Part shown: positions 1-64,000 of the stretch, piece after piece
How positions within the stretch are numbered: the first letter of the stretch is position 1
How the letters are laid out: every line of letters begins with the position of its first letter
Sequence record: PZ452579.1
Length of the DNA stretch: 64,000 bases
Direction: 5' to 3' (one strand)
Source: a phage
Program-made: the position numbers and the translations under genes
The notes under the pieces: generated by a model
What the model saw: only the letters and a program-made list of their open reading frames with translations
The model's database searches: none
Told to the model about the DNA's origin: nothing

Positions 1-140
1 GGTTTAGTTCAAAACGATTCTTTTTAAGAATCTTTTCGGATTTTTTACGTGCTTCAGCTTCATTTTTCTTTTGGATTTCTTGTAGCATTTTAGCTACTGC
101 ATCTTCTGCTTCTTTATTTTCAATAATCTCGGTAGTCATA

Positions 141-356
141 TTATCTCATTAAATTAAAATAAAAACGTCCATCCTCTTCAATACAGAACTCGTACTCAAC
201 CGGAGTCCCATTTATTGAAAATGACACGTCATGTGGGTTCAAAGGGTCGATGTCAAAATTAATTTTAAATTCTCGACCCAACAGTTTTACCAAATAAGGG
301 ATTGCTTCGTCAAAAGGTTCTTCTAAGTAGTTAGAGATGTCAATTGTCATCCTCAT
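141..356 (-). CDS. hypothetical small protein
   Basis: Track ORF 141..434; first in-frame ATG at 356 overlaps 3' end of gene 55; no clear SD. Confidence 0.3.
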
Positions 357-897
357 ATAAAAAATCCAAACTAGGCGAATCGCTAACAACTTCCTTCTTT
401 TCAGCCCCAGGAGCTTTATAAGCGGATTCTTCATAATGCGTCATTTTATCGTAGATGTCTTGAATAAACGTTTCATCTACCAACGCTACCATATCATCGT
501 CATGACTGTCGTAGACATTATGAACGAAGTAACTATATTTCTTTGCAACTTCCTTACGTTCTTTTTTGATACGTTGGACAAAAGCATTAAAACAAGCTCG
601 AGTTATGTATGCATGTGGGTTATTGTACTTAGTTTCGTCGAAATTATGAAGTCCCTTAATAGAGGCTTCAATCCCATCTGCAATCATCTCCTGCTTCCAA
701 GACTGGGTATATCCTGAAAAGTTGAAACGTTTGGACAGGCCTTCGGCGATAAGCATAATTGCTAAACCGATGGTATCATTCTGACGAATAATTTTGTTTG
801 GGTCTTTATTATTTAAGAGCTCCTTTTTCCACTCGATTATAGCGGCGAGAAGCTCTTTATTATTCACATAGTTATTTTTAGGTTTTTGTTCAGTCAT
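340..897 (-). CDS. 55: late sigma factor gp55
   Basis: 185 aa from internal ATG ([17 protein letters not shown]...); matches recalled T4 gp55 along its length; SD AAGAGG upstream. Confidence 0.9.
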
Positions 898-969
898 AAG
901 TACCTCTTGGCTCAATTCATAGGTCTATTATATCATAATATTTAGAGACCTATCTTAAAGCACGAGATA

Positions 970-1239
970 CTATCGGAGCAAACAATAAGCCTGAAACACT
1001 TTTTCCATTAAACGTTTGAACTCATGGATATCGATATAAAGATCAGTAAGACCGGCATTATAAAGAAAATCTAAAAAGTTCTCATGTGTTTCGTTATAGT
1101 CGCCTTCGTTTAATTGAGATACATGAGTTTCCCAAAAACCAACACCTTTAACGAATGGAAAATACGTGACTTTCATGTATTCGTCAACATAAAATTCGCC
1201 CAGCTTTTCTTCAGTTATACTGATTCGAGTTAATTTCAT
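970..1239 (-). CDS. hypothetical protein (89 aa)
   Basis: ORF with SD AAGGA; ATGA start/stop overlap with upstream gene. Confidence 0.55.
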   Translation of the reverse strand: MKLTRISITEEKLGEFYVDEYMKVTYFPFVKGVGFWETHVSQLNEGDYNETHENFLDFLYNAGLTDLYIDIHEFKRLMEKVFQAYCLLR

Positions 1240-1463
1240 TCTAGTTCCTTTGCTGCTTCAAGAGCAGCATCCAGCGAATCAAATTGGTCAACGAAATCAA
1301 TATTCAACGCATCGTCAACCGTAGCATATAACCACCATTGTTTGAATTCATATTCTAGGATAAATCCAGGCCCTTCAATCTGAGGAAGACCTAGGCTATT
1401 TGTACCAACTTCGTAACCAGCTAGACGCAGGTCATTAATCAAAGTTTCTGTTAATACGCTCAT
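1236..1463 (-). CDS. hypothetical acidic protein (75 aa)
   Basis: ORF with SD AAGG; ATGA overlap coupling to neighbours. Confidence 0.55.
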   Translation of the reverse strand: MSVLTETLINDLRLAGYEVGTNSLGLPQIEGPGFILEYEFKQWWLYATVDDALNIDFVDQFDSLDAALEAAKELE

Positions 1464-1792
1464 TTTACCGCCTTAACAATTTTCAGGTCAACGAATTTTT
1501 TCTTACGTTGATTTTTCATACGACGGATAGTCTTTTCAGAGATTTCATGTTTCTGATAAGCTTTAGATTCAACACCAAATGCAGCAACGTCAAATTCAGA
1601 AAGAATATATTGTACTAGAATTTCACGAATAGAATTACGTCCAATTTTCTGGTCGTGTTTTTGCATGATTTCATAAAGACGGAATTCCCACGCGTCAAGA
1701 ACTTGAGGAGTAACAATATTGCCGGATTCCAGAAGAGCAACAACTTTATCGAAAGCGAAAGAATTAACTACGTTTTTGATTTTAGTAGACAT
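1460..1792 (-). CDS. hypothetical protein (110 aa)
   Basis: Start moved to ATG (MSTKIKNVV...) 8 nt after SD GAGG; promoter cassette directly upstream. Confidence 0.6.
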   Translation of the reverse strand: MSTKIKNVVNSFAFDKVVALLESGNIVTPQVLDAWEFRLYEIMQKHDQKIGRNSIREILVQYILSEFDVAAFGVESKAYQKHEISEKTIRRMKNQRKKKFVDLKIVKAVK

Positions 1793-1829
1793 ATTATTTT
1801 CCTCGGTTATTTTATTATCCAACGAGAGA

Positions 1830-1858
1830 ATTATACTCATCTCTCAAGAGTTTGTATA
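1830..1858 (-). promoter_or_regulatory. sigma70-type early promoter (-35 TATACA, 17 nt, -10 TATAAT) with -10 inside inverted repeat GAGAGA/TCTCTC
   Basis: Read on minus strand; near-identical cassette recurs at 31379..31407. Confidence 0.55.
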
Positions 1859-2098
1859 CTATTTTTTAAGCATGAAAAGTAAGTAATTTGTATCACGTGG
1901 AGTAATATCAACACCCATATCAAAGATGCCTTTATAGATTGGGTATTTGTTTTCGGTTGTATCGAAGCTGAAACTATTTCCATCACAACTAACAGTAATA
2001 GCATCTGTTAAAATGTCATACTCAATCCTAACAATTGAATCCCCAATTTTAACGTCGAGGTGTTTTTTGAATTTGATAAAATCTAATTCTTGGGCCAT
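1859..2098 (-). CDS. hypothetical protein (79 aa)
   Basis: ORF with SD AGGA 7 nt upstream of ATG. Confidence 0.55.
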   Translation of the reverse strand: MAQELDFIKFKKHLDVKIGDSIVRIEYDILTDAITVSCDGNSFSFDTTENKYPIYKGIFDMGVDITPRDTNYLLFMLKK

Positions 2099-2161
2099 GA
2101 TATTTTCCTCATTTTAAGACGATAGGAAGATAATAACATGTCTTCCTATCGTTGTACATTA

Positions 2162-2362
2162 TTAACCGAACTTTTTAGCGCCTTTCCAGCCTTCATACAT
2201 AACTGCGCAAGTCAATAGCACAGCATGTTGGCATTCTTTGTATTTGTAAATCCAGAACCAGCGTAAGAAGTCTTCGTCCTCAACACCGTTGAGTTTCATA
2301 TTGGCAAAGAATTCGGCACGTTCTTCACGAAGCTTTTGCGATAACATAGATTCAGGATTCAT
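2162..2362 (-). CDS. hypothetical protein (66 aa)
   Basis: Start set at ATG (MNPESML...) overlapping upstream stop as ATGA; track M1 is GTG. Confidence 0.5.
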   Translation of the reverse strand: MNPESMLSQKLREERAEFFANMKLNGVEDEDFLRWFWIYKYKECQHAVLLTCAVMYEGWKGAKKFG

Positions 2363-2493
2363 TTTGTGTTCCACGCCCCATTTTCATCGATGAACTTAAT
2401 CCAGTCATTTACAGACCATTTAGTTGTATCACCCTTTGGATTAACATTTAAAGTATATAATCCCTGCTTAAAAAGCATTCGTTTGATATTCAT
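2359..2493 (-). CDS. hypothetical small protein (44 aa)
   Basis: ATG (MNIKRML...) 7 nt after SD GAGG; upstream part of track ORF overlaps neighbour. Confidence 0.4.
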   Translation of the reverse strand: MNIKRMLFKQGLYTLNVNPKGDTTKWSVNDWIKFIDENGAWNTK

Positions 2494-2500
2494 AATTTCC

Positions 2501-2794
2501 TCAACTGTAACGATAACATTCGTTAGCTTTACGTTTGGCTTCAGTATGAGAAGTATTATAATCATAATCTTCTTTACTGTAAACATCTTTTTTCAACTTA
2601 CGAACTTCTTTGCGGAGTTGTCGATTCATTTCATTCTTGACTTCAGAATCAACGCCTTTCATACGTTTCCATTTATCTGAGCGGAAAATGTTTTCAACCA
2701 TGTCTTTGTGGCTAACACCGTCAGGAGCTTTACGCTTACCAAAATAGTCGTAATCGCGAACTTTCAAATCTTTACGACGATATGTTTTACCCAT
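2501..2794 (-). CDS. hypothetical basic protein (97 aa)
   Basis: Start at MGKTYRRKDLK... with SD GAGG; Lys/Arg-rich. Confidence 0.55.
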   Translation of the reverse strand: MGKTYRRKDLKVRDYDYFGKRKAPDGVSHKDMVENIFRSDKWKRMKGVDSEVKNEMNRQLRKEVRKLKKDVYSKEDYDYNTSHTEAKRKANECYRYS

Positions 2795-2801
2795 AAGTAC
2801 C

Positions 2802-3050
2802 TCAGAGGTTGATTGATACAATGCGTTTGATAAAATTCACTTCACTTACTGAAAGGTCTTTAAGACCGATTGATTCTAAACGCTGAGTAAGCGTCAACAT
2901 CGGGATATAGTCCCAATGTGTTTTAGACGTTTGATAAGTACGGACGCCATTAGCAATTTCAACATGCAAATCGGAAATGGTAACGAATACCGGTCGCTCG
3001 TCATTAACTTTAAGGGTTAGAACAACTTTCTTTGAATCTAAACTAATCAT
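2802..3050 (-). CDS. hypothetical protein (82 aa)
   Basis: ORF with SD AAGGA; ATGA overlap with upstream gene. Confidence 0.55.
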   Translation of the reverse strand: MISLDSKKVVLTLKVNDERPVFVTISDLHVEIANGVRTYQTSKTHWDYIPMLTLTQRLESIGLKDLSVSEVNFIKRIVSINL

Positions 3051-3229
3051 GACTTAATTTCCTTCGCAATTGAACAGAAGATACCACGGTCACAAAGCAT
3101 TTCGCCAATTTCTGGATATTTGATTGAACGGTACCAAACATCCAGGCTTGAAACTCTGGTTATCTGTACTGCATTACCGTTGACAGAATAGTACTGGTCA
3201 ACCTTAATTTCTTTATCTTCAATTGTCAT
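3047..3229 (-). CDS. hypothetical protein (60 aa)
   Basis: ORF with SD AGGA 8 nt upstream. Confidence 0.5.
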   Translation of the reverse strand: MTIEDKEIKVDQYYSVNGNAVQITRVSSLDVWYRSIKYPEIGEMLCDRGIFCSIAKEIKS

Positions 3230-3360
3230 TTTTATTTTCCTCTATAGTAGATGGTTTAATCTTAACACATCTATTGAGGATGTAAACTGTTTTATGAAAA
3301 TATTTTTGATTTGAGAGTGGCACAAGGAGATAGTGAAGTGAAGATTCCAATGGATTATAT

Positions 3361-3397
3361 TAGAAATGGGATAAAGAAGACCAGGCGGCACCTGGTC
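3361..3397 (-). terminator. hairpin GACCAGG-n5-CCTGGTC followed by U-rich tract
   Basis: Immediately after stop of glutaredoxin-like gene on minus strand. Confidence 0.45.
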
Positions 3398-3719
3398 AAT
3401 CTTCTATGATATCAGAGTCATATCCTAATGAAATCAAGGACTTTTTAAACTCTGCAATATTCTTTTGTTTCTTATCATTTAAAAATATGACAGGATAACG
3501 AATATTAAGTGAAGTGAATCCTGCACGTTTAGCAAGAGATACGATTAAAGGACGGTCATATTCAATCTTACCATTATTAGTGAGGACTTTATAAAATGTA
3601 TAAGGAGCGTTGAGCTCCTTTAAAAGTTTTGTAACAGTATAACATCCTGGACAACGTCCAACTTCTTCAGGGATGCCATAGATTTCAATCTTGTTCTTTA
3701 AGTTCGAGTTTTGTTCCAC
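3396..3719 (-). CDS. NrdH-like glutaredoxin (CPGC active site)
   Basis: IEIYGIPEEVGRCPGCY... redoxin motif; only in-frame start near domain is GTG with AGGA upstream; N-terminal part of track ORF overlaps neighbour. Confidence 0.55.
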   Translation of the reverse strand: MEQNSNLKNKIEIYGIPEEVGRCPGCYTVTKLLKELNAPYTFYKVLTNNGKIEYDRPLIVSLAKRAGFTSLNIRYPVIFLNDKKQKNIAEFKKSLISLGYDSDIIED

Positions 3720-4002
3720 GAGAAATAATTCCTTGGTAAGCCCAATAAGGAGGATTAACAGAATCCTCACCAGAGTTTTCTTCAGGAAAATAAACCTGGA
3801 TAACAAATCCAGATGCATCAAAGGTAAAATAAACCGTAGGTAGTTCACCTAACAATTCGGCACGAGCATTAATTTCTTCGAGATCTCGTTCACGTCCAGC
3901 CCAAAAACTAGGATTTAGATTACATTCGTAAAAATAATAGTCATTACCGAACATATCAAAACCCTTCCAACTCTCTACCACATACCGCTCAAAACTAATC
4001 AT
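3685..4002 (-). CDS. hypothetical protein (105 aa)
   Basis: ORF MISFERYVVESWKGF...; overlaps start of glutaredoxin-like gene. Confidence 0.5.
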   Translation of the reverse strand: MISFERYVVESWKGFDMFGNDYYFYECNLNPSFWAGRERDLEEINARAELLGELPTVYFTFDASGFVIQVYFPEENSGEDSVNPPYWAYQGIISRGTKLELKEQD

Positions 4003-4004
4003 AA

Positions 4005-4220
4005 TTAAGCCTTTTTATCAAGAACAGAATTCAGCTTGTTAGTAATTTTATCCAAACGTTCATTGAATTCGCTGGAGGATAAACCCTTTTCCGGAGAAAT
4101 TAAACTAATCACGAAAAATACACCAGTAAAAGGAATAAGAAAAATAACTCCAACTGCCATAAACAAAAAGAACGTTACAGTTGTAAGAAAATCAGCTAAA
4201 CCTTTACGAAATTTATACAT
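4005..4220 (-). CDS. small membrane protein (71 aa)
   Basis: Long hydrophobic stretch TVTFFLFMAVGVIFLIPFTGVFFVISLI. Confidence 0.55.
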   Translation of the reverse strand: MYKFRKGLADFLTTVTFFLFMAVGVIFLIPFTGVFFVISLISPEKGLSSSEFNERLDKITNKLNSVLDKKA

Positions 4221-4330
4221 ATTTACCCTTAATTAACTAAGCATTGATAAGCACTAAACTATATTGCGAATAAAATTCTGGACCAAAATGAAAAATCATA
4301 TCATTTATAGTATCCATAATGTAATTCAAT

Positions 4331-4801
4331 TTAATCATGTTTCCACACCCCATCGGTATTTGACCAAAGTCTCTGATTATCTGATCCTCGCCACAGTTTT
4401 TTGGTCGGAAGATTTTTCTCATACTTCCCATCAATAATAACATCAACATATTTAAGCATTTCTAGTTGTTTAATATCTTCAAACTTATATCCTGTCCACA
4501 ACCAAATGCTTTTATTGGGATAAAGATTTTTTACTGTTTGAACAATGCAATGAATGACGTCTCGATTGTCAGGATAGAGAGGGTCTCCTCCGGTTATAGT
4601 CAATCCTTCTATATAATCATTATTCAAATATTCAATCAATTGTTCTAGTGTTTCACCGGTGAATGGAATACCATTTCTAGCATTCCATGTTGATTTATTA
4701 TAACACCCTTCGCATTTATGCAAACAACCTGTAACGAAAAGAACGACCCTGCAACCAGGGCCATTCACAAAATCGCAAGGATAAAATCTATCATAATTCA
4801 T
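4331..4801 (-). CDS. nrdG: anaerobic ribonucleotide reductase activating protein (radical SAM)
   Basis: CxxxCxxC motif (CLHKCEGC) near N-terminus; 156 aa; directly downstream of nrdD with 4-nt overlap. Confidence 0.9.
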   Translation of the reverse strand: MNYDRFYPCDFVNGPGCRVVLFVTGCLHKCEGCYNKSTWNARNGIPFTGETLEQLIEYLNNDYIEGLTITGGDPLYPDNRDVIHCIVQTVKNLYPNKSIWLWTGYKFEDIKQLEMLKYVDVIIDGKYEKNLPTKKLWRGSDNQRLWSNTDGVWKHD

Positions 4802-6615
4802 TGATGCTTAACCCTATGCATGATTTCTTTATTTTTACCGAGATTAAATCCGCGTTCGTTCGGATTTCCCAAATAACCGCATGTTCTTCTTATGGTGTTC
4901 ATCTTTTTAGGATCAGTTTCTCCGCAAACTGAACAAACAAATCCGTTTTCAGTAGGAGTCATTTCATGGGTACTTCCACATGTAAAACATTTATCTACCG
5001 GCATGTTAACACCAAAATAATCTAAATGTTGTGCAGCATAATCCCATACGGCCTCAAGACCTTTTAAGTTATTTTTCATATCGGGAAGTTCAACATAAGA
5101 AATGTGACCGCCGGTCGCAATGAAATGATATGGTGCTTCACGAGAAATCTTTTCAAACGGAGTAATATTTTCTTCTACTGAAACATGGAAACTGTTAGTG
5201 TACCAGCCTTTATCGGTAACATCCTTTACACTTCCATATTTTTCTGTATCGAGTTTACAGAAGCGATAACAAAGGTTTTCAGCAGGAGTCGAATATAAAC
5301 TAAAAGCAAATCCAGTTCTTTCAGTCCACTGTTTAAGATGAGCATTCATTTTAGTTAAAATTTCTCGTCCAATATCACGTCCGACAAGAATATTCAATTC
5401 GTGAATACCAATGTATCCCAAAGACACTGAACTTCTACCGTTTTTAAATAACTCAATTATGTCGTCATCAGGTTTAAGACGGACCCCGAATGCACCTTCT
5501 TGGTAAAGAATAGGAGCAACAGTAGCTTTAACTCCTTTTAGGGAACTAATTCTACACATCAAAGCTTCAAAACACAAATCCATTCGTTCATTGAATAATT
5601 CAACAAATTTCTGTTCATTGAACTGTGTTCCAATATAAGAATCTAACGCGATGCGAGGAAGATTCAGTGTTACAACACCAAGATTATTACGTCCATCAAG
5701 AATTTCATTACCAGTCGAATCTTTCCATACGCTCAAGAAACTACGGCAACCCATTGGAGAAACAGGAACAGATGAACCAGTGATAGCTTTATTGTTCTTA
5801 GCTGAAATAATATCAGGATACATTCTTTTGCTTGCGCACTCTAGAGCAAGCTGTTTAATATCATAGTTCGGATCATCTTTATAAAGATTAACACCTTCTT
5901 CAACAAACATAACAAGTTTAGGAAAAATAGGAGTTATTCCATCACGACCAAGACCTTTAACACGATTTTTCAGAATTGCTTTCTGAATCATTCGTTCAGT
6001 CCAGTCAGTTCCCGTACCAAATGTAATTGTTACAAAAGGAGTCTGTCCGTTTGAACTAAAGAGAGTATTTACTTCATATTCATAAGCTTGGAATGCATCG
6101 TATACGTCTTTTTCTGTTTTAGATTGAGCATAATTCAACGTATCAGCGATTTGCCATTTTTCTGCATCCTCAATATGTTTTGCATAGGTGCGTTTAACAT
6201 AAGGAGAAAGTACTTTATCTACATTAGCAAAAGTCGTTCCGCCGTATTGGTGAGAAGCAACCTGTGCAGTAATTTGTGCCATAATTGCAGTAGCAACACC
6301 AATCGATTTAGGCGTTTCAATCTGCGCATTACCTAGCTTAAATCCGTTTTCAAGCATTCCTTTTAAATCTACTAAACAGCAATTAGTAAATGGAAGAGCA
6401 GGGGAATAATCAATATCATGGAAATGGATAATTCCGCTTTCATGCGCTTTCATAATAAAAGACGGGACCATATTTTTGGCAATGTGTTTAGACACAATAC
6501 CAGCCATAAGGTCCCGTTGAGTTGGAAAAACACGAGAATCTTTATTAGCATTCTCGTTTAAAAGGTCTTTATTAGTTTTATGAATCAATCCTTCAATTTC
6601 TTTTTCAATTGTCAT
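4798..6615 (-). CDS. nrdD: anaerobic ribonucleoside-triphosphate reductase
   Basis: 605 aa; C-terminal glycyl radical motif RRTCGYLG and CxxC...CxxC zinc site; uninterrupted ORF. Confidence 0.95.
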   Translation of the reverse strand: MTIEKEIEGLIHKTNKDLLNENANKDSRVFPTQRDLMAGIVSKHIAKNMVPSFIMKAHESGIIHFHDIDYSPALPFTNCCLVDLKGMLENGFKLGNAQIETPKSIGVATAIMAQITAQVASHQYGGTTFANVDKVLSPYVKRTYAKHIEDAEKWQIADTLNYAQSKTEKDVYDAFQAYEYEVNTLFSSNGQTPFVTITFGTGTDWTERMIQKAILKNRVKGLGRDGITPIFPKLVMFVEEGVNLYKDDPNYDIKQLALECASKRMYPDIISAKNNKAITGSSVPVSPMGCRSFLSVWKDSTGNEILDGRNNLGVVTLNLPRIALDSYIGTQFNEQKFVELFNERMDLCFEALMCRISSLKGVKATVAPILYQEGAFGVRLKPDDDIIELFKNGRSSVSLGYIGIHELNILVGRDIGREILTKMNAHLKQWTERTGFAFSLYSTPAENLCYRFCKLDTEKYGSVKDVTDKGWYTNSFHVSVEENITPFEKISREAPYHFIATGGHISYVELPDMKNNLKGLEAVWDYAAQHLDYFGVNMPVDKCFTCGSTHEMTPTENGFVCSVCGETDPKKMNTIRRTCGYLGNPNERGFNLGKNKEIMHRVKHQ

Positions 6616-7085
6616 TTTAAACTCTTTCTAAGCTGCTTCTTAAATGAAGCTATTAACTGTGTTTTTGTGTCAGATTCATTATATTCAAATCCTCTTTGAA
6701 GCATCTCAGCCATCATTTCCTCTTTACCTAGTCTTGAGAACTCTTTAGTTTTGTCTGGAACAAAATTAGGATGGATATTATTATCAGAATAATCTTGTTT
6801 CAAATAAGCAAGAAGAGCTTCAAGCCATTCTAGGTAGTCGACATCACGTCCTTTAAGACCGGAACGATTGAACTTATGCTTCATTTGGCCTTCTGCTGCG
6901 TTGCACAGATTACAGAGTAATCCACGAACTCTACCGGCTTTTAGCCCGTTTAATTCATGGTCGTGGTCAAGATGGTTACCTTGAACGTCAGGGTCTAATT
7001 CACGGTGGCAAATAGGACACTTACCATTCTGTGCATCATAAAATTTTTGTTTTTCTTCTTTATATTTTGCGCCTGATAATAACAT
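6612..7085 (-). CDS. 49: endonuclease VII (Holliday junction resolvase)
   Basis: 157 aa; matches recalled T4 endo VII sequence (MLLSGAKYKEEKQKFYDAQNGKCPICHREL...). Confidence 0.9.
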   Translation of the reverse strand: MLLSGAKYKEEKQKFYDAQNGKCPICHRELDPDVQGNHLDHDHELNGLKAGRVRGLLCNLCNAAEGQMKHKFNRSGLKGRDVDYLEWLEALLAYLKQDYSDNNIHPNFVPDKTKEFSRLGKEEMMAEMLQRGFEYNESDTKTQLIASFKKQLRKSLK

Positions 7086-7114
7086 GATAAACCCTTACCT
7101 TAAATAGATAAGGG

Positions 7115-7122
7115 TATTTATA
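7115..7122 (-). promoter_or_regulatory. T4-type late promoter TATAAATA
   Basis: TATAAATA on minus strand 30 nt upstream of gene 49 start. Confidence 0.6.
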
Positions 7123-7124
7123 AT

Positions 7125-7295
7125 TTAGTAAACGTTATAAAAGTTACGATGAGAACGTTTAGCTTTGCGAAGCTGACGTTTAGTAGGACGAACTGTAAAT
7201 GGTTGTCCAGAGAAAAAATTCGGATCGGTTTTAATAAGCAAATACCAATCATGTTTGCCATTTTTTAATAAACGGTACAATAATTTAACTTGCAT
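7125..7295 (-). CDS. hypothetical basic protein (56 aa)
   Basis: First ATG (MQVKLLYRLL...); track M1 is TTG; weak SD. Confidence 0.35.
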   Translation of the reverse strand: MQVKLLYRLLKNGKHDWYLLIKTDPNFFSGQPFTVRPTKRQLRKAKRSHRNFYNVY

Positions 7296-7423
7296 AATAA
7301 TCTCTTCCCATTTCCATATCAATTAATTCATTTATTGAAGGTTCATCATAACACGTTTCTTCGTCGTTGTAAACTGTTTCGACGTCTGGCTCGACTGTCT
7401 CCCATCGAGCCGAATACCATGGT

Positions 7424-7759
7424 TTAACCGCGGAGCTTATTGAGCTCTTCATAATCAACCCAGGATTCTAGCCCAGATGGCAAATCAGATTCAACATTCC
7501 ACAGAAGCTCTTCGATGGCTTGTAGGCGATTATATTCTTCAACAGTAATAGTAACCATTGTTTCAGGCTTTTTAACCATCATGTCATTCATCAGAATGTA
7601 CAGGTCTTCACAAACAGCTGGGTCGTCCCATGTCCATATTTCAGCATCTCTAACCAATGAAGTCGGAATCGAATTTAAAACTTCAAGCTTAGTAGGAGCG
7701 TCAGGGCCGAGAAGAGTTGCTACAAATTTATATGCTTTGGCGAAATCAATATTGTTCAT
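7424..7759 (-). CDS. hypothetical acidic protein (111 aa)
   Basis: ORF; ATGA overlap with nrdC stop. Confidence 0.5.
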   Translation of the reverse strand: MNNIDFAKAYKFVATLLGPDAPTKLEVLNSIPTSLVRDAEIWTWDDPAVCEDLYILMNDMMVKKPETMVTITVEEYNRLQAIEELLWNVESDLPSGLESWVDYEELNKLRG

Positions 7760-8019
7760 TTAAAATATTCTCGCAGTTGGTCAAATCCACCAATGTGACT
7801 TCCGTCAGGAGCAAACACTTGAGGCATAGTCAATCCGACTTGTGATTCACGTCCAAGCTTAACCAGAAGCTCAGCAATTTTCTCATCATCAAAAACACCT
7901 TTTTCTGGCATAACATTAATGAATTCGAATGGCTGTTTCTTAACAGTCAGCAATCGTTTCGCATTATCACAGAAAACGCAACGGTGAATAGTAGAGTCAT
8001 ACCCGTACACTTTAAACAT
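7756..8019 (-). CDS. nrdC: thioredoxin/glutaredoxin NrdC
   Basis: 87 aa from MFKVYGYDSTIHRCVFCDNAKRLL...; CxxC redox motif; matches recalled T4 NrdC; SD AAGGA. Confidence 0.85.
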   Translation of the reverse strand: MFKVYGYDSTIHRCVFCDNAKRLLTVKKQPFEFINVMPEKGVFDDEKIAELLVKLGRESQVGLTMPQVFAPDGSHIGGFDQLREYFK

Positions 8020-8425
8020 TATTTTTCCTTTCATCGATTAAATATGCAACACCAAATACAATACATGTAATAAAACCTGTTATACAGATAGAAACCAACA
8101 ACACTGTACCAAAGAACCAAATCAGGTTATCTTTAGTAGTTTGTTTGATATCCATCTCACGAATTTCTATAGCTATCGTATCACCTTTATTCAGAAGCGT
8201 ATAAAACGACGGTGATACATGCCTGTCAAAAACACGACCTTGTTCATCTTTATAAACTGCAATAAATTCTAATTTAGAATATTTTCCTGTAGATTGACCT
8301 GAAATTAATTCCACCACCTCCACAGGAATTACTTTAGTTTCCATGTAAGTATTCTGGCTGTTCCAAATGAATGGAATGATGGCAAAAACTAAAGCTGCAA
8401 TAAAACAACGAAGGCTATATCTCAT
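8012..8425 (-). CDS. membrane protein (137 aa, N- and C-terminal TM segments)
   Basis: Hydrophobic segments at both ends. Confidence 0.55.
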   Translation of the reverse strand: MRYSLRCFIAALVFAIIPFIWNSQNTYMETKVIPVEVVELISGQSTGKYSKLEFIAVYKDEQGRVFDRHVSPSFYTLLNKGDTIAIEIREMDIKQTTKDNLIWFFGTVLLVSICITGFITCIVFGVAYLIDERKNNV

Positions 8426-8730
8426 TATAATGTTCTCTCAAATTTGTGGAAGCATTTACGGCATTTCAATTTCAAGTTATCAGTGGTCCAGTTAACCAGT
8501 TGGACTTGGATAGTTCCACATTCCGGGCATGGATGTTTTGCTGCCGATTTGGCAGCATTTTCACGTCGTTCAACCATTTTCATGATTTCGTTCCATGCCG
8601 GAGGAACGAACTCTTCTTCACCGTGGATTTTATCTCGCTGAACAAATTCAATCTTTGAACTATCGTCAATAAACTTAACCAAGCGGTGATTAGTGCTCAT
8701 ATCAATATCCTCTAAAAGACGTAGTTTCAT
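8425..8730 (-). CDS. zinc-ribbon protein (101 aa)
   Basis: C-terminal CPEC-x17-CRKC motif. Confidence 0.55.
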   Translation of the reverse strand: MKLRLLEDIDMSTNHRLVKFIDDSSKIEFVQRDKIHGEEEFVPPAWNEIMKMVERRENAAKSAAKHPCPECGTIQVQLVNWTTDNLKLKCRKCFHKFERTL

Positions 8731-9680
8731 TATAACACCTCAATGGCATTTCGTAAACCATCCGCTTTCGCATTCAGAGCTTTTAACGATTTAGTCTGTT
8801 CTGCAATCTGGGCTTCGACTTCTTTCAGACGAGATTTGAGATATTCGCGTTCTTCTCTTAAGTTATCAACTTTTTCTACTTTAGGTTCTTTAATAGGCTT
8901 AGGCTTAAACACATTAGGGTTCTTCAGTTTAATTTGAATTCGAGAACTGAATAACATTGAACCGTTATCTTCGATTTCGTCAAACATTTCAACAACATCC
9001 ATAGTCTGTAACATCATGCGAAGTTTATAAGACAACGAACGAACGGTTTTGTTGCGCTTATTAATTTCTTCGGCTTTCATGGTACCGAGATTACGTGAGT
9101 AGTAATAAGGAACCTGGATATCAATTGATAATGATGCGTTACCATTACCGGTTGGTTTGAATACTGCAGTAACCCAATCTTTAACATGAACTTTATTTGT
9201 ACGACCATCACCGCCTGTGAATAATTTACGAGAATGTTTAAAAAGCATATTCACTTGGTTATTGAATTCACAAGCAAATTTATCAGCAAATTTAGTTTCA
9301 GGAATGGTAGAGAACCAATCAGCCAAATGAGTCTTTTTAACATCATTAACAATAGTGAATTCAACCAAATCGGTTTTAGATGTCACAGATTTAATAAAGT
9401 TCGGCTTCATAAAGTTTTTGATGTTATCACGAGCCACAGTAGAAGATAATAAACGAGAACGTTTGAACCATTGAAGCAGTGTCCCTAATGAATGAGAATA
9501 CGCATTTTGAGTATCTTTACAGATATGATTTTCTTGACCTGTGTATGTACCAAAATCACGAAGAATACCACTTACTACATCTCGGTGTTGAACATCAAAT
9601 CCTAGTGCACCAGCAGCGCGCTGAGCATGAACGTTAGCGATAAGACCGGCAAAGTATTCAATGTAATGTGAACGTGTCAT
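8730..9680 (-). CDS. paralog family A (316 aa), C-terminal coiled coil
   Basis: Shares ILR(D/N)xG...E(N)H and R-x-x-x-K-NF motifs with 10734..11729; heptad-like C-terminus. Confidence 0.65.
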   Translation of the reverse strand: MTRSHYIEYFAGLIANVHAQRAAGALGFDVQHRDVVSGILRDFGTYTGQENHICKDTQNAYSHSLGTLLQWFKRSRLLSSTVARDNIKNFMKPNFIKSVTSKTDLVEFTIVNDVKKTHLADWFSTIPETKFADKFACEFNNQVNMLFKHSRKLFTGGDGRTNKVHVKDWVTAVFKPTGNGNASLSIDIQVPYYYSRNLGTMKAEEINKRNKTVRSLSYKLRMMLQTMDVVEMFDEIEDNGSMLFSSRIQIKLKNPNVFKPKPIKEPKVEKVDNLREEREYLKSRLKEVEAQIAEQTKSLKALNAKADGLRNAIEVL

Positions 9681-9708
9681 AATATTTTCCTCTCGTTAAG
9701 ATAGAAAG

Positions 9709-9738
9709 ATTATACTCCAACCATCCTTGGTTGTAAAC
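9709..9738 (-). promoter_or_regulatory. early promoter cassette (-35 GTTTAC, 18 nt, -10 TATAAT) with CCAAGGATGG dyad
   Basis: Read on minus strand upstream of 8730..9680. Confidence 0.55.
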
Positions 9739-9742
9739 TGAT

Positions 9743-10678
9743 TTATGATTTTAATGCATTCATTGCGTTAAAAAGTTTAGAGTACTGCAACTGGAGCTTG
9801 GTAACTACTTGTTGAGCATCACGAAGCTTAGCTTGTGCTTTGTCAAGTTCAACAGACAGTTGGTCCATAGTGGCCTTGATTTGATTATAATAGTAATCTT
9901 CAGCAGGAAGAAGACCGTTAGAGATTTCCAATTTAGTCGACGGTGAAGTGTATATAGATGGAGCAGTAGAATATGCACCTAGAACTTCAGCATTGCCAAT
10001 TGGGGTTGCAGTAATTGATGCTTCGAACGTTGCATTTTCCTTTTTAAGATTTTGATAGTATTCAGAGTCTTTGTGCCACCATGGCGCAGGAACCTTTTTA
10101 CCAATAGATACACGAGCCTGGATAGCGATATGGCCCTTATTCTTGATAGGGTCGATAATATTAAGCTCACGAGAATAAATTGCTTTAATCTGGTGGATAT
10201 TATCACCTAAAACTTCCAACGCTTGGTGGAATACACGAGCAACGTTATCATTCTTAGGTTTATACGTAAGAGTGAACTCGTTCTCACTGATAACCATGAT
10301 TTCTAACTTATCGTAAGTATATTTCAAATGTTTCATGTTAATTGCTTGAGGACGAATACGAGAAGCAATGGCCATCAGATTGTTAAGGTTATTTCTGAAC
10401 TGTTTAGCAAAATATTGTCCGTAACCGCCAATACAAAAATTACGAAGTTTCTGCTTGGCTAATAAACGGCTGAACTCACCATTTTTAATGAACTCTTTAA
10501 CGGGTGTGTTAGTAACGCATTCAAATTGAGTAAACTTACGAGAAGTAATCCCATAATATGAACAGATTTCCTCAATCTCTTCAGGAGTCTTTACAGGCAT
10601 ACGGATGGGATTAGGTCCTGGGGTATATGCATTCGAGGTAAATTCTTTGATAAGTTCTCTACGTGTAATAGAAGCCAT
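9743..10678 (-). CDS. paralog family B (311 aa), C-terminal coiled coil
   Basis: CIGGYGQYF... and AIASRIRPQAINMKHLKY segments align with family C; coiled-coil tail. Confidence 0.65.
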   Translation of the reverse strand: MASITRRELIKEFTSNAYTPGPNPIRMPVKTPEEIEEICSYYGITSRKFTQFECVTNTPVKEFIKNGEFSRLLAKQKLRNFCIGGYGQYFAKQFRNNLNNLMAIASRIRPQAINMKHLKYTYDKLEIMVISENEFTLTYKPKNDNVARVFHQALEVLGDNIHQIKAIYSRELNIIDPIKNKGHIAIQARVSIGKKVPAPWWHKDSEYYQNLKKENATFEASITATPIGNAEVLGAYSTAPSIYTSPSTKLEISNGLLPAEDYYYNQIKATMDQLSVELDKAQAKLRDAQQVVTKLQLQYSKLFNAMNALKS

Positions 10679-10704
10679 TTTATATTCCTCATGTTGAAAA
10701 ATTT

Positions 10705-10733
10705 ATTATACTACAACCATCCTTGGTTGTACA
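10705..10733 (-). promoter_or_regulatory. early promoter cassette (-35 TGTACA, 17 nt, -10 TATAAT)
   Basis: Minus strand; same CCAAGGATGG dyad core as at 9709. Confidence 0.5.
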
Positions 10734-11729
10734 TCATTCCTTAAGAAGTTTTACTACTTGAATAAGATTAGCTCGTTCTGTTTTATTTTTACCGTTTAAG
10801 CCTGCTAATCGTGAGATTTCATCGTCAGTCTGTTGAATAGTTACATTAAGTTCGTTAATCAAAGCTTCAAAGTATTTGATTTGCTCAGCATGTTTTGATT
10901 CAAATTTCTGAACCGGAATAACGTCTTGGTTCAGTTCATCAATAAGGTCTTTAAGAGCATCTTCTTGGTTGATATCATATTCAACTTCTTTTATTTCTTC
11001 AGCGAGCTCGTCTTTATATCTAACATCTTTTAGTCCTGGAGCTGGACCTAAAATCTCTTCTTTAAGAGTACAAACATATCCAATACGATATCCAATGCCG
11101 TCTCGCTTGATATCAACTTCGTCGATAAATCCACAATGTTTAAGCCCGGAGCCAATTAGGTCAAAATATCCTTGACGACGTCCTTCAAACGTTACACGAA
11201 CTACTAAGACGGTTTTGCCACCGACCTTTTGAAGCTCACATTTATAAAAGTCTGTTGAACCTGAATAACGTGGATGAGTTTTAAAGTTCATCTGACGATC
11301 TAGGCCCATTTGTAAGCGTGCTGATACGGCCAGAAAACGTGTTTGGTTCTCGTTAAGATGAGCAACAATCCATTTCAAAGGCATTTTACCATGTTCACGA
11401 CCGAACAAATCAGTACGTCCTAAATTACGCAGGATATTGTTAGAGTTAATCATCGACAGAACGTTAAGTTTATTCAGCGCGCTGAAGATTCCATCGGCCA
11501 TTGATTTTCCGTAACCTTTACATGCTTTAATAAGCGCTCGCGGTAGATTAGTATAGATTTCAGACGGCATATGAAAATCAAATTTACTAACCAGTAATTG
11601 ATGAACTTGGATAGCAATTTGTTCATAATTAAGTGCTCTGCGATCATTATGGTCTTTAAACCACACTTTAATCTGTGAAGCACATAAACCGTTAATTTCA
11701 TGTTTTACCGCATCAGATGTAATGCTCAT
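10734..11729 (-). CDS. paralog family C (331 aa), C-terminal coiled coil
   Basis: CKGYGKSMADG... and NNILRNLGRTDLFGREH motifs shared with A and B. Confidence 0.65.
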   Translation of the reverse strand: MSITSDAVKHEINGLCASQIKVWFKDHNDRRALNYEQIAIQVHQLLVSKFDFHMPSEIYTNLPRALIKACKGYGKSMADGIFSALNKLNVLSMINSNNILRNLGRTDLFGREHGKMPLKWIVAHLNENQTRFLAVSARLQMGLDRQMNFKTHPRYSGSTDFYKCELQKVGGKTVLVVRVTFEGRRQGYFDLIGSGLKHCGFIDEVDIKRDGIGYRIGYVCTLKEEILGPAPGLKDVRYKDELAEEIKEVEYDINQEDALKDLIDELNQDVIPVQKFESKHAEQIKYFEALINELNVTIQQTDDEISRLAGLNGKNKTERANLIQVVKLLKE

Positions 11730-11764
11730 AACTATTTCCTCAGATTGAATTGGAACTCAAAACC

Positions 11765-11790
11765 ATTATAACCCGTCCTTGGGTAAAGCG
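11765..11790 (-). promoter_or_regulatory. middle-promoter-like element (MotA-box-like CGCTTTA 13 nt upstream of TATAAT)
   Basis: Minus strand; TATAAT at 11765..11770, box at 11784..11790. Confidence 0.4.
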
Positions 11791-11791
11791 T

Positions 11792-12319
11792 TTATGCGTG
11801 AACCGTCTTTAAACGTTCTTCAAATTTCCGAAGAGTACTAATACGTTCTGCTTTCTGTTTTGTATAGTTTGCAATACGTTCTGAAGTGAGAGCGTATCGT
11901 TCGTTTACTGTTTCTTTCATGAAGTCAGGGATTTCACGAGAAGCTTTAATTTCATCAAACTTATCGAGTACTGCCTGGTCTTCAGCGATTAAATTTTCGT
12001 ACATCTCGATATCTTTCTTAATGAAGTCGATATCTTCCTGGGTTACTTTGGATAAACGAGATGCTTTATCCTTTTTGTACTGCTCGTTAGTTTCGCGAGA
12101 CCAGAATAACGTACGTTTTTTGTTAGTGTTTTTGTAGACTTCCACAATTCCAACTGAATCGATGATAACAATCCAATTCCAGCGAGATTTGAAAATCTGA
12201 CCTCCGTCCACGGTAATCTCGTTACCATAAGCAACGTCGTTAAAGAACTTGCTTTGTGCTTCAGATTTAAATTTACCGTCGTTATAATTTACCAGGTTGA
12301 AAATATCTTTAGCGTTCAT
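11792..12319 (-). CDS. hypothetical protein (175 aa)
   Basis: ORF with SD GGAGG; promoter cassette upstream. Confidence 0.6.
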   Translation of the reverse strand: MNAKDIFNLVNYNDGKFKSEAQSKFFNDVAYGNEITVDGGQIFKSRWNWIVIIDSVGIVEVYKNTNKKRTLFWSRETNEQYKKDKASRLSKVTQEDIDFIKKDIEMYENLIAEDQAVLDKFDEIKASREIPDFMKETVNERYALTSERIANYTKQKAERISTLRKFEERLKTVHA

Positions 12320-12346
12320 GTTTTACCTCCAGTAGTTGATAGGTCT

Positions 12347-12375
12347 ATAATAACATAACCATAGACCTTGTAAAC
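12347..12375 (-). promoter_or_regulatory. early promoter cassette (PeSL-like: -35 GTTTAC, 17 nt, -10 TATTAT in inverted repeat)
   Basis: AGGTCTAT/ATAGACCT dyad around -10; minus strand. Confidence 0.55.
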
Positions 12376-12377
12376 AA

Positions 12378-12665
12378 CTAAAAGAAACTTTTTTCGGTAT
12401 TTTTTCCACTGAACCAAACCGACTTCGGTATTTTCTGTAATTTTTCAGATTTAAGTTTCTCTTCCTGTTCTTTCTTATATACACCCTTGTCGTACTGGAG
12501 CATCTCTATGGCATTCTTTTGCAAACGATCTAAGGTAATTAAGGCTTTAGTTTTTCCTTTCAAGGAAGAGTCCTGGCGAACCTCCTCGCTATATTGCATC
12601 GTAGAACTAACCATACGATGAGCATAGAGTTCGACTGCGGCTTTAATTTTTTGCATAAAATCCAT
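12378..12665 (-). CDS. hypothetical protein (95 aa)
   Basis: ORF; overlaps out-of-frame 68-aa ORF 12560..12766. Confidence 0.4.
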   Translation of the reverse strand: MDFMQKIKAAVELYAHRMVSSTMQYSEEVRQDSSLKGKTKALITLDRLQKNAIEMLQYDKGVYKKEQEEKLKSEKLQKIPKSVWFSGKNTEKSFF

Positions 12666-12803
12666 AACATATCCTCTTTGATTTGTACATCATTATTTTT
12701 AAATATTTCTATGCCCTCAGTAGGTTCCTGGTGTCCTTCTTTGAGGTAAGCCATATGATTATTCATCTTTATGGCTTTTGTTACCTCAGAACTTCCTATA
12801 AGC

Positions 12804-12926
12804 TTATTTCAGTAAAGTAACTTCCGAGATTTCTTCCCAACCATCTTTATCAGTTGAAATAAAATCTGCTACATAAAGAGCCGTACGTAATGATACATTG
12901 CGAAGACGAGATACGTTAGCCTTCAT
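12804..12926 (-). CDS. possible 40-aa ORF coupled to ATPase stop (ATGA)
   Basis: MKANVSRLRNVSLRTALYVADFISTDKDGWEEISEVTLLK; below track threshold. Confidence 0.2.
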   Translation of the reverse strand: MKANVSRLRNVSLRTALYVADFISTDKDGWEEISEVTLLK

Positions 12927-13762
12927 CCAGGACAATGCTTTATACGTTTCTGCATCATGTCAGTAGATAATATTACATCTTCAACTCGAACCATAATCTC
13001 TTCATTAGAGTGTACTCCAAGGTCCAAATACACTGAACGAGATACTAAAGCTTGAAGGTGGGGAGCAAGTTTCGAACCGCGTTCTAACTCTTTATCGATA
13101 TCAACGTTTGTAATGAAAACAATAGTACCTTCAAACTCAAATTCTTTATCAATACCCTTATCATCGAGATAAGATGACGCAGTGCTCCAACAAACTTTGC
13201 GTTTATCTCCGGTATCTAATGCTGCTTTAAGAAGGTTCAAGATGTCCATATCTGAGAATACGTCAACGTCGTCGATTAAGAGAACGCTGTCTGCATCACG
13301 GTTGAGCCAAAGTTGTTCGTAAAGGCCAATACCAGAGATTTTACCATTAATACTTTTGTATTTGATGAAACCATTATCATTAGCATTATTAAGTGCTTTA
13401 TCCAGAGAATACGTCTTACCAATACCGGCTGCACCTGAAATAATGAGTGAACGAATTTTGCCATCGATAATACCATTCGTCATCATGTTCATTACTTTAA
13501 AGCGTTTGTTGATACGAGTTTTCATATCTTCAGTGCTTTCAACAACTGCAACTGGTGATGTCTCAACTCCTTCCATTACGATGTCTGATTTGAAGACCCA
13601 TACTCCACGTTCAGAACCATCAATCATAACGAAAATTTTACCGTCACCTAAGTGGGAACATTCAGGATTAAGCTTTGCCGGGAACCATGTCTTTGTGGCA
13701 ACATAAGAACCAGAGATTTCGTTATTACGATAGATACCTTTTTTGATTTGAACGTTGAACAT
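12923..13762 (-). CDS. P-loop NTPase (Walker A GAAGIGKT, Walker B VLLIDDVD)
   Basis: Start at ATG (MFNVQIKK...) after SD GGAG; ~110-aa N-terminal extension before P-loop. Confidence 0.65.
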   Translation of the reverse strand: MFNVQIKKGIYRNNEISGSYVATKTWFPAKLNPECSHLGDGKIFVMIDGSERGVWVFKSDIVMEGVETSPVAVVESTEDMKTRINKRFKVMNMMTNGIIDGKIRSLIISGAAGIGKTYSLDKALNNANDNGFIKYKSINGKISGIGLYEQLWLNRDADSVLLIDDVDVFSDMDILNLLKAALDTGDKRKVCWSTASSYLDDKGIDKEFEFEGTIVFITNVDIDKELERGSKLAPHLQALVSRSVYLDLGVHSNEEIMVRVEDVILSTDMMQKRIKHCPG

Positions 13763-13801
13763 TTTATTCTCCAAATTTACTCATTTCGTTTCGATAGGTC
13801 T

Positions 13802-13830
13802 ATAATAACATGTTTAAAGCAAAAGTAAAC
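13802..13830 (-). promoter_or_regulatory. early promoter cassette (PeSL-like)
   Basis: -35 GTTTAC, 17 nt, -10 TATTAT on minus strand; GATAGGTCTATAATAACAT core. Confidence 0.55.
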
Positions 13831-13832
13831 AA

Positions 13833-14051
13833 TTATTTGCGACGAGATTTTTTGGTAAGAGGTTGAAAGAACACTGCTTTACCAGCAGGAGTCAAAGTGA
13901 CTCGTAATGCATTACCGATTCCCAAGGATGCTTTAACAAGACCTTTAGATTTCAGTTCACCGAATGCTTGACGTTGGTCTGCATCACGAGTGTTAACCAT
14001 AAGACCTTTATCACCAGCTTCACGAATCATTTCTAACATTTTGGTTTTCAT
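13833..14051 (-). CDS. hypothetical small basic protein (72 aa)
   Basis: ORF flanked by promoter cassettes on both sides. Confidence 0.5.
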   Translation of the reverse strand: MKTKMLEMIREAGDKGLMVNTRDADQRQAFGELKSKGLVKASLGIGNALRVTLTPAGKAVFFQPLTKKSRRK

Positions 14052-14081
14052 TTTGTTTTCTCCTCTTGTTTTGATAGGTCT

Positions 14082-14110
14082 ATAATAACATATCCTAAAA
14101 GCATGTACAC
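14082..14110 (-). promoter_or_regulatory. early promoter cassette (PeSL-like)
   Basis: -35 GTGTAC, 17 nt, -10 TATTAT on minus strand. Confidence 0.5.
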
Positions 14111-14120
14111 TACTTTTTAA

Positions 14121-14156
14121 AAATATTTTGACCCCCTAAAGGGCCCGAAGGCCCTT
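14121..14156 (-). terminator. hairpin GGGCC-UUCG-GGCCC plus U-rich tail
   Basis: Directly after stop of 14158..15156; same hairpin recurs at 55610. Confidence 0.5.
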
Positions 14157-14157
14157 A

Positions 14158-15156
14158 TCATTTATAATACGAATTGTGGTTTTCTAAGTAGACTTGCTCA
14201 AGGAAATCATCCCAGAAACTCATATCTACTTTTTGTTGCATACCGTTCTTAGCGGCTTGTTCTGATGCTTGTTCAACTTGTTCAACTTGTTCAACGATAT
14301 CTTCTAGGAATTCTTGCACAGTTTTAAACGTATGTTTACCAAGCTTAACATCGAGAATAAATGGAGCATCCTGAAGTGGGTAAACCAGGTCGCCGGTTTT
14401 GTAAATTTCCAATAGTTGAAGTCCACCACGGCATGCATGACTCAATGCTTTCCAATCAATACCTTCATTGGCTTCTGCCTTACGAGCACGTTCACCGTAG
14501 TTCTCTTCAAGTTTAACCAGGATGGCATTGAACTCTTTGTTAGTTAACGTATCTTGGAATTTACGGTCCAACAGACTATAGAATGTTTGCTTACCTGTTT
14601 TCTCGTTTTCAGTTTCAACCCATGAAGCAAATTCACCTATAGGCAGAACATTCTTCATATGTGATAAACGAATTACTGCACCGTTATCAAAGTATTGTCC
14701 CCATTCATTAGAACGTTTAAGGGCTTGACGAAGAACAGCCAGTCGAGAACCCTTGACACCGTATTTAGAAGCTTGCTTACGGACATACCCTAAATAAGAT
14801 TTCATGTTAGTGGTATAGAAACGAGACCTGTTATCTTGAATATACTTCCATACATCAGGCAAATCAGATTTAACTACTAGACTTTGTGGAGTGTGAAGCA
14901 TATCTAATGCGACGGTTTCACCATCCGCAGCTAGTTTAAAGAAATATTTGAGACTATACAACTCATGGTCTACGTCGTCTTTTGTGTTCTTAGAAGATGT
15001 GTTATTCGTGTTCTTGCTCATGTGTTCTTTAACGTTACCGGTCAAGATATCACGAGCATGAGGGACATAAATTTCTTTAAAATCGACGTCAGATTCAGGA
15101 GTAGACGTTCCATAAAGGTGGCTACCAAAGTAGCCTTTCATAATTGTTTTCATCAT
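14158..15156 (-). CDS. nucleotidyltransferase-fold protein (Pol-beta superfamily motif GS-x9-SDVDF)
   Basis: N-terminal GYFGSHLYGTSTPESDVDF; 332 aa; ATG overlaps upstream stop (ATGA). Confidence 0.65.
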   Translation of the reverse strand: MMKTIMKGYFGSHLYGTSTPESDVDFKEIYVPHARDILTGNVKEHMSKNTNNTSSKNTKDDVDHELYSLKYFFKLAADGETVALDMLHTPQSLVVKSDLPDVWKYIQDNRSRFYTTNMKSYLGYVRKQASKYGVKGSRLAVLRQALKRSNEWGQYFDNGAVIRLSHMKNVLPIGEFASWVETENEKTGKQTFYSLLDRKFQDTLTNKEFNAILVKLEENYGERARKAEANEGIDWKALSHACRGGLQLLEIYKTGDLVYPLQDAPFILDVKLGKHTFKTVQEFLEDIVEQVEQVEQASEQAAKNGMQQKVDMSFWDDFLEQVYLENHNSYYK

Positions 15157-15626
15157 TTAGCCTTATATTCAATAACAGGACACACTTTAGCTTTACGAGC
15201 TTTTAAAAATTCAACGATAATCGATTTCTTGGGTTGAATAGGCTCAAGTCCATTTTTGATTCGTTCTTCGTTTTGTACAATGATCTCAATTTCTTTATTG
15301 AGCTTTCGGTCGTTATATTTGTCTAACAACCAGGAAGGACCAATTACCGCCCCGACAGCAATAAGAACCATTACTGATAATGTTAAAATGCCTATACCAA
15401 TTGAAGCCGGAACTAATGTCCATAGACTACTAAAGACAAAGAATTTAATTAAAATTTCTTGGCCAATGATTGCGGCACCTGCTAAAGTTGCAAATCCAAC
15501 AATTGAAACAGCTAATACCGGGAGAAACGTTTTCCAAAAATAAGCACACAACGTTTTCGGACGATTCCATGTACTATTGAACGCGGCATAAATTTTAAAG
15601 TGCCAAGAGTTTTCATTGATAATCAT
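15153..15626 (-). CDS. multi-pass membrane protein (157 aa)
   Basis: Two or three long hydrophobic segments; coupled to downstream NTase-fold gene. Confidence 0.6.
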   Translation of the reverse strand: MIINENSWHFKIYAAFNSTWNRPKTLCAYFWKTFLPVLAVSIVGFATLAGAAIIGQEILIKFFVFSSLWTLVPASIGIGILTLSVMVLIAVGAVIGPSWLLDKYNDRKLNKEIEIIVQNEERIKNGLEPIQPKKSIIVEFLKARKAKVCPVIEYKAK

Positions 15627-15635
15627 AATAATTCC

Positions 15636-16166
15636 TTATTTCAAAGTTGGGATAATAGAATCAAGATAAGCTTTAAGAGCAACTGCTTCATCTTTGTCTA
15701 ATGTAATGATATGTTGACGAAGGTCATCAATTTGGCGAATAACTACGACATCACCGTCTTCATAAGAAGGATTAACTCCCAGGACTGTTGTATAGTCAGG
15801 GCGGTCCTGATTTGTAATAAAAGCATTACGGCATTTAGCCCATTGAAGTTTGGCCTTTTTGGCTGTTTCAGATTCCATGAATTCTTTCACCTTAGCGACA
15901 AATGTTTTCCAATTATTAATAGAAAAACATTCATCTTCGGTTTCGATATTAACCCCACTATAAAGTCCGTGATAAAAACGAACTTGAAGGTCTTCATCAA
16001 TGTTAATTACAGATGCATGACCGGGTGGATTGAGTTTCAAAATCTTGTCTAGTTCCATAGGAAGAATAGTAACAACATCATCTTCTTGCGTCAGAACGTA
16101 CGCATAACCACGTTTTTCGATACATAAATCACCAAACAACTCAGTCGTTTCAATTACAGTTTTCAT
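15636..16166 (-). CDS. hypothetical protein (176 aa)
   Basis: Start at ATG (MKTVIETTELF...); track M1 is TTG. Confidence 0.55.
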   Translation of the reverse strand: MKTVIETTELFGDLCIEKRGYAYVLTQEDDVVTILPMELDKILKLNPPGHASVINIDEDLQVRFYHGLYSGVNIETEDECFSINNWKTFVAKVKEFMESETAKKAKLQWAKCRNAFITNQDRPDYTTVLGVNPSYEDGDVVVIRQIDDLRQHIITLDKDEAVALKAYLDSIIPTLK

Positions 16167-16278
16167 ATTATTCACCAATTAAAGTTTCAACAAAATTCAC
16201 CAAATCATTCTGACGAGCATCAATCTGATTTCTATAAAAATTAAATAAGATCCATCAATTTATTAGCTTGTTCACAGG

Positions 16279-16389
16279 TCATTTTACCATACTCGCTTCA
16301 ATAAGATTCATTACACCATTTACCATGTTATACGTAAACATCGGATAATTGTATTGTACTACAACATAAGCAATAAGCAAAAGTTTCAT
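16279..16389 (-). CDS. possible hydrophobic micropeptide (36 aa)
   Basis: MKLLLIAYVVVQYNYPMFTYNMVNGVMNLIEASMVK with SD GGAG; sits between a promoter cassette and the next gene. Confidence 0.25.
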   Translation of the reverse strand: MKLLLIAYVVVQYNYPMFTYNMVNGVMNLIEASMVK

Positions 16390-16417
16390 TTTGTTCTCCG
16401 TTTGTTTTGGTAGGACT

Positions 16418-16447
16418 ACTATAACATAGTCCTACCAAGATGTAAAC
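16418..16447 (-). promoter_or_regulatory. early promoter cassette (PeSL-like; perfect dyad GGTAGGACTA/TAGTCCTACC)
   Basis: -35 GTTTAC, 18 nt, -10 TATAGT on minus strand. Confidence 0.55.
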
Positions 16448-16656
16448 TACCGATTGTGTTTTAAATGTTGATAAAGTTCTTCAACTTGTTTAGGGTCCAA
16501 AACAATTAAGTCATTTTCTTGGCGAAGATAAATCCATCCCTTATCCCCAGGGCCATTTTTACAAAACATCACTGCCGCCATATCATCATCTTCAGCGCTT
16601 TCAGGTAAAAGTTCAAGTACACCGTCTTCAGATTTTCCAGTATAATCGTAAAGCAT
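16447..16656 (-). CDS. hypothetical acidic protein (69 aa)
   Basis: Start at ATG (MLYDYTGK...) 5 nt after SD GAGGA. Confidence 0.5.
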   Translation of the reverse strand: MLYDYTGKSEDGVLELLPESAEDDDMAAVMFCKNGPGDKGWIYLRQENDLIVLDPKQVEELYQHLKHNR

Positions 16657-16663
16657 AATATCC

Positions 16664-16843
16664 TCACATAATCTCGTTAACATACATTTGCAATTCAGTG
16701 TGCGTATCAGCCATCTTTTTCATTGCCTTATTGATATCGATATCACCGTCTTCACACCCGTGGGCATTTTCCCAATCGGATACAGCGTTAGCGTACTCTT
16801 CAATCAAAAACATTAACTTAGAAATTTTTTCTTTACGTGACAT
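16664..16843 (-). CDS. hypothetical protein (59 aa)
   Basis: Start at ATG (MSRKEKISKL...) after SD AGGAG. Confidence 0.5.
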   Translation of the reverse strand: MSRKEKISKLMFLIEEYANAVSDWENAHGCEDGDIDINKAMKKMADTHTELQMYVNEIM

Positions 16844-16870
16844 AACGTTCTCCTCTAGTAAGTAAGGTCT

Positions 16871-16899
16871 ACTATAACACAACCTGAGGAGAAGTAAAC
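16871..16899 (-). promoter_or_regulatory. early promoter cassette (PeSL-like)
   Basis: -35 GTTTAC, 17 nt, -10 TATAGT on minus strand. Confidence 0.5.
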
Positions 16900-16910
16900 T
16901 GCTAAATGCA

Positions 16911-16937
16911 AAAAAGCCCCAACCTTTCGGAAGGGGC
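16911..16937 (-). terminator. rho-independent terminator GCCCCUUCC-GAAA-GGUUGGGGC + U5
   Basis: GNRA-loop hairpin plus T-tract after 16943..17500; identical 27-mer at 17534 and 33433. Confidence 0.6.
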
Positions 16938-16942
16938 TTTGA

Positions 16943-17500
16943 TTAGTTTTTGTAATATCGTAAAGGGTTGATATGGAATGAAAGCATTGCGCGTGGAATA
17001 GGACGACTCAAAAGACTCTTAAGTTTCCAACCACAGTAAACACGCAGATAAAATGTAATACCACCAACCTTAAGATAAGGTATAGCAGCGAATAATCCCC
17101 ATGCAGACTCGTTCCAAACTAAAAGATATCCATGATGTGCCGGATCAGGAGATCCAGATTTAGTTTCGGCGTTGCCTTTATAGTGCCATTCTGATGAAGC
17201 TTCGCGACCTAAAACATGATACGAAAAATTATATGCTTTGTTGCGCCATAGCCAAGCTACGCGTTGAGCATATTTACCTATAACAGGAATTTTACGTATT
17301 TTAGACCAACGTTCAACATGGCCGTGGTCACCATCGATAGGATTATCGTAAGTCATCATCCAGTCAAAGCCATAAGGTAGTTTACCGGTTTTTTCACTAT
17401 GGAATGGAACTACAAATGGTGCTAGAATAATTGCTAAAATCGCTGCGATCCAATCTATAGGAACAAGAACAACCCAACTTATGTATTTTAAAAATTTCAT
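16943..17500 (-). CDS. membrane-anchored protein (185 aa), rI.-1 position
   Basis: N-terminal TM (WVVLVPIDWIAAILAIILAPFVV); late promoter immediately upstream. Confidence 0.6.
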   Translation of the reverse strand: MKFLKYISWVVLVPIDWIAAILAIILAPFVVPFHSEKTGKLPYGFDWMMTYDNPIDGDHGHVERWSKIRKIPVIGKYAQRVAWLWRNKAYNFSYHVLGREASSEWHYKGNAETKSGSPDPAHHGYLLVWNESAWGLFAAIPYLKVGGITFYLRVYCGWKLKSLLSRPIPRAMLSFHINPLRYYKN

Positions 17501-17524
17501 ATATCCTCTCTTAGTTTACAAGGA

Positions 17525-17532
17525 TATTTATA
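17525..17532 (-). promoter_or_regulatory. T4-type late promoter TATAAATA
   Basis: Minus-strand TATAAATA 25 nt upstream of 17500 start. Confidence 0.55.
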
Positions 17533-17533
17533 C

Positions 17534-17560
17534 AAAAAGCCCCAACCTTTCGGAAGGGGC
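17534..17560 (-). terminator. rho-independent terminator (identical 27-mer)
   Basis: AAAAAGCCCCAACCTTTCGGAAGGGGC on plus strand; after rI. Confidence 0.6.
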
Positions 17561-17567
17561 AGGTAAA

Positions 17568-17870
17568 TTAGATAGATGTAGGCTCTAATTTTATTTTCAT
17601 GAACTCGGCAAATTGTCTGGCAGTTTTTATGCCTTGTTCATGACATTCAAATGCATCATCACAGGGGCTATTTTTGTAATGCTTTGCCATATACTTATAA
17701 AATTTTTCAGAATTCTCAACATTTTGAATTTCGAACAAAGTATATACGTTTTTAATCCCTGATTCCATAAAGTTGTCAAAGTACGGGTCGACATATGCAG
17801 TGCCAACGATAGGAGTTGTTGCTGCAAAAAACCCCAGCATCGCCACAATGGCTATCGCTCTTAAGGCCAT
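17568..17870 (-). CDS. rI: lysis inhibition regulator RI (antiholin)
   Basis: 100 aa; MALRAIAIVAMLGFF...VDPYFDNFMESGIKNVY matches recalled T4 RI. Confidence 0.8.
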   Translation of the reverse strand: MALRAIAIVAMLGFFAATTPIVGTAYVDPYFDNFMESGIKNVYTLFEIQNVENSEKFYKYMAKHYKNSPCDDAFECHEQGIKTARQFAEFMKIKLEPTSI

Positions 17871-17882
17871 ATAGGCCTCCTG

Positions 17883-18095
17883 TTAATTTTGGCCAGTATT
17901 TATTTTTCGCCTTTGGACGGCCTTAACATCTGCGAGGTATTTTTCCAGCTTACGCTTACGAGTATAATCTGCTTTAGAACCAGTTTGACGGATATCCTCA
18001 TTTAAATGAGAAATAGAATGTCCTAATTCTCTTCGGATTTCATCCAATTGGGTTACAGTAAGATTACGAAGTTGTCTTTCGTTTAATTGCTGCAT
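17883..18095 (-). CDS. hypothetical protein (70 aa), rI.1 position
   Basis: ORF between rI and tk. Confidence 0.5.
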
Positions 18096-18122
18096 ATATA
18101 CCTCTTGGTTAGATATTAGTAT

Positions 18123-18704
18123 TTATAACAACCCTGTCAAATCATTCCAATGCTTCCGGCATAATGACACATATTTATCGGTATCACCAATTTCAATTTG
18201 TCCGCCATCTATAATTGGAAGTCCATCTTCCGTGACTCTAGCTACCATTGTGGCTTTTTTACCGCAATGACAGACACCTTTAAGTTCAACAAGCTTATCG
18301 GCGATAGCCATTAATGCTTGAGAACCTTCAAATAGATTACCTTTAAAATCTGTTCGTAGCCCATATGCCATTACCGGCACATTGTATACGTCAACAATGC
18401 GACTAAGTTGATACACCTTTTCAGTAGTTAAGAACTGAGCTTCGTCAACAAATACACAGTGAATATCCTTTTGTGCTGCGGCCCATTTATAGAATTCAAA
18501 GATATCCATGTCTTTTGTAATTATATTGGCATCCTGACGAATACCAATACGAGAGACTATTTCACCTTTTGAATCACGAGTATCAATAGCCGGTTTAAGA
18601 ACTAATACACCCATGCCACGTTCTTTATAGTTATGTGCGGCGGTAAGTAATGAAGCAGACTTACCAGCGTTCATAGCGGCATAGGTAAAAATTAAACTAG
18701 CCAT
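18123..18704 (-). CDS. tk: thymidine kinase
   Basis: 193 aa; P-loop AAMNAGKS; matches recalled T4 Tk along its length. Confidence 0.9.
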   Translation of the reverse strand: MASLIFTYAAMNAGKSASLLTAAHNYKERGMGVLVLKPAIDTRDSKGEIVSRIGIRQDANIITKDMDIFEFYKWAAAQKDIHCVFVDEAQFLTTEKVYQLSRIVDVYNVPVMAYGLRTDFKGNLFEGSQALMAIADKLVELKGVCHCGKKATMVARVTEDGLPIIDGGQIEIGDTDKYVSLCRKHWNDLTGLL

Positions 18705-18713
18705 AAGAGCCCC

Positions 18714-18896
18714 TTATAGTGAATTCACATAGTCAATGAGTTCTTGTTCTTTCCTGTCAAATGATTCCATCAATGCTTGATATTCTTCATCTGTTAAAGG
18801 AGCATATTCATCGTACGCATTGGTGGCTGTTTGCTCATCCAATAGGTCATGGATAAGTTCGAACAGTTTAGTTTTCTCTTCTTTAGTCAATTTCAT
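18714..18896 (-). CDS. hypothetical acidic protein (60 aa)
   Basis: ORF downstream-adjacent to tk. Confidence 0.45.
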   Translation of the reverse strand: MKLTKEEKTKLFELIHDLLDEQTATNAYDEYAPLTDEEYQALMESFDRKEQELIDYVNSL

Positions 18897-19114
18897 TTAG
18901 GTTCACCTTCTTTAACGAAATCTGGGTAAGGGTAAAATCCTGAGTAAAACCCTTCACCTTTATGATTGCTACAACCTTTGTTCGAACAGTAACACCAATA
19001 ATCAAAATCACAAGCCATTTCGTCATTGCATAAAGCAAAAACTACAGGCCATTCGCATTTTTCGCATTTAGCACCTGTAAGAATTTTTGTTTGGCTCATA
19101 ACAATGGTTCCCAA
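18893..19114 (-). CDS. Cys-rich small protein (73 aa)
   Basis: CEKCEW...CNDEMACDFDYWCYCSNKGC cluster, probable metal binding. Confidence 0.5.
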   Translation of the reverse strand: MGTIVMSQTKILTGAKCEKCEWPVVFALCNDEMACDFDYWCYCSNKGCSNHKGEGFYSGFYPYPDFVKEGEPK

Positions 19115-19593
19115 TCAACAATCACAATTTCTAGTTTAGTGGAATATGTATCTAAAATCTCTTCGATGACATCCCAATTTCCACCACCGATACCTGCACC
19201 AATTCTTGGCATATAAATTACAGGCTTTGTTATCTTATTCTTTCCGAATTCATTTAATTCTATTATACAATTCATTAAAGCAGAGTACTCAAAATTAGGT
19301 CCCGGCTCAAACTGTGTATAAAGATTAAAGCAATAAGCTTTATGGGTCTTAAAATATTTTTCATAAACCGAATAAGTCCCGAGTTTAGACTCGTCTCCGA
19401 ATTCGGTTTGAAGTTTATCGGCTTCCAGAATTTTTGGATAAGCCTTTGCTAATTGTCCTGCCACACCGGCGCCCATTGTATGAAAACAATTACACCCATG
19501 AGCAATATTATTACCTTTAGAAAACAGGGCGACAATATCGCCCTTGATATAGTTTTTAATCACTTGCTGCAAGTCCTCTAGTATAAGAGTCAA
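19096..19593 (-). CDS. macro-domain protein (ADP-ribose binding/hydrolase fold)
   Basis: GNNIAHGCNCFHTMGAGVAGQLAKAYP and PRIGAGIGGGNWDVI resemble macro-domain signature loops. Confidence 0.6.
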   Translation of the reverse strand: MTLILEDLQQVIKNYIKGDIVALFSKGNNIAHGCNCFHTMGAGVAGQLAKAYPKILEADKLQTEFGDESKLGTYSVYEKYFKTHKAYCFNLYTQFEPGPNFEYSALMNCIIELNEFGKNKITKPVIYMPRIGAGIGGGNWDVIEEILDTYSTKLEIVIVDWEPLL

Positions 19594-19903
19594 CTAGACG
19601 GTCCACCATAGAATTGCATGCTGCCTTATCTTTAGGTTCCGCCACCGAGCATTCTAATATTTGCCATTTTTTATAGTATCTTTTAATTAAGGTAGACGCC
19701 TTGAACCTACTAGACGCCCCATCTTTTTCTCCGTCTTTATATGCGTATAACAATTTTTGTGAAAAATCTACTTTACACTCTTGACTTTTACCACAATAAT
19801 CAGACGCCGTTCTGTTTGTATACTCCGTTACATCAGTATATGTAGTATTAGCAAGAGCGTTAAATGAAACCAAGCCAACTATTAAAGCCAACATTTTGGT
19901 CAT
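19556..19903 (-). CDS. secreted small protein (signal peptide, 4 Cys)
   Basis: N-terminal MTKMLALIVGLVSFNALA signal-like sequence. Confidence 0.5.
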   Translation of the reverse strand: MTKMLALIVGLVSFNALANTTYTDVTEYTNRTASDYCGKSQECKVDFSQKLLYAYKDGEKDGASSRFKASTLIKRYYKKWQILECSVAEPKDKAACNSMVDRLVDSYTRGLAASD

Positions 19904-20442
19904 TCTTTTATTTCCAGTAGTTTATTTGATTTAAGGTAATTAGCCTTTTCTAGGACTTCAGAAGCATATTTACTTCCAGCACTTGTCTTCCATCCCGCAT
20001 TATATGAGGATATAGCTTTTCTTATATCCCCATTATGTATATTTAACCAATAAGAAAATTCGATATAAGCCCATCTGGCTGAATTAGACCGCTTAGATAG
20101 CATTTTCTTAATTTGGGCATCAGTCATATTATAACCAAGCTGGTTAATTCTTTCCCTCATTGTTGGTAGATAGTTTTGGAACATTCCATACGCATGGTGA
20201 CCTTTCTTATCTTTAAGATTAATACCGGCAGATGATTCCTGCCATAGTATTGCGGCCATTATGTATCCAAGTCCTTTCTTATGCATATTTTCATGCGTTT
20301 TAAATTTTCCATCCTTAGAAAACTGTTCCCCAAACTGATAAGCATAATTCAAGTTATCGAGTTGGACATTACTAAAAGTATGCTCGGAGCCATGTGCTGA
20401 TAACGAAAGAGCAAATAGACCAGCGAGTAGTGCTTTTCTCAT
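19900..20442 (-). CDS. secreted lytic-transglycosylase-like protein
   Basis: Signal peptide MRKALLAGLFALSLSAHG; SLT-like QESS...AYGMFQ motifs. Confidence 0.55.
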   Translation of the reverse strand: MRKALLAGLFALSLSAHGSEHTFSNVQLDNLNYAYQFGEQFSKDGKFKTHENMHKKGLGYIMAAILWQESSAGINLKDKKGHHAYGMFQNYLPTMRERINQLGYNMTDAQIKKMLSKRSNSARWAYIEFSYWLNIHNGDIRKAISSYNAGWKTSAGSKYASEVLEKANYLKSNKLLEIKE

Positions 20443-20450
20443 GTTTACCT

Positions 20451-20909
20451 CTAGATTTTAATCACTGCTTTAGAAGCTTTTCCTGGTAGTCGTTTACTGT
20501 TAATAATAGCCATTCTGCATTGAAGAGTCTTCATTTTGAATGCTGGATTTTCGCGACAAACTGTAAGTCCTAACCAAAGATTTCCATCAGTTATTTCTAA
20601 ACGGCCTGGGCGATATTCGACACCTTCGACAAAATCTTCATCAACATCTGGACGTGCCGGCATTGATAAAAATTCTGCAACTTCTTTAACATGATTTTTT
20701 ACTTTACGAAATAATTCAAAAACGTAATTCTCATCTATTTCTCTCTGGATGGCACGATCTAAGAGATGTTGAGAATACTTGATATGAAAGCCTGGTAGTC
20801 CAAGAGACTTTGCAGCATCTTTTATACAGGCATTGATTTGACGAAACTCCGTTTCAAAGATTCGACGGAGTTTATTGCGACGGATAAAAACTTCCGAATT
20901 GATAGTCAT
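20451..20909 (-). CDS. regB: RegB endoribonuclease
   Basis: 152 aa; MTINSEVFIRRNKLRRIFETEFRQIN... matches recalled T4 RegB. Confidence 0.9.
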   Translation of the reverse strand: MTINSEVFIRRNKLRRIFETEFRQINACIKDAAKSLGLPGFHIKYSQHLLDRAIQREIDENYVFELFRKVKNHVKEVAEFLSMPARPDVDEDFVEGVEYRPGRLEITDGNLWLGLTVCRENPAFKMKTLQCRMAIINSKRLPGKASKAVIKI

Positions 20910-20937
20910 TTTTATTTCTCCTCTAGTTGACAGGTCT

Positions 20938-20966
20938 ATAATAACACAACTACTGGAGAAGTAAAC
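20938..20966 (-). promoter_or_regulatory. early promoter cassette (PeSL-like)
   Basis: -35 GTTTAC, 17 nt, -10 TATTAT on minus strand upstream of regB. Confidence 0.55.
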
Positions 20967-20970
20967 TACT

Positions 20971-21186
20971 TTATTGATAAAATGGAGTTAAAGCCCAAGA
21001 TTCTTTAGATACCATATCGGCGAAATGCCTCATCTCTTCGATTTGGCGACGACGCTGGTCAGCATAGTCTTCTTCGCCTTCTTCCTTACAGTCTTCAAGG
21101 TCTTCTTCAAGATACTTTAAGTATTCACTACAAATTTTGTTGACCTTTTCTTGAAAGTCCAATAACCCAGTAATAGTAGAAGCCAT
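20971..21186 (-). CDS. hypothetical acidic protein (71 aa)
   Basis: ORF. Confidence 0.45.
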   Translation of the reverse strand: MASTITGLLDFQEKVNKICSEYLKYLEEDLEDCKEEGEEDYADQRRRQIEEMRHFADMVSKESWALTPFYQ

Positions 21187-21452
21187 TAGTATTTTTCCTC
21201 AGGTCGAAATACTGCACGACACGCCCACATGCTGGCTTCTTTTAGATGTTGCTTAGCATACTTAAGAGCCTGCACTGCATCCATATCTTCTTTGGTTTGT
21301 TGCTCTGTTTCATTTTCTTTCAAGATATATGCTTCTTCAATCAGAGCATCAAACATCAATCCAAGACGGACTTCTGCATCTTTAATAGCGTTCACTTTAC
21401 CGATTTTATCGTCGGTATGTGGCTTGTAGCCTTTAATATCTTCAATCGACAT
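21186..21452 (-). CDS. hypothetical protein (about 88 aa; start uncertain)
   Basis: Internal ATG (MSIEDIKGYK...) chosen to avoid overlap. Confidence 0.4.
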   Translation of the reverse strand: MSIEDIKGYKPHTDDKIGKVNAIKDAEVRLGLMFDALIEEAYILKENETEQQTKEDMDAVQALKYAKQHLKEASMWACRAVFRPEEKY

Positions 21453-21666
21453 AAGGAATTTCCTCATCTGTGGCAAGGTCATATTCGACCAATTGGATAG
21501 GCTCATTAATACCATATCCACGTACAGTGATATCAGTTGTCGGATAGTTTCCAGTAATATCACCCGTTCTAAATGCTTCAATGAATGATTGCTCGCCTGA
21601 GCAACTAAACCAGGCGGCAAAACATTTTAAAACATCTTCAGACCCTTCTATAATCAATTTAGACAT
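21442..21666 (-). CDS. hypothetical protein (74 aa)
   Basis: ORF. Confidence 0.45.
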   Translation of the reverse strand: MSKLIIEGSEDVLKCFAAWFSCSGEQSFIEAFRTGDITGNYPTTDITVRGYGINEPIQLVEYDLATDEEIPYVD

Positions 21667-22028
21667 TATAGACTCTCAGTAAAGGTACGAGCGATAACGT
21701 CGCGCTGCTGTTCTGGAGTCAGAGAGTTAAAGCGAACTGCATAACCGGATACACGGATGGTCAGCTGCGGATATTTTTCCGGATGCTTAACTGCATCTTC
21801 CAGAGTTTCACGACGCAGAACGTTAACGTTCAGATGTTGACCACCTTCAATTTTAACTTTAGGTTGATGTTCAATTTCAATTTCACGGGCATTCAAACCG
21901 TAGAAAATTTCCGGGTCTACAATAGCGTCTTCTTTAAAAGTCTTAGAGACAATAATCCGGGCTTGAGTGCCGTCTTCAAAATAAATAGTGCCTTTATGTG
22001 CACCTTCAAGAATTTGATATGCTTTCAT
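21666..22028 (-). CDS. autonomous glycyl radical cofactor (GrcA/YfiD-like)
   Basis: C-terminal ...[33 protein letters not shown] glycyl radical motif; 3' half E. coli-like in codon usage and GC. Confidence 0.85.
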
Positions 22029-22034
22029 ATAACC

Positions 22035-22232
22035 TCAATTAGAAAATAAATTTATCCAAGTTTTTTCTTTAATCAAAAATGGGTCGGAATTAAACGCCAT
22101 TAAACTTTGAGTGATTAATCCCTTAAATGGCCCATCAATAAATTCCATTTTGAAATGCGGAATACTAGTCATCAACCGTGCATTAGGAGCAGTACAAAGA
22201 ACTTGCTGCCCTGCGAACGGACCTTTAGTCAA
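22035..22232 (-). CDS. hypothetical ORF (65 aa)
   Basis: ORF only; no clear SD. Confidence 0.25.
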   Translation of the reverse strand: MTKGPFAGQQVLCTAPNARLMTSIPHFKMEFIDGPFKGLITQSLMAFNSDPFLIKEKTWINLFSN

Positions 22233-22339
22233 ACGATATCGTTTAGGTTTAAAATGGTAAATCTCATAATTTTCTACAAGGGCCCTTTTATTGCATACTG
22301 GGCTGTTATATCAATACTCAAAAACTTCAATAGTGGTCA

Positions 22340-22879
22340 TCATTGCATTCCAATCACAAAAAATTGAGGACGAGCATTACCGCCGATGCAATATTTGCTT
22401 TTGCAGCAGTGCTGTAATGTTTTAATGTGGACGTTGTAAATCTTATCCATATCAGGAGCTTTAATAGGCTCGTCAATTATATACAGAATACGAGAAAGCG
22501 TTAATCCACGGAATTTAGAACCTTCATTGCCAATAAAACTACGAACAGAATCAGTAAATAAACGGAATCGAATATCATCGCTAGAATAACGAGAAAATTC
22601 TTTTTCAATGTTGCCAGCAGAAATTTTAGCATAAGCTGAAGTATTAGAAAGAACAATAACTGTTCCGCCATCATACAACCAATTAGCAGCAAAGTTAGTC
22701 ACAGCAATTGATTTACCGGATTGACGTCCACCGTCTAAACGAAGTGTACAGTACTGTTTGAGTACGTCTTCAAACGGTGGGATATAACCATTCTTACAAA
22801 TTTCTTCTACTCTAGCATCAGAATGGTGTGTAAAAGCATTCATCAGGGATAGATAAGGACCAGTTAAAAATGTTCTCAT
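22340..22879 (-). CDS. P-loop-containing protein (GGRQSGKS)
   Basis: Walker-A-like motif; 179 aa; weak SD. Confidence 0.5.
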   Translation of the reverse strand: MRTFLTGPYLSLMNAFTHHSDARVEEICKNGYIPPFEDVLKQYCTLRLDGGRQSGKSIAVTNFAANWLYDGGTVIVLSNTSAYAKISAGNIEKEFSRYSSDDIRFRLFTDSVRSFIGNEGSKFRGLTLSRILYIIDEPIKAPDMDKIYNVHIKTLQHCCKSKYCIGGNARPQFFVIGMQ

Positions 22880-23052
22880 TTAGTTTCTCTTTTAGGTTGG
22901 GGCCATTCCGTGGCACATGTTAGGTCCTTCGACTCGCTATGTAAACCCATTACCGCATTGCGCTCGACCTTATTACAGGTTGGAAAAGGTACATCACTCA
23001 GAGGACTCGACGTTCATGAGGAGAGGTTGCGTTTCCCTTTATTAGGCAAGAA

Positions 23053-23382
23053 TTATACTCTAGGCTTTTGAGCTTGTTTGGTATTGGATTCCCATGCGGC
23101 TTTGGTAATTTTGTTAGCGGCATAACCAAAGGCATTAGATAGAACACCTTTAGAGTTGAATACATCCAATCCAATAAGTACACCGGCTGTGTTAAATTTA
23201 GGAGCAAAGTACGCATTAGTTTTAGAAAGAGCTTTTTTCAATTCAGGGTCTTGAACCAAGCCATCAAAAACGCCTTTACTATTTACTTTATATGTTACTT
23301 TGGGATTTTTACCTTCTTCGATAGCAGCTTTCTGTTCCGCAGATAATGTAACTTCAGTGATAAACTCTTGATACGTTTTCAT
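23053..23382 (-). CDS. internal-protein-like, capsid-targeting leader MKTYQEFITE
   Basis: N-terminal 10 aa match T4 IP capsid-targeting sequence; SD AGGA. Confidence 0.7.
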   Translation of the reverse strand: MKTYQEFITEVTLSAEQKAAIEEGKNPKVTYKVNSKGVFDGLVQDPELKKALSKTNAYFAPKFNTAGVLIGLDVFNSKGVLSNAFGYAANKITKAAWESNTKQAQKPRV

Positions 23383-23407
23383 TTTGTTCCTATTGTTTTA
23401 ATTTATG

Positions 23408-23722
23408 TTATTCTTTAGGGAAGTTTTTAGAGTATGCGTCATAAAGTTTATTACCGATGCGACGGAAGACTTTAGCTGCAAAACGGTTTTCAGGGTTTTT
23501 AATCATGATTTGCATCATGTAAGTTCCTGCATCCGAAAGAGCTTCTTCGTAGTACCCATTAATTTCTTTAAGAGTCCTACGTTTACCACCAGGACCATCA
23601 ACAGTAATTTTCCATTTACCTGTAGAAGTGCGGCTCGGTGGCTCAACTTGTTCAATCCAAATATAACCACCTTCAACGCGTTGGTTGGCGGATTCTGCAA
23701 TAAATTCTTTATATGTTTTCAT
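23408..23722 (-). CDS. internal-protein-like, leader MKTYKEFIAE
   Basis: Leader matches T4 IP consensus; 104 aa. Confidence 0.7.
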   Translation of the reverse strand: MKTYKEFIAESANQRVEGGYIWIEQVEPPSRTSTGKWKITVDGPGGKRRTLKEINGYYEEALSDAGTYMMQIMIKNPENRFAAKVFRRIGNKLYDAYSKNFPKE

Positions 23723-23753
23723 TTTTTGTTTCCTTGTTTGTTTTGATAGAGTA

Positions 23754-23783
23754 ATTATACCATATTAATACTTAAGCGTAAAC
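23754..23783 (-). promoter_or_regulatory. early promoter cassette (-35 GTTTAC, 18 nt, -10 TATAAT)
   Basis: Minus strand upstream of 23408..23722. Confidence 0.55.
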
Positions 23784-23786
23784 AAT

Positions 23787-24047
23787 TTAAGCTTTACCGC
23801 CAGAAATAATTCCGAAGTTGTTAAAATCGTATCCAATATCGTCAACATCTACTTTAGGACTTACTACAACATAAGCAATTTCACTACGTTTTGCATAGGT
23901 GTTGATTTCTTTACCATCGCCACCTAAGAAAGAATACCCATTACGTTTTAATGAGCCAAAGTCTTCCGCATCACCAATGAAAGCTTTAACTTTAAATTTG
24001 GGGTCTTTGGCATCTGCTTCAGCTATAAATTCTTGATACATTTTCAT
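23787..24047 (-). CDS. internal-protein-like, leader MKMYQEFIAE
   Basis: Leader matches T4 IP consensus; 86 aa. Confidence 0.7.
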   Translation of the reverse strand: MKMYQEFIAEADAKDPKFKVKAFIGDAEDFGSLKRNGYSFLGGDGKEINTYAKRSEIAYVVVSPKVDVDDIGYDFNNFGIISGGKA

Positions 24048-24053
24048 TTTTCC

Positions 24054-24467
24054 TTAGTAAATTGATTTACCATAGTATTTGTACCAAGTCGGACGTTGAG
24101 CAATTTTTTCATCTAAGCGTGCTTGACTTATCGCAATGGACGCTTCGGACGGGACGTAATTATTACGAAATTCTACAGGGATGTCGGAAATATCCTGGAC
24201 AGTCGTGTCCTTGATTTTGAAACCACGTTTCAAACATTCGGCGATTAGCTCGATTTGTCGTAAACGTAAAAATTCAAGTTTGTCGTAAAAGAATGTTACG
24301 TGACCTGTGCCTAAGATAAATGTTGGAGAGATTTTAAAATCCTTTACACGTTTACCGTTTTGAACATGTTTACGGACTGCACCAAATACGCGTGGTAATT
24401 CACGATACTCAGCCATAAGATGTTGGTCGGTCAGTTCAGAAACAAGTGTTAAATTGATACGGGTCAT
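24054..24467 (-). CDS. denV: endonuclease V (pyrimidine dimer DNA glycosylase)
   Basis: 137 aa from [33 protein letters not shown]...; matches recalled T4 DenV. Confidence 0.9.
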
Positions 24468-24494
24468 AATTTCCTCCAAGTAGTTGATGAATGT

Positions 24495-24524
24495 ATAGTA
24501 TCAAAACCCTTGGAGGAAGTAAAC
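24495..24524 (-). promoter_or_regulatory. early promoter cassette (-35 GTTTAC; -10 TACTAT-like)
   Basis: Minus strand upstream of denV. Confidence 0.5.
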
Positions 24525-24525
24525 A

Positions 24526-24807
24526 CTATTTTTCTGAAGCGCCTGAAATATATTTTTCAAGTCGTTGCTTCATTAGCGAGCCGTTCTTAGCGATTTCTTC
24601 CGGTTTATCGCACATACGTAACAAGGCTTCAAGCTTAGCGATATCGCTGGTACGTTCAAATTTGCGAGTATCTATCTTACTAGCAAGTTCAGAAATACGT
24701 GCTAATAGACTTTCGGCTTCAACCAAAGCTGCACCTAGCTTAGTTGCAAATGTGTCAGTAGCTTCGTTAAGAATAGATTCTGATAAAAATTCACTATATG
24801 TTTTCAT
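24526..24807 (-). CDS. internal-protein-like, leader [10 protein letters not shown]
   Basis: ATG overlaps lysozyme stop (ATGA); leader matches IP consensus. Confidence 0.65.
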
Positions 24808-25292
24808 ATATACGCTTTCCAAGTTCCTGTTTTAAATGTTGAGATTACGCGTTTCGCGCGATTAGGTGTCTGACGATACCATTTAGATTGGGCTAGATTT
24901 ACTGCCGCCTCGTCCCAACGTTTCTGTTGAAGCATACGAAGAGAATTAGTAAAACCGGCGACGCCTGCTACACCCATTTGGAAGACCATATTGACCAATG
25001 CACATCGACGAACCGCATCTAAAGAATCATATACCGGTTTAAGTTTAGCATTACCCAAGATTCCGCGAACGGCTTTATCAACGTCTTCATTAAATAGCTT
25101 TTCAGCCTCATCAAGGGTAATTGTACCGTTGCATTTACGTCCGATCATTCTGTCAAGTTCAGCTTTAGCTACGGCTAAAGACGGGTTCTTTGTTACTAAA
25201 TGGCCTATGCCAATCGTCCAAAAGCCTTCAGTGTCTTTGTATAAAGTCAGTCTAAGACCTTCGTCATTACGAAGCATTTCAAATATATTCAT
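24804..25292 (-). CDS. e: lysozyme (endolysin)
   Basis: 162 aa from [31 protein letters not shown]...; matches recalled T4 lysozyme; SD GGAGG. Confidence 0.9.
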
Positions 25293-25326
25293 AATACCTC
25301 CCACGTTTATAGGAGGTATTTATTAC

Positions 25327-25785
25327 TTATAGGAGGGTAGTGAGCACCTTATATAATGATTTGCCCATTACATATTCCCATTGAGAAGGTTTAATTAAAG
25401 CGAATGCATCAAATTCAGGAATCTGTCGTCCGTCTGGGAATGTATGATAGGAATTACAAACACTGTTTCTGAATTGCTCGTGCTCTACAGGGATGGTATA
25501 TTGGAACAGATGAATATTCTTATTGTCTGAGTAATGATGTTCACCTAGGTCTTTCAGGAAGGCAGGGTCATATTGTGTAAACCCAGTTTCTTCTTCGCAT
25601 TCACGAATAGCGGCTTCAATAGGAGATTCGCCAGGTTCGACACGGCCTTTAGGAATATCCCACCGATGAGCTAATGCACCTTTAGGACGAGAACCAGTTA
25701 CACGCCCCATGAATAATTCTTTATCTTCGGTAAGGAAAATAATACCGGCTGATAGTTCTTTCACTTTATTTTTCTTACTCATCAT
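25327..25785 (-). CDS. nudE: Nudix hydrolase
   Basis: Nudix box GRVEPGESPIEAAIRECEEETG; 152 aa; T4 e.1 position. Confidence 0.8.
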   Translation of the reverse strand: MMSKKNKVKELSAGIIFLTEDKELFMGRVTGSRPKGALAHRWDIPKGRVEPGESPIEAAIRECEEETGFTQYDPAFLKDLGEHHYSDNKNIHLFQYTIPVEHEQFRNSVCNSYHTFPDGRQIPEFDAFALIKPSQWEYVMGKSLYKVLTTLL

Positions 25786-26026
25786 CTCGGTCCCATGATT
25801 TGGCCATTAATTCGGACATAAATTCTTCAATACGCGTTTCTTTAGATGGACTTTCACTATTAGAGACCGCAAGTTTGTAATCTGCAATAGGACAGAACAT
25901 ATCAAGGTCCATATTAAGGTCGTCTTTGATTTTTTCTTCTGACACATCTTTATCGTATGTGTACAGATAACTATCACATGATTCTGATTTAATGTAAATT
26001 GCTATACTCATCTCAAATTCCTGCAT
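25775..26026 (-). CDS. hypothetical acidic protein (83 aa)
   Basis: ORF. Confidence 0.5.
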   Translation of the reverse strand: MQEFEMSIAIYIKSESCDSYLYTYDKDVSEEKIKDDLNMDLDMFCPIADYKLAVSNSESPSKETRIEEFMSELMAKSWDRDDE

Positions 26027-26487
26027 TCGGTAATAAAACGTTCAACTTCATTATTCTTGGCTTTTATCTTGTCTTTATGTTCTTGTAAACTACTTTTAAC
26101 AAGATTAATAATGATGCCTACAGCACCTCCACCAATAATACCACCAATAATACTTACGATAGTAGATGCTAATACGATAGCGATAATATCTAGTACAGCA
26201 AAGGCACTTACTTTAGTACTAAAAAACCATACCGACGGTACAAATATAATCCATCCTGTTATCCATTGACACTTATTGAAAAACTTTTCAAGCTCAGCTT
26301 GAGTTGTTCGTATTACTTCATCGATAGGTTGATATCCATTAATGTATCTGTTCACGATAATACCTGCTGGCTGGTCGATTTTAAATTCTTGGCAAATATG
26401 TTTCACTAAGTAGGATGGACATCCTGTCCAATCTACTGAATAATACGAAATACCTTCGTTGCCATCATCTATATTATTGTTAATCAT
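26008..26487 (-). CDS. membrane protein (159 aa)
   Basis: Hydrophobic segments incl. Gly-rich IIGGIIGGGAVGIII. Confidence 0.55.
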   Translation of the reverse strand: MINNNIDDGNEGISYYSVDWTGCPSYLVKHICQEFKIDQPAGIIVNRYINGYQPIDEVIRTTQAELEKFFNKCQWITGWIIFVPSVWFFSTKVSAFAVLDIIAIVLASTIVSIIGGIIGGGAVGIIINLVKSSLQEHKDKIKAKNNEVERFITECRNLR

Positions 26488-27173
26488 TACCAGCCTTCCA
26501 TAGGGAATTCCAGATAAACTTGAGCGTTGACACGAATTTCATTGGTAATCTTTTTAACTCGGTCTGTATTACGAGATACACGCCCGAACCAACGCCATCC
26601 ATTACTAATTGCACGAGAACCAGTGTGCCATGTTTGCCAATCAAACTGAAGAAGAGTACGGTCTGGAGCTTCCCATTTCTCTAGTTCGCCTTTTTCGATT
26701 TTTTCGAGGACTTCTTTGTGCCACTGACGATAGATAAGTTCGCCATCAGGAATCTGACTGAACTCTGCAGTTCCTGTTGCAAAATGAGTAGGACACACAT
26801 CAGCGTTAACAAGACCAAGAATATGTTCAGAATGGTAACGAGGGTTGTCATAATCAGGTTGTCCTGCAGTAATAAAGTGTTGACCAACCGGAATATCCGG
26901 GCGTGGTACATCGTCATGGTGATATCCAGGAATAGCAGGGTACCAACCAGGCATCAGCATGTGGACTCGTGAATCAAATACAACCTGGTCGGTGTTCCAA
27001 TCATCCGGCAAGTTCATGATAAAGCTACGAGTAATTGGGCCGCCATTATCAAAAGCAAAATTCAAATCGCAGTTAAAGAACATAGGCTCGTTTTTAATCT
27101 GGTCGTTTTTAATCGCATGAGCAAAACCACCTACTGCACGAGCTTGACTATTAAACACTTTAGAACTATTCAT
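26487..27173 (-). CDS. hypothetical protein (228 aa) with His/Asp-rich motifs
   Basis: PGYHHDD...YHSEH segments; function not assignable by eye. Confidence 0.55.
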   Translation of the reverse strand: MNSSKVFNSQARAVGGFAHAIKNDQIKNEPMFFNCDLNFAFDNGGPITRSFIMNLPDDWNTDQVVFDSRVHMLMPGWYPAIPGYHHDDVPRPDIPVGQHFITAGQPDYDNPRYHSEHILGLVNADVCPTHFATGTAEFSQIPDGELIYRQWHKEVLEKIEKGELEKWEAPDRTLLQFDWQTWHTGSRAISNGWRWFGRVSRNTDRVKKITNEIRVNAQVYLEFPMEGW

Positions 27174-27174
27174 A

Positions 27175-27480
27175 TTATTTTCCTCGACATTCTTTAATGA
27201 AATTTTCTAGATTGGTAGATTCAATAGCTTTTTTACGAGCTTCTGCGTGTTCTTCTTCAGACAATTTACGTTTATAATTGACCCAGACATTATGGTCGAA
27301 ACTAGTCGTGGCATATAATAACAAAGCTCCGACGAATAATAAAAACGGTGATAAGAATACAAAACCAGGAACACCATCCATACTGTAAGCCTTTTGTAAT
27401 ACTGCAACAGAAAGAGTTGCGTAAAAAAGTGATGCAAATATTGTTAAAAGACCAATTCGGTTGGTTTCGCCTAATTTCAT
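27175..27480 (-). CDS. membrane protein (101 aa)
   Basis: Two hydrophobic segments. Confidence 0.55.
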   Translation of the reverse strand: MKLGETNRIGLLTIFASLFYATLSVAVLQKAYSMDGVPGFVFLSPFLLFVGALLLYATTSFDHNVWVNYKRKLSEEEHAEARKKAIESTNLENFIKECRGK

Positions 27481-27508
27481 AATATTCTCCTCATGTTTTA
27501 ATAGGACT

Positions 27509-27538
27509 ACTATAACATAATCCTATAATTGTGTAAAC
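27509..27538 (-). promoter_or_regulatory. early promoter cassette (PeSL-like)
   Basis: -35 GTTTAC, 18 nt, -10 TATAGT on minus strand. Confidence 0.55.
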
Positions 27539-27550
27539 AGTTTTGCGAAA

Positions 27551-28507
27551 TTATTTGAAAGGTTTTACCATATGGAAATTTTGTTTGAAACGTTTGACGT
27601 AATCGTCATGTCCTAAGCTTTGGTACATACTTACTACTTTGCTGTAGTTTTCCCAGGCATACTCACGGAACCAACCGGAGGTGATGCTTGTACAGACTTT
27701 TTCCAATGCCATCATGAAACTGGCTTCAGGGTTAATTTTAAAGTCATTAGGAATTTGAGAACGTTCTAATGCTAGTACACATGATTCTTCGTATACACCA
27801 GCCAGTTTAATCATTTCCGGTAACGATTCGAACTTCTCGCGTGAGGTCATGACTTCAGAACCGTCTTTCATATAAAATGTATACGCTGGACGGTCTGTTA
27901 GTGCAATGGCTTCGTGAATAGTATCATGGTCATATGTATAGATGTCATCTTTAAAGAACGCACTTTTAGAAGTGTCAAGAACTGGGTGAGCATAGTTCAA
28001 GGTTTCTTTCTGGCGTTTCAGCATAATTTCAGTAAGTTCATCGTTCAGTGTAACACCTTTACCACGAAGATACTGAATATGGTTCATAGTCTTTAAAAAG
28101 AATGGATTATTTTTCTTGAAACGATGAGACATCTTAATTGCAAGACATATCTCAGGAGTTGCCCAGTAAAACCCGTTCAAACGGTCTTTAGTCAAATTTT
28201 TCTTGGCGTATTTTAAAAGGTCATAAGAAGACGTGAAATCTTCGGGAGTGAGTTCACCAACTAATTCACGGACATTAGTGATTGCCGGAACAATATATGC
28301 TTCAAAATGAGTTTCGCGTCCATTATGGAAGCATTTGAAAACTTGGACATCAGGGTTATCTTGGTGGACATATACACCCATCATTTGATTTTTGAATGCA
28401 TTCCAAGAACATTGGTCCGCAATAAAGTCCCAGTCACTATTTTTGATAGCGCTAGAATCAATAAGACCATGATAGTGAAGTGCACGAGAACCAATAACTA
28501 ACATCAT
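27551..28507 (-). CDS. nucleotidyltransferase-fold-like protein (GS-x17-SDWDF)
   Basis: N-terminal VIGSRALHYHGLIDSSAIKNSDWDF resembles motif of 14158..15156; 318 aa. Confidence 0.55.
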   Translation of the reverse strand: MMLVIGSRALHYHGLIDSSAIKNSDWDFIADQCSWNAFKNQMMGVYVHQDNPDVQVFKCFHNGRETHFEAYIVPAITNVRELVGELTPEDFTSSYDLLKYAKKNLTKDRLNGFYWATPEICLAIKMSHRFKKNNPFFLKTMNHIQYLRGKGVTLNDELTEIMLKRQKETLNYAHPVLDTSKSAFFKDDIYTYDHDTIHEAIALTDRPAYTFYMKDGSEVMTSREKFESLPEMIKLAGVYEESCVLALERSQIPNDFKINPEASFMMALEKVCTSITSGWFREYAWENYSKVVSMYQSLGHDDYVKRFKQNFHMVKPFK

Positions 28508-28535
28508 AATATTTTCCTCGGATTAATTCATTAAC

Positions 28536-28775
28536 TTAAATTTCACGACATGCGATATTATATTCATCCCAGAGGTCATCATGTGAAGCCTCTACCAATG
28601 GAACGATTGTACCGTTTATGTCTTCATTATAAGGGCAAATTGTACAGTGCGCATCTTCGAATCGGATGCCTTTGTGTTCAGATTTTTTATAACGCATATC
28701 GAATATCTTTGCAAACTTTTCACGAGTAATGGTTTTAGCAACCACTTCGGTTCCAATACTTTCGTAATAAATCAT
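28536..28775 (-). CDS. hypothetical protein (79 aa)
   Basis: Start at ATG (MIYYESIG...) after SD GGAG. Confidence 0.5.
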   Translation of the reverse strand: MIYYESIGTEVVAKTITREKFAKIFDMRYKKSEHKGIRFEDAHCTICPYNEDINGTIVPLVEASHDDLWDEYNIACREI

Positions 28776-28803
28776 TGTGGACTCCATTTAATTTGATAGG
28801 ACT

Positions 28804-28833
28804 ACTATAACATAGCCCTATCTTGTTGTAAAC
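28804..28833 (-). promoter_or_regulatory. early promoter cassette (PeSL-like)
   Basis: -35 GTTTAC, 18 nt, -10 TATAGT on minus strand. Confidence 0.55.
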
Positions 28834-28837
28834 TGTT

Positions 28838-29035
28838 TTAGCAAGAATAACTAGATGATACCCAGCCTTGAACAGTAATACTATTATTTGATAACGAGAT
28901 TGCGTCCTGGAGATTCAGACCTGCGTTATCTTCAATCCATAATGTAACTTCTTCGCGTTCTTCTGTTGCAATTTGGAACAGGTTTTCCAGAGCAGCTACT
29001 GCCGTACGTACAGCACAATCTAATTCACGAGACAT
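28838..29035 (-). CDS. Cys-tail family member 1 (65 aa; ends GWVSSSYSC)
   Basis: Shares C-terminal motif with the next two genes. Confidence 0.55.
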   Translation of the reverse strand: MSRELDCAVRTAVAALENLFQIATEEREEVTLWIEDNAGLNLQDAISLSNNSITVQGWVSSSYSC

Positions 29036-29044
29036 ATGGTTTCC

Positions 29045-29317
29045 TTAGCAAGTGTGAGAAGATGCAACCCAACCGCCATCTTCAAGGCTCAAGTTGTAGT
29101 CGTATTGGTAAACGTCAGCCCATTCAGCATAGCCGTTTTTTGTACAACGTTCAAGATCGGCTTTAAGATGTCCGGGTGAATGATAGGTTCCACCCATACC
29201 ATAAGCTGGATACAAGTCGAATGTTGTGTTTTGTTTATCAGCAATTTCTTTGGCGGCCTCAATAGCTGCATAGATTTTTGCTACAGCTTCAGCCAGTTCG
29301 GTTTGTTCTTTAGACAT
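29045..29317 (-). CDS. Cys-tail family member 2 (90 aa; ends GGWVASSHTC)
   Basis: Shared IADxQ...YG-G-TY and C-terminal tail with 29327..29632. Confidence 0.6.
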   Translation of the reverse strand: MSKEQTELAEAVAKIYAAIEAAKEIADKQNTTFDLYPAYGMGGTYHSPGHLKADLERCTKNGYAEWADVYQYDYNLSLEDGGWVASSHTC

Positions 29318-29326
29318 AATAATTCC

Positions 29327-29632
29327 TTAGCACAACGCAGAAGACGAAACCCAAGCACCTTCAGTAATAACGTAACCATTACCTTCACGCTTAACATCGC
29401 CACCATTATTTTCAATTTCATCTTTCATCCACTGGGATACGATTTCACCCTTAGGATAATAAGTACGACCGCTACCATAATCACCTACAGAAAATGATAC
29501 GGCATATTGGTCTGCGATCTTTGTTGCTTCTTCTTCGATACGTTCAGCTTGATTCAGAAGTTTATAAATTGCATCTGAAGCGGATTTGGCATCATTAAAC
29601 TCTGGCACTTTAATTTCAATAATCTTACTCAT
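29327..29632 (-). CDS. Cys-tail family member 3 (101 aa; ends GAWVSSSALC)
   Basis: Paralog of 29045..29317. Confidence 0.6.
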   Translation of the reverse strand: MSKIIEIKVPEFNDAKSASDAIYKLLNQAERIEEEATKIADQYAVSFSVGDYGSGRTYYPKGEIVSQWMKDEIENNGGDVKREGNGYVITEGAWVSSSALC

Positions 29633-29730
29633 TTTCTACATTCCTTAATAAAGTTTTCGATTGTTTCATTTTCACGTTTAGCTAGGAGTTCATTATAACT
29701 AATCATTTGAGAAGCGTAAACAGCATAAAT

Positions 29731-30123
29731 TCAGTTCAGGCTTTTGCATCTTATCTCCTTAACGAATTCCATGGCTTCGTCATATTCATACTTTTTAACA
29801 GCTTCATCATACTGAGCTTGGGCTTTTGCACATTGAATTTTCCATTCGCGTACTCGAGCTCTATAATGACGTCCTTGGTACCAATATCCCACCCAATTAA
29901 TAGGCATTAATAAAAATGGCACAATAAACGACCCGGCTATAATAAGTAAAAACACTGCATCAGACGATATAACTTCACTAGAATCTAAAACAGCTCCTAT
30001 AATCATAAGGATTAAAAATGCTAAAGCTAAAATAGGGCCAAATAGTACTTCGTTTGGGATTAATTTACGTTTGTATTCGTATGCCCAGGGCTTAATTGGC
30101 ATGTACAGGGTTGGCTTTGACAT
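29731..30123 (-). CDS. membrane protein (2 TM)
   Basis: Start at ATG (MSKPTLYMPIK...); hydrophobic segments. Confidence 0.5.
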   Translation of the reverse strand: MSKPTLYMPIKPWAYEYKRKLIPNEVLFGPILALAFLILMIIGAVLDSSEVISSDAVFLLIIAGSFIVPFLLMPINWVGYWYQGRHYRARVREWKIQCAKAQAQYDEAVKKYEYDEAMEFVKEIRCKSLN

Positions 30124-30694
30124 ATTCTCTACATTCCATAATAAATTGCTCAAGGATTAAATTGTTAGTGAAATTAGGACTAACAACCATAGTTTCATAA
30201 AGCGCATCAATAGCACTTAAAGCATCAACTCTTTTAAGCAAAGGCTTGCCTTCATACATAGTTTCAGAATCGATGATTAACGTAAAGTAATATTTTTTAT
30301 TATCGACTAGAACTTCTGTATCAATATAAAACATATTAGACCTCAGAAGCTTATCTCTAAAACCATAATAATCTTTAGAGCGTTCGCTGATATATTCCCA
30401 TTCAGTGTTTAAACAACAAACAGACCATGTAGGAGCAACGAAATCGGTGAATCTAATATCATGGTCTGCAACTAGTTTAGCAATAGCTCCGATATCATGA
30501 ATCATAATACCTGGGGCTAATAAAGATTTTCTGCTATGGCTAGCCGTTTTCTCAGTAGTCTCATAAGAAGACGACCAGTACCATTTACGTCCAGTTGCAA
30601 CATATCGTAATGAATCAACTAAAGACGTAGGTGGATTTACCTTATCTCGGAACTCTTCGAACATTGAGTCAATATCATTATTTTGGTTTCGCAT
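30092..30694 (-). CDS. hypothetical protein (200 aa)
   Basis: Start at ATG (MRNQNNDIDSMFEEF...) 5 nt after SD GGAG. Confidence 0.55.
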   Translation of the reverse strand: MRNQNNDIDSMFEEFRDKVNPPTSLVDSLRYVATGRKWYWSSSYETTEKTASHSRKSLLAPGIMIHDIGAIAKLVADHDIRFTDFVAPTWSVCCLNTEWEYISERSKDYYGFRDKLLRSNMFYIDTEVLVDNKKYYFTLIIDSETMYEGKPLLKRVDALSAIDALYETMVVSPNFTNNLILEQFIMECREYVKANPVHAN

Positions 30695-30710
30695 GTTAAC
30701 TCCTTTATTA

Positions 30711-30735
30711 TCCAAAAGGAGGACCGGAGTCCTCC
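30711..30735 (-). terminator. hairpin GGAGGAC-n4-GUCCUCC followed by UUUUGG
   Basis: After stop of 30744..31337. Confidence 0.5.
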
Positions 30736-30743
30736 GTATTATT

Positions 30744-31337
30744 TTATTTCAAAGAGTTAATATATTCTTGTACATCAGCAGAAGTGGTTTCGACACCGGC
30801 TGGAGTGCCATTGAACGTTTCAACACGAGTCAGAGTGTCTTCGATATCAACCTTAGTCAGTGCAGCGATTTCAATTACATCATCAGCCGTAGAGATACCA
30901 AGGGCATTGGCTGCTCGAGTTTCACGAATGTATTCGAGTTTGATTGCCAGGTTCTGACGAGCATCGTCAAGTTCAACCACCTTACGAGCAATTTCAATTC
31001 GCATAGCGGCATACCCGTCAGCTTTTGTATTAAGTTGTTCGGCAGTTCGACGATACAGAAGACCAAGCTTAGCATGCATGGTAACATCTTGTCCTTCGGC
31101 CAGGAGCTTACGAATTTCACGTTCCTTAGAAGCGGCTTGCTTGTTCTTTTCATTAACAAGTTCGCGAATACGTTTTTCTTCATTAATAGATTTAACAGAA
31201 GCCGTTTTTAGTTCTTTGATTTGGGTAATCAACTTATCTGCAGCTGCGTTATACTGTTCTTCGACAGTCAGATTTTTAGCCATAGCAGTACCCAGTTTAG
31301 TGCGGATGAATTCAACAAGTTTCTTCAGTGTGTTCAT
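30744..31337 (-). CDS. coiled-coil protein (197 aa)
   Basis: Start at ATG ([10 protein letters not shown]...); track M1 is TTG; long helical heptad-like sequence. Confidence 0.55.
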
Positions 31338-31378
31338 ATTATTACCTTTCAATTGGTGGTTTATTATCCAACGAGAGC

Positions 31379-31407
31379 ATTATACTCTGCTCTCAAGAGT
31401 TTGTAAA
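31379..31407 (-). promoter_or_regulatory. sigma70-type early promoter (-35 TTTACA, 17 nt, -10 TATAAT) with -10 inside inverted repeat GAGAGC/GCTCTC
   Basis: Copy of the 1830 cassette with compensatory base change in the stem. Confidence 0.55.
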
Positions 31408-31635
31408 TTATTTTTTAATCAAATTGACATAAAACTTGGCGTCTTCGGGGTGCATGCCTTCGCAGTATTCTTCAACCATGAACTTCTTAATAGCTTCATA
31501 AGGACCACTCAGATTAAGCTCAGTTGTCCAGAACTTGGAATCTTGGGCTGAATCGATACGAACTTCAGGGTGGCGGTTGCGAATAACTTCTTCAGTGTAT
31601 TCATAATCAACGACATCAATACTAACTTTAGCCAT
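31408..31635 (-). CDS. hypothetical acidic protein (75 aa)
   Basis: ORF. Confidence 0.5.
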   Translation of the reverse strand: MAKVSIDVVDYEYTEEVIRNRHPEVRIDSAQDSKFWTTELNLSGPYEAIKKFMVEEYCEGMHPEDAKFYVNLIKK

Positions 31636-31663
31636 TTTGTTTTCCTCTTGATTTGATGTGATT

Positions 31664-31692
31664 ACTATAACATAAACTTACTTAGATGTAAA
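31664..31692 (-). promoter_or_regulatory. early promoter cassette (-35 TTTACA, 17 nt, -10 TATAGT)
   Basis: Minus strand upstream of 31408..31635. Confidence 0.5.
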
Positions 31693-31844
31693 TTATTTCA
31701 ACGTCACCTTTAGCTGCTTTATAACCTTCAGCCCAAGATACAACAGAGTTTTTATCTGAGGATTCAAATTCAGGCATTGGACTTTCACCAATATTCACAC
31801 AATATGTTTCTTCATTTTCATCGAACCAAATAATTAAAGTAGTC
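31682..31844 (-). CDS. possible small protein (about 54 aa)
   Basis: MTTLIIWFDENEETYCVNIGESPMPEF... with SD AGGAG; below track threshold. Confidence 0.35.
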
Positions 31845-31876
31845 ATTTTGTTTACTCCTCTGTAGTTGATAAGTCT

Positions 31877-31905
31877 ATAGTATCACCATCCTTGGTGCTT
31901 GTACA
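31877..31905 (-). promoter_or_regulatory. early promoter cassette (-35 TGTACA; CCAAGGATGG-type core)
   Basis: Minus strand. Confidence 0.45.
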
Positions 31906-31914
31906 TCATTATTT

Positions 31915-32247
31915 TTAATTTTTCCAACTTAACAACTTGTAGTGTCCTTCATTCATACGTGGTTTATCCCAAGAAATACTAATATATGATTCGCTGTCAA
32001 TAGAAGTCGCCGGGTTTTTCTCTACCGTAAGACCTTCACTTTCCAGCCATTCAATAGTATTTGCGCATAAATCTGAAGAACACCTAATCGGAAACCGGCA
32101 AGATTTTTCACCTTTAGCTGCAGTGTTATACATCTTTTCTAAAATACGCTTTTGCACGTTTTTAAAAATAGTTTCAGCAGATTCTTCAGATTTTTTATTC
32201 AGTTCAGTGTAAAGACTCATAACATTCTTCTCATTAATAGGGCTCAT
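31915..32247 (-). CDS. hypothetical protein (110 aa)
   Basis: ORF. Confidence 0.5.
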   Translation of the reverse strand: MSPINEKNVMSLYTELNKKSEESAETIFKNVQKRILEKMYNTAAKGEKSCRFPIRCSSDLCANTIEWLESEGLTVEKNPATSIDSESYISISWDKPRMNEGHYKLLSWKN

Positions 32248-32277
32248 AATATCTCAATCATAAGCCCATGTACGCGT

Positions 32278-32553
32278 TTATTTCATATTATCGAAATATT
32301 CTTCAGCGATTTCGTCATTATCATGGTAAACTTTAGAAGACAGTTTAACATAACCTTCTGCGGTGAACATATTAATCACAACCTTTATAGTATACCACTG
32401 TCCGTCTTCATTACCCATTACTGCGTAAGTTTCAAACATCGGATGGTCAGGTCCAATAACTTTAATATCATTCACCGTACGACCAAAATCTTCTGGAACG
32501 CATTTCATAAAGAAGTTGAACAGTTCACCGTAATTATCCATTTCATTCTCCAA
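32278..32553 (-). CDS. hypothetical acidic protein (91 aa)
   Basis: ORF. Confidence 0.5.
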   Translation of the reverse strand: MENEMDNYGELFNFFMKCVPEDFGRTVNDIKVIGPDHPMFETYAVMGNEDGQWYTIKVVINMFTAEGYVKLSSKVYHDNDEIAEEYFDNMK

Positions 32554-32583
32554 GTTTTTTCTGTATCGGTAGTTGATAGTTGT

Positions 32584-32613
32584 ATAGTACCACGGAAGAA
32601 CAGGGATGTAAAC
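32584..32613 (-). promoter_or_regulatory. early promoter cassette (PeSL-like)
   Basis: -35 GTTTAC, 18 nt, -10 TACTAT on minus strand. Confidence 0.5.
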
Positions 32614-32721
32614 AGTTTTGTGAAAAAATTTTTAAAAAGTTTTGGGGAATTCTAGGGCAGGGAGAGGAAATTAAAAGGTAGGATAATATATTATAAAGGG
32701 TTAAACTAAATGATGCCTAGA

Positions 32722-32769
32722 GAGGCCCGGAAAGGCCTAGATACCAAAAAGCCCTATCATTTAGATAGG
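32722..32769 (-). terminator. tandem hairpins (CCCUAUC-n5-GAUAGGG + U-tract; AGGCC-n6-GGCCU)
   Basis: Immediately after stop of 32779..33342. Confidence 0.55.
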
Positions 32770-32778
32770 GATTTAAAA

Positions 32779-33342
32779 TTATTTACCTAGTTTAGTTATT
32801 ATAGCTTCGGCAGCAGCTTTTAGCTTAGATGCAGTGTTAATACGATTTTTAATTTCAGTATACGCATCGCCAAGAACATCAAGGCTATCAGAATAAACAC
32901 TTACACTATTGCGTTCGCTATTTGAAATAGAACCTTTAGTTTTACGATCAAAATCAGTGTACACGTCTTGAAGATCACGGGCTGCCTTCTTTGCATCATC
33001 CAATGCATCAAGAGCTTTATTCAAAGCATTGACATATTTTTTAGTGTCAAACATATTCTTAGAAATTTTAACAGGTGCACGTTCAGGAGTAGCTAAGGCG
33101 GATTTAGGAACCTGCGTGCCAGATGCCAGTTTCTTAGAAATTTTGAAAAACGCTTTATTGAAACTATTTTCTTGTCTCATCGTAAAAGAACTAGTATCGA
33201 TGTTATACATTTCAATAGCTTTAGCTTTCCACTTAAGAAAATCGCCGCGGTCTTTTGGATCCAAGTGGAAGAATACTTTAGTAAGATCTGCTTCAGATGG
33301 TAATTTTGCTGCTTCGGTTAAAAATTCGGCATAGGTTTTCAT
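32779..33342 (-). CDS. internal-protein-like (187 aa), leader MKTYAEFLTE
   Basis: Leader matches T4 IP consensus; Lys/Ala-rich helical body. Confidence 0.7.
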   Translation of the reverse strand: MKTYAEFLTEAAKLPSEADLTKVFFHLDPKDRGDFLKWKAKAIEMYNIDTSSFTMRQENSFNKAFFKISKKLASGTQVPKSALATPERAPVKISKNMFDTKKYVNALNKALDALDDAKKAARDLQDVYTDFDRKTKGSISNSERNSVSVYSDSLDVLGDAYTEIKNRINTASKLKAAAEAIITKLGK

Positions 33343-33432
33343 TTAAAATCCTTGAAATAATTTATCGGTTGGTTATTAATTATTTATTACTTTGTTATTA
33401 TCAGTAACAGCATTCTCTGAGTGATTCAAACT

Positions 33433-33459
33433 AAAAAGCCCCAACCTTTCGGAAGGGGC
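33433..33459 (-). terminator. rho-independent terminator (identical 27-mer)
   Basis: Third copy of AAAAAGCCCCAACCTTTCGGAAGGGGC. Confidence 0.6.
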
Positions 33460-33771
33460 TAAGCCTTGCGGCAACCTTGTCGGGGTTCCACCTGCTAAGG
33501 CAAGTGTTTGTACGAAACGCCGGGATTCGAACCCGGTTATTAAGTAGTTGACGCTACTCAATATTTTTAAAAGGCCATATCTCGACCATATCCGAACGTT
33601 CCGTCAAAAACGCTACTCGGCTTACGGCAAAGATATTTCCTCGAATCGATAATTCTGTGCGCCGTTTCTGCTGTGATGTAATGGGATATTAACAAATCGT
33701 AAAGATTTATTAAGACCAGTCCTTACTCAGGGAACATCAGTCCGACGACTTACCGGTAGCGACCCGGCTTC
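33460..33771 (-). ncRNA. candidate small stable RNA with tRNA-like T-arm
   Basis: No credible ORF; CCGGG-TTCGAAT-CCCGG T-arm-like element at 33516..33536 (minus sense); no canonical cloverleaf found. Confidence 0.25.
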
Positions 33772-34116
33772 TTATTTTGACATATCATCAATTTGCTCTC
33801 GACGCCGACGCCATAGATTAATCGCTTCATTAACACATTCGGCGTTTGGTATATGACGGCAATAATATAATGATTCACGTTTCTGGAACCGATGTTGCAA
33901 TGGTATTTCGTTTAAAAGGTCTTTACGGTCAAAGTATTCAAAACTAGTTAACCCAGAACGGTTTTTAATGAACTTCCAATGTCCAAATTCATTTTGAACA
34001 TAGATGTAATCGGCATGCTGATACAGCGAATTAATCAATCGATGAGAAATAACTGTGTCATATTCGTTAAAATAAAACGTTAAATCATGAACTACCAGAT
34101 AAATATTGCCTTTCAT
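33772..34116 (-). CDS. hypothetical protein (115 aa)
   Basis: Start at ATG (MKGNIYLVVHDL...) after SD GAGG; track ORF start lies inside tRNA-Arg. Confidence 0.5.
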   Translation of the reverse strand: MKGNIYLVVHDLTFYFNEYDTVISHRLINSLYQHADYIYVQNEFGHWKFIKNRSGLTSFEYFDRKDLLNEIPLQHRFQKRESLYYCRHIPNAECVNEAINLWRRRREQIDDMSK

Positions 34117-34134
34117 ATTTTCCTCACTTAAAGT

Positions 34135-34211
<77 letters not shown>

Positions 34212-34217
34212 AATATA

Positions 34218-34291
34218 TGACCCAGACCAGATTCGAACTGGTAACCTTTCCCTTATGAGGGGACTGCTGCTAACCATTGAGCTACAGGGCC
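34218..34291 (-). tRNA. tRNA with CAU anticodon (Ile2-like or Met)
   Basis: 5' end and T-arm resemble E. coli tRNA-Ile2; anticodon loop CTCATAA; imperfect acceptor and D stems. Confidence 0.55.
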
Positions 34292-34370
34292 TAAATAACT
34301 TTCTATTATGAAAGGCACTTTAGAGTACCTTTGGTAATAGAGGGTATTAATTAATAATAACACATAATTC

Positions 34371-34886
34371 TTAAAGCAAATCAATCATTTTAACAGTTGG
34401 CAAAACGATTTCTTCTTCAATATAAGCAAATTCAACACATTCAACTACACGCAAGAAATCATAATCATAATATTCAGAAGCATGGCCAAGAATATCAATG
34501 AGACCTTCTGATACCAAATATCCATTCTCACGGAACAGGTCGAATACACGCGATTCGTCTTCTTCAGATTTATCGCCAAGGTCAACTTCAATACCAAAGA
34601 CCTTTTTAATGAATTCCGGCTGGAGCTGGTCAGAGAACAGTCCTTCAACCAGATATTCGTAGATAATAAGCGAGCAACGACCGAATGGCATATTACCACA
34701 GTAACGTTCAGCTTTAGTGCTAGAATGACGACTCTTAAATTTCTTCAAAAGATATTTAAACTGTTGGAGCTCATGCTCTTCTACACCAAACAACGTTTTA
34801 GTTTTATAGTTGTCGCCGTCATTTTCCCAAGTAGTGACATCAATTACGTAACCCTTAGGAATTGTACTGCCTAAACAAATATTCAT
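34371..34886 (-). CDS. hypothetical protein (171 aa)
   Basis: ORF. Confidence 0.55.
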   Translation of the reverse strand: MNICLGSTIPKGYVIDVTTWENDGDNYKTKTLFGVEEHELQQFKYLLKKFKSRHSSTKAERYCGNMPFGRCSLIIYEYLVEGLFSDQLQPEFIKKVFGIEVDLGDKSEEDESRVFDLFRENGYLVSEGLIDILGHASEYYDYDFLRVVECVEFAYIEEEIVLPTVKMIDLL

Positions 34887-34890
34887 TTAC

Positions 34891-35181
34891 TCACCGTACC
34901 ATATTAATGTAATTATATTCAATGCAACGTAATTTCAAAGGATTCTTGAAAATATCATATTCAAGAGGGCCTTTTTCTGTTTCAATAAAGAAATCAAAGT
35001 TAACTGTGTTAAATTTATCGTCTTCACAGAGTAATTTAACTTGCGAAGATGAACGGTCGATATAAACCTTTTCAACCTCAAAGTTAGTCAGAATACCATA
35101 GTCATTAACTAGTGCTTTAGCTGCACGTTGATCGCTTTCATATCCATTCTCGACAGATTTTACTTTAGCATAAAGAATCAT
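34891..35181 (-). CDS. hypothetical protein (96 aa)
   Basis: ORF. Confidence 0.5.
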   Translation of the reverse strand: MILYAKVKSVENGYESDQRAAKALVNDYGILTNFEVEKVYIDRSSSQVKLLCEDDKFNTVNFDFFIETEKGPLEYDIFKNPLKLRCIEYNYINMVR

Positions 35182-35540
35182 GAATGTTCCACCACTTCAA
35201 AGGTATGAGCATCAACAATATGATACCAGTCAAAATTTTCTTCTGCGTTTTTATAAATTTCGCGAAGAGCCTCAACAGTTTTTCCTGTAGCAACAAGGTC
35301 GTCAATACCACCAAGAGGATAACAGTCATAACCAGCAAACAGAAGGAAATTAATAGTTTCTGTAGGTTCTGGATGCAGAACTCCGTTATCGTCTACCACT
35401 TCAAAGAAAGTGTAAGAAGGAGTACAAGTTTTAATCCAAGCCCATGCTTGAGCCGCTGAATCAAATGGTCTGCGTATCAAACGACAATCAGAGTCTTTAG
35501 AAGGATTTGCTTCAAAATCTGCATATACATGATATTTCAT
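35178..35540 (-). CDS. hypothetical protein (120 aa)
   Basis: ORF overlapping neighbours by 4 nt. Confidence 0.55.
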   Translation of the reverse strand: MKYHVYADFEANPSKDSDCRLIRRPFDSAAQAWAWIKTCTPSYTFFEVVDDNGVLHPEPTETINFLLFAGYDCYPLGGIDDLVATGKTVEALREIYKNAEENFDWYHIVDAHTFEVVEHS

Positions 35541-35747
35541 TTACTCACCTTTTGCAATTTTATCCATAACAATAGCGATTAAACCGATTAGAAATGCTAC
35601 TACCAATGAGATAGAATTTTCTGTTGTTGTCAGTAGTCCACAAATGAATCCTACAAACATCGAAAAACTAAAAGCCATTGAAGCAATTACTACAGCAACA
35701 TTACGAATCAGTTCAGCGCGTTTCATTTTATTTCTCCATTTACTCAT
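35541..35747 (-). CDS. small membrane protein (68 aa)
   Basis: Two hydrophobic segments. Confidence 0.5.
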   Translation of the reverse strand: MSKWRNKMKRAELIRNVAVVIASMAFSFSMFVGFICGLLTTTENSISLVVAFLIGLIAIVMDKIAKGE

Positions 35748-35762
35748 TTGTTTTGATAGGAC

Positions 35763-35791
35763 TACTATAACATATCCATATAGGCTTGTAT
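35763..35791 (-). promoter_or_regulatory. early promoter cassette (PeSL-like)
   Basis: -35 TATACA, 17 nt, -10 TATAGT on minus strand. Confidence 0.5.
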
Positions 35792-35795
35792 ACCT

Positions 35796-36059
35796 TTATT
35801 TCAAATATATTGCGTATTTTTTATAGCCACCAGGCTCGTGTCGAAGACCTTTATCATTCGCAAAACGTTGAATGTTATTGAACTGATTTTCATCAAGTTC
35901 GGATGTGTCAAATATAAAAAAGTTTCGTTTGTTACCAAGCGTGATATGCGGAGTTAAGTCAATGTTATACAAATTAAGAATATCAGCAATAACCTGATTG
36001 ACTGCTTTGTTAATTTTCACACCAGACGATTCTGAGATGAATTCGTTGAAAGTTTTCAT
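35796..36059 (-). CDS. internal-protein-like, leader MKTFNEFISE
   Basis: Start at second ATG; leader is a variant of IP consensus. Confidence 0.6.
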   Translation of the reverse strand: MKTFNEFISESSGVKINKAVNQVIADILNLYNIDLTPHITLGNKRNFFIFDTSELDENQFNNIQRFANDKGLRHEPGGYKKYAIYLK

Positions 36060-36091
36060 TTTAGGTTCCATTTGGTTGTTTTGATAGGACT

Positions 36092-36121
36092 ACTATAACA
36101 TAGTCCTACCATGATGTAAAC
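36092..36121 (-). promoter_or_regulatory. early promoter cassette (PeSL-like)
   Basis: -35 GTTTAC, 18 nt, -10 TATAGT; dyad TAGGACTA/TAGTCCTA. Confidence 0.55.
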
Positions 36122-36432
36122 TATTTTATGCCTTTAGATGAAATAGTATTCTGGCGTTTGACCCCAGTTTGTGAAAAATCATGGTTATCAATTTGGTCAA
36201 CTCGCATAACACCAAACGCAGATTTAATTTTGGCCTTTGAACCTTTTTTGATACTAATTACCATATAAGTATCATTTTTCTTATATTCGAAATTTGATAC
36301 TTCAACGCCTTGATTAGAAATTGACTTAATAATAGCATTAGCGTATTCATCATCTAACGGGCCGTTAGTGTTAATAACAAAATTTTTATCCGCTTTAGTA
36401 GCTTCCGCGATGAATTCTTGATAGGTTTTCAT
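36121..36432 (-). CDS. internal-protein-like (ipI position), leader MKTYQEFIAE
   Basis: Exact T4 IP leader; 103 aa; adjacent to 57B as ipI is in T4. Confidence 0.7.
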   Translation of the reverse strand: MKTYQEFIAEATKADKNFVINTNGPLDDEYANAIIKSISNQGVEVSNFEYKKNDTYMVISIKKGSKAKIKSAFGVMRVDQIDNHDFSQTGVKRQNTISSKGIK

Positions 36433-36466
36433 TTTATTTCCTTGAGGTTGTTTATTTGATAGGATG

Positions 36467-36496
36467 ATAGTAACACACCATCATCCTTATGTAAAC
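36467..36496 (-). promoter_or_regulatory. early promoter cassette (PeSL-like)
   Basis: -35 GTTTAC, 18 nt, -10 TACTAT; dyad AGGATGATAG. Confidence 0.5.
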
Positions 36497-36509
36497 TGTT
36501 TTGTGAAAA

Positions 36510-37195
<686 letters not shown>

Positions 37196-37199
37196 TTTA

Positions 37200-37934
37200 T
37201 TACCTTAAGATTTTTTCAATTTTAGAATAAAGCTCTTCTAACGAGCCGTCGTTTGTAATAACTAAGTCGCCTTCTTCAATAGGCAACCCAGCTTCTGTAA
37301 TATGTTTATCAGTGGATTCCGTACCAGAGCGAACCACATGAATAACTGTAGCACCCATCGCTCTAGCGGTTTCCATTTCATGGACTTGGCGTGTATCGGT
37401 TACAACATAGTAATCAAAATCACTTCCAATATAATCCATATAGTTTAATGCAAAAAGTTTAACCCAATACATACGGTCAAATAAATTAACGACAACATCC
37501 GTACCGAGGGCTTGCATAAGACGGCGGATTGACCATGTGTCGTTGATATTATTTATAGCTTCACGCAGGGCTTCATACGGTTTAATATCTAGATATGAAT
37601 ACCTACCTTCTAATGATGATAATACTTTAACATTATTAATTGGTAAATATTGACTTTGTAAATAAATTAGCGCTTCTTCCAATAATTCAATAACATCCAA
37701 CTTATTGAGATTTAATGGTGTTTCACGGTCATATCCAACACCTTCAAAGTATTCATATTTCAACTCGGTGAATACATCAGGGTTTTCGGCATGTCTACGT
37801 CCCCAGGCTATTGCTAGAGCGTCTTTAATCGGATATGCCAATTGGTATTTTACGGATTTAAAGTTTGAATTGATGTAATCAGCAGTAGTGTCTTTACCAC
37901 TACGTTTGATGCCGCTTAAAAAGATTAGCTCCAT
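37200..37934 (-). CDS. 1: dNMP kinase
   Basis: 244 aa; MELIFLSGIKRSGKDTTADYI... P-loop; matches recalled T4 gp1. Confidence 0.9.
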   Translation of the reverse strand: MELIFLSGIKRSGKDTTADYINSNFKSVKYQLAYPIKDALAIAWGRRHAENPDVFTELKYEYFEGVGYDRETPLNLNKLDVIELLEEALIYLQSQYLPINNVKVLSSLEGRYSYLDIKPYEALREAINNINDTWSIRRLMQALGTDVVVNLFDRMYWVKLFALNYMDYIGSDFDYYVVTDTRQVHEMETARAMGATVIHVVRSGTESTDKHITEAGLPIEEGDLVITNDGSLEELYSKIEKILR

Positions 37935-37987
37935 AGGTTTTCCTCATATAATTTATGAGTGATTATAACATACGGAGCTAGAAGCGA

Positions 37988-38572
37988 TTAACGCAAGGAA
38001 GGGTGTCTAGAAATGGATTTAGATTCGACCGCTTGACGTGGTTGTTGAGATACAATGACTTCGCCATCCTTTTCTATCGTCATATACGCATAGTGAATAG
38101 TTGCTACGCACGTAACGGCAGGGTCGGAGTCTTCAGTGTAACTAAATTCAATTTCGCTCAAATCGGAAATCCATGGTTTATAGAAATTTGCCGTCAAAAC
38201 TACTTCAGTCTTATTGTTGTTTAAAATGTGCAAAGTAACAAACTCAGGACCATCGGAGTGGGCCGTATTATGTCCGGTTATATAGTTATTAGTGCTGAGC
38301 ATCCATTTATACATGTTCATCCAGGACGTCATGTCTTCATCAACTATAAATCGTACAACAAAAGGGTCATATTCAAATGTGGTGCCTGCACGCATTGCAC
38401 GTCCTAACCCCATTGTGCCTGTCACAGTTTCAACAACAGGAATTCTCACACCTGGCAATGGAGCTGTTTGGGCATTGAGCACAAAACCTGAAGTTCGTGT
38501 ACTATCCGGGATATCCACAACAAAGTTTGTTATATTTGTTTGGTTAAAAATCTGTCTCGTTGGACGAGTCAT
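37988..38572 (-). CDS. 3: tail completion/sheath stabilizer gp3
   Basis: Assigned by T4 synteny (1-3-2-4) and C-terminal ...HPSLR; ATG after GTG track start. Confidence 0.7.
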   Translation of the reverse strand: MTRPTRQIFNQTNITNFVVDIPDSTRTSGFVLNAQTAPLPGVRIPVVETVTGTMGLGRAMRAGTTFEYDPFVVRFIVDEDMTSWMNMYKWMLSTNNYITGHNTAHSDGPEFVTLHILNNNKTEVVLTANFYKPWISDLSEIEFSYTEDSDPAVTCVATIHYAYMTIEKDGEVIVSQQPRQAVESKSISRHPSLR

Positions 38573-38675
38573 AAGCACCTCAAAAACGCTTTAATAAAAA
38601 TGCAGTATAATGGTTTTAGGTCTCTTCCATTAATCTGGTTCAACAGAATATCAAGAAGAACGGAAGAGAATAGAA

Positions 38676-39497
38676 TTAAGATTTCCAAACAGTATTCGCA
38701 GAGAAACGTTTTCCTTTTGACATAAACTGCTGAGTAGGTAACATGATTATGTTAGCCCAGTCTTTAGGAGCTATTTCTGTTATTGTTCCTCTAATGTGGC
38801 CTGGCAGGTATGCTTTAATCATTTTGTCAGCACCTTGAAATCCTTTCACCTTGCTCCAGTCTATCTTCAACTTTGTGTTATTAGTAATAGTAGTTGTGCT
38901 AGCATATTGCTTCAGCAATTCTTCAAGAAACTGTTGTCGTGCTTTAGGTGGGATATAGTGCAAGTTTAACCCGTACATCAAATTATGTTTACCTAATCCT
39001 AAATAAATAATCAAAGGATATCGGTCCCAGTATGGCAGAGTATCTTTATGTTTAGCATCATACACGTAAGTATAAATTTTGCCTGGCGCAGGCTTGACTA
39101 CTTTATGACCTTTTACACTTTTCTTAATTGTTTCAACAAACCACTTAGATGATTTGTTGTTTACTGCTGCGCCTTCATTTCTAATCTTTTCTCGTATTGA
39201 ACTGCGAAACGAGTTTATCATCAGAAGTTGACGTTCTTGCTTATTGAGTTTATTTTTAGGTTTAGATTCAAGCGTTTCAATTTTCTGTGCAGTCTTAATA
39301 GATGATGCATATCTAGACATTGCAGATGTAAACGACGAGTATTTTATTCCTTTTGATTCTGCAAATGCTTTTGCAGTGATTCCTTTCTCTTTAGCTTTCT
39401 TGTATTCTAATCCTATCTCAATCCATTTTCTTTCATTCATAGACTGAGCAATCTTAGGGGCTTGTACGCCTTCAGATATAATTTGGAATATGCTCAT
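38676..39497 (-). CDS. 2: DNA end protector gp2
   Basis: 273 aa; T4 gp2 size and synteny. Confidence 0.75.
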
Positions 39498-39499
39498 AA

Positions 39500-39952
39500 T
39501 TACCCCTTGTATCCGAGTTTTCTAAGACCATCTTCAGTTAGAACTCGAAATTTTATATTTCTCTTTTCAGCAACAGCTGAGGCAGCTTTCCATTTGTCAC
39601 AGTTCACAGACCAGGTATATATTTCATTCATATAACGTTTCTTTGCTGCGGTAGTAAGATTTGCAGGCTTAATAGGTGGTTGAGTTTCTTTCTTTGGTTT
39701 TATTTCTACAAAGAACTCTTGACCTGATGCATCTTTCATCCATATATCCATAAAGTATCGACGTTTTTTACCTTCTGCGTTACAGAAATATGGAATTACT
39801 GCTGTTTCGCTGCCCCATGCAATAATTTCTGGATTTTTATCTAACCATTCGAAAAAGAATTTTTCCCAGTTTGAACGATACGTTATTTTGGTATGGTCTC
39901 CACGGTATTTTTTTAAATTTTTTGGGACCCATTTACCAGAGTAGGCCATGTT
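39500..39952 (-). CDS. 4: head completion protein gp4
   Basis: 150 aa from [18 protein letters not shown]...; matches recalled T4 gp4. Confidence 0.85.
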
Positions 39953-39960
39953 GTCCTCCT

Positions 39961-39968
39961 TATAAATA
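39961..39968 (+). promoter_or_regulatory. T4-type late promoter TATAAATA (gene 53)
   Basis: TATAAATA 43 nt upstream of gene 53 start. Confidence 0.65.
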
Positions 39969-39975
39969 GTATTAT

Positions 39976-39983
39976 TATTTATA
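39976..39983 (-). promoter_or_regulatory. T4-type late promoter TATAAATA (gene 4)
   Basis: Minus-strand TATAAATA 24 nt upstream of gene 4 ATG. Confidence 0.6.
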
Positions 39984-40010
39984 CCAATTTCATATTGGAA
40001 GGAGACTATC

Positions 40011-40586
40011 TTGTTATTTACATTCTTCGACCCAATAGGATATAGTGCTAAAACCATTAATAAGAATGCACCTACTATTCCTATGACAGACATATTTCGT
40101 AATTATAAAGAGTACTTTAAACGTGTTGCGACCAACTATAGATTACAAACTTATTATATTAAAGGTTCTCCACGCCCAGAAGAACTAGCAAATATCATTT
40201 ATGGTAATCCACAATTATACTGGGTCCTTTTGATGTGTAATGATAATTATGATCCGTATTATGGATGGATTACATCTCAGGAAGCGGCGTATCAGGCATC
40301 TATTCAGAAGTATGCAAATGCAGGTGGAGACCAAATTCTTTATCATATTAACGAAAAACGCGAGAAATTTTATAACTTAGTTTCATATCCAGATGAGCCA
40401 TTAGTATGGTATGATAAAGGCGATAAAGCTCGTAAGTATCCACAATATAAAGGACCTTTAGCTGCAGTAGATACTTATGAAGCGGCTGTACTAGATAACG
40501 AAAAACTTCGTAAAATAAAAATTGTTGCAAAAGAAGATATAAACTCGTTTATCACAGATTTGATTCGTGAGATGGAGATTGCATAA
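40011..40586 (+). CDS. 53: baseplate wedge protein gp53
   Basis: MLFTFFDPIGYSAK... matches recalled T4 gp53; first codon is TTG with strong SD AGGAG 7 nt upstream. Confidence 0.85.
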   Translation: MLFTFFDPIGYSAKTINKNAPTIPMTDIFRNYKEYFKRVATNYRLQTYYIKGSPRPEELANIIYGNPQLYWVLLMCNDNYDPYYGWITSQEAAYQASIQKYANAGGDQILYHINEKREKFYNLVSYPDEPLVWYDKGDKARKYPQYKGPLAAVDTYEAAVLDNEKLRKIKIVAKEDINSFITDLIREMEIA

Positions 40587-42319
40587 TGGAAATGATTAGT
40601 AGTAGCCTTAATTGGTTTGTGGGTGTTGTTGAAGACAGAATGGACCCATTGAAACAAGGGCGTGTTCGAGTACGAGTCGTAGGCCTGCATCCAGCACAGA
40701 GAGCACAAGGTGATGTACAAGGTATTCCTACAGAAAAACTTCCATGGATGACTGTTATTCAACCTATTACATCTGCATCAATGTCGGGTATTGGTGGTTC
40801 TGTTACAGGCCCTGTTGAAGGAACTCGAGTATATGGTCATTTCTTAGACAAATGGAAAACAAACGGGATTGTACTTGGTACATACGGCGGAATAGTACGT
40901 GAAAAGCCTAATAGACTTGAAGGTTTTTCAGACCCGACAGGCCAGTATCCGCGACGTTTAGGTAATGATACGAATGTATTAAACCAAGGTGGTGAAGCTG
41001 GTTATTATTCGAACTCTAACGTAATTCAAGATAACAACTTGGATTATGGTATAAACCCAGACGATACAGATTTAGCAAATATTCCAGAAGATGATGACCC
41101 TAATTTTACAATAACAGAAATGTTACGTCGTGATGAAGGTCTTCGTGATAAAGTGTATTGGGACCATCTAGGGTATCCTACAGTAGGTATTGGACACCTT
41201 ATCGTAATGGAAAAGACCCGAGACATGACTCGAATTAATAAATTGTTATCCGATCAAGTAGGGCGTGAAGTAACAGGAAATCCCGGGACTATTACATTAG
41301 AAGAAGCAACAGCTCTATTTGAGAAGGACCTTGCTAAGATGCAGAAAGACATTCGTTCTAATTCTAAAGTAGGTCCTGTTTATGCTAAAATGAACAGGTC
41401 TCGCCAAATGGCATTAGAAAACATGTGCTTCCAAATGGGCGTTGGCGGTGTAGCAAAATTCAATACTATGCTTAAAGCAATGGCCACAGGCGATTGGAAA
41501 ACCGCATACAAATCCGGACGCGATTCGTTATGGTTCCAACAGACTAAAGGGCGTGCTTCACGTGTAACAACAATTATTTTAACCGGTAACATGGAATCAT
41601 ACGGTGTTCCTGTTAAAACACCGCCTTCACCAGGAGTTGGTGCCGATTTAGTTACTAGAAATACCGATCCAGAAGACCCGGCTGGTCCTCCTGTTCCGTT
41701 AGATTCACGTATCCTTTTTAAAGAACCGGAATCAAGTTATCGTGGTGAGTATCCATACGTTCATGCTATGGAAACAGAAAGTGGTCATATCCAAGAATTT
41801 GACGATACTCCAGGTAGTGAACGTTATCGCTTAGTTCATCCAACAGGGTCATATGAGGAAGTTTCTCCGTCTGGTCGTCGCACTCGTAAAACTGTAGAAG
41901 ACCTTTTTGACATCACTAATGGTGATGGGAATTTCCTGGTTTCTGGTGATAAACTTGTTAACGTTGGTGCTAACGAAATATATTATAACATGGCAGACCG
42001 CCTCCATCAAATAGACGGCAACGACACAATCTTTATTCGTGGCAACCAAGTTAAAACTGTTGAAGGTGATGGAACTCTTTACGTTAAGGGCAATATCAAA
42101 ATAGTCGTTGACGGGAATGCAGATATTCTTGTTAAAGGCGATGCTAAAACTCAAGTTGAAGGGAATCATGACTATACTGTCAATGGTAATGTTAAATGGA
42201 CGGTTAATGGTAATGTTGATATGACTGTTGCTGGTAATTGGACAGAGACAATGTCTACAATGAGCTCAATAGCTTCAGGACAATATACTGTCGACGGGTC
42301 TCGTATTGATATTGGGTAA
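40586..42319 (+). CDS. 5: baseplate hub + tail lysozyme gp5
   Basis: 577 aa; lysozyme-like segment EMLRRDEGLRDKVYWDHLGYPTVGIGH; C-terminal repeat-rich region. Confidence 0.95.
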   Translation: MEMISSSLNWFVGVVEDRMDPLKQGRVRVRVVGLHPAQRAQGDVQGIPTEKLPWMTVIQPITSASMSGIGGSVTGPVEGTRVYGHFLDKWKTNGIVLGTYGGIVREKPNRLEGFSDPTGQYPRRLGNDTNVLNQGGEAGYYSNSNVIQDNNLDYGINPDDTDLANIPEDDDPNFTITEMLRRDEGLRDKVYWDHLGYPTVGIGHLIVMEKTRDMTRINKLLSDQVGREVTGNPGTITLEEATALFEKDLAKMQKDIRSNSKVGPVYAKMNRSRQMALENMCFQMGVGGVAKFNTMLKAMATGDWKTAYKSGRDSLWFQQTKGRASRVTTIILTGNMESYGVPVKTPPSPGVGADLVTRNTDPEDPAGPPVPLDSRILFKEPESSYRGEYPYVHAMETESGHIQEFDDTPGSERYRLVHPTGSYEEVSPSGRRTRKTVEDLFDITNGDGNFLVSGDKLVNVGANEIYYNMADRLHQIDGNDTIFIRGNQVKTVEGDGTLYVKGNIKIVVDGNADILVKGDAKTQVEGNHDYTVNGNVKWTVNGNVDMTVAGNWTETMSTMSSIASGQYTVDGSRIDIG

Positions 42320-42322
42320 TAT

Positions 42323-42838
42323 ATGGCACAAATACTTCCTTTAAATACCGACTTAGGAGAAGACATGGAAGGGGCGTCTATTGACGTCCTTTTTACTCCA
42401 CAGTTAGAAACTACCGAAACTTTGGTGTCAATAAATATAATAGATTATGAACCAGCACAAGGCATTACGGTGGACGGTAATCACTTATATGGAACATATG
42501 AAAGCGTATTTAGCTTTTCTTCAGATGCATTGAAATATCGATTAAACGATGATTTTAAAACTGCATCTTCATGGGAAGATTTACCGCAAGACCAAAGCAC
42601 TCAACTATATTTGTGGAGAGCTCCTCAGAACCTCCGTAAAGTATTTAGTTATACGGTTGAAATGATTTATAACTACCAAGAAGAAAGTTCATCGGGCGGT
42701 TCTAGAAGTGACTCTGGTACAGAACCTCCACCGGCTCCAGTACAAAAAACTCTTACTAAGGTTTATACAAAAACTATAGTAGGAAATTGGAGCAAATGGG
42801 CTCATCAATTACGAAACTATGTTTATGTGAGGCCGTGA
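42323..42838 (+). CDS. 5.1: gp5.1-like protein
   Basis: 171 aa ORF between genes 5 and 5.4. Confidence 0.65.
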
Positions 42839-42840
42839 AA

Positions 42841-43134
42841 ATGTCTGGCTTAAGTTACGACAAGTGCGTTACAACAGGTCATGAAGCATGGCCTCCTACT
42901 GTAATAAATGCTTCCCAATCTAAAGTGTTCACTGGCGGTATTCCTGTTCTTGTAGCAGGAGACCAAATAACACCTCATACAGAAATTAAAAAACCGTACG
43001 AGACTCATGGAGGTGTTACTGAACCTCGTACATCTAAAGTATATGTCACAGGTAAAAAGGCCGTTCAAATGGCTGACCCAATTTCATGCGGGGATACTGT
43101 TTCTCAGGCCTCGTCAAAAGTCTTTATAAAATAG
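42841..43134 (+). CDS. 5.4: PAAR-like spike tip protein gp5.4
   Basis: 97 aa from [17 protein letters not shown]...; size and position as T4 gp5.4. Confidence 0.7.
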
Positions 43135-43142
43135 GAATTAAA

Positions 43143-45113
43143 ATGGCAAACACTCCTGTAAATTATCAGTTAGTCAGAACGGCGAATGCTATTCCCGAAA
43201 TTTTTATCGGGGGCACATTTGCCGAAATTAAAACAAACATAATCGAATGGCTCAATGGACAGAACGAATTTCTTGATTATGATTTTGAAGGTTCGCGTTT
43301 AAACGTATTGTGTGACCTTTTAGCATATAATACTCTTTATATCCAACAGTTCAGTAATAGTGCAGTGTATGAAAGCTTTATGCGTACTGCTAACTTGCGC
43401 AGTTCCGTTGTACAAGCGGCTCAGGATAATGGATATCTGCCTGCATCTAAATCAGCAGCACAAACAGAAATTATGCTCACATGTACGGATGCATTAAATA
43501 GAAACTATATCACTATTCCACGTGGTACTCGTTTCCTGGCGTATGCTAAAGGTACTTCTGTAAATCCATATAACTTTGTTTCCACCGAAGACGTCATTGT
43601 AGTTAAAGACAAAAATAATCAATATTTCCCACGTCTTAGGTTAGCTCAGGGACGTATTGTTCGTACTGAATTAACATTTGATAAATTAAAACCTATCATT
43701 ATTCGTGATAAGAACATTGACCGTAATTTGGTTAAATTGTATGTTGACGGAGCAGAATGGATTAACTGGACTCGCAAATCGATGGTTCATGCTGGTTCTA
43801 CTTCAACCATTTATTATATGCGAGAAACTGTTGATGGGAACACTGAATTTTATTTTGGTGAAGGTGAAATCTCTATTAACACATCAGAAGGTGCTTTAAC
43901 ATCTAACTACATTGGCGGCCTTAAACCTGTCCAGGGTTCTAAAATCGTAATTGAATATATTTCTACTAATGGTGCTGAAGCAAATGGTGCAGTAGGATTC
44001 TCTTATGCTGATACATTAGCTAATATCACAGTTATTGGAATTAATGAAAACCCAAGTAATAACCCTGACTTCGTTGGTGCGGATGGCGGTGGCGACCCTG
44101 AAGATATTGAACGTATCCGTGAATTAGGTACAATTAAACGTGAAACTCAACAACGATGTGTGACTGCGACAGATTACGACACATTCGTCTCTGAACGATT
44201 TGGTTCTATTATTCAAGCGGTTCAGACATTTACGGATTCATCTAAGCCTGGGTACGCATTTATTGCTGCTAAACCTAAGTCTGGGTTATATTTGACTTCC
44301 GTCCAACGAGATGATATTAAAAATTATCTTAATGAGTATAACTTAGGGACGATAACTCCTGTTGTTATTTCTCCTGATTATTTGTTTATTAAAATGAATA
44401 TTCGCGTTACGTATGCATTGAACAAATTACAAGAATCTGAACAATGGTTAGAAGGCCAAATTATTAATAAAATCGACCGGTATTATATTGAAGACGTGGA
44501 AATTTTTAACTCGTCATTCGCAAAATCTAAAATGCTAACGTATGTCGATGACGCAGATATTTCTATCATTGGTTCGTCTGCGACTATTCAAATGGTTCGC
44601 GAGGTACAGAACTTCTACAAAACACCTGAAACAGGTATTAAATACAATAACCAGATTAAAGATAGAACATTAGAATCTAACGTGTTTTCATTTGATAGTT
44701 TACGCGTTGACCCTGAAACGGAAGCTACTATTAAATATGACGTTCGCATTGTAGGTTCAGATAGAAATGACCGTGGCATTGGACAAGTTATCATTGGTCC
44801 GTTTGCAGATGGCGACGTTATAGAAAATGCTTATATTCAACCATATACTGGTGACGATTTTAATAAACTTCATGTTACGGACGGAAGAAACAAATATTAC
44901 TCTATAGGTGAAGTAAATTATCCGGCTGATTCAATTTATTGGAATATAGCTAAAATTGATTTAACTTCTGATAGGTTTGAAGTTCAAACTATTGAACTCT
45001 ATTCAGACCCAGCTGATGATGTTATCTTTACTAAAGACGGGTCATTAATTGTATTTGAAAATGACTTACGTCCGCAATATTTAACCATAGATTTGGAGCC
45101 TATTTCACAATGA
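43143..45113 (+). CDS. 6: baseplate wedge protein gp6
   Basis: Start at MANTPVNYQL with SD AGGA; 656 aa. Confidence 0.9.
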   Translation: MANTPVNYQLVRTANAIPEIFIGGTFAEIKTNIIEWLNGQNEFLDYDFEGSRLNVLCDLLAYNTLYIQQFSNSAVYESFMRTANLRSSVVQAAQDNGYLPASKSAAQTEIMLTCTDALNRNYITIPRGTRFLAYAKGTSVNPYNFVSTEDVIVVKDKNNQYFPRLRLAQGRIVRTELTFDKLKPIIIRDKNIDRNLVKLYVDGAEWINWTRKSMVHAGSTSTIYYMRETVDGNTEFYFGEGEISINTSEGALTSNYIGGLKPVQGSKIVIEYISTNGAEANGAVGFSYADTLANITVIGINENPSNNPDFVGADGGGDPEDIERIRELGTIKRETQQRCVTATDYDTFVSERFGSIIQAVQTFTDSSKPGYAFIAAKPKSGLYLTSVQRDDIKNYLNEYNLGTITPVVISPDYLFIKMNIRVTYALNKLQESEQWLEGQIINKIDRYYIEDVEIFNSSFAKSKMLTYVDDADISIIGSSATIQMVREVQNFYKTPETGIKYNNQIKDRTLESNVFSFDSLRVDPETEATIKYDVRIVGSDRNDRGIGQVIIGPFADGDVIENAYIQPYTGDDFNKLHVTDGRNKYYSIGEVNYPADSIYWNIAKIDLTSDRFEVQTIELYSDPADDVIFTKDGSLIVFENDLRPQYLTIDLEPISQ

Positions 45114-48100
45114 CAGTAAAAGCGCCAGCAGTCACGAGTCTCAGATTATCTAAATTGTCCGCAAACCAAGTTCAAATTCGCTGGGATGAGGTTGGCGCTA
45201 ATTTCTACTATTTTGTGGAAATAGCTGAGACCAAAACAGCTAACGGGGAAGTAATTCCCCGTAATAGCTATAGATGGACTAATTTAGGATATACCGCTGA
45301 TAACAATTTCTTTGAGTCTGGTTTAAATTCATTAACAACATATATGATGCGTGTGGCTACAGCAGCGGAGGGATTTGAGCAGTCTGATTGGAGATACACC
45401 GAAGAGTTTGAAACATTTGAAATAAACGCTTATACATTCCAACATATGATTGAAATGCAATTAGCTAACGAGTTTATTTCTGAAAAATTTACAAAAAATA
45501 ATACCAACTACGTTGATTTTAATAATGACACGATCATGGCAGCACTGATGAGCGAGTCGTTCCAATTTAGTCCTGCATACACCGATGTGTCATCGATTAG
45601 AAATTTTATAATTGGTGAAAATCAGTATCATGAAATCCAGGGGCATATCCAGGACGTATGTAAAGATATAAATCGAGTATATCTAATGGAATCTGAAGGA
45701 ATTCTTTACCTTTTTGAAAGATTCCAACCTATTGTAAAAGTGTCTAATGATAAAGGCCAAACATGGAAAGCGGTTAAATTGCTTAATGACCGTGTAGGAT
45801 ATCCACTTTCACGAACTGTATATTACCAATCAGAATATACGACGTATTTGCTCGGCTATGATAAGATTTTTTACGGGCGTAAATCATCCGATATTCGTTG
45901 GTCTGCTGATGATGTTCGTTTCAGTTCACAAGATGTAACATTTGCTAAAATCGGGGACCGATTAAATTTAGGTTTTGATGTAGAGATTTTCGGTACATAC
46001 GCGTCATTACCAGGAAACGTATCACGTATTGCAGAAGCTATTACTTGTAATGATGACTATGTTTATATTGCGGCCAGAGATAAAGTTCGCTTCGTTAAAA
46101 CCAGTAACGCTCCTATTGATTCAGATCCATTATCTCCAACCTATTCCGAACGGTTGTTTGAACCTGAGACGTTTACAATAACAGGCAACCCTAAAGCAGT
46201 TTGTTATAAAATGGATTCTGTTGGTGGAAGAATATTCGCTCTTATTATTGGTGAAGTCGAAAACGTTAATGACGACCCAAGAACAAAGCCTATTTTAGAT
46301 TCCGTTGATAAAGGTGTATACGTTTTAGACCATGACGCTGGAACATTTAAAAGGATATTTGGTAATACCGAAGAAGAACGCCGTCGTATAGAACCGGCTT
46401 TCACCAATATGTCTACTGATGGTGTTGAGCTTTATATCTCTTCTAGTAATTTTAAATTTTTAGAATCTGATATTGTTGACGACCCAGAAACGCAATCTAA
46501 GTATGGACTTTTAAGAGCAGTTAAGTATGAATATCCTAGAGAATGGCTCGCAGATAAACATTACCATATGATGATTTTCGCATCAAACGAAGAAAGTAAT
46601 TGGGAAACTTTTTCACCAACTCCTATGCAGTATTATGCAGAACCTTTCTTTAGTTATTCTAGAAAATCAGGCACACGTTCTTGGATTAATAACTCTGATA
46701 GAGCGGTAGTGATTTATTCTGATTTGCTTTACACAAAGGTAGTGGAAAGCCACCCTAGCACTTCACCTGATCGTAAAGTTCATGAATACTGGAATGATGG
46801 CGATTGTAAGATTGTTATGCCGAATATAGAATTCACTGGATTTAAAAAATACGCATCTGGTATGTTGTTTTATAAATCGTCAGGTGAAATAATTTCATAT
46901 TACGATTTTAGTTATCGTGTTAGAGATAACGTTTCTATAATTTGGAAGCCCACTAACGTATTTTTGACCGCCTCATTACAAAACCAAGAAAAAGAAACTT
47001 CTTGGGTTCCTGTTGAAGAGACAGGTCTAGCTGACCCGGATTTACGCCCATTACTCACTACAATGATGCCAGAGTCTTATCTGTTGGATAATACAAACTT
47101 TGAAGCATTTTGTGAAGCGTATATTCAATATCTTTCTGATGGATACGGGACTCATTATAATAACTTATTGAATTTGATTAAAAATAAATACCCACGAGAA
47201 GAACACGCATGGGAATATCTTTGGTCTGAAATTTATAAACGGAACATTTATTTGAATGCTGAGAAACGTGATTTAGTTTCTAGGTTCTTTGAGTCCAGAA
47301 GTTATGATTTTTATTCTACTAAAGGAACTGAAGCGTCGTATAAGTTTTTGTTTAAAGTTCTTTATAACGAAGACGTTGAAGTGGAAATTGAGTCATCTGC
47401 TGGAACAGAGTACGATATCATAATTCAATCTGATTCTATAAGTGAAGATTTGGTTGGACAAACTATATACACCGCTACAGGTAGATGTAATGTTACATAT
47501 TTAGAAAGAAGCTATTCTAAAGGTAAATTACAATGGACTGTGACTATTCATAACCTTTTAGGTAGGCTTTTAGTCGGTCAAGAAGTAAAAGCCGAAAGAC
47601 TAGCAGATTTTGAAGGTGAAATAGTTCGCGGTATTAAAGGTAAAGAACTTGCCCAAAACACTATCGATTATTTTAATCGTGGTAGAGCTTATTACGTCAT
47701 GAAAATAAAGTCAAATCTTCCATCCTCTCGTTGGAAATCTGACGTACTACGTTTTGTACATCCGGTAGGATTTGGATTTATTGCAATAACCTTATTAACA
47801 ATGTTTATTAATACAGGATTAACGCTTAAACATGTTGAAACTATTATTAATAAATATAAAAATTATAAGTGGGATTCCGGACTACCTACGGAATATGCAG
47901 ACCGCGTCGCTCGTTTAGACCCTCAAGGTAATGTAGAATTCAATCCTGTTACAGGTGAAGTAATTTATGATGCCGGTCCTTATGCCGGTATCGAATACCC
48001 TTTACCTGTAAATTATAACGAAGAAAATGATAACTCTATTTTCCAAGGACAATTACCGTCCGAACGACGCAAGCCAATGAGCCCATTATTTGATGCATCA

Positions 48101-48208
48101 GGTACAACGTTCTCTAGATTTAGAGAGCTTGTTAATGAAAGATTGTTAGATAACGTGGGAAATCCTAGAGACCCGATTAATCCACCACAGGTTAAATTAG
48201 ATGAATGA
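45110..48208 (+). CDS. 7: baseplate wedge protein gp7
   Basis: 1032 aa, same length as T4 gp7; ATGA overlap with gene 6. Confidence 0.9.
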   Translation: MTVKAPAVTSLRLSKLSANQVQIRWDEVGANFYYFVEIAETKTANGEVIPRNSYRWTNLGYTADNNFFESGLNSLTTYMMRVATAAEGFEQSDWRYTEEFETFEINAYTFQHMIEMQLANEFISEKFTKNNTNYVDFNNDTIMAALMSESFQFSPAYTDVSSIRNFIIGENQYHEIQGHIQDVCKDINRVYLMESEGILYLFERFQPIVKVSNDKGQTWKAVKLLNDRVGYPLSRTVYYQSEYTTYLLGYDKIFYGRKSSDIRWSADDVRFSSQDVTFAKIGDRLNLGFDVEIFGTYASLPGNVSRIAEAITCNDDYVYIAARDKVRFVKTSNAPIDSDPLSPTYSERLFEPETFTITGNPKAVCYKMDSVGGRIFALIIGEVENVNDDPRTKPILDSVDKGVYVLDHDAGTFKRIFGNTEEERRRIEPAFTNMSTDGVELYISSSNFKFLESDIVDDPETQSKYGLLRAVKYEYPREWLADKHYHMMIFASNEESNWETFSPTPMQYYAEPFFSYSRKSGTRSWINNSDRAVVIYSDLLYTKVVESHPSTSPDRKVHEYWNDGDCKIVMPNIEFTGFKKYASGMLFYKSSGEIISYYDFSYRVRDNVSIIWKPTNVFLTASLQNQEKETSWVPVEETGLADPDLRPLLTTMMPESYLLDNTNFEAFCEAYIQYLSDGYGTHYNNLLNLIKNKYPREEHAWEYLWSEIYKRNIYLNAEKRDLVSRFFESRSYDFYSTKGTEASYKFLFKVLYNEDVEVEIESSAGTEYDIIIQSDSISEDLVGQTIYTATGRCNVTYLERSYSKGKLQWTVTIHNLLGRLLVGQEVKAERLADFEGEIVRGIKGKELAQNTIDYFNRGRAYYVMKIKSNLPSSRWKSDVLRFVHPVGFGFIAITLLTMFINTGLTLKHVETIINKYKNYKWDSGLPTEYADRVARLDPQGNVEFNPVTGEVIYDAGPYAGIEYPLPVNYNEENDNSIFQGQLPSERRKPMSPLFDASGTTFSRFRELVNERLLDNVGNPRDPINPPQVKLDE

Positions 48209-49205
48209 TTCAAGTGTTGTCTATCGTTCGATAGTTACTTCAAAATTTAGAACTGAAAAAATGTTGAATTTCTACAATTCAATAGGTGATGGTGATAATA
48301 AAAACACCATCTTTATAACGTTTGGTCGGTCTGAACCATGGGCTGCTAATGAAAATGAGGTGGGCTTCGCCCCACCGTATCCAACAGACTCGGTTTTAGG
48401 TGTAACAGATATGTGGACTAACATGATGGGTTTAGTTAAAGTTATCCCATCTATGTTAGACTCGGTTATTCCTAGACGTGACTGGGGAGATATTCGTTAT
48501 CCGGACCCTTATACATTCAAAATAAATGATATAGTCGTATGTAATACAGCCCCATATAATGCCACTGAAGTCGGAGCTGGATGGTTAGTATACCGTTGCG
48601 TAGATGTTCCTGATGTTGGGATGTGTTCTATTGAGTCTCTCGACAACAAAGAAGAATGTCTTAAATTAGGTGGTAAATGGACTCCGTCTGTTAGGTCTTT
48701 AACCCCTCCTGAAGGCCGTGGAGATGCTGAAGGGATTATCGAAGTTGGTGATGGATATATATGGGAGTATCTTTATGAGATTCCACCTGATGTGTCTATA
48801 AACCGATGTACTAATGAATATATAGTCGTTCCATGGCCGGAAGAAGTTAAAGAAGACCCTGCTCGTTGGGGATATGAAAACAATCTAACCTGGCAACAAG
48901 ATGATTTTGGCCTTGTGTATAGAGTTAAAGCAAACATAATTCGTTTTAAAGCCTATTTAGACTCAGTTTATTTCCCTAATGCAGCACTGCCTGGTAATAA
49001 AGGATTTAGACAAATTTCTATTATCACAAACCCCTTGGAAGCTAAACTCCGTCCTAATGACCCTAATATAAAAGCTGAAAAGGATTATTATGACCCTAGA
49101 GATTTACAGCGTCATTCTGGTGAAATGATTTATATGGAAAACCGTCCACCTATTATTATGGCAATGGACCAAACCGAAGAGATCAATATTTTGTTTATGT
49201 TCTAA
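48201..49205 (+). CDS. 8: baseplate wedge protein gp8
   Basis: 334 aa, T4 gp8 size and position. Confidence 0.9.
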   Translation: MNDSSVVYRSIVTSKFRTEKMLNFYNSIGDGDNKNTIFITFGRSEPWAANENEVGFAPPYPTDSVLGVTDMWTNMMGLVKVIPSMLDSVIPRRDWGDIRYPDPYTFKINDIVVCNTAPYNATEVGAGWLVYRCVDVPDVGMCSIESLDNKEECLKLGGKWTPSVRSLTPPEGRGDAEGIIEVGDGYIWEYLYEIPPDVSINRCTNEYIVVPWPEEVKEDPARWGYENNLTWQQDDFGLVYRVKANIIRFKAYLDSVYFPNAALPGNKGFRQISIITNPLEAKLRPNDPNIKAEKDYYDPRDLQRHSGEMIYMENRPPIIMAMDQTEEINILFMF

Positions 49206-49209
49206 TTTA

Positions 49210-49230
49210 GGGAGACTTCGGTCTCCCTTT
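49210..49230 (+). terminator. hairpin GGGAGAC-UUCG-GUCUCCC + UUUCG
   Basis: UUCG tetraloop hairpin right after gene 8 stop. Confidence 0.55.
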
Positions 49231-49234
49231 CGTG

Positions 49235-49242
49235 TATAAATA
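49235..49242 (+). promoter_or_regulatory. T4-type late promoter TATAAATA (gene 9)
   Basis: 26 nt upstream of gene 9 ATG. Confidence 0.65.
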
Positions 49243-49267
49243 TTATAAACTATTAAGGATTAGCCAC

Positions 49268-50131
49268 ATGTATATTCAAACTCCAAAACAATTGATTGAC
49301 GTTGGCGAAATTGGTAACGCTTCTACAGGCGATATCCTTTTTGACGGCGGTGTTAAAATAAACAATGATATAAATGCTATTTACAATGCGTTTGGTGACC
49401 AACGAAAAATGGCAACTGCTAATGGTACAGGACCAAATGGACAAATAATCCATGCCACTGGATACTACCAAAAAGGAGGTCCTACTGATTATTTCACCCC
49501 TGTTCCAGTAGGAAGTAGACACGACATAGATGCTTCTACCGGTGGTGTTATTGTTACTGTTGCTAGAGGTGAACTCGGCGATTCCGTGGAATTTATAAAT
49601 TCAAACGGGTCAATTTCGGTAAACAACCCATTAAGTATCCAAGCATTAGATTCTATTAAAGGTGTTGCAGGTAATTTAGTTATAACCACACCTTATACTA
49701 AAGTTACTCTTCGTTGTATTTCTTCTGGTGCAGGCGGTTCAATATGGGATTATTCTACAGAAAGTATGTTTAGTCATACCGAAATTCCTGTAGACGGGAC
49801 ATGGAATATTATTTCAGACTATGTCAATATTCCTCTATTTTATAAAACTGAATATAATGCTGCTAAACTTTTGGTTACATGCCAATCTGCCAACGGCAGA
49901 AAAATTAAATCATGCGAAATAAATATTCTAATAGATACAATTAATTCAAGAGTTATTTCAACCGAATACGCAGTGATGCGCGTTGGTAATGATAACGAAG
50001 AAGATGAAATTGCGAATATTAGTTTTTCGATAATTAACAATTTTGCCACTATGACAGTTTCTTCACATATAAATGGTCTTCGAGTGGCAGCTAAAGTTAT
50101 TTCAACTCAGAAAATTAGGGTCGCTCAATAA
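49268..50131 (+). CDS. 9: baseplate wedge / long tail fiber socket gp9
   Basis: Start at MYIQTPKQLIDVGEIGNASTGDILFDGG; matches recalled T4 gp9 N-terminus. Confidence 0.9.
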   Translation: MYIQTPKQLIDVGEIGNASTGDILFDGGVKINNDINAIYNAFGDQRKMATANGTGPNGQIIHATGYYQKGGPTDYFTPVPVGSRHDIDASTGGVIVTVARGELGDSVEFINSNGSISVNNPLSIQALDSIKGVAGNLVITTPYTKVTLRCISSGAGGSIWDYSTESMFSHTEIPVDGTWNIISDYVNIPLFYKTEYNAAKLLVTCQSANGRKIKSCEINILIDTINSRVISTEYAVMRVGNDNEEDEIANISFSIINNFATMTVSSHINGLRVAAKVISTQKIRVAQ

Positions 50132-51945
50132 TGAAACAAAATATTAAAATTGGGAACGTCGTTGATGACGGACAAGGCGATTACCTTCGTCGTGGTGGTG
50201 CAAAAATTAATGAAAACTTTGATGAGTTGTATTATGAATTAGGCGATGGCGAAGTTCCATATTCCGCTGGTGCCTGGAAAACATACCATTCTTCAGATGG
50301 ACTTAATTTAGCTGCTGAATGGGGTAAATCATACGCAATTGATACTTCAACAGGGCGTGTTTCTATAAATTTACCTAAAGGAACAGTGGAAGATTATAAT
50401 AAAGTAATTAGAGCCCGTGATGTATTCGCCACATGGAATATTAACCCTGTAACATTAATTGCTGCCAGTGGTGATACTATTAAAGGTTCTTCTAGCCCAG
50501 TAGAAATCAATGTGCAGTTTTCAGACTTAGAATTAGTTTACTGTTCTCCTGGGCGCTGGGAATACGTTAAAAATAAACAAATAGACAAAATTACTAGTTC
50601 TGATATTAGTAGTGTAGCTCGTAAAGAATTTTTAGTCGAAGTTCAAGGTCAAACTGATTTTCTTGATGTATTTGGGTCTGTTTCTTATAATGTGAATAAT
50701 ATCCGTGTAAAACATCGTGGTAACGAATTATACTACGGTGATGCGTTCAGTGACAATAGTGACTTTGGTTCTCCAGGAGCTAATCCTGGAGAAATCGTTG
50801 CATTAGATGGTAAAAACATCCGTTTAAGACAACCATGTAATATTGGCGACACCGTACAAATTGAAACCTTTTTGGATGGGATTACACAATTACGCAGTTC
50901 TTATTCTCGCCGCCAAATACGTATTTTAGATTCGAAATTAACAACCCGTCCTTCCTTAGAAGGAAGTGTATATGTCGCTGATTTGTCAACTTTGAAATCT
51001 ATTCCTTTTTCGGCATTTGGAGTTAATCCTTCAGAACCGGTCAATACTAATTCTTTAGAAGTTCGTTTTAATGGTATTCTTCAAGAATTAGCTGGTACTG
51101 TTGGTTTACCTATGTTCAGATGTGAAGGTGCTGATGCAGAAACTTCTACCGAGTGTTCAGCTTTAGGTGGGACTTGGGTTACATCTAACACCGATTATTC
51201 TATTGAATATGATGATAACGATGCAACTATTGCACGTGCTTTAGTCTTTGACCGTAAGTTTGAAGACCAAGACATTATTGATATTACATGGTTTAATAAC
51301 GATTTAGGCACTTTATTAAGTATCGATGACATTTTAGATACAACTGATGAAAGGTATGTCGCACAAGGTGCAACCGTAAATGTGACCGGCGATGTGGCTT
51401 TGACCGATTTCAATAATATCGGATGGCCTAATGTAGAATCTGTTCCGGCATATAGCAGGGAATTCTCATCTATTGCAAATATTTTTAACACTATTTACCC
51501 TGTCGGTACTATTTACGAAAATGCAGTGAACCCTAATAACCCAGCCACGTATTTAGGATTTGGTTCTTGGAAATTATGGGGACAAGGAAAAGTATTAGTT
51601 GGATGGAACGACGATATTAGCGATCCTAATTTTGCATTAAATAATAACGACCTTGATTCTAGCGGGAATCCTACACATACCGCCGGTGGAACAGTCGGAA
51701 CAACGTCTAACACACTAACTAATTCTGATTTACCTCCTACTCAAACTGACGAGAAAGTTCTTATTTCCGATGAGAACGGTACAATTATTATTGGTGGCTG
51801 TCAATACGACCCTGATGCAGAAGGTCCTATATACACCAAATACCGTGAAGGCCACGCCACAACGAATAGTACACACGTACCGCCTCAAGCCGTAAATAAT
51901 ATTCAACCGTCAATTACCGTATACCGTTGGGTAAGGATTGCATAA
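50131..51945 (+). CDS. 10: baseplate wedge protein gp10
   Basis: 604 aa; synteny; 1-nt overlap with gene 9 stop. Confidence 0.9.
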
Positions 51946-52604
51946 TGACCGTACTTAATACTAAAGCGGGAGTAATATCCCGCGAAGCAGATTTTTTAGG
52001 ATTTAGAAAAAATCCTACTCAAATTGATATTTTAAACAACCAAGGCGTAGGTTCTGTAACCATTTCTCAATTGGCAAAAGGATTCTACGATGATAACGTA
52101 GAATCTGCAATAAACGATGTTCATAATATTGCTAGAGCAGATGTAGGAACAGTTACAATTAACACCTCAGGTGTATCTCCTGAAGGAACTTCACAGGTAG
52201 ATTATTGGTCCTTTAGTGGAAGTGTAACTGACCCTAGTTTGCCCGATGGAAGCCCTGTTATTGTAAAAGTTTACGGGCTTCCTGTTAATGCTACTGTAGG
52301 TATGACAGCCGACGAATTTGTTGTACAATTACGTACTACTCTCCGGAATGCGATTTCCGACCAATTGGCTATTGCAGAGTATAAAGATGACCCTACTGTT
52401 GGGACTAAATTACAAATAACATATTTAGATAACCAAAGACACGTACTCCCAACGTATTCCTCTTATGGTATCACGGTTTCTCAAGAAATAGTGTCTCAGG
52501 CTAAGTCCGGGTACGGCACTTGGAATTTACTAGGTGCGCAAACCATTACTCTTGACAGCCATACTTCACCTACAACCTTTTATTATTTTGTGAGAACCGC
52601 ATGA
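51945..52604 (+). CDS. 11: baseplate wedge protein gp11
   Basis: 219 aa from [20 protein letters not shown]...; matches recalled T4 gp11. Confidence 0.9.
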
Positions 52605-54151
52605 GTAACAATACATATCAACACGTTTCGAACGAATCAGTATATGTTGAATTTGACCCGGTAGGGTCAAATTTTGATAGTTCAATAACCAATGTCCAGG
52701 CAGCCTTAGCCTCAATTAGCGCATATGGTGTTAAAGGTGTTCCGGACGCAAGCGAAGCAGAAAAAGGTGTAATTCAATTAGCGACAGAACAAGAAGTTCT
52801 TGATGGATTTAATAGTACTAAAGCCGTTACACCCGCCACATTAAATGCAAGACTTCAGTATCCAAATGCGTCAGAAACACAATACGGCGTAACTAAATAT
52901 GCAACACAAGAGGAGGCCATTGCTGGCACTTTAGACACTGTTTCTATTACTCCGCTTAAATTAAACCAAACTATTGATAACACGTTCTCTACTCGTTATT
53001 CAACAGAAACAACTAACGGTGTTATTAAAATTGCAACTCAAACCGCTGCACTTGCCGGGTCTGATGACACCACAGCAATGACTCCGCTTAAAACGCAGCA
53101 ATTAGCAATAAAATTAATTTCTCAAATAGCTCCTAATAACGACCCGGCTTCAGAATCTATTACCGGTGTTGTGCGTTTAGCTACGGTGGCTCAAACACGT
53201 CAAGGAACTCTTCGCGAAGGATATGCAATTTCCCCGTATACCTTTATGAATTCTGTTGCAACACAAGAATATAAAGGTGTTATACGTATAGGAACACAAG
53301 CGGAAATTAATAGTAATTTGGGAGATGTTGCTGTAACAGGTGAAACGCTAAATGGTAGAGGAGCTACCGGTTCTATGCGTGGAGTCGTAAAATTAACGAC
53401 GCAGGCCGGTGTTGCACCCGAAGGCGATAGCTCTGGAGCATTAGCATGGAACGCAGATGTAATTAATACACGCGGTGGACAAACTATTAATGGTTCTTTA
53501 AATTTAGATCACCTCACCGCAAATGGAATTTGGTCGCGTGGCGGAATGTGGAAAAACGGTGACCAGCCAGTTGCAACAGAGAGATATGCATCTGAACGTG
53601 TTCCTGTTGGAACAATTCAAATGTTCGCAGGTGATAGCGCTCCTCCAGGTTGGGTTTTATGTCATGGCGGGACCATTTCTGGAGACCAATTTCCGGACTA
53701 TCGAAATGTGGTTGGAACAAGATTTGGCGGTGATTGGAATAATCCTGGAATTCCGGATATGCGCGGCCTTTTTGTTAGAGGAGCTGGTACTGGCAGTCAT
53801 ATTTTAAATAATCGTGGCCAAGACGGCTATGGAAAGGATAGATTAGGTGTAGGATGTGACGGCATGCATGTTGGTGGTGTCCAAGCACAACAAATGTCAT
53901 ATCATAAACATGCCGGTGGATGGGGCGAATACTCACGTCATGAGGCACCGTTCGGAGCATCCGTATATCAAGGTTATTTGGGTACTAGAAAATACTCTGA
54001 TTGGGATAACGCATCATATTTCACAAATGACGGCTTCGAATTAGGTGGTCACCGCGACGCAACAGGCACTCTTAACCGTGAAGGACTTATCGGATATGAG
54101 ACTCGTCCATGGAATATATCTTTAAATTATATTATTAAAGTCCATTACTAA
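52601..54151 (+). CDS. 12: short tail fiber gp12
   Basis: 516 aa; synteny and N-terminal similarity to T4 gp12. Confidence 0.9.
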
Positions 54152-54160
54152 GGGTAAAAA

Positions 54161-55603
54161 ATGATCGAATTAAAAAGTCTACCATATGTTGATGGCCCTC
54201 CTGACGAGGGTCAAAAACGTTTAAACTGGATTAAAAATTCAGAAGAAATAACTGGTGCTGACACGTTATATGGTTCTGAAGGAGTAATGAACCGTCCAAT
54301 AACAGAAGTTCAACGAAATGTGGAAACAATTAACGATAACGTTAAGACTATCGCAGAATCTTTAGATACCGCTAATGCCGATATTGCCACAATTAAAGGT
54401 ATCTTGGATGTTTCTGGTGACGTAGATGCTTTAGCACAAATTGGACATAACACTGATGATATTGAAGTATTAAAACATACTGTAAATTCACACGGTGTTG
54501 ATATTTTAAACACTGAAGAAAAACTAGATGATACTATTGCTAATATCGGAGTAGTTAATCCGGAAACAGATTCAGTGTATCGTACGGTGCGTAACGACCT
54601 TCTTTGGATTAAAACCGAATTAGGGCAATATACTGGACAAGATATTAATGGTGTCCCGACCGAAGGTAATGAAAGCACCGGGATGAAACGACGTATTATT
54701 ACTAACAGCTCAGTGTTGGTTGACCAAGGCGTTCGTTTAACCGAGTTGGAAAATAAATTTGCCGATTCTGATGTTGGGGCTCTGACAACTGAAGTTGAAA
54801 ACCTCCGCCAAGAAATGGGTCCTAGACCATCGTTAACAGTACCGGTTTACACTCGTTTATCTGGTATTGATTCATCCATTTCTATCCAAACTAGAGATAT
54901 TGCGGCATTAAAAGATTTTGTTGGATATCCTAATTCAACCGCTATTAAAACTCAAGTCGAGGCCAATCGTCTTTCTATATCAACAATAAATTCAGACATT
55001 AACTCGCCTGGCGGTATTAAACCACGTTTGACAACGTTAGAAACTACTATAGGCTCTCCAGATTTACCAACTACTCTTCAGGGTAAGATCAAATTAAATA
55101 CCGATTCCATTTCAGGTATTAACACAGTTTTAGGTGTTGATTCTTCTAGTGGTTTACGTTTTAACGTAGCATGGCTTAATCAGGTGGTTGGCGTTGATTC
55201 AAATGGTGGACAACCTGAACCGGCTGGTTCGCTTTTATATAGGACTCGTATTCTTGAAACTGGTGTTACTGACCTAGGCAATAACATTCAAAACGTTCAA
55301 ACCGAATTGGGAACTAATTCGTCCGGTATTAAAGGACAAGTGACTAGTTTAAATAAACTTATAAGCGGCACCAACCCAAACGGTCAAACCATAGAAGAAC
55401 GTGGTATATTGCCAACAGTTAAAAACCATGACACGACAATTACGGATTTAACTACGCGTGTTACCACTTTAGAAACAGACCTTGCTGCAGCAGAAGCAGA
55501 AATTCAGGCCCTTAAAGAGGCTGGATATATCGAAGATGCTCCTTCAGACGGTAAATTCTATGTTCGTAAAGATGGTGCTTGGGTTGAACTTCCTACAGCT
55601 TAA
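54161..55603 (+). CDS. wac: fibritin (whisker) wac
   Basis: 480 aa; C-terminal foldon-like GYIEDAPSDGKFYVRKDGAWVELPTA. Confidence 0.9.
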   Translation: MIELKSLPYVDGPPDEGQKRLNWIKNSEEITGADTLYGSEGVMNRPITEVQRNVETINDNVKTIAESLDTANADIATIKGILDVSGDVDALAQIGHNTDDIEVLKHTVNSHGVDILNTEEKLDDTIANIGVVNPETDSVYRTVRNDLLWIKTELGQYTGQDINGVPTEGNESTGMKRRIITNSSVLVDQGVRLTELENKFADSDVGALTTEVENLRQEMGPRPSLTVPVYTRLSGIDSSISIQTRDIAALKDFVGYPNSTAIKTQVEANRLSISTINSDINSPGGIKPRLTTLETTIGSPDLPTTLQGKIKLNTDSISGINTVLGVDSSSGLRFNVAWLNQVVGVDSNGGQPEPAGSLLYRTRILETGVTDLGNNIQNVQTELGTNSSGIKGQVTSLNKLISGTNPNGQTIEERGILPTVKNHDTTITDLTTRVTTLETDLAAAEAEIQALKEAGYIEDAPSDGKFYVRKDGAWVELPTA

Positions 55604-55607
55604 TGAA

Positions 55608-55625
55608 AAGGGCCTTCGGGCCCTA
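55608..55625 (+). terminator. hairpin GGGCC-UUCG-GGCCC
   Basis: Between wac stop and gene 13 start; weak U-tract. Confidence 0.4.
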
Positions 55626-55635
55626 AAGGATTTAT

Positions 55636-56562
55636 ATGTCAGGTTATAATGCACAAAACCCTAAAGAATTAAAGGATGTAATATTACGTCGTTTAGGCGC
55701 TCCTATTGTAAATGTTGAATTAACTGCAGACCAAATTTATGATTGTATTTCACGGGCGTTAGAACTTTATGGCGAATATCATTTTGACGGATTGAATAAA
55801 GGTTTTCACGTATTTTTTGTTGATGACGAAGAAAAATATCGTCATGGTGTGTTTGATATGCGTGGTTCTAATGTATTTGCTGTAACAAGAATTATAAGAA
55901 CAAACGTTGGCTCTATTACTTCAATGGACGGTAATGCAACTTATCCTTGGTTCACTGATTTCCTTTTAGGAATGGCAGGTGTTTCTGGTGGCATGGGTAG
56001 TAATTGTGGTAAATTCTATGGACCGAACGCTTTTGGCGCTGACCTTGGGTATTATTCTCAATTAGTATCTTATATGGGTATGCTTCAAGATATGATTGCT
56101 CCTCTTCCAGATTTTTGGTTTAACTCCGCAAACGAACAATTAAAAGTAATGGGTAACTTTAGACAGAAAGATGTCATTATTGTTGAATCGTACGTTCGTT
56201 CTTATATTGAGACCCATAAGATGGTAGGAAATACAGTAGGTTATGGGCAGGTCGGTCCTCGTGATTCATGGTCTATTTCTGAGCGGTATGACAACCCGGA
56301 CCATAATTTGGTCGGACGACGAGTTGGTGAAGATCCTGCAACTAAACAAGGCGCATATAACAACCGCTGGGTTAAAGATTATGCGTCTGCATTAGCTAAA
56401 GAGCTTAATGGACAAATTCTTGCTAAACATCAAGGTATGATGTTACCTGGTGGTGTCACTGTTGACGGTGTTCGATTAATTGAAGAAGCCCGTTTAGAGA
56501 AAGAAGCTTTACGAGAAGAGTTATATTTACTGGACCCTCCTGCAGGTATTTTGGTAGGTTAA
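55636..56562 (+). CDS. 13: neck protein gp13
   Basis: 308 aa; synteny. Confidence 0.9.
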
Positions 56563-56563
56563 T

Positions 56564-57328
56564 ATGGCAACTTATGATAAAAATCTTTTCGCCAAGCTAG
56601 AAAATCGTGGTGGGTATTCTCAGACAAATGAGACCGAAATCCTCAATCCATTTGTCAATTTTAATAACTATGAGAATAGTCAGACATTAGCCGATGTTCT
56701 AGTGGCAGAAAGCATACAGATGCGCGGTATTGAATGTTTTTATGTTCCACGTGAATATGTTGCTGTGGACCTTATCTTTGGTGAGGACCTTAAAAATAAA
56801 TTTACTAAAGCATGGAAATTTGCTGCATATCTGAACTCATTTGAAGGTTATGAAGGAGCGAAATCGTTCTTCAGCAACTTCGGAATGCAAGTTCAAGACG
56901 AAGTTACATTATCTATTAACCCAGGTCTTTTCAAACACCAGGTCAACAATCAGGAGCCCAAGGAAGGTGATTTAATATACTTCCCAATGGACAACAGTTT
57001 GTTTGAGATTAACTGGGTTGAACCATATGACCCATTCTATCAAGTAGGTAAAAATGCGATTCGTAAAATTACTGCAGGCAAGTTTATTTACTCTGGTGAA
57101 GAAATCAATCCAGTGCTTCAGAAAAATGAAGGTATCAATATACCTGAATTTAGTGACTTGGAACTTAACCCTGTTAGAAATCTTGACGGTATCCATGACA
57201 TTAATATCGATGAATATTCTGAAGTTGAGCAAATCAATTCAGAGGCAAGTGAATACGTTGAACCATATGTAGTAGTTAACAACCGTGGTAGACAAAATTC
57301 ACCATTTGACGATGGGTTTATGAATTAA
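56564..57328 (+). CDS. 14: neck protein gp14
   Basis: 254 aa; synteny. Confidence 0.9.
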
Positions 57329-57351
57329 TAAATAAATAAGATAAAGCAAAC

Positions 57352-57369
57352 ACCGGTCGAAAGGCCGGT
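57352..57369 (+). other. short hairpin ACCGG-n8-CCGGU in gene 14/15 spacer
   Basis: 5-bp stem; no TATAAATA present in this spacer. Confidence 0.3.
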
Positions 57370-57380
57370 TAGGAGAAATG

Positions 57381-58202
57381 ATGTTTGGTTATTTTTACAA
57401 CTCGTCGTTCAGGCGATATATCACAATGATGGGCGATTTGTTTTCAAATATCCAAGTTAACCGTCAATTGTCTACAGGCAATAAATTAATTAGAGTTCCT
57501 ATTACGTATGCATCTAAAGAGCACTTTATGATGAAACTTAATAAATGGACCTCTATAAACTCACAAGAAGATGTGGCTAAAGTCGAAACTATTCTACCAC
57601 GTATAAATCTCCAAATGGTAGATTTCGTTTATAATCCGACTTTTAAAACGAATATATTGAATAACTCTCTTTTGAGTAAATCGACTAAGGATATTGTAGA
57701 CCAATACAACCCATCACCAATTAAAATGATTTTTGAACTGAGCATCTTTACTCGTTATGAAGATGATATGTTCCAAATCGTTGAGCAAATTATTCCATAT
57801 TTTCAGCCGCATTTTAATACGACTATGATTGAGCAGTATGGACAGGATATTCCATTTGAAAGGGATATTAAAGTCGTATGGATGGCAGCAGCAATGGATG
57901 AACAGATAGACGGTGATAATTTATCCCGTCGACGTTTAGAGTGGTCATTAACATTTGAAGTAAATGGATGGATGTATCCTCCGGTAGGCGCAGCTGAAGG
58001 CCTTATTAAAACGACTTATCTTGATTTTCATGCTAATGAACGAGACCTTCAAACAGCCGCCAGCGTTTTTGAATCAGTTGATACAGAAATTAAACCGAGA
58101 GACGTTGAAGCACAAGATTGGAATGGTGAAGTTGAACAAACTTATACTCACGATATTCCAATCCCGACTCCACCAACCCCTCCTGGTCCTAGAAAACAAT
58201 AA
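57381..58202 (+). CDS. 15: tail sheath stabilizer/terminator gp15
   Basis: MFGYFYNSSFRRY... matches recalled T4 gp15; second of two tandem ATGs. Confidence 0.9.
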   Translation: MFGYFYNSSFRRYITMMGDLFSNIQVNRQLSTGNKLIRVPITYASKEHFMMKLNKWTSINSQEDVAKVETILPRINLQMVDFVYNPTFKTNILNNSLLSKSTKDIVDQYNPSPIKMIFELSIFTRYEDDMFQIVEQIIPYFQPHFNTTMIEQYGQDIPFERDIKVVWMAAAMDEQIDGDNLSRRRLEWSLTFEVNGWMYPPVGAAEGLIKTTYLDFHANERDLQTAASVFESVDTEIKPRDVEAQDWNGEVEQTYTHDIPIPTPPTPPGPRKQ

Positions 58203-60528
<2,326 letters not shown>

Positions 60529-60555
60529 AAATAAAGCAAATTAAGAGGAATTAAA

Positions 60556-62538
60556 ATGGCACTTCTCTCTCCGGGCGTTGAGCTCAAAGAAACTACCGTA
60601 CAGAGTACGGTAGTTAATAACTCCACTGGTACTGCTGCCCTGGCTGGAAAATTCCAATGGGGACCTGCATTCCAGATTAAACAAATCACCGATGAAGTTG
60701 CGTTGGTTGATATGTTTGGTACTCCTAACACAGACACCGCAGATTATTTCATGTCTGCTATGAACTTCCTTCAATATGGTAATGATCTTCGTGTTGTACG
60801 CGCTGTTGATCGTGATACTGCTAAGAACTCATCTCCTGTGGCAGGAAACATTAATTTTACTATTTCTTCGGCTGGCACCAACTACAGAGTCGGTGATAAA
60901 GTTGTAGTTAAATATTCTACAGATATTATCGAACCAGACGGTGAAGTTACTTCAGTTGATTCTGACGGTAAAATTTTGAATATCTTTATTCCTTCAGGTA
61001 AAATTATCGCTAAAGCGAAAGAAATCGGCGAATATCCTGAATTAGGTTCAAACTGGACCGCAGAAATGTCTGGGTCTTCTTCTGGTCTGTCTGCAGTAAT
61101 TACTATTGATTCCGTTATAATGGATTCTGGTATTCTGTTGACTGAAGTTGAAACTTCAGAAGAAGCTATTACTTCTCTAACTTTCCAAGAATCTATTAAA
61201 AAATATGGTGTCCCAGGTGTAGTTGCTCTTTATCCAGGTGAACTTGGAGACCAGCTCGAAATTGAAATCGTATCTAAAGCAGACTATGACAAAGGTGCTT
61301 CAGCCCAGTTAAAAATTTATCCTGATGGTGGCACTCGTTATTCTACTGCTAAAGCAATCTTTGGGTACGGTCCACAGACTGATGACCAATATGCAATTAT
61401 CGTTCGTCGCAACGACGCGGTAGTCCAGAGCGTAGTTCTTTCTACTAAACGTGGTGAACGAGATATTTATGGTAGCAATATCTTCATTGATGATTTCTTT
61501 GCTAAAGGCGCAAGCAATTATATTTTCGCTACGGCGCAAGGTTGGCCAAAAGGTTTCTCTGGTGTAATCAAACTGAATGGTGGCTTATCATCTAATGAAA
61601 CGGTTGAAGCCGGTGATTTAATGGAAGCTTGGGATTTGTTTGCTGACCGTGAATCGGTTAATGCGCAGTTGTTTATTGCCGGTTCTTGTGCAGGTGAATC
61701 TTTAGAAGTTGCTTCTACAGTTCAGAAACATGTTGTAGCAATTGGTGATTCTCGTCAAGATTGCTTGGTTCTTTGCTCGCCTCCACGTGCAGCTGTAGTT
61801 GGTATTCCTGTTAATCGTGCAGTTGATAATCTGGTTGATTGGCGTACAGCGTCAGGAACTTACACTGATAATAACTTTAATATAAGTTCTACTTATGCTG
61901 CTATTGATGGTAACTATAAATATCAATATGACAAATATAACGATGTGAATCGTTGGGTTCCATTAGCTGCTGATATCGCCGGTCTTTGTGCTCGAACAGA
62001 CAATATTTCTCAGCCTTGGATGTCTCCAGCCGGTTATAACCGTGGACAAATTCTTAACGTTATTAAGCTTGCAATTGAAACTCGTCAAGCACAACGAGAT
62101 CGTTTGTATCAGGAAGCTATTAACCCTGTTACTGGTACCGGTGGTGATGGATATGTTCTGTATGGTGATAAAACTGCCACTTCTGTTCCTTCGCCATTTG
62201 ACCGTATTAACGTACGTCGTTTGTTTAACATGGTTAAAACGAACATTGGTTCGGCATCCAAATATCGCCTATTTGAATTGAACAACGCATTTACCCGTTC
62301 TTCTTTCCGTACAGAGACTTCTCAATATCTACAGGGTATTAAAGCTCTTGGTGGTGTATATAACTTTAAAGTTGTTTGTGATACTACCAATAACACCCCA
62401 GCAGTTATCGACCGTAATGAATTTGTAGCTACTTTCTACTTACAACCTGCCCGCTCGATAAATTATATTACGTTGAACTTTGTAGCAACAGCAACTGGCG
62501 CTGATTTCGACGAACTGATTGGTGCTGTAGGTGGCTAA
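60556..62538 (+). CDS. 18: tail sheath protein gp18
   Basis: 660 aa; T4 gp18 size and position. Confidence 0.95.
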   Translation: MALLSPGVELKETTVQSTVVNNSTGTAALAGKFQWGPAFQIKQITDEVALVDMFGTPNTDTADYFMSAMNFLQYGNDLRVVRAVDRDTAKNSSPVAGNINFTISSAGTNYRVGDKVVVKYSTDIIEPDGEVTSVDSDGKILNIFIPSGKIIAKAKEIGEYPELGSNWTAEMSGSSSGLSAVITIDSVIMDSGILLTEVETSEEAITSLTFQESIKKYGVPGVVALYPGELGDQLEIEIVSKADYDKGASAQLKIYPDGGTRYSTAKAIFGYGPQTDDQYAIIVRRNDAVVQSVVLSTKRGERDIYGSNIFIDDFFAKGASNYIFATAQGWPKGFSGVIKLNGGLSSNETVEAGDLMEAWDLFADRESVNAQLFIAGSCAGESLEVASTVQKHVVAIGDSRQDCLVLCSPPRAAVVGIPVNRAVDNLVDWRTASGTYTDNNFNISSTYAAIDGNYKYQYDKYNDVNRWVPLAADIAGLCARTDNISQPWMSPAGYNRGQILNVIKLAIETRQAQRDRLYQEAINPVTGTGGDGYVLYGDKTATSVPSPFDRINVRRLFNMVKTNIGSASKYRLFELNNAFTRSSFRTETSQYLQGIKALGGVYNFKVVCDTTNNTPAVIDRNEFVATFYLQPARSINYITLNFVATATGADFDELIGAVGG

Positions 62539-62549
62539 TAAGACGCCTG

Positions 62550-62571
62550 ATGGGCTATTTCGGTAGCCCAT
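62550..62571 (+). terminator. hairpin AUGGGCUA-n6-UAGCCCAU after gene 18
   Basis: Perfect 8-bp stem abutting the next late promoter. Confidence 0.5.
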
Positions 62572-62578
62572 ATAAATA
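62571..62578 (+). promoter_or_regulatory. T4-type late promoter TATAAATA (gene 19)
   Basis: TATAAATA 73 nt upstream of gene 19 ATG. Confidence 0.6.
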
Positions 62579-62650
62579 TACTATATCGTTTAAAAATTAA
62601 TTCTATGGGCATCCGGTTAATCCTAAGCCCATATTACTACAGAGGCTAAT

Positions 62651-63142
62651 ATGTTTGTAGATGACGTAACTCGTGCCTTCGAATCTGGTGATTTCGCTCG
62701 CCCTAACCTGTTCGAAGTAGAAATCTCTTATCTTGGGCAAAACTTTAGCTTCCAGTGTCGTGCTACTGCTCTTCCTGCTGCGATCGTTGAAAAGGTTCCT
62801 GTTTCTTATATGAACCGTAAAATTAACGTGGCCGGTGACCGTACATTCGATGATTGGACTATTACAGTAATGAACGACGATGCTCATAGTATTCGTCAGA
62901 AATTCGTTGATTGGCAAGGTATTGCAGCAGGACAAGGTAATGAAATTACCGGTGGTAAACCTGCTGAATATAAAAAGTCTGCTATCGTTCGTCAATTTGC
63001 TCGTGATGCTAAAACTGTCACTAAAGAAGTTGAAATTGTTGGCTTGTGGCCTACTAACGTTGGCGAAGTATCTCTTGACTGGGACAGCAATAACGAGATT
63101 GAAACGTTCGAAGTAACTCTTGCTCTTGATTGGTGGGAATAA
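62651..63142 (+). CDS. 19: tail tube protein gp19
   Basis: 163 aa, same length as T4 gp19. Confidence 0.95.
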   Translation: MFVDDVTRAFESGDFARPNLFEVEISYLGQNFSFQCRATALPAAIVEKVPVSYMNRKINVAGDRTFDDWTITVMNDDAHSIRQKFVDWQGIAAGQGNEITGGKPAEYKKSAIVRQFARDAKTVTKEVEIVGLWPTNVGEVSLDWDSNNEIETFEVTLALDWWE

Positions 63143-63149
63143 TCTTGTT

Positions 63150-63163
63150 GGGGAGAAATCCCC
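63150..63163 (+). terminator. hairpin GGGGA-GAAA-UCCCC after gene 19
   Basis: GNRA tetraloop hairpin 8 nt after stop. Confidence 0.45.
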
Positions 63164-63190
63164 AGCTTCCCGTGATGACGGAGAAGTCCA

Positions 63191-63198
63191 TATAAATA
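63191..63198 (+). promoter_or_regulatory. T4-type late promoter TATAAATA (gene 20)
   Basis: 29 nt upstream of gene 20 ATG. Confidence 0.65.
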
Positions 63199-63226
63199 TA
63201 ACTATAATTCCCATTCGGAGAATACA

Positions 63227-64000
63227 ATGAAATTTAATATCTTAAGTTTGTTTGCTCCATGGGCAAAAATGGACGAACGTGATTACAAAGACCAAGAAAA
63301 AGAAAATTTAGAATCGATCACCTCACCAAAATTAGACGACGGCGCTAAAGAATACGAAGTATCTGAAAATGAAGCACAGCAAACATATAATGCTATGTTT
63401 CAGAGAATGTTCGGTAGCCAAGAACCAGGGCTCAAATCAACGCGTGAATTAATCGATACGTATCGAAATTTGATGACGAACTATGAAGTGGATAATGCAG
63501 TCTCTGAAATAGTTTCCGATGCTATCGTATATGAAGATGATACAGAAGTCGTTTCTATAAATTTAGACAACACAAAATTTAGTCCAAATATCAAATCAAT
63601 GATGTTGGATGAATTTAACGAAGTGTTAAATCATTTATCTTTCCAACGTAAAGGTTCAGATCATTTTAGACGTTGGTATGTGGATTCTCGAATTTTCTTC
63701 CATAAAATTATTGACCCTAAACGCCCTAAAGAAGGTATTAAAGAGCTTCGTCGTTTAGACCCACGTCAAGTTCAATATGTCCGTGAAGTTATTACAACCA
63801 CTGAAGCCGGTGTTAAAATAGTCAAGGGTTATAAAGAATATTTCATTTATGACACATCACACGAATCTTATGCTTGTGATGGTCGCATATATGAAGCTGG
63901 CACAAAAATAAAAATCCCTAAAGCCGCGATTGTTTATGCCCATTCTGGTTTAGTTGATTGTTGTGGTAAAAATATCATTGGTTATTTGCATCGGGCTATT
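63227..64000 (+). CDS. 20: portal vertex protein gp20 (3'-truncated by window end)
   Basis: [25 protein letters not shown]... matches recalled T4 gp20 N-terminus. Confidence 0.9.

Follow-up and report, generated by a model that had tools for sequence, protein, structure and literature searches.

A covarying stem-loop over the -10 box of repeated early-promoter cassettes in a T4-like phage

Why is the -10 box of two early promoters in a phage genome held in the loop of an inverted repeat, and in which molecule would that repeat fold? The two promoters lie in a 64,000-nt stretch of phage DNA (PZ452579.1; the whole stretch is referred to below as the window). The initial annotation had described them as near-identical minus-strand cassettes in which one stem position changed on both arms together, and had taken this as a sign of selection on secondary structure, possibly in a dyad-symmetric DNA-binding site or a cruciform. 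The sequences were re-read, and the boxes and coordinates of both cassettes all agree with that description (Table 1).

Two promoter cassettes and their setting

Copies 1 and 2 (family D15) are 29.5 kb apart and 90% identical over 62 nt; a 45-nt pattern spanning both gave two matches against 0.00 expected. On the sense strand copy 1 reads AAAAAATAG-TATACA-AACTCTT-GAGAGA-TGAGTATAAT-TCTCTC-GTTGGATAATAAAA, followed by GAGG and ATG, and copy 2 reads AAAAAATAA-TTTACA-AACTCTT-GAGAGC-AGAGTATAAT-GCTCTC-GTTGGATAATAAAC, followed by AAGG and ATG. The arrangement of TATACA or TTTACA, 17 nt and TATAAT is a 10/12 match to a sigma-70-type promoter with the AT-rich AAAAAATA upstream, and the annotators of phage ATK48 marked copy 2 as a consensus host promoter. 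A third apparent copy at 23049-23085 (family D13) was rejected as a cassette because it has no -35 box, stem or downstream gene start.

Table 1. Cassette features and neighboring or related genes in the window
Feature	Sequence	Position	Strand	Remark
79-aa ORF upstream of copy 1		1859-2098	(-)	TAG stop at 1861-1859
A-tract (UP-like) and TAG stop of the 79-aa ORF		1859..1867	(-)	
Copy 1, -35 box	TATACA	1858-1853	(-)	GTATAC-A, T4 early type; 17-nt spacer
Copy 1, spacer 5' of the stem arm	AAACTCTT	1853-1846	(-)	Invariant in the family
Copy 1, 5' stem arm	GAGAGA	1845-1840	(-)	Promoter positions -22 to -17
Copy 1, loop	TGAGTATAAT	1830..1839	(-)	Holds the -10 box
Copy 1, -10 box	TATAAT	1835-1830	(-)	
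Copy 1, 3' stem arm	TCTCTC	1829-1824	(-)	Promoter positions -6 to -1
Copy 1, presumed transcription start	G	1823	(-)	From spacing; column is a purine in all family members
Copy 1, candidate RegB site	GGATAATAAAA	1820-1810	(-)	Perfect RegB/S1 consensus match, 3 nt after the stem; leader +4 to +14
gp55.2-like gene (DUF7570, phrog_1475), downstream of copy 1		1460..1804	(-)	Includes SD GAGG 1804-1801; ATG 1792-1790
TAA stop of frd.3-like ORF, upstream of copy 2		31410-31408	(-)	
Copy 2, -35 box	TTTACA	31407-31402	(-)	17-nt spacer
Copy 2, 5' stem arm	GAGAGC	31394-31389	(-)	
Copy 2, loop	AGAGTATAAT	31379..31388	(-)	Holds the -10 box
Copy 2, -10 box	TATAAT	31384-31379	(-)	
Copy 2, 3' stem arm	GCTCTC	31378-31373	(-)	
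Copy 2, presumed transcription start	G	31372	(-)	
Copy 2, candidate RegB site	GGATAATAAAC	31359..31369	(-)	RegB-like, 10/11 consensus positions
197-aa gene, phrog_1203, downstream of copy 2		30744..31337	(-)	ATG at 31337; SD AAGG
regB endoribonuclease gene		20451..20909	(-)	PF10715, E=7.7e-69
Two adjacent tRNA genes (Rfam RF00005)		34138-34291	(-)	Match the tRNA cluster annotated in ATK48

Mosigvirus genomes (T4-like Straboviridae) are 97-98% identical to the window across the gp55-nrdG-nrdD early region. All genes near the two cassettes are on the minus strand, and the minus strand is the sense strand. Copy 1 is placed between the 79-aa ORF and the gp55.2 homologue, and copy 2 between the frd.3 homologue and the 197-aa protein; in each case the upstream stop codon directly precedes the -35 box, and the complete intergenic space is 66-70 nt. 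Copy 1 drives the gp55.2-like gene and copy 2 the 197-aa gene. An Rfam search of the window returned the two tRNAs only and no family for the cassette hairpin.

Covariation of the stem and the strand that folds

The two window copies differ at five positions in a 57-nt core, and two of the five are the loop-closing pair, A:T in copy 1 and C:G in copy 2; the paired substitution reported in the initial annotation is thus present. When five random substitutions were simulated, a compensated pair arose in 1.3% of trials, or in 0.7% if the other stem positions had to stay intact. Predicted stem energies are -7.8 kcal/mol for copy 1 and -11.9 kcal/mol for copy 2, with z values of -1.6 and -3.5, respectively. 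Taken alone, the two window copies make a case for structure selection that is suggestive, not decisive.

The wider sample consisted of 35 distinct copies, collected with patterns that fixed the flanks and the -10 box only and left every stem position free, together with divergent BLAST matches that were fetched. They come from Mosigvirus, Dhakavirus, Gaprivervirus, Tequatrovirus and Klebsiella straboviruses and occupy at least eight loci, including those upstream of 55.2, upstream of motB and downstream of frd.3, pseT.2 and ndd.1. A metagenome scan with GAGTATAAT-N9-GGATAATAAA gave mostly chance matches (6/27 were genuine cassettes) and contributed the last of the seven stems found: GAGAGA/TCTCTC, GAGAGC/GCTCTC, GGGAGC/GCTCCC, GGGACC/GGTCCC, GGGAGT/ACTCCC, GGGGTC/GACCCC and GAGGAC/GTCCTC. 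The T4 motB upstream region is a member of the family, with the order GTTTACAAACTCTT-GGGACC-AGAGTATAAT-GGTCCC-GT-GGAGTATAAAA.

In the alignment of the 35 copies the 6-7 bp stem is paired in 99.2% of cells, and compensatory changes on both sides occur at four of the seven stem pairs. The covariation score is 0.586 compared to 0.283 in shuffles, none of 500 shuffles reached the observed value, and RNAalifold recovered the same helix without prompting. Pairing fell to 36-60% in a control in which the partner columns were slid, and seven chance matches to the flank pattern that have no -35 box, used as a negative control, show no pairing. The initial annotation had proposed tabulating covariation in additional copies and looking for uncompensated stem substitutions; among the 35 copies the only one-sided changes are G.U wobbles. 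We concluded that the stem is maintained by compensatory evolution across many related phages. The wider sample makes the case for pairing selection strong, and in this respect the early proposal of selection on secondary structure is borne out. The surroundings of the stem are equally regular: the 3' arm always abuts the -10 box, a purine always comes next at the expected +1, and the spacer AAACTCTT varies no more than the -10 box itself, which is unusual for a sigma-70 spacer.

Two further variants were seen in individual genomes. At locus 1 of phage 308Ecol101PP a 2-nt TC insertion turns the 3' arm into GCTCTCTC, and pairing with GAGAGC is kept via register slippage. A third cassette copy, GAGAGC/GCTCTC followed by ATGGATTACAAAAA, is present in the Mosigvirus contig IMGVR_UViG_2974739009_000001 and a relative (L048/L077); it lies upstream of a gene starting MSKY..., at a locus absent from the window, and genomes of this type account for the entries with three places per record in the cassette BLAST table. 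The cassette is matched by ∼380 INPHARED records.

The one-sided changes carry information on the molecule that folds. They fill 27 cells, amount to approximately 5-7 independent events at four stem positions, and are all G.U on the sense strand; A.C on the sense strand was not found among one-sided stem changes in the 35 copies. Sense-strand G.T wobbles are A.C mismatches on the antisense strand, and the sense-only bias therefore favors a structure of the single sense strand, which would be RNA, over a cruciform or a dyad protein site. A symmetric cruciform or double-stranded site is disfavored because both kinds of wobble would be expected equally, and a sequence-specific protein site is disfavored because seven stem sequences change while complementarity stays. 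Hairpins over promoters of the first class elsewhere in the window show the same tendency: two have sense-only wobbles and six are clearly more stable on the sense strand, by ∼2 to 7 kcal/mol. The asymmetry is limited to the hairpin-bearing subset; sense and antisense minimum free energies over all 27 early-promoter-like sites of the window do not differ significantly (Wilcoxon p=0.16). Based on the wobble bias, the hairpin most likely forms in RNA, not in DNA, with the reservation that single-stranded DNA also tolerates G.T, so that a hairpin in the non-template DNA strand is not strictly distinguished from RNA by the strand argument.

Relation to RegB sites, the 55.3/55.2 junction and PeSL cassettes

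In the family, a sequence GGA(U/G)RAYARAA begins 2-3 nt after the stem, with an A-rich run after GGA(U/G). The 11-nt RegB/S1 consensus is GGA followed by G, rarely U, and then RAYARAA (PMC1702504, PMC3014915). RegB cuts between G and A in its site, and sequence 5' of GGAG is dispensable for cleavage (PMC1702504); the GGA must be unpaired (PMC3014915). The minimal RegB substrate is GGAGUAUAAAA from the T4 motB leader (PMC1702504), and this sequence is borne by the T4 motB member of the family. In T4, cleavage at GGAU is limited to two sites, in orf 55.2 and in motB.2, and one further GGAU site is cut in RB69, a Mosigvirus (PMC1702504). The T4 orf 55.2 site is the orthologue of the copy 1 site. 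In the window the consensus scan gave four matches in 64 kb compared to 1.4 expected, three of them in minus-strand leaders; the site after the stem lies in an early leader, and the genome encodes regB. The sites after both window stems are thus candidate RegB sites, cleavage being documented for T4 orthologues. For the window copies GGA is predicted to be unpaired with a probability of 0.3-0.6, whether the transcript is read through or starts at the own promoter.

The region upstream of 55.2 was compared with the gp55.2 protein as anchor; wherever the protein was found its upstream region was taken, which gave 15 distinct sequences. A stem-loop stands right after the upstream stop codon in 15/15, and the stems are unrelated between lineages. 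An early promoter lies within the stem-loop in Mosigvirus and Dhakavirus, and another promoter within another stem, of 10 bp, in a phage more distantly related (L100). T4-like phages (T4 NC_000866, 40770-40800 region, L084; L088-L094) have no promoter at the 55.3/55.2 junction; a UUCG-tetraloop stem with a U-run (U5-6) is followed directly by GGAUAAUAAAA, which in T4 is the GGAU site reported to be cleaved by RegB (PMC1702504). What is conserved at this position is thus an intercistronic stem-loop, usually beside a RegB site, with the promoter as an optional tenant. The promoter-less stem-loop argues strongly against a role of the structure in promoter DNA.

Judging from sequence, the element is a PeSL-type (promoter-early stem-loop) cassette of T-even early promoters, an assignment that follows from its promoter, stem-loop, stop-to-start, copy-number and breakpoint features. 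A PeSL consists of an upstream stop, an AT-rich tract, a strong sigma-70-type early promoter, a stem-loop, an SD sequence and a start codon (PMC2839356, PMC4122927), and a stem-loop over the -10 box is one of its commonest layouts (PMC2839356). PeSLs are repeated many times in hyperplastic early regions, lie at recombination breakpoints of close relatives, give mini-circles when adjacent cassettes recombine, and have been reported in RB49/phi1, T4/PST and KVP40/nt-1 (PMC2839356, PMC4122927). The window cassettes share the stop-to-start intergenic composite, the promoter, the stem-loop enclosing the -10 box, the repeated copies and the placement at breakpoints. There are 27 early-promoter-like minus-strand sites between 1.8 and 36.5 kb, 12 of them with a significant hairpin over the -10 box. 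When the window is compared with AV117 at locus 1 or with L005 at locus 2, identity is ∼99-100% from the spacer downstream, whereas the sequence upstream of the -35 box is diverged or unrelated. The window cassettes differ from the published PeSLs in belonging to Mosigvirus, a group outside the published PeSL phages; in forming a sub-family conserved nearly base for base across genera; and in carrying a RegB site after the stem, a link absent from the PeSL papers. Those papers define the cassette by motif, whereas covariation was used here. The "effective terminator" property of PeSLs is doubtful for a short stem without a U-run.

In Salmonella phage Jbel, which is a Tequatrovirus, the copy-2 cassette of Mosigvirus is present as well, and over the ∼140 nt inspected both of its flanks are the same as in the window. 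This suggests that the copy-2 module was exchanged between genera.

Several other known elements resemble the cassette in part. The T4 motB early promoter with its RegB site (Durand et al., 2006, PMC1702504) belongs to this cassette family; that work left the hairpin 5' of the site unconsidered, and the window copies have GGAU, not GGAG. In T4 e, soc, 49 and I-TevI a promoter lies within an RNA hairpin and the origin of the transcript decides its structure (PMC3014915): upstream-initiated RNA folds, and RNA from the internal promoter is made without the 5' arm. Those promoters are late ones, and their hairpins sequester the SD/AUG and block translation, whereas the cassette hairpin ends at -1 and leaves the SD outside. 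Intercistronic stabilizing stem-loops and intrinsic terminators share with the cassette a stem-loop after the stop codon and then an AU-rich, cleavage-prone stretch, the T4-like version having UUCG and a U-run. The cassette stem is much shorter than typical stabilizers and overlaps a functional promoter, and unlike intrinsic terminators the Mosigvirus and Dhakavirus versions have no U-run. No U-tract follows the stem in the window copies (GUUGGAUAAU; GUUGGAU follows), and the terminator scan gave no match at the cassettes. Classical intrinsic termination is therefore unlikely at the window copies, and a rho-independent terminator was rejected for them; the T4-like counterpart fits that description.

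Possible role of the hairpin on read-through RNA

On the sense strand the module runs from the stop codon through an A-tract, a GTTTAC-like -35 box, AAACTCTT, the 5' arm and a 10-nt loop with GAG and TATAAT to the 3' arm, the purine at +1, 2-3 nt, the RegB-type site, the leader, the SD and the ATG. The 3' arm fills positions -6 to -1, before the start, so transcripts from the cassette's own promoter have no hairpin; since the start follows the 3' arm, both arms are found together only in RNA that enters the cassette from the upstream gene. RNA of this kind should exist, because no canonical terminator was found between neighboring cassettes. We hold with moderate confidence that, in read-through RNA, the hairpin serves as a boundary element for the upstream cistron. 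It would attenuate or pause read-through from the upstream gene, and RegB or RNase E would cut the AU-rich stretch 4-5 nt past the stem, leaving the hairpin at the 3' end; its tail would be too short for 3' exonucleases to engage, and the upstream message would thereby be shielded. As the stem is short (6-7 bp), the hairpin may be a weak exonuclease block. The cassette's own transcripts, having no hairpin, would expose the RegB site at their 5' end; a RegB cut would strip the triphosphate end, and phosphorylation by T4 PNK would open the RNA to RNase E/G. Exposure to RNase E/G after phosphorylation by T4 PNK is described for RegB products (PMC3014915). The overlap with the -10 box would be a packing solution for a 66-nt intergenic space and not a DNA-level device. 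Our literature search found no transcript-end maps for Mosigvirus.

Ranked second after the boundary model is a switch that depends on transcript origin, which we regard as a lesser possibility. In read-through RNA the spacer CUCU, drawn near by the covarying inner stem, would pair with GGA(G/U) of the RegB site and hide it, and RNA from the own promoter would expose it and be cut; RNA of one and the same gene would be RegB-sensitive when immediate-early and resistant when read through in the delayed-early or middle period. The invariance of AAACTCTT fits this, as does the need of RegB for an unpaired GGA (PMC3014915). For the variants with GGAG, those of T4 motB and Gaprivervirus, folding predicts an outer helix ACUCU/GGAGU, and GGA is predicted to be 2-9% unpaired in read-through vs. 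34-94% in own transcripts; six other early promoters of the window, including that of regB, mask the SD/GGAG completely in predicted read-through RNA. However, the window copies themselves are of the GGAU type with three outer pairs, and GGA is 0.39 vs. 0.34 and 0.61 vs. 0.48 unpaired with real vs. shuffled upstream sequence; masking of the RegB site in their read-through RNA was not supported, being no better than with shuffled sequence. The outer helix has no covariation, both sides being invariant, and the T4 55.2 site, which has a hairpin not pairing GGA and no promoter, is still cut in vivo (PMC1702504). If true, such a switch would explain structurally why early transcripts are destroyed by RegB and later ones are not, and would account for conserved T4 early-promoter positions beyond RNA polymerase contacts. 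It is rather improbable that the hairpin is purely a terminator or attenuator, as has been suggested for the stem-loops of PeSLs, stopping polymerase that arrives from the cassette upstream and confining each small gene to its own promoter. One RB49 PeSL stem-loop cut lacZ as much as rrnB T1 did (PMC2839356), and the T4-like stem-loop at the 55.3/55.2 junction is terminator-shaped with its U5-6 run; against this, the window copies have neither a U-run nor a terminator match, and the phage uses canonical GC-rich, T-run terminators elsewhere (family D11).

A device at the DNA level, either a cruciform or dyad operator as the initial annotation had suggested or a non-template hairpin that offers the -10 box to sigma-70 as a single-stranded loop, appears very unlikely. 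The dyad brackets the -10 box exactly, the G.T wobbles would fit a hairpin in the non-template strand, and hairpin promoters exist in phage N4. Pairing is conserved here, however, and the stem sequence is not; the strand asymmetry excludes a symmetric cruciform or double-stranded site, stem-loops remain at the 55.3/55.2 junction where the promoter is missing, and hairpins in the window vary in position relative to the -10 box, some reaching the SD. Extrusion of a 6-bp stem with a 10-nt loop would also be energetically implausible. The proposal of a DNA-binding site or cruciform thus did not hold, given the sense-only wobbles, the seven stems and the stem-loop at the same junction without a promoter. 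The least probable explanation, in effect refuted by the wider sample, is that there is no function at all, the copies being alike through duplication or gene conversion in the recent past and the paired change being accidental. The two-copy case alone has p ∼0.01, and phage phiC120 has at locus 1 the stem and loop of copy 2, a sign of exchange between cassettes; but chance is hard to reconcile with seven stem variants, with double compensations that occur several times in different genera and loci, and with the absence of any broken stem.

The boundary model and the data behind it reveal no new kind of system. What appears to be added is the proof by covariation, the bias toward the sense strand and the connection with RegB sites. 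The comparative evidence indicates that some of the "extra consensus" of T-even early promoters is an RNA-level constraint (the covarying stem plus the RegB site) and not a polymerase contact. Two separate literatures, on PeSL recombination cassettes and on RegB mRNA processing, are joined in one 60-nt module that includes the T4 motB promoter. For practical purposes such as promoter reuse or annotation of T4-like genomes, the promoter, hairpin and nuclease site should be treated as a single unit.

Other hairpins and repeats were observed in the window. The first promoter class (GTTTACA ... TGTTATAGT/TATTAT; minus-strand -10 boxes at 2130, 12347, 16418, 27509, 28804, 36092, and 36467) has 8-12 bp hairpins over the -10 box, e.g., ACGATAGGAAGA/TCTTCCTATCGT, GGTAGGACTA/TAGTCCTACC and GGATGAT/ATCATCC, with shuffle z values of -4.6 to -8.3; the sense-only G.U wobbles are in the copies at 27509 and 28804. 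In another set (minus-strand -10 boxes at 24495, 20938 (regB), 16871, 3259, 10705, and 9709) a pyrimidine arm right after the -35 box (TTCTCC, TTCCTCC or TCCTC) pairs with the SD/GGAG, and the ribosome/RegB site is predicted to be 0.00-0.13 unpaired in read-through and ∼0.5-0.7 in the own transcript. The regB promoter (-10 box at 20938-20943) lies in such a hairpin, in which TTCTCC pairs with the SD GGAGAA. The SD-sequestering promoters at 24495, 20938, 16871 and 3259 follow the logic of T4 e/soc/49.

Near-identical canonical minus-strand terminators AGCCCCTTCCGAAAGGTTGGGGCTTTTT are found at 16911-16938, 17534-17561 and 33433-33460, with a weaker one at 32746-32773; classical terminators, which differ from the promoter hairpins, are thus in use elsewhere in this phage. 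Small minus-strand genes at 23351-24820, 33304-33365 and 36028-36445 (families D5, D8, and D10) share the 5' end MKTY(K/Q)EF(I/L)AE, which resembles the capsid-targeting sequence of T4 internal head proteins; their locus is known to be polymorphic. Internal head proteins are annotated nearby in ATK48 and phiC120.

Follow-up and report, generated by a model that had tools for sequence, protein, structure and literature searches.

The three adjacent genes A, B and C in the variable early region of this phage are very probably paralogs that belong to the nrdC.3, nrdC.5 and nrdC.6 families, respectively, and the best overall explanation is that they are diverged paralogs whose products probably act as countermeasures against host defences. 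The analysed window, a stretch of 64,000 nucleotides (PZ452579.1), is approximately 97% identical to RB69/JS09-like phages, which places it in Mosigvirus, and the genes lie in the nrdD-49-nrdC-nrdC.x block of a T4-type genome. This synteny agrees with the initial annotation, which had placed the genes in the variable early T4 nrdC.x block, and the three open reading frames described there are recovered at exactly the same positions on the minus strand: gene A at 8730..9680 (316 aa), gene B at 9743..10678 (311 aa) and gene C at 10734..11729 (331 aa). A ribosome-binding site (GAGG/AGGA) is located 7-9 nt 5' of the ATG of each gene.

The genes themselves are already known as nrdC.3, "nrdC.5" and "nrdC.6". 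Gene A is the nrdC.3 orthologue: it carries this name in JS09, shares 57% identity with T4 NrdC.3 along its full length and matches the full-length phrog_1435 profile (E 1.3e-102), and PF26897 is recorded for all of its close homologues. Gene B, a member of the nrdC.5 family (phrog_2351), matches the HMM of Pfam DUF7235 (PF23882) over profile positions 1-307 with 382.7 bits (E 1.9e-114), where the gathering score that defines membership is 30 bits; T4 NrdC.5 and QL01_86 score 420.6 bits (E 5e-126) and 405 bits, respectively. The identity between gene B and T4 NrdC.5 is 23% over 307 aa, and the two correspond in locus, size, full-length DUF7235 membership and the C-terminal tail ...KL.NA(L/M)NAL(K/N); A and C are more distant superfamily relatives of T4 NrdC.5. 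Gene C belongs to the nrdC.6 family, of which only 6 representatives are present in a set of 1.84 billion proteins, as indicated by a full-length match to phrog_2257 (E 5.9e-126), by PF26899 on its close homologues and by a match to T4 NrdC.6 (E 1e-19, 30% identity). Its linker holds an acidic insert of approximately 40 aa, which accounts for the length of 331 aa compared with 280-295 aa. The gene order and orientation are those of nrdC.3/nrdC.4/nrdC.6 in T4, except that the window lacks an nrdC.4 copy and therefore has three copies compared with four in T4.

A direct comparison of the three genes does not reveal their relationship. BLASTP finds no significant similarity for any pair of them (E 0.15 or worse), Pfam and PHROGs assign them to three distinct families, and direct hhalign comparisons of the nrdC.6 family with nrdC.3/4 or nrdC.5 give scores of 18.6-19.6, which fall within the null (shuffle maxima 21.5-22.1). 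These results are consistent with A, B and C being unrelated ORFans of similar size that gained their C-terminal coils independently or by module exchange, in which case the apparent homology would reflect coil composition and chance. However, when each hhalign link is calibrated by column shuffles and reversed alignments, a relationship between A and B is found outside the coil. Alignment of nrdC.3 with nrdC.4 yields a probability of 98.6% (E 1e-15), and the comparison of the nrdC.3/4 profile with the nrdC.5 family reaches 87% (E 3.9e-6, score 49.8), compared with 13.9±2.4 for the shuffles (maximum 22.8) and 14.5 for the reversed alignment. The aligned region covers residues 72-233 of A and 63-170 of B, and the probability is still 75% after removal of the last 70 aa.

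Because the direct comparisons among A, B and C are not significant, the link to gene C depends on a bridging family: on the basis of sequence profiles, gene C is joined to A and B transitively, through the single-copy family of the Moon- and Kanagawa-type phages. This family matches nrdC.5 with 96.2% (score 70.1) and nrdC.6 with 93.5% (score 56.6), with shuffle nulls of at most 22; the bridge consists of one family of three sequences and of low-Neff profiles. The coiled-coil tail supplies part of the bridging score, and the direct bridge probabilities decrease to 26-30% without the last 70 aa, as unrelated proteins with similar coils would predict. In contrast, merged profiles give probabilities of 89.8-92.9% that include regions beyond the coil: 89.8% for nrdC.5 plus the Moon/Kanagawa family against nrdC.6 (columns 44-138 / 73-160) and 91.8% over 175 columns for nrdC.6 plus the same family against nrdC.3/4. 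The reversed alignments, in which the heptad periodicity is kept, score only 14-18, which argues against coil composition as the source of the signal.

Individual members point in the same direction. The Kanagawavirus protein Q7622_093 matches phrog_2351 (1.8e-7) as well as phrog_2257 (1.5e-6, residues 151-336), and phrog_26858 is matched by both T4 NrdC.4 and gene B, each at approximately 2e-4. When all ORFs of the window are searched with an HMM built from the Moon/Kanagawa family only, C (1.9e-4) and B (5.2e-4) are the top matches and the next is at 0.18; the Acinetobacter family scores 36.7 against nrdC.3/4, with a null maximum of 17.7. In a superfamily alignment of 19 sequences, the conserved blocks are colinear, and the same locus, with a domain order that appears to be common, is found in every genus examined. 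An origin of the three genes as unrelated ORFans appears improbable in view of these matches. The reading of A, B and C as one diversified family, as put forward in the initial annotation, is supported through intermediates: profile alignment recovers it, pairwise alignment does not, and direct comparison alone fails.

The N-terminal motifs by which the family was originally recognised are mostly not colinear, as would also be expected of unrelated ORFans, and for this reason the grounds first given for the relationship are in part chance resemblances. A and B are truly homologous over the motif R-x-x-x-(K/N)-NF (SRLLSSTVARDNIKNF in A, SRLLAKQKLRNF in B), whose counterpart in C is NNILRNLG. 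This segment of C had been paired with ILRDFG of A (residues 39-44), a pairing that is contradicted by the alignment, in which it aligns elsewhere. The CxGYG of C (residues 70-74), which had also been counted as shared, lies in a segment that is missing from T4-type nrdC.6 proteins, and the GGYG of B is aligned opposite LFGRE of C rather than opposite CxGYG.

The members of the family appear to follow a common plan: an N-terminal helical domain (approximately 150 aa) is followed by a small beta-beta-alpha-beta-beta domain, then by a disordered linker rich in Pro and Lys, and finally by a C-terminal helix 40-50 aa in length. In the AF2 models of A and C, the two genes modelled, the order of secondary structure is alike (helical N-domain, beta-beta-(alpha)-beta-beta, linker, C-terminal helix); the A model is of poor quality (pLDDT 50), and that of C has a mean pLDDT of 67, with about 80 in the N-domain. 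With the C model as query, Foldseek retrieves full-length proteins of 300 aa from other T4-like phages, among them the syntenic Acj9p122 (E 1e-6), and E5EYP0 is matched by both models with a TM-score of only 0.21-0.25. The TM-scores are low throughout (0.2-0.5) and, with the poor model of A, do not demonstrate a same fold for A and C.

A C-terminal coiled coil had been assigned to all three proteins, which holds for A and B and is less clear for C. The assignment was evaluated with a home-made heptad score (35-residue windows for A and B), and hydrophobic heptad periodicity over at least 28 residues within a predicted helix was taken as a coiled coil. In A, the coiled-coil-type helix (residues 275-316; 8733..8858, minus strand) is modelled by AF2 as a single helix at 275-315 (pLDDT 70-79), and the heptad window 279-313 scores 0.85 against a null of 0.50±0.07, a score reached by none of 200 shuffles. 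The corresponding segment of B (residues about 261-311; 9746..9898, minus strand) has a heptad window at 261-295 whose score is likewise reached by 0/200 shuffles, and the C-termini of the nrdC.3 and nrdC.5 families align end to end over 56 columns with a score of 28 (null 10±1.7). In C, the segment forms a predicted helical hairpin (10737..10889, minus strand) with AF2 helices at residues 281-308 and 313-330 that are broken at AGLNGKN, and the heptad signal at 281-308 is weaker (p about 0.09). This segment is conserved throughout the nrdC.6 family and stands alone in the truncated fragments P0060 and P0061.

Searches of A, B and C, including those of Pfam and NCBIfam, match no enzyme family, DNA-binding domain or solved fold, in line with the initial annotation, in which no catalytic motif had been seen. 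Many GenBank records of these coding sequences carry the label "thioredoxin", and thioredoxin-related or redox proteins were considered on this account. This identity is effectively refuted: neither Pfam nor NCBIfam yields a thioredoxin or glutaredoxin match for A, B or C, a conserved CxxC motif is absent, and the predicted succession of helical domain, small alpha/beta domain and coil is unlike thioredoxin. The true NrdC glutaredoxin is a 92-aa ORF at 7756..8034, and the label seems to have spread from the gene name "nrdC.x".

Each gene is preceded by a separate promoter-like element on the minus strand, as had been proposed from the sequence. A sigma-70-like early element lies before A at 9709..9737 (TTTACA-17-TATAAT, 11/12 matches), and an early promoter-like element lies before B at 10705..10733 (TGTACA-17-TATAAT, 10/12 matches). 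The element before C at 11765..11793 resembles a middle promoter and consists of aaaCGCTTTA, a 13-nt spacer with CCAAGGACGG, and TATAAT; by the published T4 consensus, it contains a putative MotA box. The spacer of the A element carries a CAACCA-AGGA-TGGTTG hairpin (-6.9 kcal/mol), the hairpin of the B element reaches -9.1 kcal/mol (z -3.4), and the hairpins of the elements are weak to moderate overall (-6.4 to -9.1 kcal/mol). An identical 27-mer is present before A and before B, with 0 expected by chance, and the core CCAAGGAnGG is common to all three elements and also occurs 5' of T4 nrdC.3 and nrdC.7. Because a scan of the whole region shows no excess of sigma-70-like sites (11 found, 17 expected from shuffles), the case for the promoters rests on position, on the quality of the A and B matches and on the repeated cassette.

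The elements resemble in part the PeSL (promoter-early stem-loop) and PmSL (promoter-middle stem-loop) cassettes that T4-type phages carry (Arbiol et al. 2010, PMC2839356; Comeau et al. 2014, PMC4122927), in that an early promoter of the TTTACW-N17-TAYWAT type or a Mot-box middle promoter is repeated together with a short stem-loop beside variable, dispensable ORFs of a hyperplastic region, with deletion junctions at the starts of genes. They differ in that the hairpin in the window lies inside the promoter spacer, whereas the published stem-loop adjoins the promoter. The arrangement also differs from that of T4: T4 nrdC.5, which comes after nrdC.6, lacks a separate promoter, whereas gene B has a promoter-like element.

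A comparison of T4-like genomes shows that the copy number varies by genus from 1 to 4, with deletions between copies and the same locus in each genus. Three to four copies are found in Tequatro-, Mosig-, Dhaka- and Gaprivervirus, and a single copy beside nrdC/nrdC.2 is found in Acinetobacter, Moon- and Kanagawa-type phages. The single-copy relatives, namely gp089 of Citrobacter phage Moon (phrog_12512), Kanagawavirus Q7622_093 and PEi20 ORF-089 (phrog_26858), and the Acinetobacter phage proteins Acj9p122 and KARL1_164, have the same length (325-343 aa), block order, C-terminal helix and genomic place, together with profile or fold matches to the genes of the window; unlike these, they do not form a tandem array, and the identity is 12-23%. 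The nrdC.3-.6 genes are dispensable and are often deleted in natural isolates, with deletion junctions at gene starts. They also diverge faster than the flanking genes: identity to the T4 counterpart is 77-91% for gp49, NrdC, NrdC.8 and NrdC.10, compared with only 57%, 23% and 30% for A, B and C.

These features are best explained if A, B and C are tandem paralogs of ancient origin and extreme divergence, in a family specific to T4-like phages whose single copy beside nrdC/nrdC.2 would have expanded to 3-4 copies. Each copy would then be transcribed on its own, as an early or middle cassette, from its repeat of the promoter-hairpin element and could readily be lost or recombined. The products most likely have no enzymatic activity, are dispensable and act in host range or counter-defence by binding host immune proteins and neutralising them, with a fast-diverging N-terminal part that may confer target specificity and a conserved C-terminal helix that may mediate oligomerisation.

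A phenotype in the family has been reported for T4 NrdC.5 only. This early T4 gene restores plating on cells that bear the E. coli ECOR17 protein Dsr1 (Srikant, Guegler & Laub, eLife 2022, PMC9391042), an action that was shown by complementation and for which that study did not establish the mechanism. Gene B is the family-level counterpart of T4 NrdC.5, which counteracts the SIR2 NADase Dsr1; at 23% identity, the same anti-Dsr1 activity cannot be assumed for B. A counter-defence role for gene B has about an even chance, and for A and C such a role is only a tentative possibility. A functional analogy may be drawn with DSAD1 of SPbeta-like Bacillus phages, which is also a non-enzymatic phage protein directed against a SIR2-type NAD+-depleting defence and differs in phage lineage and target (DSR2).

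Alternatively, the paralogs may be early host-takeover or regulatory proteins that act on host transcription, the nucleoid, the membrane or nucleotide metabolism, such that the effect of NrdC.5 on Dsr1 would be indirect. Early or middle expression from their own putative promoters, the neighbouring nucleotide-metabolism genes nrdD, nrdC and tk, the restriction of the NrdC.5/Dsr1 evidence to complementation (PMC9391042), and the retention of one copy in distant T4-like genera, which hints at a conserved role, are consistent with this explanation. However, it is unlikely in light of the dispensability and frequent deletion of the genes, a divergence far faster than that of the flanking genes, a copy number of 1 to 4 and the failure to detect a DNA-binding or enzymatic domain. 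The surroundings also argue against it, in that the island holds the anti-defence or host-range gene pin as well as neighbouring gp49.2, which inhibits OLD (PMC13096335).

The counter-defence reading may, on a rather speculative extension, apply to the array as a whole: nrdC.3/.4/.5/.6 would form a modular counter-immunity array with a conserved coiled coil as common handle for oligomerisation and rapidly diversifying N-terminal recognition domains, one immune sensor per paralog. Dsr1 would be the target of NrdC.5 and other sensors those of the other paralogs, the coil may permit mixed assemblies of co-expressed paralogs, and the promoter-hairpin cassettes may allow copies to be gained, lost and swapped between phages. 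If true, the array would be a phage-side analogue of a diversified receptor family and would yield three or four previously unrecognised anti-defence proteins of a new fold.

The new insight is modest, given that the genes are already known. Many hundreds of sequenced coliphages of the T4, RB69 and JS98 types carry them, including many phage-therapy candidates, and the genes are currently annotated as "hypothetical" or, wrongly, as "thioredoxin". PF26897, DUF7235, PF26899 and phrog_1435/2351/2257/26858/12512, which are separately catalogued as three or four families, are very probably one superfamily, and the T4 NrdC.5/Dsr1 phenotype therefore becomes a testable hypothesis for all members. The genes, in an island with pin and gp49.2, represent a compact set of candidate host-range determinants, and they clearly illustrate how tandem duplication, extreme divergence and cassette-mediated loss can shape the accessory region of a phage.

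Three ORFs lie on the minus strand of the window at exactly the coordinates proposed by the initial annotation: A (8730..9680, 316 aa), B (9743..10678, 311 aa) and C (10734..11729, 331 aa). Window 8000-12400 is ~97% identical to RB69/JS09-type Mosigviruses, and the JS09 annotation together with the T4 map places the genes in the nrdD-49-pin-nrdC-nrdC.x block. A is the NrdC.3 orthologue, with 57% identity to T4 NrdC.3, a match to phrog_1435 and PF26897 on its close homologues. B is a full-length member of DUF7235 (PF23882) and of phrog_2351; T4 NrdC.5 matches the same Pfam model at 5e-126, with an identity to B of only 23%. C is an NrdC.6-family protein (phrog_2257, PF26899 on homologues) that shares 30% identity with T4 NrdC.6; for the flanking gp49, NrdC, NrdC.8 and NrdC.10, identity to the T4 proteins is 77-91%. 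A, B and C and the three families to which they belong were catalogued previously, and a phenotype has been published for one relative. The fourth copy of T4, nrdC.4, is absent from the window, and no further paralog of A, B or C is found elsewhere in the 64 kb. The homologue sets are narrow (33, 19 and 4 clusters for A, B and C); a HMMER search of the whole protein library with the C family returned only 6 representatives and no connection to the other families, and only 4 loci were recovered when viral contigs were scanned with the B alignment.

A thioredoxin annotation of A, B and C was rejected, as a thioredoxin domain is present in 0/3 proteins. Many GenBank records of relatives carry a "thioredoxin" label on homologues of nrdC.2 through nrdC.11, which appears to be propagated from the nrdC.x gene names. 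The gene order of the block is shuffled: an nrdC.7-like membrane protein (window 8012-8425, minus strand, 41% identity to T4 NrdC.7) is encoded between nrdC and nrdC.2, unlike T4, where nrdC.7 lies between nrdC.6 and nrdC.8, and T4's nrdC.1 is missing at the nrdC-nrdC.2 position. The nrdC.10 homologue (12804..13774), which encodes a P-loop protein, is frameshifted relative to JS09 at about 12944-12956 (minus strand); residues 1-273 and 277-326 of the window protein are each 100% identical to JS09 in different frames, reflecting either a sequencing error or a pseudogene. T4 NrdC.6 is annotated at 275 aa, without the last 20 or so C-terminal helix residues of its 295-aa relatives. The missing end, terminating in SEREKLIKIVDLLKS and a stop, is encoded in another frame between nrdC.6 and nrdC.5 (3997-4066 of L003, T4 AF158101) and stops just upstream of the nrdC.5 ribosome-binding site, which points to a frameshift in the reference sequence of T4 or to a genuine truncation.

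The initial annotation regarded A, B and C as tandem paralogs, a relationship that pairwise alignment does not reveal: direct BLASTP among them gives E of 0.15 or worse and nothing significant, and hhalign of the first, shallow alignments (word-indexed search, Neff about 1.5) gives probabilities below 2%. Wider alignments of nrdC.3, nrdC.4, nrdC.5, nrdC.6 and merged nrdC.3/4 were prepared with the locus from 20 T4-like genomes. In these, nrdC.3 matches nrdC.4 at 98.6% (E 1e-15), and nrdC.3/4 matches nrdC.5 at 87% (E 3.9e-6) with a score of 49.8, compared with 13.9±2.4 (maximum 22.8) for sixty column shuffles and 14.5 for the reversed alignment. The alignment spans residues 72-233 of A and 63-170 of B and is located outside the coil. 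The nrdC.6 family, including C, scores within the null against both nrdC.3/4 and nrdC.5, so that profile alignment joins A to B and does not reach C directly.

The connection to C is provided by bridging genera in which nrdC.2 is directly preceded by only one gene, about 337 aa long, of a family with three members (Citrobacter phage Moon gp089, Enterobacter phage Q7622_093 and Edwardsiella phage PEi20 ORF-089). This Moon/Kanagawa family matches nrdC.5 at 96.2% (score 70.1; null 14.1±2.5, maximum 22.0) and nrdC.6 at 93.5% (score 56.6; null 15.1±2.2, maximum 20.1), and merged profiles of all groups compared give 89.8-92.9% over non-coil columns. An HMM of the Moon/Kanagawa family only, searched against all window ORFs of at least 80 aa, places C (1.9e-4) and B (5.2e-4) at the top, with the next ORF at 0.18. 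Among the curated PHROG profiles, Q7622_093 matches both phrog_2351 (1.8e-7) and phrog_2257 (1.5e-6), and phrog_26858 is matched by T4 NrdC.4 and by B at about 2e-4. The single-copy gene adjoining nrdC in Acinetobacter phages (Acj9p122, KARL1_164 and others) scores 36.7 against nrdC.3/4, with a null maximum of 17.7. The 256-262-aa Kanagawa-/Jiaodavirus genes of the same region were excluded from the family on account of hhalign probabilities below 1%. The link to C is transitive rather than direct, because the bridge consists of three sequences and the direct Moon/Kanagawa probabilities to nrdC.5 and nrdC.6 are only 26-30% once the last 70 residues are removed. A single family is therefore supported by intermediates and not by direct comparison, and it is very probable that A, B and C are all paralogous.

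The conserved blocks are colinear in a 19-sequence alignment. The first, ...K.SR(L)LS....A...(L/I)(K/R)N(F/Y/L), precedes a Gly-containing turn, and the second, F..(F/L)(R/N).N....(I/L)L..(A/S)(S/A)R(L/I), is followed by a strand region, a helix ending ...M(D/E).V(E), a P(V/I)(E) linker and a C-terminal helix ending (K/R)L..A(L/M/I)..L(K). The paralogy proposed by the initial annotation holds, although the shared motifs cited for it are partly coincidence. R-x-x-x-(K/N)-NF does correspond to the first conserved block of A and B, with NNILRNLG as its counterpart in C. The ILR(D/N)xG pairing was rejected because it sets NNILRNLG of C against an unrelated, non-colinear ILRDFG of A (residues 39-44). 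The CxGYG pairing was likewise discarded: CKGYG of C (residues 70-74) lies in a segment absent from T4-type NrdC.6, and GGYG of B aligns with LFGRE of C rather than with CKGYG. Non-conservation within the families also rules out both pairings.

The AF2 model of C, from 7 sequences, has a mean pLDDT of 67 (about 80 for residues 1-145) and contains seven helices in residues 3-141, a beta-beta-alpha-beta-beta unit (162-221), a disordered acidic linker (224-277) and two C-terminal helices (281-308 and 313-330). The model of A, from 23 close sequences, is poor (pLDDT 50, N-domain unusable), with the elements in the same order as in C and a single helix at 275-315. The C-terminal coiled coil attributed to each protein is borne out by significant heptad periodicity in A (279-313) and B (261-295) and is marginal in C; over their last 56 residues, the nrdC.3 and nrdC.5 families can be aligned from end to end (score 28, null 10±1.7). 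A Foldseek search of BFVD with the C model returns full-length ~300-aa proteins (E 3e-8 to 2e-3) from T4-like phages of Enterobacter, Pectobacterium, Klebsiella, Acinetobacter, Yersinia and Serratia, one of which agrees with the syntenic Acj9p122 in phage and in length (325 aa). With the A model, which is poor, the Foldseek result is weak. E5EYP0 is matched by both the A and C models. TM-scores of the Foldseek hits are low (0.2-0.5). The A model matches two entries with consecutive BFVD accessions, E5EYP0 and E5EYP1 (318 and 348 aa), which may represent a further tandem pair of the nrdC.3-.6 superfamily in another T4-like phage.

A GAGG ribosome-binding site precedes each gene. The separate early or middle promoter elements assigned to the genes hold as consensus matches, but the promoter scan as a whole shows no enrichment over shuffles. 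A sigma-70-like TTTACA-17-TATAAT (9737..9709, minus strand) lies upstream of A and a promoter-like TGTACA-17-TATAAT (10733..10705, minus strand) upstream of B; the two have in common an identical 27-mer, TACAACCAAGGATGGTTGnAGTATAAT, of which none is expected by chance and whose spacer contains a predicted CAACCA-AGGA-TGGTTG hairpin. In the element upstream of C (11765-11793, minus strand), a MotA-box-like cGCTTTA replaces the -35 hexamer 13 nt before TATAAT, and the CCAAGGAnGG core of the A and B elements is kept, so that early (-35) and middle (Mot-box-like) versions contain one core. In T4, this core also stands upstream of nrdC.3 and nrdC.7, where the bases of the stem covary; the AGGA loop is constant, and the stems covary between copies and phages (CAACCA/TGGTTG, AGCCA/TGGCT, TACCA/TGGTA, ACCC/GGGT). 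The window cassettes (9709-9735, 10705-10731 and 11765-11793, minus strand) resemble the PeSL/PmSL mobile regulatory cassettes in combining a repeated promoter with a short hairpin, which is here within the spacer.

Four copies are present in T4 and ZN18, three in Mosigvirus (.3/.5/.6) and in Dhaka- and Gaprivervirus (.4/.5/.6), and one in Moon, Kanagawa and Acinetobacter phages. ACG-C40 (L009 5805-6216) has kept only nrdC.6, plus a 70-codon nrdC.5 N-terminal stump beside an nrdC.3 C-terminal tail, and Pinarejo (L010 5922-6135) has lost nrdC.6 and kept a remnant. CJY920 (L015 4971-5927) has lost nrdC.4, and its nrdC.3 now follows the region upstream of nrdC.4, the two meeting at the common M-T-R-x-x-Y-I start. 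These natural deletions between and within paralogs fit unequal recombination at the gene-start cassettes. The short metagenomic proteins P0060 (129 aa), P0061 (88 aa) and P0059 (85 aa), which consist of the NrdC.6 C-terminal helix module alone or a frameshifted N-terminus, are probably deletion remnants like that of Pinarejo. The literature searched contains no mention of DUF7235, PF26897 or PF26899 and no discussion of nrdC.3-.6 as paralogs; the unification of catalogued families into one tandemly expanded superfamily seems to be what is new.

Dsr1 is a SIR2-domain defence protein, and T4 nrdC.5 is the sole gene of the superfamily with a phenotype. An evolved T4 clone without the nrdC.5 region does not plate on ECOR17 or on MG1655 with ECOR17 dsr1, and plating is restored by nrdC.5 expression (PMC9391042). 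The TPR-repeat sensor domain that Dsr1 shares with Avs7 is reported to recognise phage major capsid proteins (2026 preprint, PMC12803255). Additionally, the OLD defence nuclease is inhibited by T6 gp49.2, from a neighbour of the nrdC.x region (PMC13096335). Small ORFs between gene 49 and nrdC in the window (7424-7759, minus strand, and neighbours) occupy the position of T4 49.1-49.3. By analogy with T6 gp49.2, which comes from this position, all of the 49-nrdC.x stretch may form an island of anti-defence genes. The analysis shows gene identity, family membership, the homology chain, domain architecture and copy-number variation, whereas the counter-defence roles of A, B and C, their mechanism and their oligomerisation are inferred. 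The best-supported reading is that the superfamily comprises non-enzymatic counter-defence or host-range proteins. In its favour are the dispensability, early expression and fast divergence of the genes, their changing copy number, the lack of an enzymatic signature and the location in the possible island. Host targets would be bound by the N-terminal part, which varies, and oligomerisation would be a task of the conserved C-terminal helix.

Follow-up and report, generated by a model that had tools for sequence, protein, structure and literature searches.

Repeated early-promoter and stem-loop cassettes of the PeSL kind in the accessory region of an RB69-like phage

What are the short elements that recur between the accessory genes of this phage, and what, if anything, do their inverted repeats do? 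The window (the whole 64,000-nucleotide stretch analysed, record PZ452579.1) is from an RB69-like Mosigvirus, with about 96 per cent identity, and covers the nrdC-tk-regB-denV-e-tRNA-ipI accessory region, where transcription is on the minus strand. The evidence supports reading its repeated 60–70-bp elements as T4-type early-promoter cassettes, or PeSLs. They are a well-supported further example of elements already known in T4-like phages, here in an RB69-like genome. The account that we favour, and think probably right as a whole, is that they are PeSL promoters whose hairpins form in read-through RNA and whose repeats serve as substrates for recombination. An initial annotation of the region was confirmed in part.

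Copies, strand and layout

Allowing up to two mismatches, we counted 12 occurrences of the plus-strand motif TTTTGATAGGWCTA, against 1.75 expected; 0/100 shuffles reach 12. A repeat search of the window returned families with 5–11 copies, 43–67 nt long. Using an nhmmer profile made from cassette copies and run on the window (accepted hits E ≤ 0.0017), we found 25 cassettes, all on the minus strand and within 1790–36513, including 20 inside 9700–36513; for plus-strand cassettes the best hit in the window had an E-value of only 0.51. Relatives carry 21–22 copies per 49-kb locus, every one on the gene strand. A generic sigma70 scan gave 68 sites versus 64 expected and does not discriminate in the AT-rich DNA of the window.

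All 25 copies have a GTTTAC-like −35, 17–18 nt and a TAnnnT −10, most with TGn, so the recurring minus-strand promoter that had been annotated stands. Each cassette runs from the upstream gene's stop codon through the −35, a spacer ending in TGn, the −10 and a (C)CTATCAA start region to an A-rich leader, a GGAG-type SD and ATG. The upstream stop codon lies 0–14 nt from the −35 in most copies, and the −10 ends 26–42 nt before the ATG in 22/25. Anchored at the −10 (between slashes), the consensus reads aaA..gtTTaca...TGt/TATaaT/a..cctaTcaaa. Promoter activity and start sites are predicted from this consensus. The copies (−35, spacer length, −10; dG in kcal/mol) are as follows.

1790..1859, minus: cassette 1859, GTATAC-18-TATAAT, SD, ATG; weak 6-bp hairpin GAGAGA/TCTCTC (1845..1824)
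2096..2159, minus: cassette, ATGTAC-18-TATTAT; 13-bp hairpin 2152..2119, dG −16
3227..3287, minus: cassette 3287, GTTTAC-17-TAAGAT; hairpin 3280..3238, outer stem CCTC/GAGG over the SD
7293..7374, minus: cassette-like promoter within coding sequence, GTTTAC-18-TATGAT; without hairpin
8698..8758, minus: cassette overlapping the upstream ORF end, GTTTAC-18-TATAAT; without hairpin
9678..9738, minus: cassette 9738, upstream of the nrdC.3 homologue, GTTTAC-18-TATAAT; spacer-only hairpin AACCA-AGGA-TGGTT
10676..10734, minus: cassette 10734, nrdC.5 homologue, ATGTAC-18-TATAAT; the same spacer-internal hairpin AACCA-AGGA-TGGTT as in 9738
12317..12375, minus: cassette, nrdC.8, GTTTAC-17-TATTAT; hairpin AGGTCTAT/ATAGACCT 12368..12341, dG −12.4
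13760..13830, minus: cassette 13830, nrdC.10, GTTTAC-17-TATTAT; 3' arm sequence kept, 5' arm missing
14049..14110, minus: cassette 14110, GTGTAC-17-TATTAT; degenerate hairpin; partner in the 13821/14056 indel
16387..16447, minus: cassette, tk.1-like, GTTTAC-18-TATAGT; 13-bp hairpin TTGGTAGGACTA/TAGTCCTACCAA 16438..16407, dG −19.7
16841..16899, minus: cassette 16899, mobD.2a, GTTTAC-17-TATAGT; spacer TTCTCCTC pairs with SD GAGGAGAA
20907..20966, minus: regB cassette, GTTTAC-17-TATTAT; spacer–SD pairing
23720..23783, minus: cassette before an internal-protein gene, GTTTAC-18-TATAAT; without stable hairpin
24465..24524, minus: denV cassette, GTTTAC-18-TACTAT; anti-SD stem
27478..27538, minus: cassette, GTTTAC-18-TATAGT; hairpin ATAGGATTA/TAGTCCTAT, one G.U
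28773..28833, minus: cassette, GTTTAC-18-TATAGT; hairpin GATAGGGCTA/TAGTCCTATC, one G.U, dG −14.5
29630..29721, minus: promoter-like site, inside e.3 in RB69, GTTTAC-18-TATAAT
31335..31408, minus: cassette 31408, e.6, ATTTAC-18-TATAAT; hairpin GAGAGC/GCTCTC
31633..31693, minus: cassette, frd.3, ATTTAC-18-TATAGT; without hairpin; partner in the 182-bp indel
31844..31906, minus: cassette 31906, ATGTAC-18-TACTAT; spacer-internal hairpin CACCA-AGGA-TGGTG; partner in the 182-bp indel
32539..32613, minus: cassette 32613, e.8, GTTTAC-18-TACTAT; weak long-range pairing only
35724..35793, minus: cassette 35793, tRNA.4, GTATAC-18-TATAGT; degenerate 5' arm
36057..36121, minus: cassette before an internal-protein gene, GTTTAC-18-TATAGT; hairpin TGGTAGGACTA/TAGTCCTATCA, dG −16.1
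36430..36496, minus: cassette before an internal-protein gene, GTTTAC-18-TACTAT; hairpin AGGATGAT/ATCATCCT, dG −14.4

The suggestion that such cassettes precede nearly every accessory gene was too generous: the 20 copies in range compare with about 57 credible genes, or roughly one gene in three.

Hairpins and cognate pairing

A stable hairpin is present in 12 of the 25 cassettes (10/20 in range); its dG ranges from −9.9 to −19.7 kcal/mol, its 5' arm is in the spacer, and its 3' arm either starts at the end of the −10 and continues downstream or lies over the SD. Three more (9738, 10734 and 31906) have a small hairpin wholly inside the spacer, and it is to these that CCAAGGATGG belongs, which had been taken for an arm spanning the −10. 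One cassette has a weak hairpin and some nine or ten have no convincing one, so the hairpin is not required for promoter function. The earlier description of the −10 as embedded in an inverted repeat thus holds for about half of the copies and is not universal.

Its companion claim, that the arms vary yet stay complementary, is borne out by direct comparison. Among the window copies, cognate arms form better duplexes than non-cognate arms (−9.35 versus −6.20 kcal/mol, permutation p = 5e-5). The same is seen in a wider, non-redundant set of 59 cassettes drawn from five T4-like phage lineages (−9.93 versus −6.15 kcal/mol, p ≤ 2e-5), where 44 per cent of cognate pairs reach −12 or below, compared with 5.4 per cent of non-cognate pairs, and the own partner is the single best one in 21/59. 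Folding is also better on the sense strand than on the antisense strand (−14.97 versus −13.53, Wilcoxon p = 0.016). The commonest register is 54.2 per cent paired, compared with 51.1 ± 1.1 in column-preserving shuffles (3/500 reach it) and 28–43 when slid. The start site predicted for each of the 12 cassettes with a stable hairpin is within the 3' arm or 1 nt past it. RNA from the cassette's own promoter therefore cannot fold the hairpin; only read-through RNA can.

Pairing with the SD

In the cassettes of regB, denV, mobD.2a and the gene at 3047–3229 (cassette 3287), the hairpin pairs with the SD, and its loop holds the entire −10 and start region. The denV stem, TTCCTCCAAG/CTTGGAGGAA, is a 10-bp anti-SD helix (dG −18.2) with both arms identical in T4-like loci. 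At regB, the spacer TTCTCC..TAGTTG pairs with CAACTA..GGAGAA, which includes the SD. Across 10 aligned regB sequences, registered by hand to the structure in a way that favours it, 77 per cent of cells pair, versus 45–55 per cent when slid and 69.9 ± 2.0 in shuffles (0/1000 reach 77), and 6/16 pairs of the stem are altered on both sides. The pairing persists in five phage lineages through these compensatory changes, which suggest a new lead, that the hairpin may mask the regB SD. Masking is not a general property of the cassettes: random 18-mers have at least as much anti-SD complementarity as they do, and predicted SD accessibility in read-through RNA is 0.376, versus 0.373 in cassette-less genes.

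Cassettes and gene-content breakpoints

We compared the window with seven relatives and found 27 indel or replacement events. In 11 of these, at least one end is no more than 30 nt from a cassette; in the remaining events neither is, and the proposal that cassettes delimit the variable blocks is right for that fraction. Counted by ends, 15/45 lie that close to a cassette where 3.5 would be expected (p = 8e-7), while a null of gene junctions shows no enrichment of breakpoints at cassettes (9/25 versus 26 per cent, p = 0.19).

Several cassettes coincide exactly with junctions where genes have been gained or lost. Four indels in relatives run from cassette to cassette, with 30–48 nt of junction overlap or with chimeric cassettes, two of which could be read directly. 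The 13821/14056 indel joins cassettes 13830 and 14110 with a 48-nt junction overlap in two relatives, L004 and L007. An 8.2-kb deletion in L005 has the cassette at 27478..27538 as crossover partner and that at 35724..35793 as boundary; the chimera's crossover is within the hairpin and −10 segment, over which the two copies also share their longest identical run. The former cassette is also the site of a gene-plus-cassette insertion in L004, and the latter bounds ipI-locus replacements as well. A 182-bp indel lies between the cassettes at 31633..31693 and 31844..31906, and its chimera in L003 has the crossover in the SD/leader, outside the hairpin. In the window itself, a 250-bp deletion ends exactly at the −35 of the promoter-like site at 29630..29721. 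Chimeric cassettes in relatives, exactly where a gene or the 8.2-kb block is missing, are direct support for a role in shuffling.

Alternative readings of the hairpins

The inverted repeats could be functionless, a by-product of a partly palindromic promoter consensus or of common descent of the copies. TAGG (spacer) and CCTA (after the −10) are both in the family consensus, several copies (13830, 14110, 35793) lack the 5' arm but retain the sequence of the 3' arm, and pairing in the commonest register is only 3 percentage points over the column-preserving shuffle. We nevertheless think this improbable, given the cognate advantage across the 59 cassettes, the two-sided changes in the regB stem, the compensated hairpin of 31408 relative to its paralogue 1859, and at least ten unrelated arm pairs (e.g. 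TAGGACTA/TAGTCCTA, AGGTCTAT/ATAGACCT, AGGATGAT/ATCATCCT, GAGAGC/GCTCTC, GGGCCAT/ATGGCCC, AGGGTTAT/ATAACCCT and TGGAGCT/AGCTCCA). We give equally little credence to the palindromes acting as DNA, with cruciforms or single-strand hairpins tuning promoter opening or marking cassettes for endonuclease VII, gp46/47 or other recombination enzymes. The −10 in the loop of the commonest hairpin and the L005 crossover would fit, but that crossover segment is simply the longest identity, and the L003 crossover was not in a hairpin. Stems are more stable on the sense strand, and G.U outnumber A.C 32 to 12 in helices with at least nine Watson–Crick pairs, by hand count of non-independent copies; a duplex cruciform would predict no such asymmetry. 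Over all helices the G.U and A.C counts are 55 and 46, with no significant skew.

A somewhat stronger candidate, though still unlikely, is that the stem-loops are terminators or attenuators halting RNA polymerase from upstream cassettes, as proposed by Arbiol et al. (2010, PMC2839356). In that study the RB49 PeSL211/210 stem-loop, placed between a strong promoter and lacZ, cut expression about as much as rrnB T1, and the hairpins here start some 15–30 nt past the upstream stop codon, where a terminator is expected. Against this, 0/12 stable hairpins have a U-tract (0–4 T in the 8 nt after the stem), their tails are A-rich (CAAAACAA), a terminator scan picks up 0/12, and the loop of the SD-pairing class is no terminator geometry. 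Canonical terminators (GCCCC..GGGGC plus TTTTT(T)) are present in the same region, which indicates that the phage uses these where it terminates:

16911..16938, minus: first of three near-identical copies of a true intrinsic terminator, GCCCC..GGGGC + TTTTTT; directly upstream of cassette 16899
17534..17561, minus: second copy of the repeat, 29-nt junction overlap; with the first, flanks a window-specific 594-bp gene (insertion)
33433..33460, minus: third copy, at another indel junction, 27-nt overlap
32746..32773, minus: diverged member of this repeat family (71% identical), a terminator with stem + TTTTT; some 130 nt upstream of cassette 32613

On the reading that we prefer, host sigma70 RNA polymerase would fire at the cassettes as soon as infection begins, and transcription of the accessory genes would run leftward, with about one promoter per three genes. 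About half of the copies have a spacer complementary to sequence starting inside the −10 or, in a few, to the SD. The hairpin would act on read-through RNA at cistron boundaries, by attenuating or pausing transcription, by protecting the upstream message at its 3' end or, at regB, denV, mobD.2a and the gene at 3047–3229, by masking the RBS so that translation comes only from the gene's own early transcript. As direct repeats with 25–50 nt of near identity, the cassettes would also be substrates for homologous recombination, through which intervening genes are deleted, inserted or swapped.

Relation to known systems

Arbiol et al. (2010, PMC2839356) define a PeSL by an upstream stop codon just before the −35, sigma70-type −35 and −10 boxes, an SD and a start codon, with a stem-loop mostly between the boxes or overlapping the −10, repeated in hyperplastic regions. 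These features are found here, except for the AT-rich tract upstream of the −35, of which there is only a weak trace, and the PeSL identity given in the initial annotation is upheld. As in RB49 and phi1, the modules follow the same order, and the cassettes all point one way across the hyperplastic region and lie beside small accessory genes; where the gene between two cassettes is deleted, a chimeric copy remains. RB49 has nearly perfect TTGACA/TATAAT boxes and polyG/polyC stems, whereas the present cassettes have GTTTAC(A) as −35 and usually an extended −10 (TGn), their stems are of mixed sequence and 10–15 bp, and, unlike the RB49/phi1 PeSLs, about 40 per cent of copies have none. Mini-circles and reporter activities are on record for RB49/phi1; the present cassettes are known from sequence.

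T4 early promoters of the UP/−35/TGn/−10 class share the GTTTAC −35, the TGn extended −10 and extra conserved positions, and lie ahead of immediate-early genes such as regB; Hinton (2010, PMC2988021) treats them purely as promoters, and cognate-specific spacer complementarity is absent from that description. In T4 e, soc, 49 and I-TevI, long transcripts fold with the RBS paired, and a promoter inside the 5'-arm region yields a shorter RNA unable to fold (Uzan and Miller 2010, PMC3014915). The regB, denV, mobD.2a and 3287 cassettes share this geometry, with an early sigma70 promoter in place of the late internal promoter that delays translation in T4 (PMC3014915). If SD masking is real, the early promoter would restrict translation to the immediate-early transcript.

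For the PeSLs of T4/PST, Comeau et al. (2014, PMC4122927) give a TTTACW-N17-TAYWAT promoter and an AGNA...TCNT stem. Both fit the commonest copies here (TAGGACTA...TAGTCCTA), and the T4-like loci examined carry the same cassettes. Their figure legend puts the stems just upstream of the promoter, whereas those in our window and in the T4-like loci extend across the −10 or as far as the SD; a separate upstream stem is seen only in cassette 16899 and, loosely, in 14110 and 32613.

Probable early-promoter cassettes in the accessory region

Between 9700 and 29700 the window is about 96% identical to RB69 and other Mosigvirus coliphages across 94–97% of that segment. Annotation carried over from RB69 places the repeated elements in the nrdC - tk - vs - regB - denV - e - tRNA - ipI - 57B accessory region. 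Its transcription is on the minus strand as far as about 40.6 kb, beyond which late structural genes lie on the plus strand. The initial annotation had reported about 20 copies of an early-promoter cassette between 9700 and 36500. Its plus-strand motif occurs 12 times at two or fewer mismatches, against 1.75 expected, and a repeat search recovered families of 5–11 copies of 43–67 nt each. A profile built from the copies gave twenty-five matches with E ≤ 0.0017. Every one is on the minus strand and within 1790–36513, and twenty lie in the interval first named. The best plus-strand match to the same profile had E = 0.51, and the profile search placed no cassettes in the late-gene half (40.6–64 kb). 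A generic sigma70 scan was rejected as a detector because it lacks discrimination (68 sites versus 64 expected), and finding the cassettes required the profile search. The repeat is real and far beyond chance, and two of the quantifiers first attached to it were overstated. One concerned gene content: cassettes were said to precede nearly every accessory gene. The range holds about 57 credible genes, and 20 of them, roughly one in three, have a cassette upstream.

Each cassette is a minus-strand module of 60–70 bp, named here by its upper coordinate (cassette 20966, upstream of regB, spans 20907–20966). The reading as a minus-strand promoter was borne out, with a GTTTAC-like −35, a spacer of 17–18 nt, and a TAnnnT −10 in 25/25 copies. 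TGn precedes the −10 in most copies, and reading the −35 hexamer as TTTACA gives a spacer of the canonical 16–17 nt. An upstream stop codon falls 0–14 nt before the −35 in 19/25 copies, and an ATG follows the end of the −10 by 26–42 nt in 22/25, with Shine–Dalgarno sequences (SDs) of the GGAG/GAGG type. The 25 nt upstream of the −35 are slightly enriched in AT (67.8% versus a background of 63.2%). Conservation extends beyond the hexamers to CCTATCAAA, a stretch that surrounds the expected start and is also present in T4-like relatives. We infer promoter activity and start sites from the consensus, and the role of the hairpin is likewise inferred; a literature search found no start-site mapping for T4 or RB69. 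No Rfam family was matched by the cassettes, the sole matches being two tRNAs.

A partial cassette, TATAATAGACCTATGAA, occurs at 916–943 (minus strand), with the complementary AGATAGGTCTCTA upstream. It lacks a −35 that could be recognised and may be a decayed or ‘half’ promoter-early stem-loop (PeSL) as in Comeau et al. 2014 (PMC4122927).

Hairpins and cognate pairing

The spacer and −10 had been described as embedded in an inverted repeat with variable but complementary arms. This holds for about half of the cassettes. RNAfold predicts a stable hairpin of 10–17 bp (dG −9.9 to −19.7 kcal/mol) in 12/25: cassettes 2159, 3287, 12375, 16447, 16899, 20966, 24524, 27538, 28833, 31408, 36121, and 36496. 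In these the spacer holds the 5′ arm, while the 3′ arm begins in the final bases of the −10 and extends into the start region, or else reaches the SD. Cassette 1859 has a weak hairpin, and a small hairpin confined to the spacer, CCAAGGATGG, is the sole one in cassettes 9738, 10734, and 31906. Folding gave no convincing hairpin in the remaining nine or so of the twenty-five, so the inverted repeat is not universal.

Where arms do pair, the pairing is specific to the cassette. We paired each spacer with its own (cognate) downstream segment and with the segments of all other copies, which separates selection for pairing from shared consensus. Among the window cassettes, cognate pairs were the better ones, at −9.35 kcal/mol versus −6.20 for non-cognate pairs (permutation P = 5e-5). 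A wider set drew on four Mosigvirus loci of 49 kb each and on 16 loci from IMG/VR with a regB homologue at their centre. With near-duplicates dropped, it comprised fifty-nine cassettes and gave −9.93 versus −6.15 kcal/mol (P ≤ 2e-5). In this set 44% of cognate pairs reached −12 kcal/mol or lower, compared to 5.4% of non-cognate pairs, and the single best partner was the cognate one in 21/59 cassettes. A fixed-register count on the ungapped alignment gave 54.2% paired, against 51.1 ± 1.1 in shuffles (3/500 reach the observed value) and 28–43% when slid; this signal is smaller because at least three registers are in use and many copies have no stem. Unrelated arm pairs are numerous among the copies, and one compensated pair separates the paralogues 1859 and 31408 (GAGAGA/TCTCTC versus GAGAGC/GCTCTC).

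A spacer motif, (A/C)ACCAAGGATGGT(G/T), recurs at 9714–9738, 10710–10734, and 31882–31906 in the window and at about 1607 in a T4-like locus (L012). It is conserved as sequence, beyond pairing alone.

Cassettes at gene-content breakpoints

The cassettes were also said to delimit the variable blocks. We aligned the window to seven relatives with BLAST; chaining the alignments gave 27 distinct events, either indels or replacements, which have 45 ends in all. Eight of the forty-five ends are inside cassettes (1.8 expected, P = 4e-4) and fifteen are within 30 nt of one (3.5 expected, P = 8e-7), while 16/27 events have no end that close. When gene junctions served as the null, 9/25 junction-near ends were at cassette-bearing junctions, which make up 26% of all junctions (P = 0.19, not significant). 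Indels tend to fall at gene junctions anyway. Given the outcome of this test we do not rank cassettes above other junctions as sites of change, and the delimiting role stands in part.

Joins of one cassette to another are qualitative evidence, and stronger than these statistics. Four events are clean cassette-to-cassette joins, and in two of them the chimeric cassette can be read directly. In ESh27, which does not carry gene 31682–31846, the cassette matches the upstream copy as far as the SD and the downstream copy beyond it. Phage p000y has an additional gene and cassette at 27538. A near-identical relative, IMGVR_UViG_2706795553_000001, is missing 8.2 kb (27527–35749, with e.3–e.8, tRNAs, and tRNA.2–.4), and at the junction (~3091 in its own coordinates) it has a single chimeric cassette that corresponds to 35793 upstream of the spacer and to 27538 downstream. 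The phage may be a deletion mutant of natural origin, or the assembly may have collapsed at the 34-nt repeat. Gene 13833–14051 is missing from two relatives; as a seed search in one of them (L004) did not recover a chimera, this 13821/14056 event is defined by a 48-nt junction overlap in BLAST alone. Repeated cassettes would thus be substrates for recombination, and for phage engineering and annotation they would mark both the starts of transcription units and the natural cut-and-paste junctions of accessory genes.

Cassette 29721 was rejected as a cassette-mediated event. It lies inside e.3 in RB69, and a 250-bp deletion in the window ends at its −35. The deletion shortens the e.3 homologue (29690–29775, minus strand) relative to RB69, ST2, ESh27, and p000y, and it leaves a 16-codon remnant ORF joined to a promoter-like site that is internal to the relatives’ e.3.

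Two further events have a repeated terminator as their junction homology. It seems, then, that terminators as well as promoters provide homology for recombination here.

Copies of the repeated intrinsic terminator in the window.
16911–16938, minus strand: intrinsic terminator, 28 nt, AAAAAGCCCCAACCTTTCGGAAGGGGCT on the plus strand
17534–17561, minus strand: intrinsic terminator, same 28-nt repeat
33433–33460, minus strand: intrinsic terminator, same 28-nt repeat; the three copies are 96–100% identical
32746–32773, minus strand: diverged copy of the same repeat family

Two of the copies flank a 594-bp insertion with a 29-nt junction overlap. The insertion carries gene 16943–17500 (185 aa, hydrophobic N-terminus), which is absent in RB69 and five other relatives. 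The third copy (33433–33460) is at another indel junction.

Coding sequence can contribute to the homology as well. Seven small minus-strand genes start with MKTY(Q/K/S/A)EF(I/L).E and are otherwise mutually unrelated. We take this start to be the T4 internal-protein capsid-targeting sequence.

Genes with the MKTY start.
23053–23382, minus strand: MKTY gene
23408–23722, minus strand: MKTY gene
23787–24047, minus strand: MKTY gene
24526–24807, minus strand: MKTY gene
32779–33342, minus strand: MKTY gene
35796–36059, minus strand: MKTY gene
36121–36432, minus strand: MKTY gene

Replacements in two internal-protein clusters end 20–28 nt inside genes, within the conserved MKTYQEF... segment that adjoins the cassette (breakpoints 23694, 36033, and 36410 in the N-terminal coding repeat). 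The homology block there is therefore the cassette plus the signal.

The block of tRNA genes is a variable cassette in its own right. The window has two tRNA genes (Arg-TCT and Met-CAT, 34135–34291, minus strand), as does RB69, and at the equivalent place p000y has ten and ST2 three.

Probable RNA-level structure and proposed termination

There is moderate evidence that the hairpin is a structure of the RNA, in the sense that is transcribed. Sense-strand stems are somewhat more stable than their complements (−14.97 versus −13.53 kcal/mol, P = 0.016), and helices with at least 9 Watson–Crick pairs contain 32 G.U versus 12 A.C (counted from the helix listing, in which copies are non-independent). 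Taken over every helix of 6 or more pairs, the counts show no significant skew (55 versus 46, P = 0.43), and the sense-strand bias appears only in the energy comparison and among the strongest helices. With the start site set 7 nt past the −10, its predicted position is within the 3′ arm or 1 nt after it in 12/12 stable hairpins. A transcript from the cassette’s own promoter would consequently be without the 5′ arm, and the hairpin would fold only in read-through RNA, i.e. a transcript arriving from an upstream promoter. In the mechanism we favour, the cassettes are sigma70 early promoters embedded in hairpins that exist in read-through RNA only and act at cistron boundaries.

PeSL stem-loops have been proposed as terminators from lacZ-reporter data on a single stem-loop of RB49 (PMC2839356). 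In the window, however, no U-tract follows the stable hairpins (0–4 T in the next 8 nt, with A-rich tails), a terminator scan flagged no stable cassette hairpin, and textbook terminators (GCCCC..GGGGC then TTTTT(T)) are present in the same region. For these reasons canonical termination by the cassettes is unlikely; the hairpins could still cause pausing or attenuation.

Relation to published PeSLs

The match to PeSLs is supported at the sequence level. Promoter boxes, a stem-loop, an SD with start codon, and copies in one orientation in the hyperplastic region were all found. Most sequence-level features are thus present. The match is weakest for the AT-rich tract upstream of the −35, and the breakpoint association was found in part. 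The commonest window copies fit the TTTACW-N17-TAYWAT promoter and AGNA...TCNT stem motif of T4/PST PeSLs (PMC4122927). The stems differ more. Those of RB49 are polyG/polyC (PMC2839356), whereas window stems are of mixed sequence; those of T4/PST are described as upstream of the promoter (PMC4122927), whereas window stems span the −10 or extend as far as the SD. In contrast to published PeSLs, about 40% of window copies have no stem, and the stems that are present have no terminator tails.

A full-text literature search (‘PeSL’ + ‘T4-type’ + ‘promoter’) returned nothing on the RB69 group, to which these results extend the PeSL picture. The cognate/non-cognate stem test and the breakpoint test against two null models are new relative to the original PeSL papers. 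The picture is also qualified: stems occur in about half of the cassettes, are unlike intrinsic terminators, and are predicted to form in read-through RNA only.

Possible Shine–Dalgarno masking and regB

For a few genes, most clearly regB, the hairpin may mask the ribosome-binding site. In cassettes 3287 (upstream of gene 3047–3229), 16899 (mobD.2a), 20966 (regB), and 24524 (denV), the −35-side arm is an anti-SD (TTCTCC.., TTCCTCCAAG) predicted to pair with the gene’s own SD. The predicted probability that the SD is unpaired in these four is 0.00–0.20 in read-through RNA versus 0.49–0.82 in the cassette’s own transcript. As a general property of cassettes, anti-SD complementarity was rejected (7/25 versus 24% for random 18-mers, not significant). 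SD accessibility in read-through RNA was the same for cassette genes (0.376) and cassette-free genes (0.373), and we dropped SD masking as a general explanation for this reason.

For regB, denV, mobD.2a, and gene 3047–3229, we tentatively propose, while leaning slightly against it, that the stem-loop is not a terminator and is instead an anti-SD placed in the gene’s own early-promoter spacer. The ribosome-binding site of read-through RNA would be paired (in regB, including the GGAG cut by RegB), and translation would be possible only from the immediate-early transcript, whose start lies inside the hairpin. According to a review of T4 (PMC3014915), regB has ‘a typical early promoter’, RegB cleaves the SD of its own gene, and structured RNA is protected from it. 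The same review gives SD-sequestering hairpins for late-promoter cases only (e, soc, 49, and I-TevI). Those hairpins have a late promoter (TATAAATA) inside, whereas the window’s cassettes have an early GTTTAC-17-TAnnnT instead. If the proposal is true, anti-SD control would mirror the late-promoter-in-hairpin control of T4 lysozyme, and the products of the four genes would be made only in the opening minutes of infection. The conserved regB hairpin would be a concrete, testable case of restricting a toxic nuclease to immediate-early expression in T4-like phages. The regB stem was not mentioned in the literature searched, whose coverage did not extend to a 2004 comparison of regB in thirty-five phages (Piesiniene et al.).

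Compensatory changes keep the regB stem paired in RB69-like, T4-like, STML-198-like, and CF1-like phages; in KPV15-like phages the stem is shorter.

Arms of the regB stem by phage group.
Window: TTCTCCAGTAGTTG / CAACTAGAGGAGAA; 12/14 pairs, internal mismatch of 2 nt
Other Mosigvirus: TTCTCCTCTAGTTG / CAACTAGAGGAGAA; 14 bp
T4-like (vB_EcoM_G8 group): TTTTCCTCTTGACTG / CAGTTAAGAGGAGAA; 15 bp including two G.U
Salmonella STML-198 group: TTTCTCCTCTTTATG / CATAAAGAGGAGAAA; 15 bp
Citrobacter CF1 group: TCTCCTGTAAG(T) / (A)CTTACAGGAGA; 11–12 bp
Klebsiella KPV15 group: shorter anti-SD plus an inner GGGCCAT / ATGGCCC stem; weaker

Because MAFFT misplaces the stems, also after N padding, we counted regB pairs with our own script on a hand-registered alignment, a registration that is biased towards the structure. 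In this alignment 77% of cells pair, versus 45–55% when slid and 69.9 ± 2.0 in shuffles (0/1000 reach the observed value), and both sides have changed in 6/16 pairs of the stem.

Follow-up and report, generated by a model that had tools for sequence, protein, structure and literature searches.

An RlaP-family nucleotidyltransferase gene coupled to a membrane-protein gene in an RB69-like phage, and the RNA-repair neighbours of the membrane-protein family

Activity in vitro of RlaP nucleotidyltransferases (NTases; PF10127) has been reported for two Pseudomonas enzymes (bioRxiv 10.64898/2025.12.29.696909). Pseudomonas RlaP adds one or two nucleoside monophosphates to the 3'-OH of RNA, refuses DNA and protein as substrates, and prefers Mn2+ and mimics of nicked tRNA. 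It also restores the aminoacylation of a tRNA that is one nucleotide short. In the PF10127 sequence network of the same study, the NrdC.11 protein of phage T4 is found inside the family with the label 'unknown function', in cluster 5, whereas the assayed enzymes belong to cluster 1a. A comparative study (PMC7824862) predicted that phage RlaP restores the nucleotides taken by RloC-type nucleases. Such a function would have the same presumed purpose as the T4 pathway formed by Pnkp (pseT) and Rnl1 (rnlA) against PrrC-type anticodon nucleases, i.e. the reversal of host tRNA cleavage. However, Pnkp and Rnl1 heal and seal the ends, whereas RlaP would add the missing nucleotides, a step that is absent from the classical pathway. 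No membrane component of the Pnkp/Rnl1 pathway was found described in the literature examined. A membrane protein and an NTase are combined in another described system, Hailong, in which HalB is a 217-aa bacterial protein-primed poly-dA synthase and HalA a tetrameric channel that bears a cytoplasmic crown (Tan et al. 2025, as described in the review PMC13434031). Here we compare with these systems a locus of a T4-type phage (record PZ452579.1) in which the genes for an NTase and for a small membrane protein overlap. The window is the whole stretch of 64,000 nucleotides that was analysed.

Organization of the mobD.1, ORF104c and nrdC.11 unit

The source genome is that of an RB69-like Mosigvirus (T4-type), with DNA 95–97% identical to that of known phages. 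Three closely spaced ORFs of 176, 157 and 332 aa lie on the minus strand (Table 1). They are the long-annotated early cluster mobD.1 / ORF104c / nrdC.11 of RB69, where the genes stand in the same order, and as all three ORFs give strong family matches, chance ORFs are excluded. A first-pass annotation, made from the letters of the window, had described the 176-aa product as an unknown protein and had stated that function cannot be assigned. Both statements are outdated, since this product is MobD.1, of the y05I family, the RB69 genes have been annotated for long, and RlaP activity in vitro is now published (bioRxiv 10.64898/2025.12.29.696909). MobD.1 matches PF24449 with 139.3 bits and PF24448 with 70.5 bits, both exceeding the Pfam cut-offs, and the y05I family is labelled 'putative transcription factor' by Pfam. 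The mobD.1 gene is predicted to be co-transcribed, and no evidence was found for its membership in a functional module.

The 157-aa ORF begins 9 nt past the TAA of the 176-aa ORF, with an AAGGA ribosome-binding site in the gap, and its own TGA stop shares bases with the ATG of the NTase gene (ATGA; AAATGATG). The gene order, the overlap with translational coupling and the UUCG hairpin closing the unit had all been recognized in the first-pass annotation and are upheld here. The whole constitutes one early transcription unit, comprising promoter, small ORFs, mobD.1, ORF104c, nrdC.11 and the hairpin. The start of this unit is likely the early-type promoter-like site at its head, of identical sequence in RB69; between this site and the NTase stop, no further promoter-like site was found on the minus strand. 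An early-type promoter would fit a counter-defence role. The tk.1 homologue located between the leader ORF and mobD.1 is truncated by a 65-nt deletion relative to RB69. At the other end, a promoter-like site starts the next unit (ORF102c, then nrdC.10), which places a unit boundary there. The UUCG hairpin has a folding energy of -13.4 kcal/mol, with an energy z-score of only -1.26 against shuffled sequences, and in the source phage its stem lacks a clean U-run downstream. A hairpin of this type follows the nrdC.11 stop in T4 as well: at the same position the stem of T4 and Shfl2 reads GGGAGCC-UUCG-GGCUCCC, a compensated version, and a T-run accompanies it. A terminator is annotated at the hairpin position in related records. 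The hairpin marks the end of the unit, as a putative terminator or stabiliser of the mRNA 3' end.

Table 1. Features of the mobD.1 / ORF104c / nrdC.11 locus, in order of transcription (positions refer to the window)
Feature	Position	Strand	Description
Early-type sigma-70 promoter-like site	16418..16446	(-)	TTTACA, 17 nt, TATAGT, upstream TG
Leader ORF	16279..16389	(-)	36 aa, hydrophobic
tk.1 homologue remnant	~16167-16278	(-)	Downstream of the 36-aa leader ORF
mobD.1	15636..16166	(-)	176 aa, y05I-like; PF24449 E 7e-41, PF24448 E 2e-19; phrog_1502; RB69p105
ORF104c (RB69 name), phrog_944	15153..15626	(-)	157-aa predicted inner-membrane protein; no Pfam family
ORF104c hydrophobic core	15327..15551	(-)	Residues 26-100, two predicted transmembrane segments; Kyte-Doolittle scan, model DSSP
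nrdC.11	14158..15156	(-)	332 aa; assigned to RlaP-family (PF10127) Pol-beta-fold nucleotidyltransferases
NTase catalytic signature	14968..15126	(-)	G11-S12 15121-15126; D23 15088-15090; D25 15082-15084; D63 14968-14970
VEQ repeat in nrdC.11	14262..14288	(-)	Three tandem copies, GTTGAACAA (VEQVEQVEQ)
UUCG-tetraloop hairpin	14139..14156	(-)	AAGGGCC-UUCG-GGCCCUU; 1 base past NTase stop
Next promoter-like site	14082..14109	(-)	TGTACA, 16 nt, TATTAT, with TG

Family, catalytic residues and fold of NrdC.11

From its sequence, NrdC.11 is assigned to the RlaP family of Pol-beta-fold NTases. It scores 47.9 bits (E 1.8e-12) with the Pfam RlaP profile PF10127, whose cut-off is 23, and matches the profile phrog_388 ('nucleotidyltransferase') with E 1e-124, and a precomputed PF10127 match is present in its homologues. 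Residues 8-26 (GYFGSHLYGTSTPESDVDF) contain the GS...DxD motif that had been read in the first-pass annotation, but the spacing is G11-S12-x10-D23-x-D25 and not x9 as given there. The third catalytic acid, which that annotation proposed to look for, is D63. None of the five residues (G11, S12, D23, D25 and D63) varies among 79 diverse homologues of 35–52% identity. In the AlphaFold model of NrdC.11 (pLDDT 93.1), the strand order is that of Pol-beta and the catalytic residues are located on strands 3-10, 24-31 and 62-68, D63 being on a beta-strand. Residues 1-115 of the model form the NTase domain and 206-303 a helical domain; between them are a long helix (119-155) and a beta-hairpin insert (177-201), and a terminal helix covers 312-331. 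The proposal of a Pol-beta-fold NTase in a lytic T4-type phage is supported by the PF10127 match, the invariant residues and a confident model.

The RlaP-like family was one of three that had been put forward, and the other two can be set aside. For a CD-NTase, and with it the reading as a signalling or effector module, neither PADLOC, Pfam nor fold comparison gave a match to cGAS/DncV-type enzymes; the PADLOC defence-system search returned zero matches. For an MNT protein (HEPN-MNT, type VII toxin-antitoxin), the MntA match scored 13 bits where the cut-off is 60. Known defence systems in general were likewise rejected from the PADLOC, NCBIfam and fold comparisons. When the PDB was searched by sequence, either with NrdC.11 alone or with the 79-sequence profile, no solved structure of a relative came up. 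The nearest solved folds to the model, as found by Foldseek in a PDB copy that apparently lacked PfRlaP, are all NTases.

The PF10127 match spans only residues 7-136 of NrdC.11 and positions 23-143 of the 249 of the profile. The C-terminal 200 residues are without any known match, and substrate specificity probably resides there. This could mean that the likeness to RlaP is that of a shared catalytic core only and that NrdC.11 acts on a target other than RNA ends. Candidates would be a protein of host or phage, by AMPylation or UMPylation, a small molecule, as with aminoglycoside or lincosamide NTases, or DNA ends. The coverage of just the N-terminal 130 residues by the profile is in line with this explanation, as is the C-terminal domain with its beta-hairpin insert, for which there is no characterised counterpart. 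Among the Foldseek matches are also NTases for kanamycin, spectinomycin and lincosamide, and the glutamine-synthetase adenylyltransferase. However, the matches to antibiotic NTases are weak (TM 0.25–0.35, 9–12% identity), the Pfam score is double the curated RlaP cut-off, the assayed RlaP enzymes reject DNA and protein, and the gene neighbourhoods seen through the membrane partner (see below) indicate RNA ends. We consider a different target improbable.

By analogy with the Pseudomonas enzymes, the addition of nucleotides to RNA 3'-OH ends would be the most likely activity of NrdC.11. With the bacterial proteins (PfRlaP and PaRlaP), NrdC.11 shares the PF10127 match, the GS...DxD motif with the third Asp, and a predicted restoration of nucleotides ahead of ligation. 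The crystal structure of PfRlaP has an NTase domain, a helical C-domain and a last helix that packs back on the NTase domain; from its model, NrdC.11 would likewise have the NTase domain at the N-terminus and a helical region behind it. It differs from them in its size of about 330 aa, with the beta-hairpin insert and with a C-terminal part that falls outside the profile. The genetic context differs as well. Bacterial RlaP sits in RtcB/RNA-ligase operons, and the family owes its name to such neighbours, whereas nrdC.11 is adjacent to neither RtcB, RtcA nor a ligase gene. No RNA ligase or Pnkp gene was found in the 64-kb window; RB69 encodes pseT and rnlA, at about 80 kb from nrdC.11. The link of NrdC.11 to RNA-repair genes is thus only indirect, via the membrane-protein family that adjoins ligases and Pnkp in other phages.

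The substrate of NrdC.11 would most likely be a tRNA whose anticodon loop has been cut, then trimmed, by a host nuclease. Once nucleotides have been added, a full-length tRNA could be resealed by two further enzymes of the phage, Pnkp (pseT) and RNA ligase 1 (rnlA), whose genes lie elsewhere in its genome, and translation could continue. Nucleases that excise a nucleotide, and so defeat the classical Pnkp/Rnl1 repair, might be overcome by these phages through such an activity.

ORF104c and the gene neighbourhoods of its family

The 157-aa protein had been described in the first-pass annotation as a multi-pass membrane protein. The membrane assignment holds, but both hydropathy and the AlphaFold model, for which database homologues served as input, give two long transmembrane helices and not many passes. 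The model (pLDDT 82) shows helices at 26-62 and 68-124 and short strands at 2-4 and 153-155. ORF104c has a conserved N-terminus (M.IN.NSWH.K/R, LCxYFW) and a basic C-terminal tail (KA+KxKxCPxIE), and both are predicted to be on the cytoplasmic side. Across 58 sequences of the family no variation occurs at S7, W8, H9, L26, C27, Y29, K147, C149 and P150, and these motifs at the two termini speak for a genuine family. The protein matches the phrog_944 profile with E 6.7e-51, and a tblastn search of a 2.3-Gb database gave full-length matches in PaP1 (E 6e-8) and Aes012 (E 1e-6). The SWH, LCxYFW and KAKKxKxCP motifs are likewise found in the phrog_944 members of Pakpunavirus, ICP1, Aeromonas phages and jumbo phages.

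In Hailong, too, a transmembrane-protein gene is followed by an NTase gene (review PMC13434031). The ORF104c/NrdC.11 pair could then be a Hailong-like module, in which NrdC.11 would act as HalB does and synthesise oligodeoxyadenylate, or else another oligonucleotide, to gate the adjacent membrane protein. Alternatively, the pair could counter such a module, its product replenishing the host inhibitory signal so that a Hailong-type channel is kept shut during infection. We regard either version as very unlikely. No sequence similarity exists between Hailong and the pair of the source phage. The sequence assignment of NrdC.11 is RlaP, and HMMER gave no HalB match, even with the profile at E values up to 10. 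In the fold comparison HalB ranks first, which may only reflect the apparent absence of the PfRlaP crystal structure from the PDB copy searched. Foldseek comparison of the ORF104c model with the PDB, Hailong HalB entries included, matched neither HalA nor any channel (best E 0.87), and a HalA-like identity was rejected for this very small, 157-aa two-helix hairpin. PADLOC, as mentioned, gave no match. Moreover, in many phages the neighbours of the membrane family are ligases or Pnkp and no NTase is present, which misfits an NTase-gated toxin.

To describe these neighbourhoods, the membrane-protein sequences were grouped by BLAST-based clustering, and 36 clusters were sampled. In 14 of them, from T4-like phages, the membrane gene is immediately upstream of the RlaP gene. 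In Pakpunavirus, all eight loci have it 12 nt ahead of an Rnl1-type ligase gene (PF09511). In Aeromonas T4-like phages it is found 83–91 nt upstream of a PF21189+PF09414 ligase gene at a different genomic site, the single copy having been relocated from nrdC.11 to the ligase neighbourhood. On a 210-kb contig it precedes by 10 nt a cassette of HAD_PNKP phosphatase, AAA_33 kinase and Rnl1, and in one further lineage it is located 1.3 kb downstream of a ligase gene. The other half of the sample (18 of the 36 clusters) has no recognisable RNA-repair gene within 4 kb, the neighbours there being PurZ, primase, NAD-salvage genes and unknowns. Large ORFs beside the membrane gene in other lineages were checked as candidates for divergent RlaP or ligase genes, and all were negative. 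The membrane gene and the RlaP gene are set apart by one to three small, unrelated ORFs, for which no Pfam family was found, in T4-like phages of Klebsiella, Salmonella and Acinetobacter.

Repeated occurrence of this family upstream of RNA end-healing and end-sealing enzymes in unrelated phages suggests, from gene order, an accessory role in RNA repair, and a dispensable accessory of these enzymes would be its most likely function. That NrdC.11 is an RlaP adding to RNA 3' ends for tRNA repair, with the membrane protein as a dispensable accessory factor, is the reading we favour, and we give it about an even chance. A second explanation keeps NrdC.11 as an RlaP-type enzyme and takes the membrane protein and MobD.1 as mere neighbours in a dense early cluster, the ATGA overlap resulting from compaction and the membrane protein having an unrelated role in host takeover or exclusion. 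Overlaps of stop and start codons are frequent across T4-type genomes. The small intervening ORFs mentioned above, and the half of the clusters without an RNA-repair neighbour, also agree with this explanation, as does the persistence of nrdC.11 in T4 without the membrane gene. Against it stand four independent immediate juxtapositions, with RlaP, Rnl1, the PF09414 ligase and Pnkp, all of one pathway, whereas about 0.3 chance events would be expected in about 18 lineages (a rough estimate, with at most about 4 RNA-repair genes in a genome of 100–300 genes, rather than a genome-wide permutation test). The Aeromonas copy, shifted away from nrdC.11 and now beside a ligase gene, is difficult to reconcile with it as well. 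Mere proximity is considered less probable than an accessory role.

The gene upstream of nrdC.11 encodes the membrane protein in the source phage, RB69, RB14, RB51 and Shfl2. In T4 it is absent and replaced by the mobD homing endonuclease gene, while nrdC.11 is retained. Since the T4 region is also deletable (PMC9825161), the two proteins are not strictly interdependent. As an accessory factor, ORF104c would be a two-helix hairpin in the inner membrane, with its conserved N-terminus and its lysine-rich C-terminal tail on the cytoplasmic side, and it may act as a membrane tether, as a docking site for RNA or enzyme, or as a protective factor. More tentatively, the phrog_944 protein could be an unrecognised RNA-repair component, with tRNA repair taking place at the inner membrane and NrdC.11 directed against RloC-type nucleases, a proposal that we hold to be doubtful as a whole. 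The cytoplasmic face of the protein (SWH / LCxYFW and the KAKKxKxCP tail) would then recruit or regulate whichever enzyme is encoded alongside, i.e. the RlaP NTase, Rnl1, an Rnl2/5-like ligase, or Pnkp. NrdC.11 would supply the missing nucleotide-restoring step and allow T4-type phages to survive the 'repair-defying' nucleases of RloC type. Both enzymes of the T4 pathway are encoded by RB69, and their homologues adjoin the membrane-protein family in other phages. In the literature examined, which did not include Burroughs and Aravind 2016, a link of phrog_944 to RNA-repair genes was not found. While nrdC.11 is a known gene of a known family, the association of the membrane protein with RNA repair is modestly novel. 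Its pairing with four families of RNA-repair enzymes constitutes a new lead and may show at which place in the cell, or in what manner, phage RNA repair is organised.

NrdC.11 among T4-type phages

Homologues of NrdC.11 were found in 1573 phage records. Among sequenced T4-type phage genomes, more than 1500 encode the protein. Its placement in the RlaP family corrects a widespread mis-annotation, NrdC.11 being labelled 'thioredoxin' in many records. The NrdC.11 proteins of Mosigvirus are 98% identical to that of the source phage. The counterpart in T4 is NrdC.11 itself, 77% identical over its full length, and not a T4 gene of known unrelated function, the case that the first-pass annotation had named as refuting its reading. 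The location of nrdC.11 between nrdC.10 and mobD.1 is common to T4, RB69 and the source phage, and this synteny is also found in Shfl2. At the site of the three VEQ copies, RB69 NrdC.11 reads VDQVEH and is three residues shorter (329 versus 332 aa).

Gene identities and transcription unit

Across the 2.6-kb region, identity is 95–97% with Escherichia phages ECO111 5-P and AV109, and 94.6% with RB69 (Mosigvirus, Straboviridae). Its three genes have been known and annotated for a long time, and their RefSeq counterparts in RB69 are RB69p105 (mobD.1), RB69p104 ('membrane protein') and RB69p103 (nrdC.11, 'nucleotidyltransferase'). The first-pass annotation was correct in recognizing a nucleotidyltransferase (NTase), a membrane protein and a third ORF, and the NTase belongs to a known family. 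The third ORF, then listed as an unknown protein, is MobD.1, which matches PF24449 and PF24448 (y05I-like family, labelled putative transcription factor in Pfam). What goes beyond existing annotation is the gene neighbourhoods of the membrane-protein family; further added value lies in the NTase family assignment, with active site and fold checked, and in the rejection of a signalling-module idea. UniRef and many deposited phage genomes name the NTase 'thioredoxin', a wrong label that was evidently inherited from the gene name nrdC.11.

Features of the nrdC.11 unit and of neighbouring genes in the window
Feature	Coordinates	Strand	Remark
Early-type promoter-like site TTTACA-17-TATAGT	16446..16418	(-)	identical in RB69
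tk.1 homologue (RB69p106), deletion	about 16230-16245	(-)	premature end
MobD.1 ORF	15636..16166	(-)	176 aa
Membrane-protein ORF	15153..15626	(-)	157 aa
NTase ORF (nrdC.11)	14158..15156	(-)	332 aa
Tandem repeat in nrdC.11	14262-14288	(-)	three copies
UUCG hairpin AAGGGCC-UUCG-GGCCCUU	14139..14156	(-)	1 base past NTase stop
Next promoter-like site	14109..14082	(-)	start of following unit
RB69 ORF102c homologue (phrog_6001)	13833-14051	(-)	72 aa
nrdC.10 (phrog_1250)	12804-13762	(-)	279 aa
Separate ORF, nrdC.10 C-terminus	12804..12935		
tRNA-Arg(TCT) and tRNA-Met(CAT) genes	34135-34291	(-)	adjacent phage tRNA genes

The three-ORF layout and the overlap between membrane-protein and NTase genes are present as first described, all on the minus strand, the TGA of the former being shared with the ATG of the latter (AAATGATG). 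The TAA of the MobD.1 ORF, whose start is extended to a TTG at 16178 in the mechanical ORF list, is separated by 9 nt from the membrane-protein start, which is preceded by an AAGGA ribosome-binding site. Since only one early-type promoter-like site is found upstream of the three genes, the unit would run from this promoter through a 36-aa ORF and a truncated tk.1 homologue to the three genes and end with the hairpin. The UUCG hairpin first described as a terminator closing the unit is indeed there, but without a clean U-run, and its folding energy is unremarkable versus shuffles (z -1.26). In T4 and Shigella phage Shfl2, exactly this position is occupied by GGGAGCC-UUCG-GGCUCCC with a T-run behind it, and such a compensated stem points to a conserved RNA element. 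The window has two other perfect UUCG-tetraloop hairpins, at 55609 (+) and 49211 (+): AGGGCC-TTCG-GGCCCT, the same as after nrdC.11, and GGAGAC-TTCG-GTCTCC. Probably these, too, are elements of the T4 type that act as terminators or stabilise mRNA.

The tk.1 homologue lacks 65 nt that are present in RB69 and stops early (MTCEQANKLMDLI*; compare phage locus L001, 7358-7537). RB69 tk.1 is a 59-aa protein, and given this size its RefSeq label 'helicase loader' looks like an annotation error. Between nrdC.11 and nrdC.10 lies the RB69 ORF102c homologue, which has its own promoter-like site and is absent in T4. NrdC.10 is an AAA-like P-loop protein, 99% identical to that of RB69 over the first 273 residues; deletions of 22 nt and 1 nt shift its frame (RB69-type length, 312 aa), and the missing C-terminus persists as a separate ORF. 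This frameshift could reflect either real pseudogenisation or an assembly error.

The nucleotidyltransferase and the RlaP family

Among the families initially proposed for the NTase, a match was found with RlaP, a Pol-beta-fold nucleotidyltransferase family (PF10127, 47.9 bits for a cut-off of 23), covering only residues 7-136. The protein also matches phrog_388 'nucleotidyltransferase' (E 1e-124), and its full-length identity to T4 NrdC.11 is 77%. The 1573 phage records with homologues range from coliphages to T4-like phages of Aeromonas, Acinetobacter and Vibrio, and an exhaustive search gave 741 clusters at 50% identity (E below 1e-30). In an alignment with 78 representatives (35-52% identity), G11, S12, S22, D23, D25, D63, Y132, K236, R243 and G273 are invariant. 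The AlphaFold model based on this alignment is confident (pLDDT 93.1, pTM 0.84). In the model a GS turn follows strand 3-10, D23 and D25 open strand 24-31, and D63 on strand 62-68 supplies the third catalytic carboxylate that was to be looked for; as modelled, this placement is the Pol-beta arrangement. Past the Pol-beta strands, a long helix is followed by a beta-hairpin insert (177-201), and the C-terminal domain is helical.

No related solved structure was detectable by sequence search. The nearest solved folds are all nucleotidyltransferases, Foldseek giving kanamycin ANT(4') and Hailong HalB at E about 1e-3; the PfRlaP crystal structure was apparently outside the PDB set compared. The NTase matched no anti-phage defence model and the membrane protein does not resemble Hailong HalA, and the reading of the pair as a signalling module is rejected. 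MntA antitoxin identity was discarded (13 bits for a threshold of 60). Within nrdC.11, three tandem copies of GTTGAACAA encode VEQVEQVEQ, where RB69 has VDQVEH, three residues shorter, and relatives are 328-329 aa long; the repeat seems to differ slightly in length, in frame, within a surface helix.

RlaP activity has recently been defined for bacterial enzymes, and the phage NrdC.11 clade belongs to the same family. Carruthers, Fatma and Huang reported that two Pseudomonas RlaP enzymes, with Mn2+ optimal, extend RNA 3'-OH ends by one or two NMP (or dNMP), act preferentially on the 5' half of a nicked tRNA mimic, and partly recover aminoacylation of a tRNA minus one anticodon-loop nucleotide; they place T4 NrdC.11 in the RlaP Pfam family, in a separate network cluster, and call its function unknown (bioRxiv 10.64898/2025.12.29.696909). 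A jumbo-phage comparative study predicted that phage RlaP replaces nucleotides removed by RloC-type nucleases, ahead of ligation (PMC7824862). The needed partners, pseT (Pnkp) and rnlA (RNA ligase 1), are present in RB69 about 80 kb away, and neither was found within the window. The T4 nrdC.11-mobD.3 region is deletable (PMC9825161), as expected of a conditional counter-defence gene. Taken together, these data make the addition of nucleotides to RNA 3' ends during tRNA repair the most likely activity of NrdC.11, as judged from family membership. Action on a non-RNA substrate could be imagined, the C-terminal 200 residues being unmatched, and appears improbable; the assayed Pseudomonas enzymes had no activity on DNA or protein (bioRxiv 10.64898/2025.12.29.696909).

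The membrane protein and its gene neighbourhoods

The membrane protein matches phrog_944, and no Pfam family was found for it. Homologues were found in 1251 phage records, some of them from groups other than the T4-like phages. Hydropathy reveals a single hydrophobic block (residues 26-100) with positively charged ends on both sides. In a model from 58 homologues (pLDDT 82), which resembles no solved structure, two long helices (26-62 and 68-124) are seen, and a short strand at the N-terminus (2-4) is adjacent to one at the C-terminus (153-155). Both conserved termini are thus on one side, presumably facing the cytoplasm. The conserved motifs are M.IN.NSWH(Y)+, LCxYFW and the C-terminal Y(I/L)KAKKxKxCPxIEF, and S7, W8, H9, L26, C27, Y29, K147, C149 and P150 are invariant.

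Loci were drawn from annotated phages, IMG/VR and metagenome contigs, and the membrane proteins fell into 36 clusters (at least 40% identity over at least 80% of length). For 14 clusters, all from T4-like phages, RlaP/NrdC.11 is encoded no more than 1.3 kb downstream, the two genes often overlapping by 4 nt. In Pakpunavirus (PaP1 and relatives, 8/8 loci) an Rnl1-type RNA ligase (PF09511) follows after 12 nt. In Aeromonas T4-like phages the membrane gene occupies a different genomic site, between gene 32 and frd, with a PF21189+PF09414 RNA ligase 83-91 nt downstream; their nrdC.11 is at another locus that has no copy of the membrane gene. A 210-kb environmental contig encodes, 10 nt downstream, a HAD_PNKP phosphatase, an AAA_33 kinase, a small ORF and an Rnl1-type ligase, with a second ligase 3.8 kb upstream; one further lineage has a ligase 1.3 kb upstream. 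The four immediate juxtapositions involve four different enzyme families of one pathway, where roughly 0.3 would be expected by chance on a rough estimate (at most about 4 RNA-repair genes among 100-300 genes per genome, about 18 lineages). These neighbourhoods give moderate support to a new lead, namely that the membrane protein belongs with phage RNA-repair enzymes.

The NTase could also be RlaP-like and the membrane protein only its neighbour, which we consider less likely given the four juxtapositions. In the remaining 18 clusters no recognisable RNA-repair gene was found within 4 kb, the neighbours including PurZ-like adenylosuccinate synthetase, primase, NAD-salvage genes, thioredoxin or unknowns. 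The place of the membrane gene (plus a second y05I paralogue) in RB14, RB51 and Shfl2 is taken in T4 by the mobD homing endonuclease; that T4 nevertheless retains nrdC.11 argues against an obligatory partnership.

In Shfl2 (L004, 1437-2498) and RB14-type phages, the membrane gene is preceded by a tandem pair of y05I/MobD.1 paralogues; in T4, the mobD HNH endonuclease replaces one of them plus the membrane gene. Two environmental phage contigs encode a PurZ-like adenylosuccinate synthetase (2-aminoadenine genome pathway) just upstream of the membrane-family gene, its gene either abutting the latter (L051, 2904-4429) or at about 0.3 kb (L067, 2538-4405). A 159.8-kb T4-like phage genome from IMG/VR (L081) encodes two membrane-family paralogues 2 kb apart (1596-2078 and 4001-4399), one upstream of RlaP and the other upstream of a 284-aa phrog_18109 protein.
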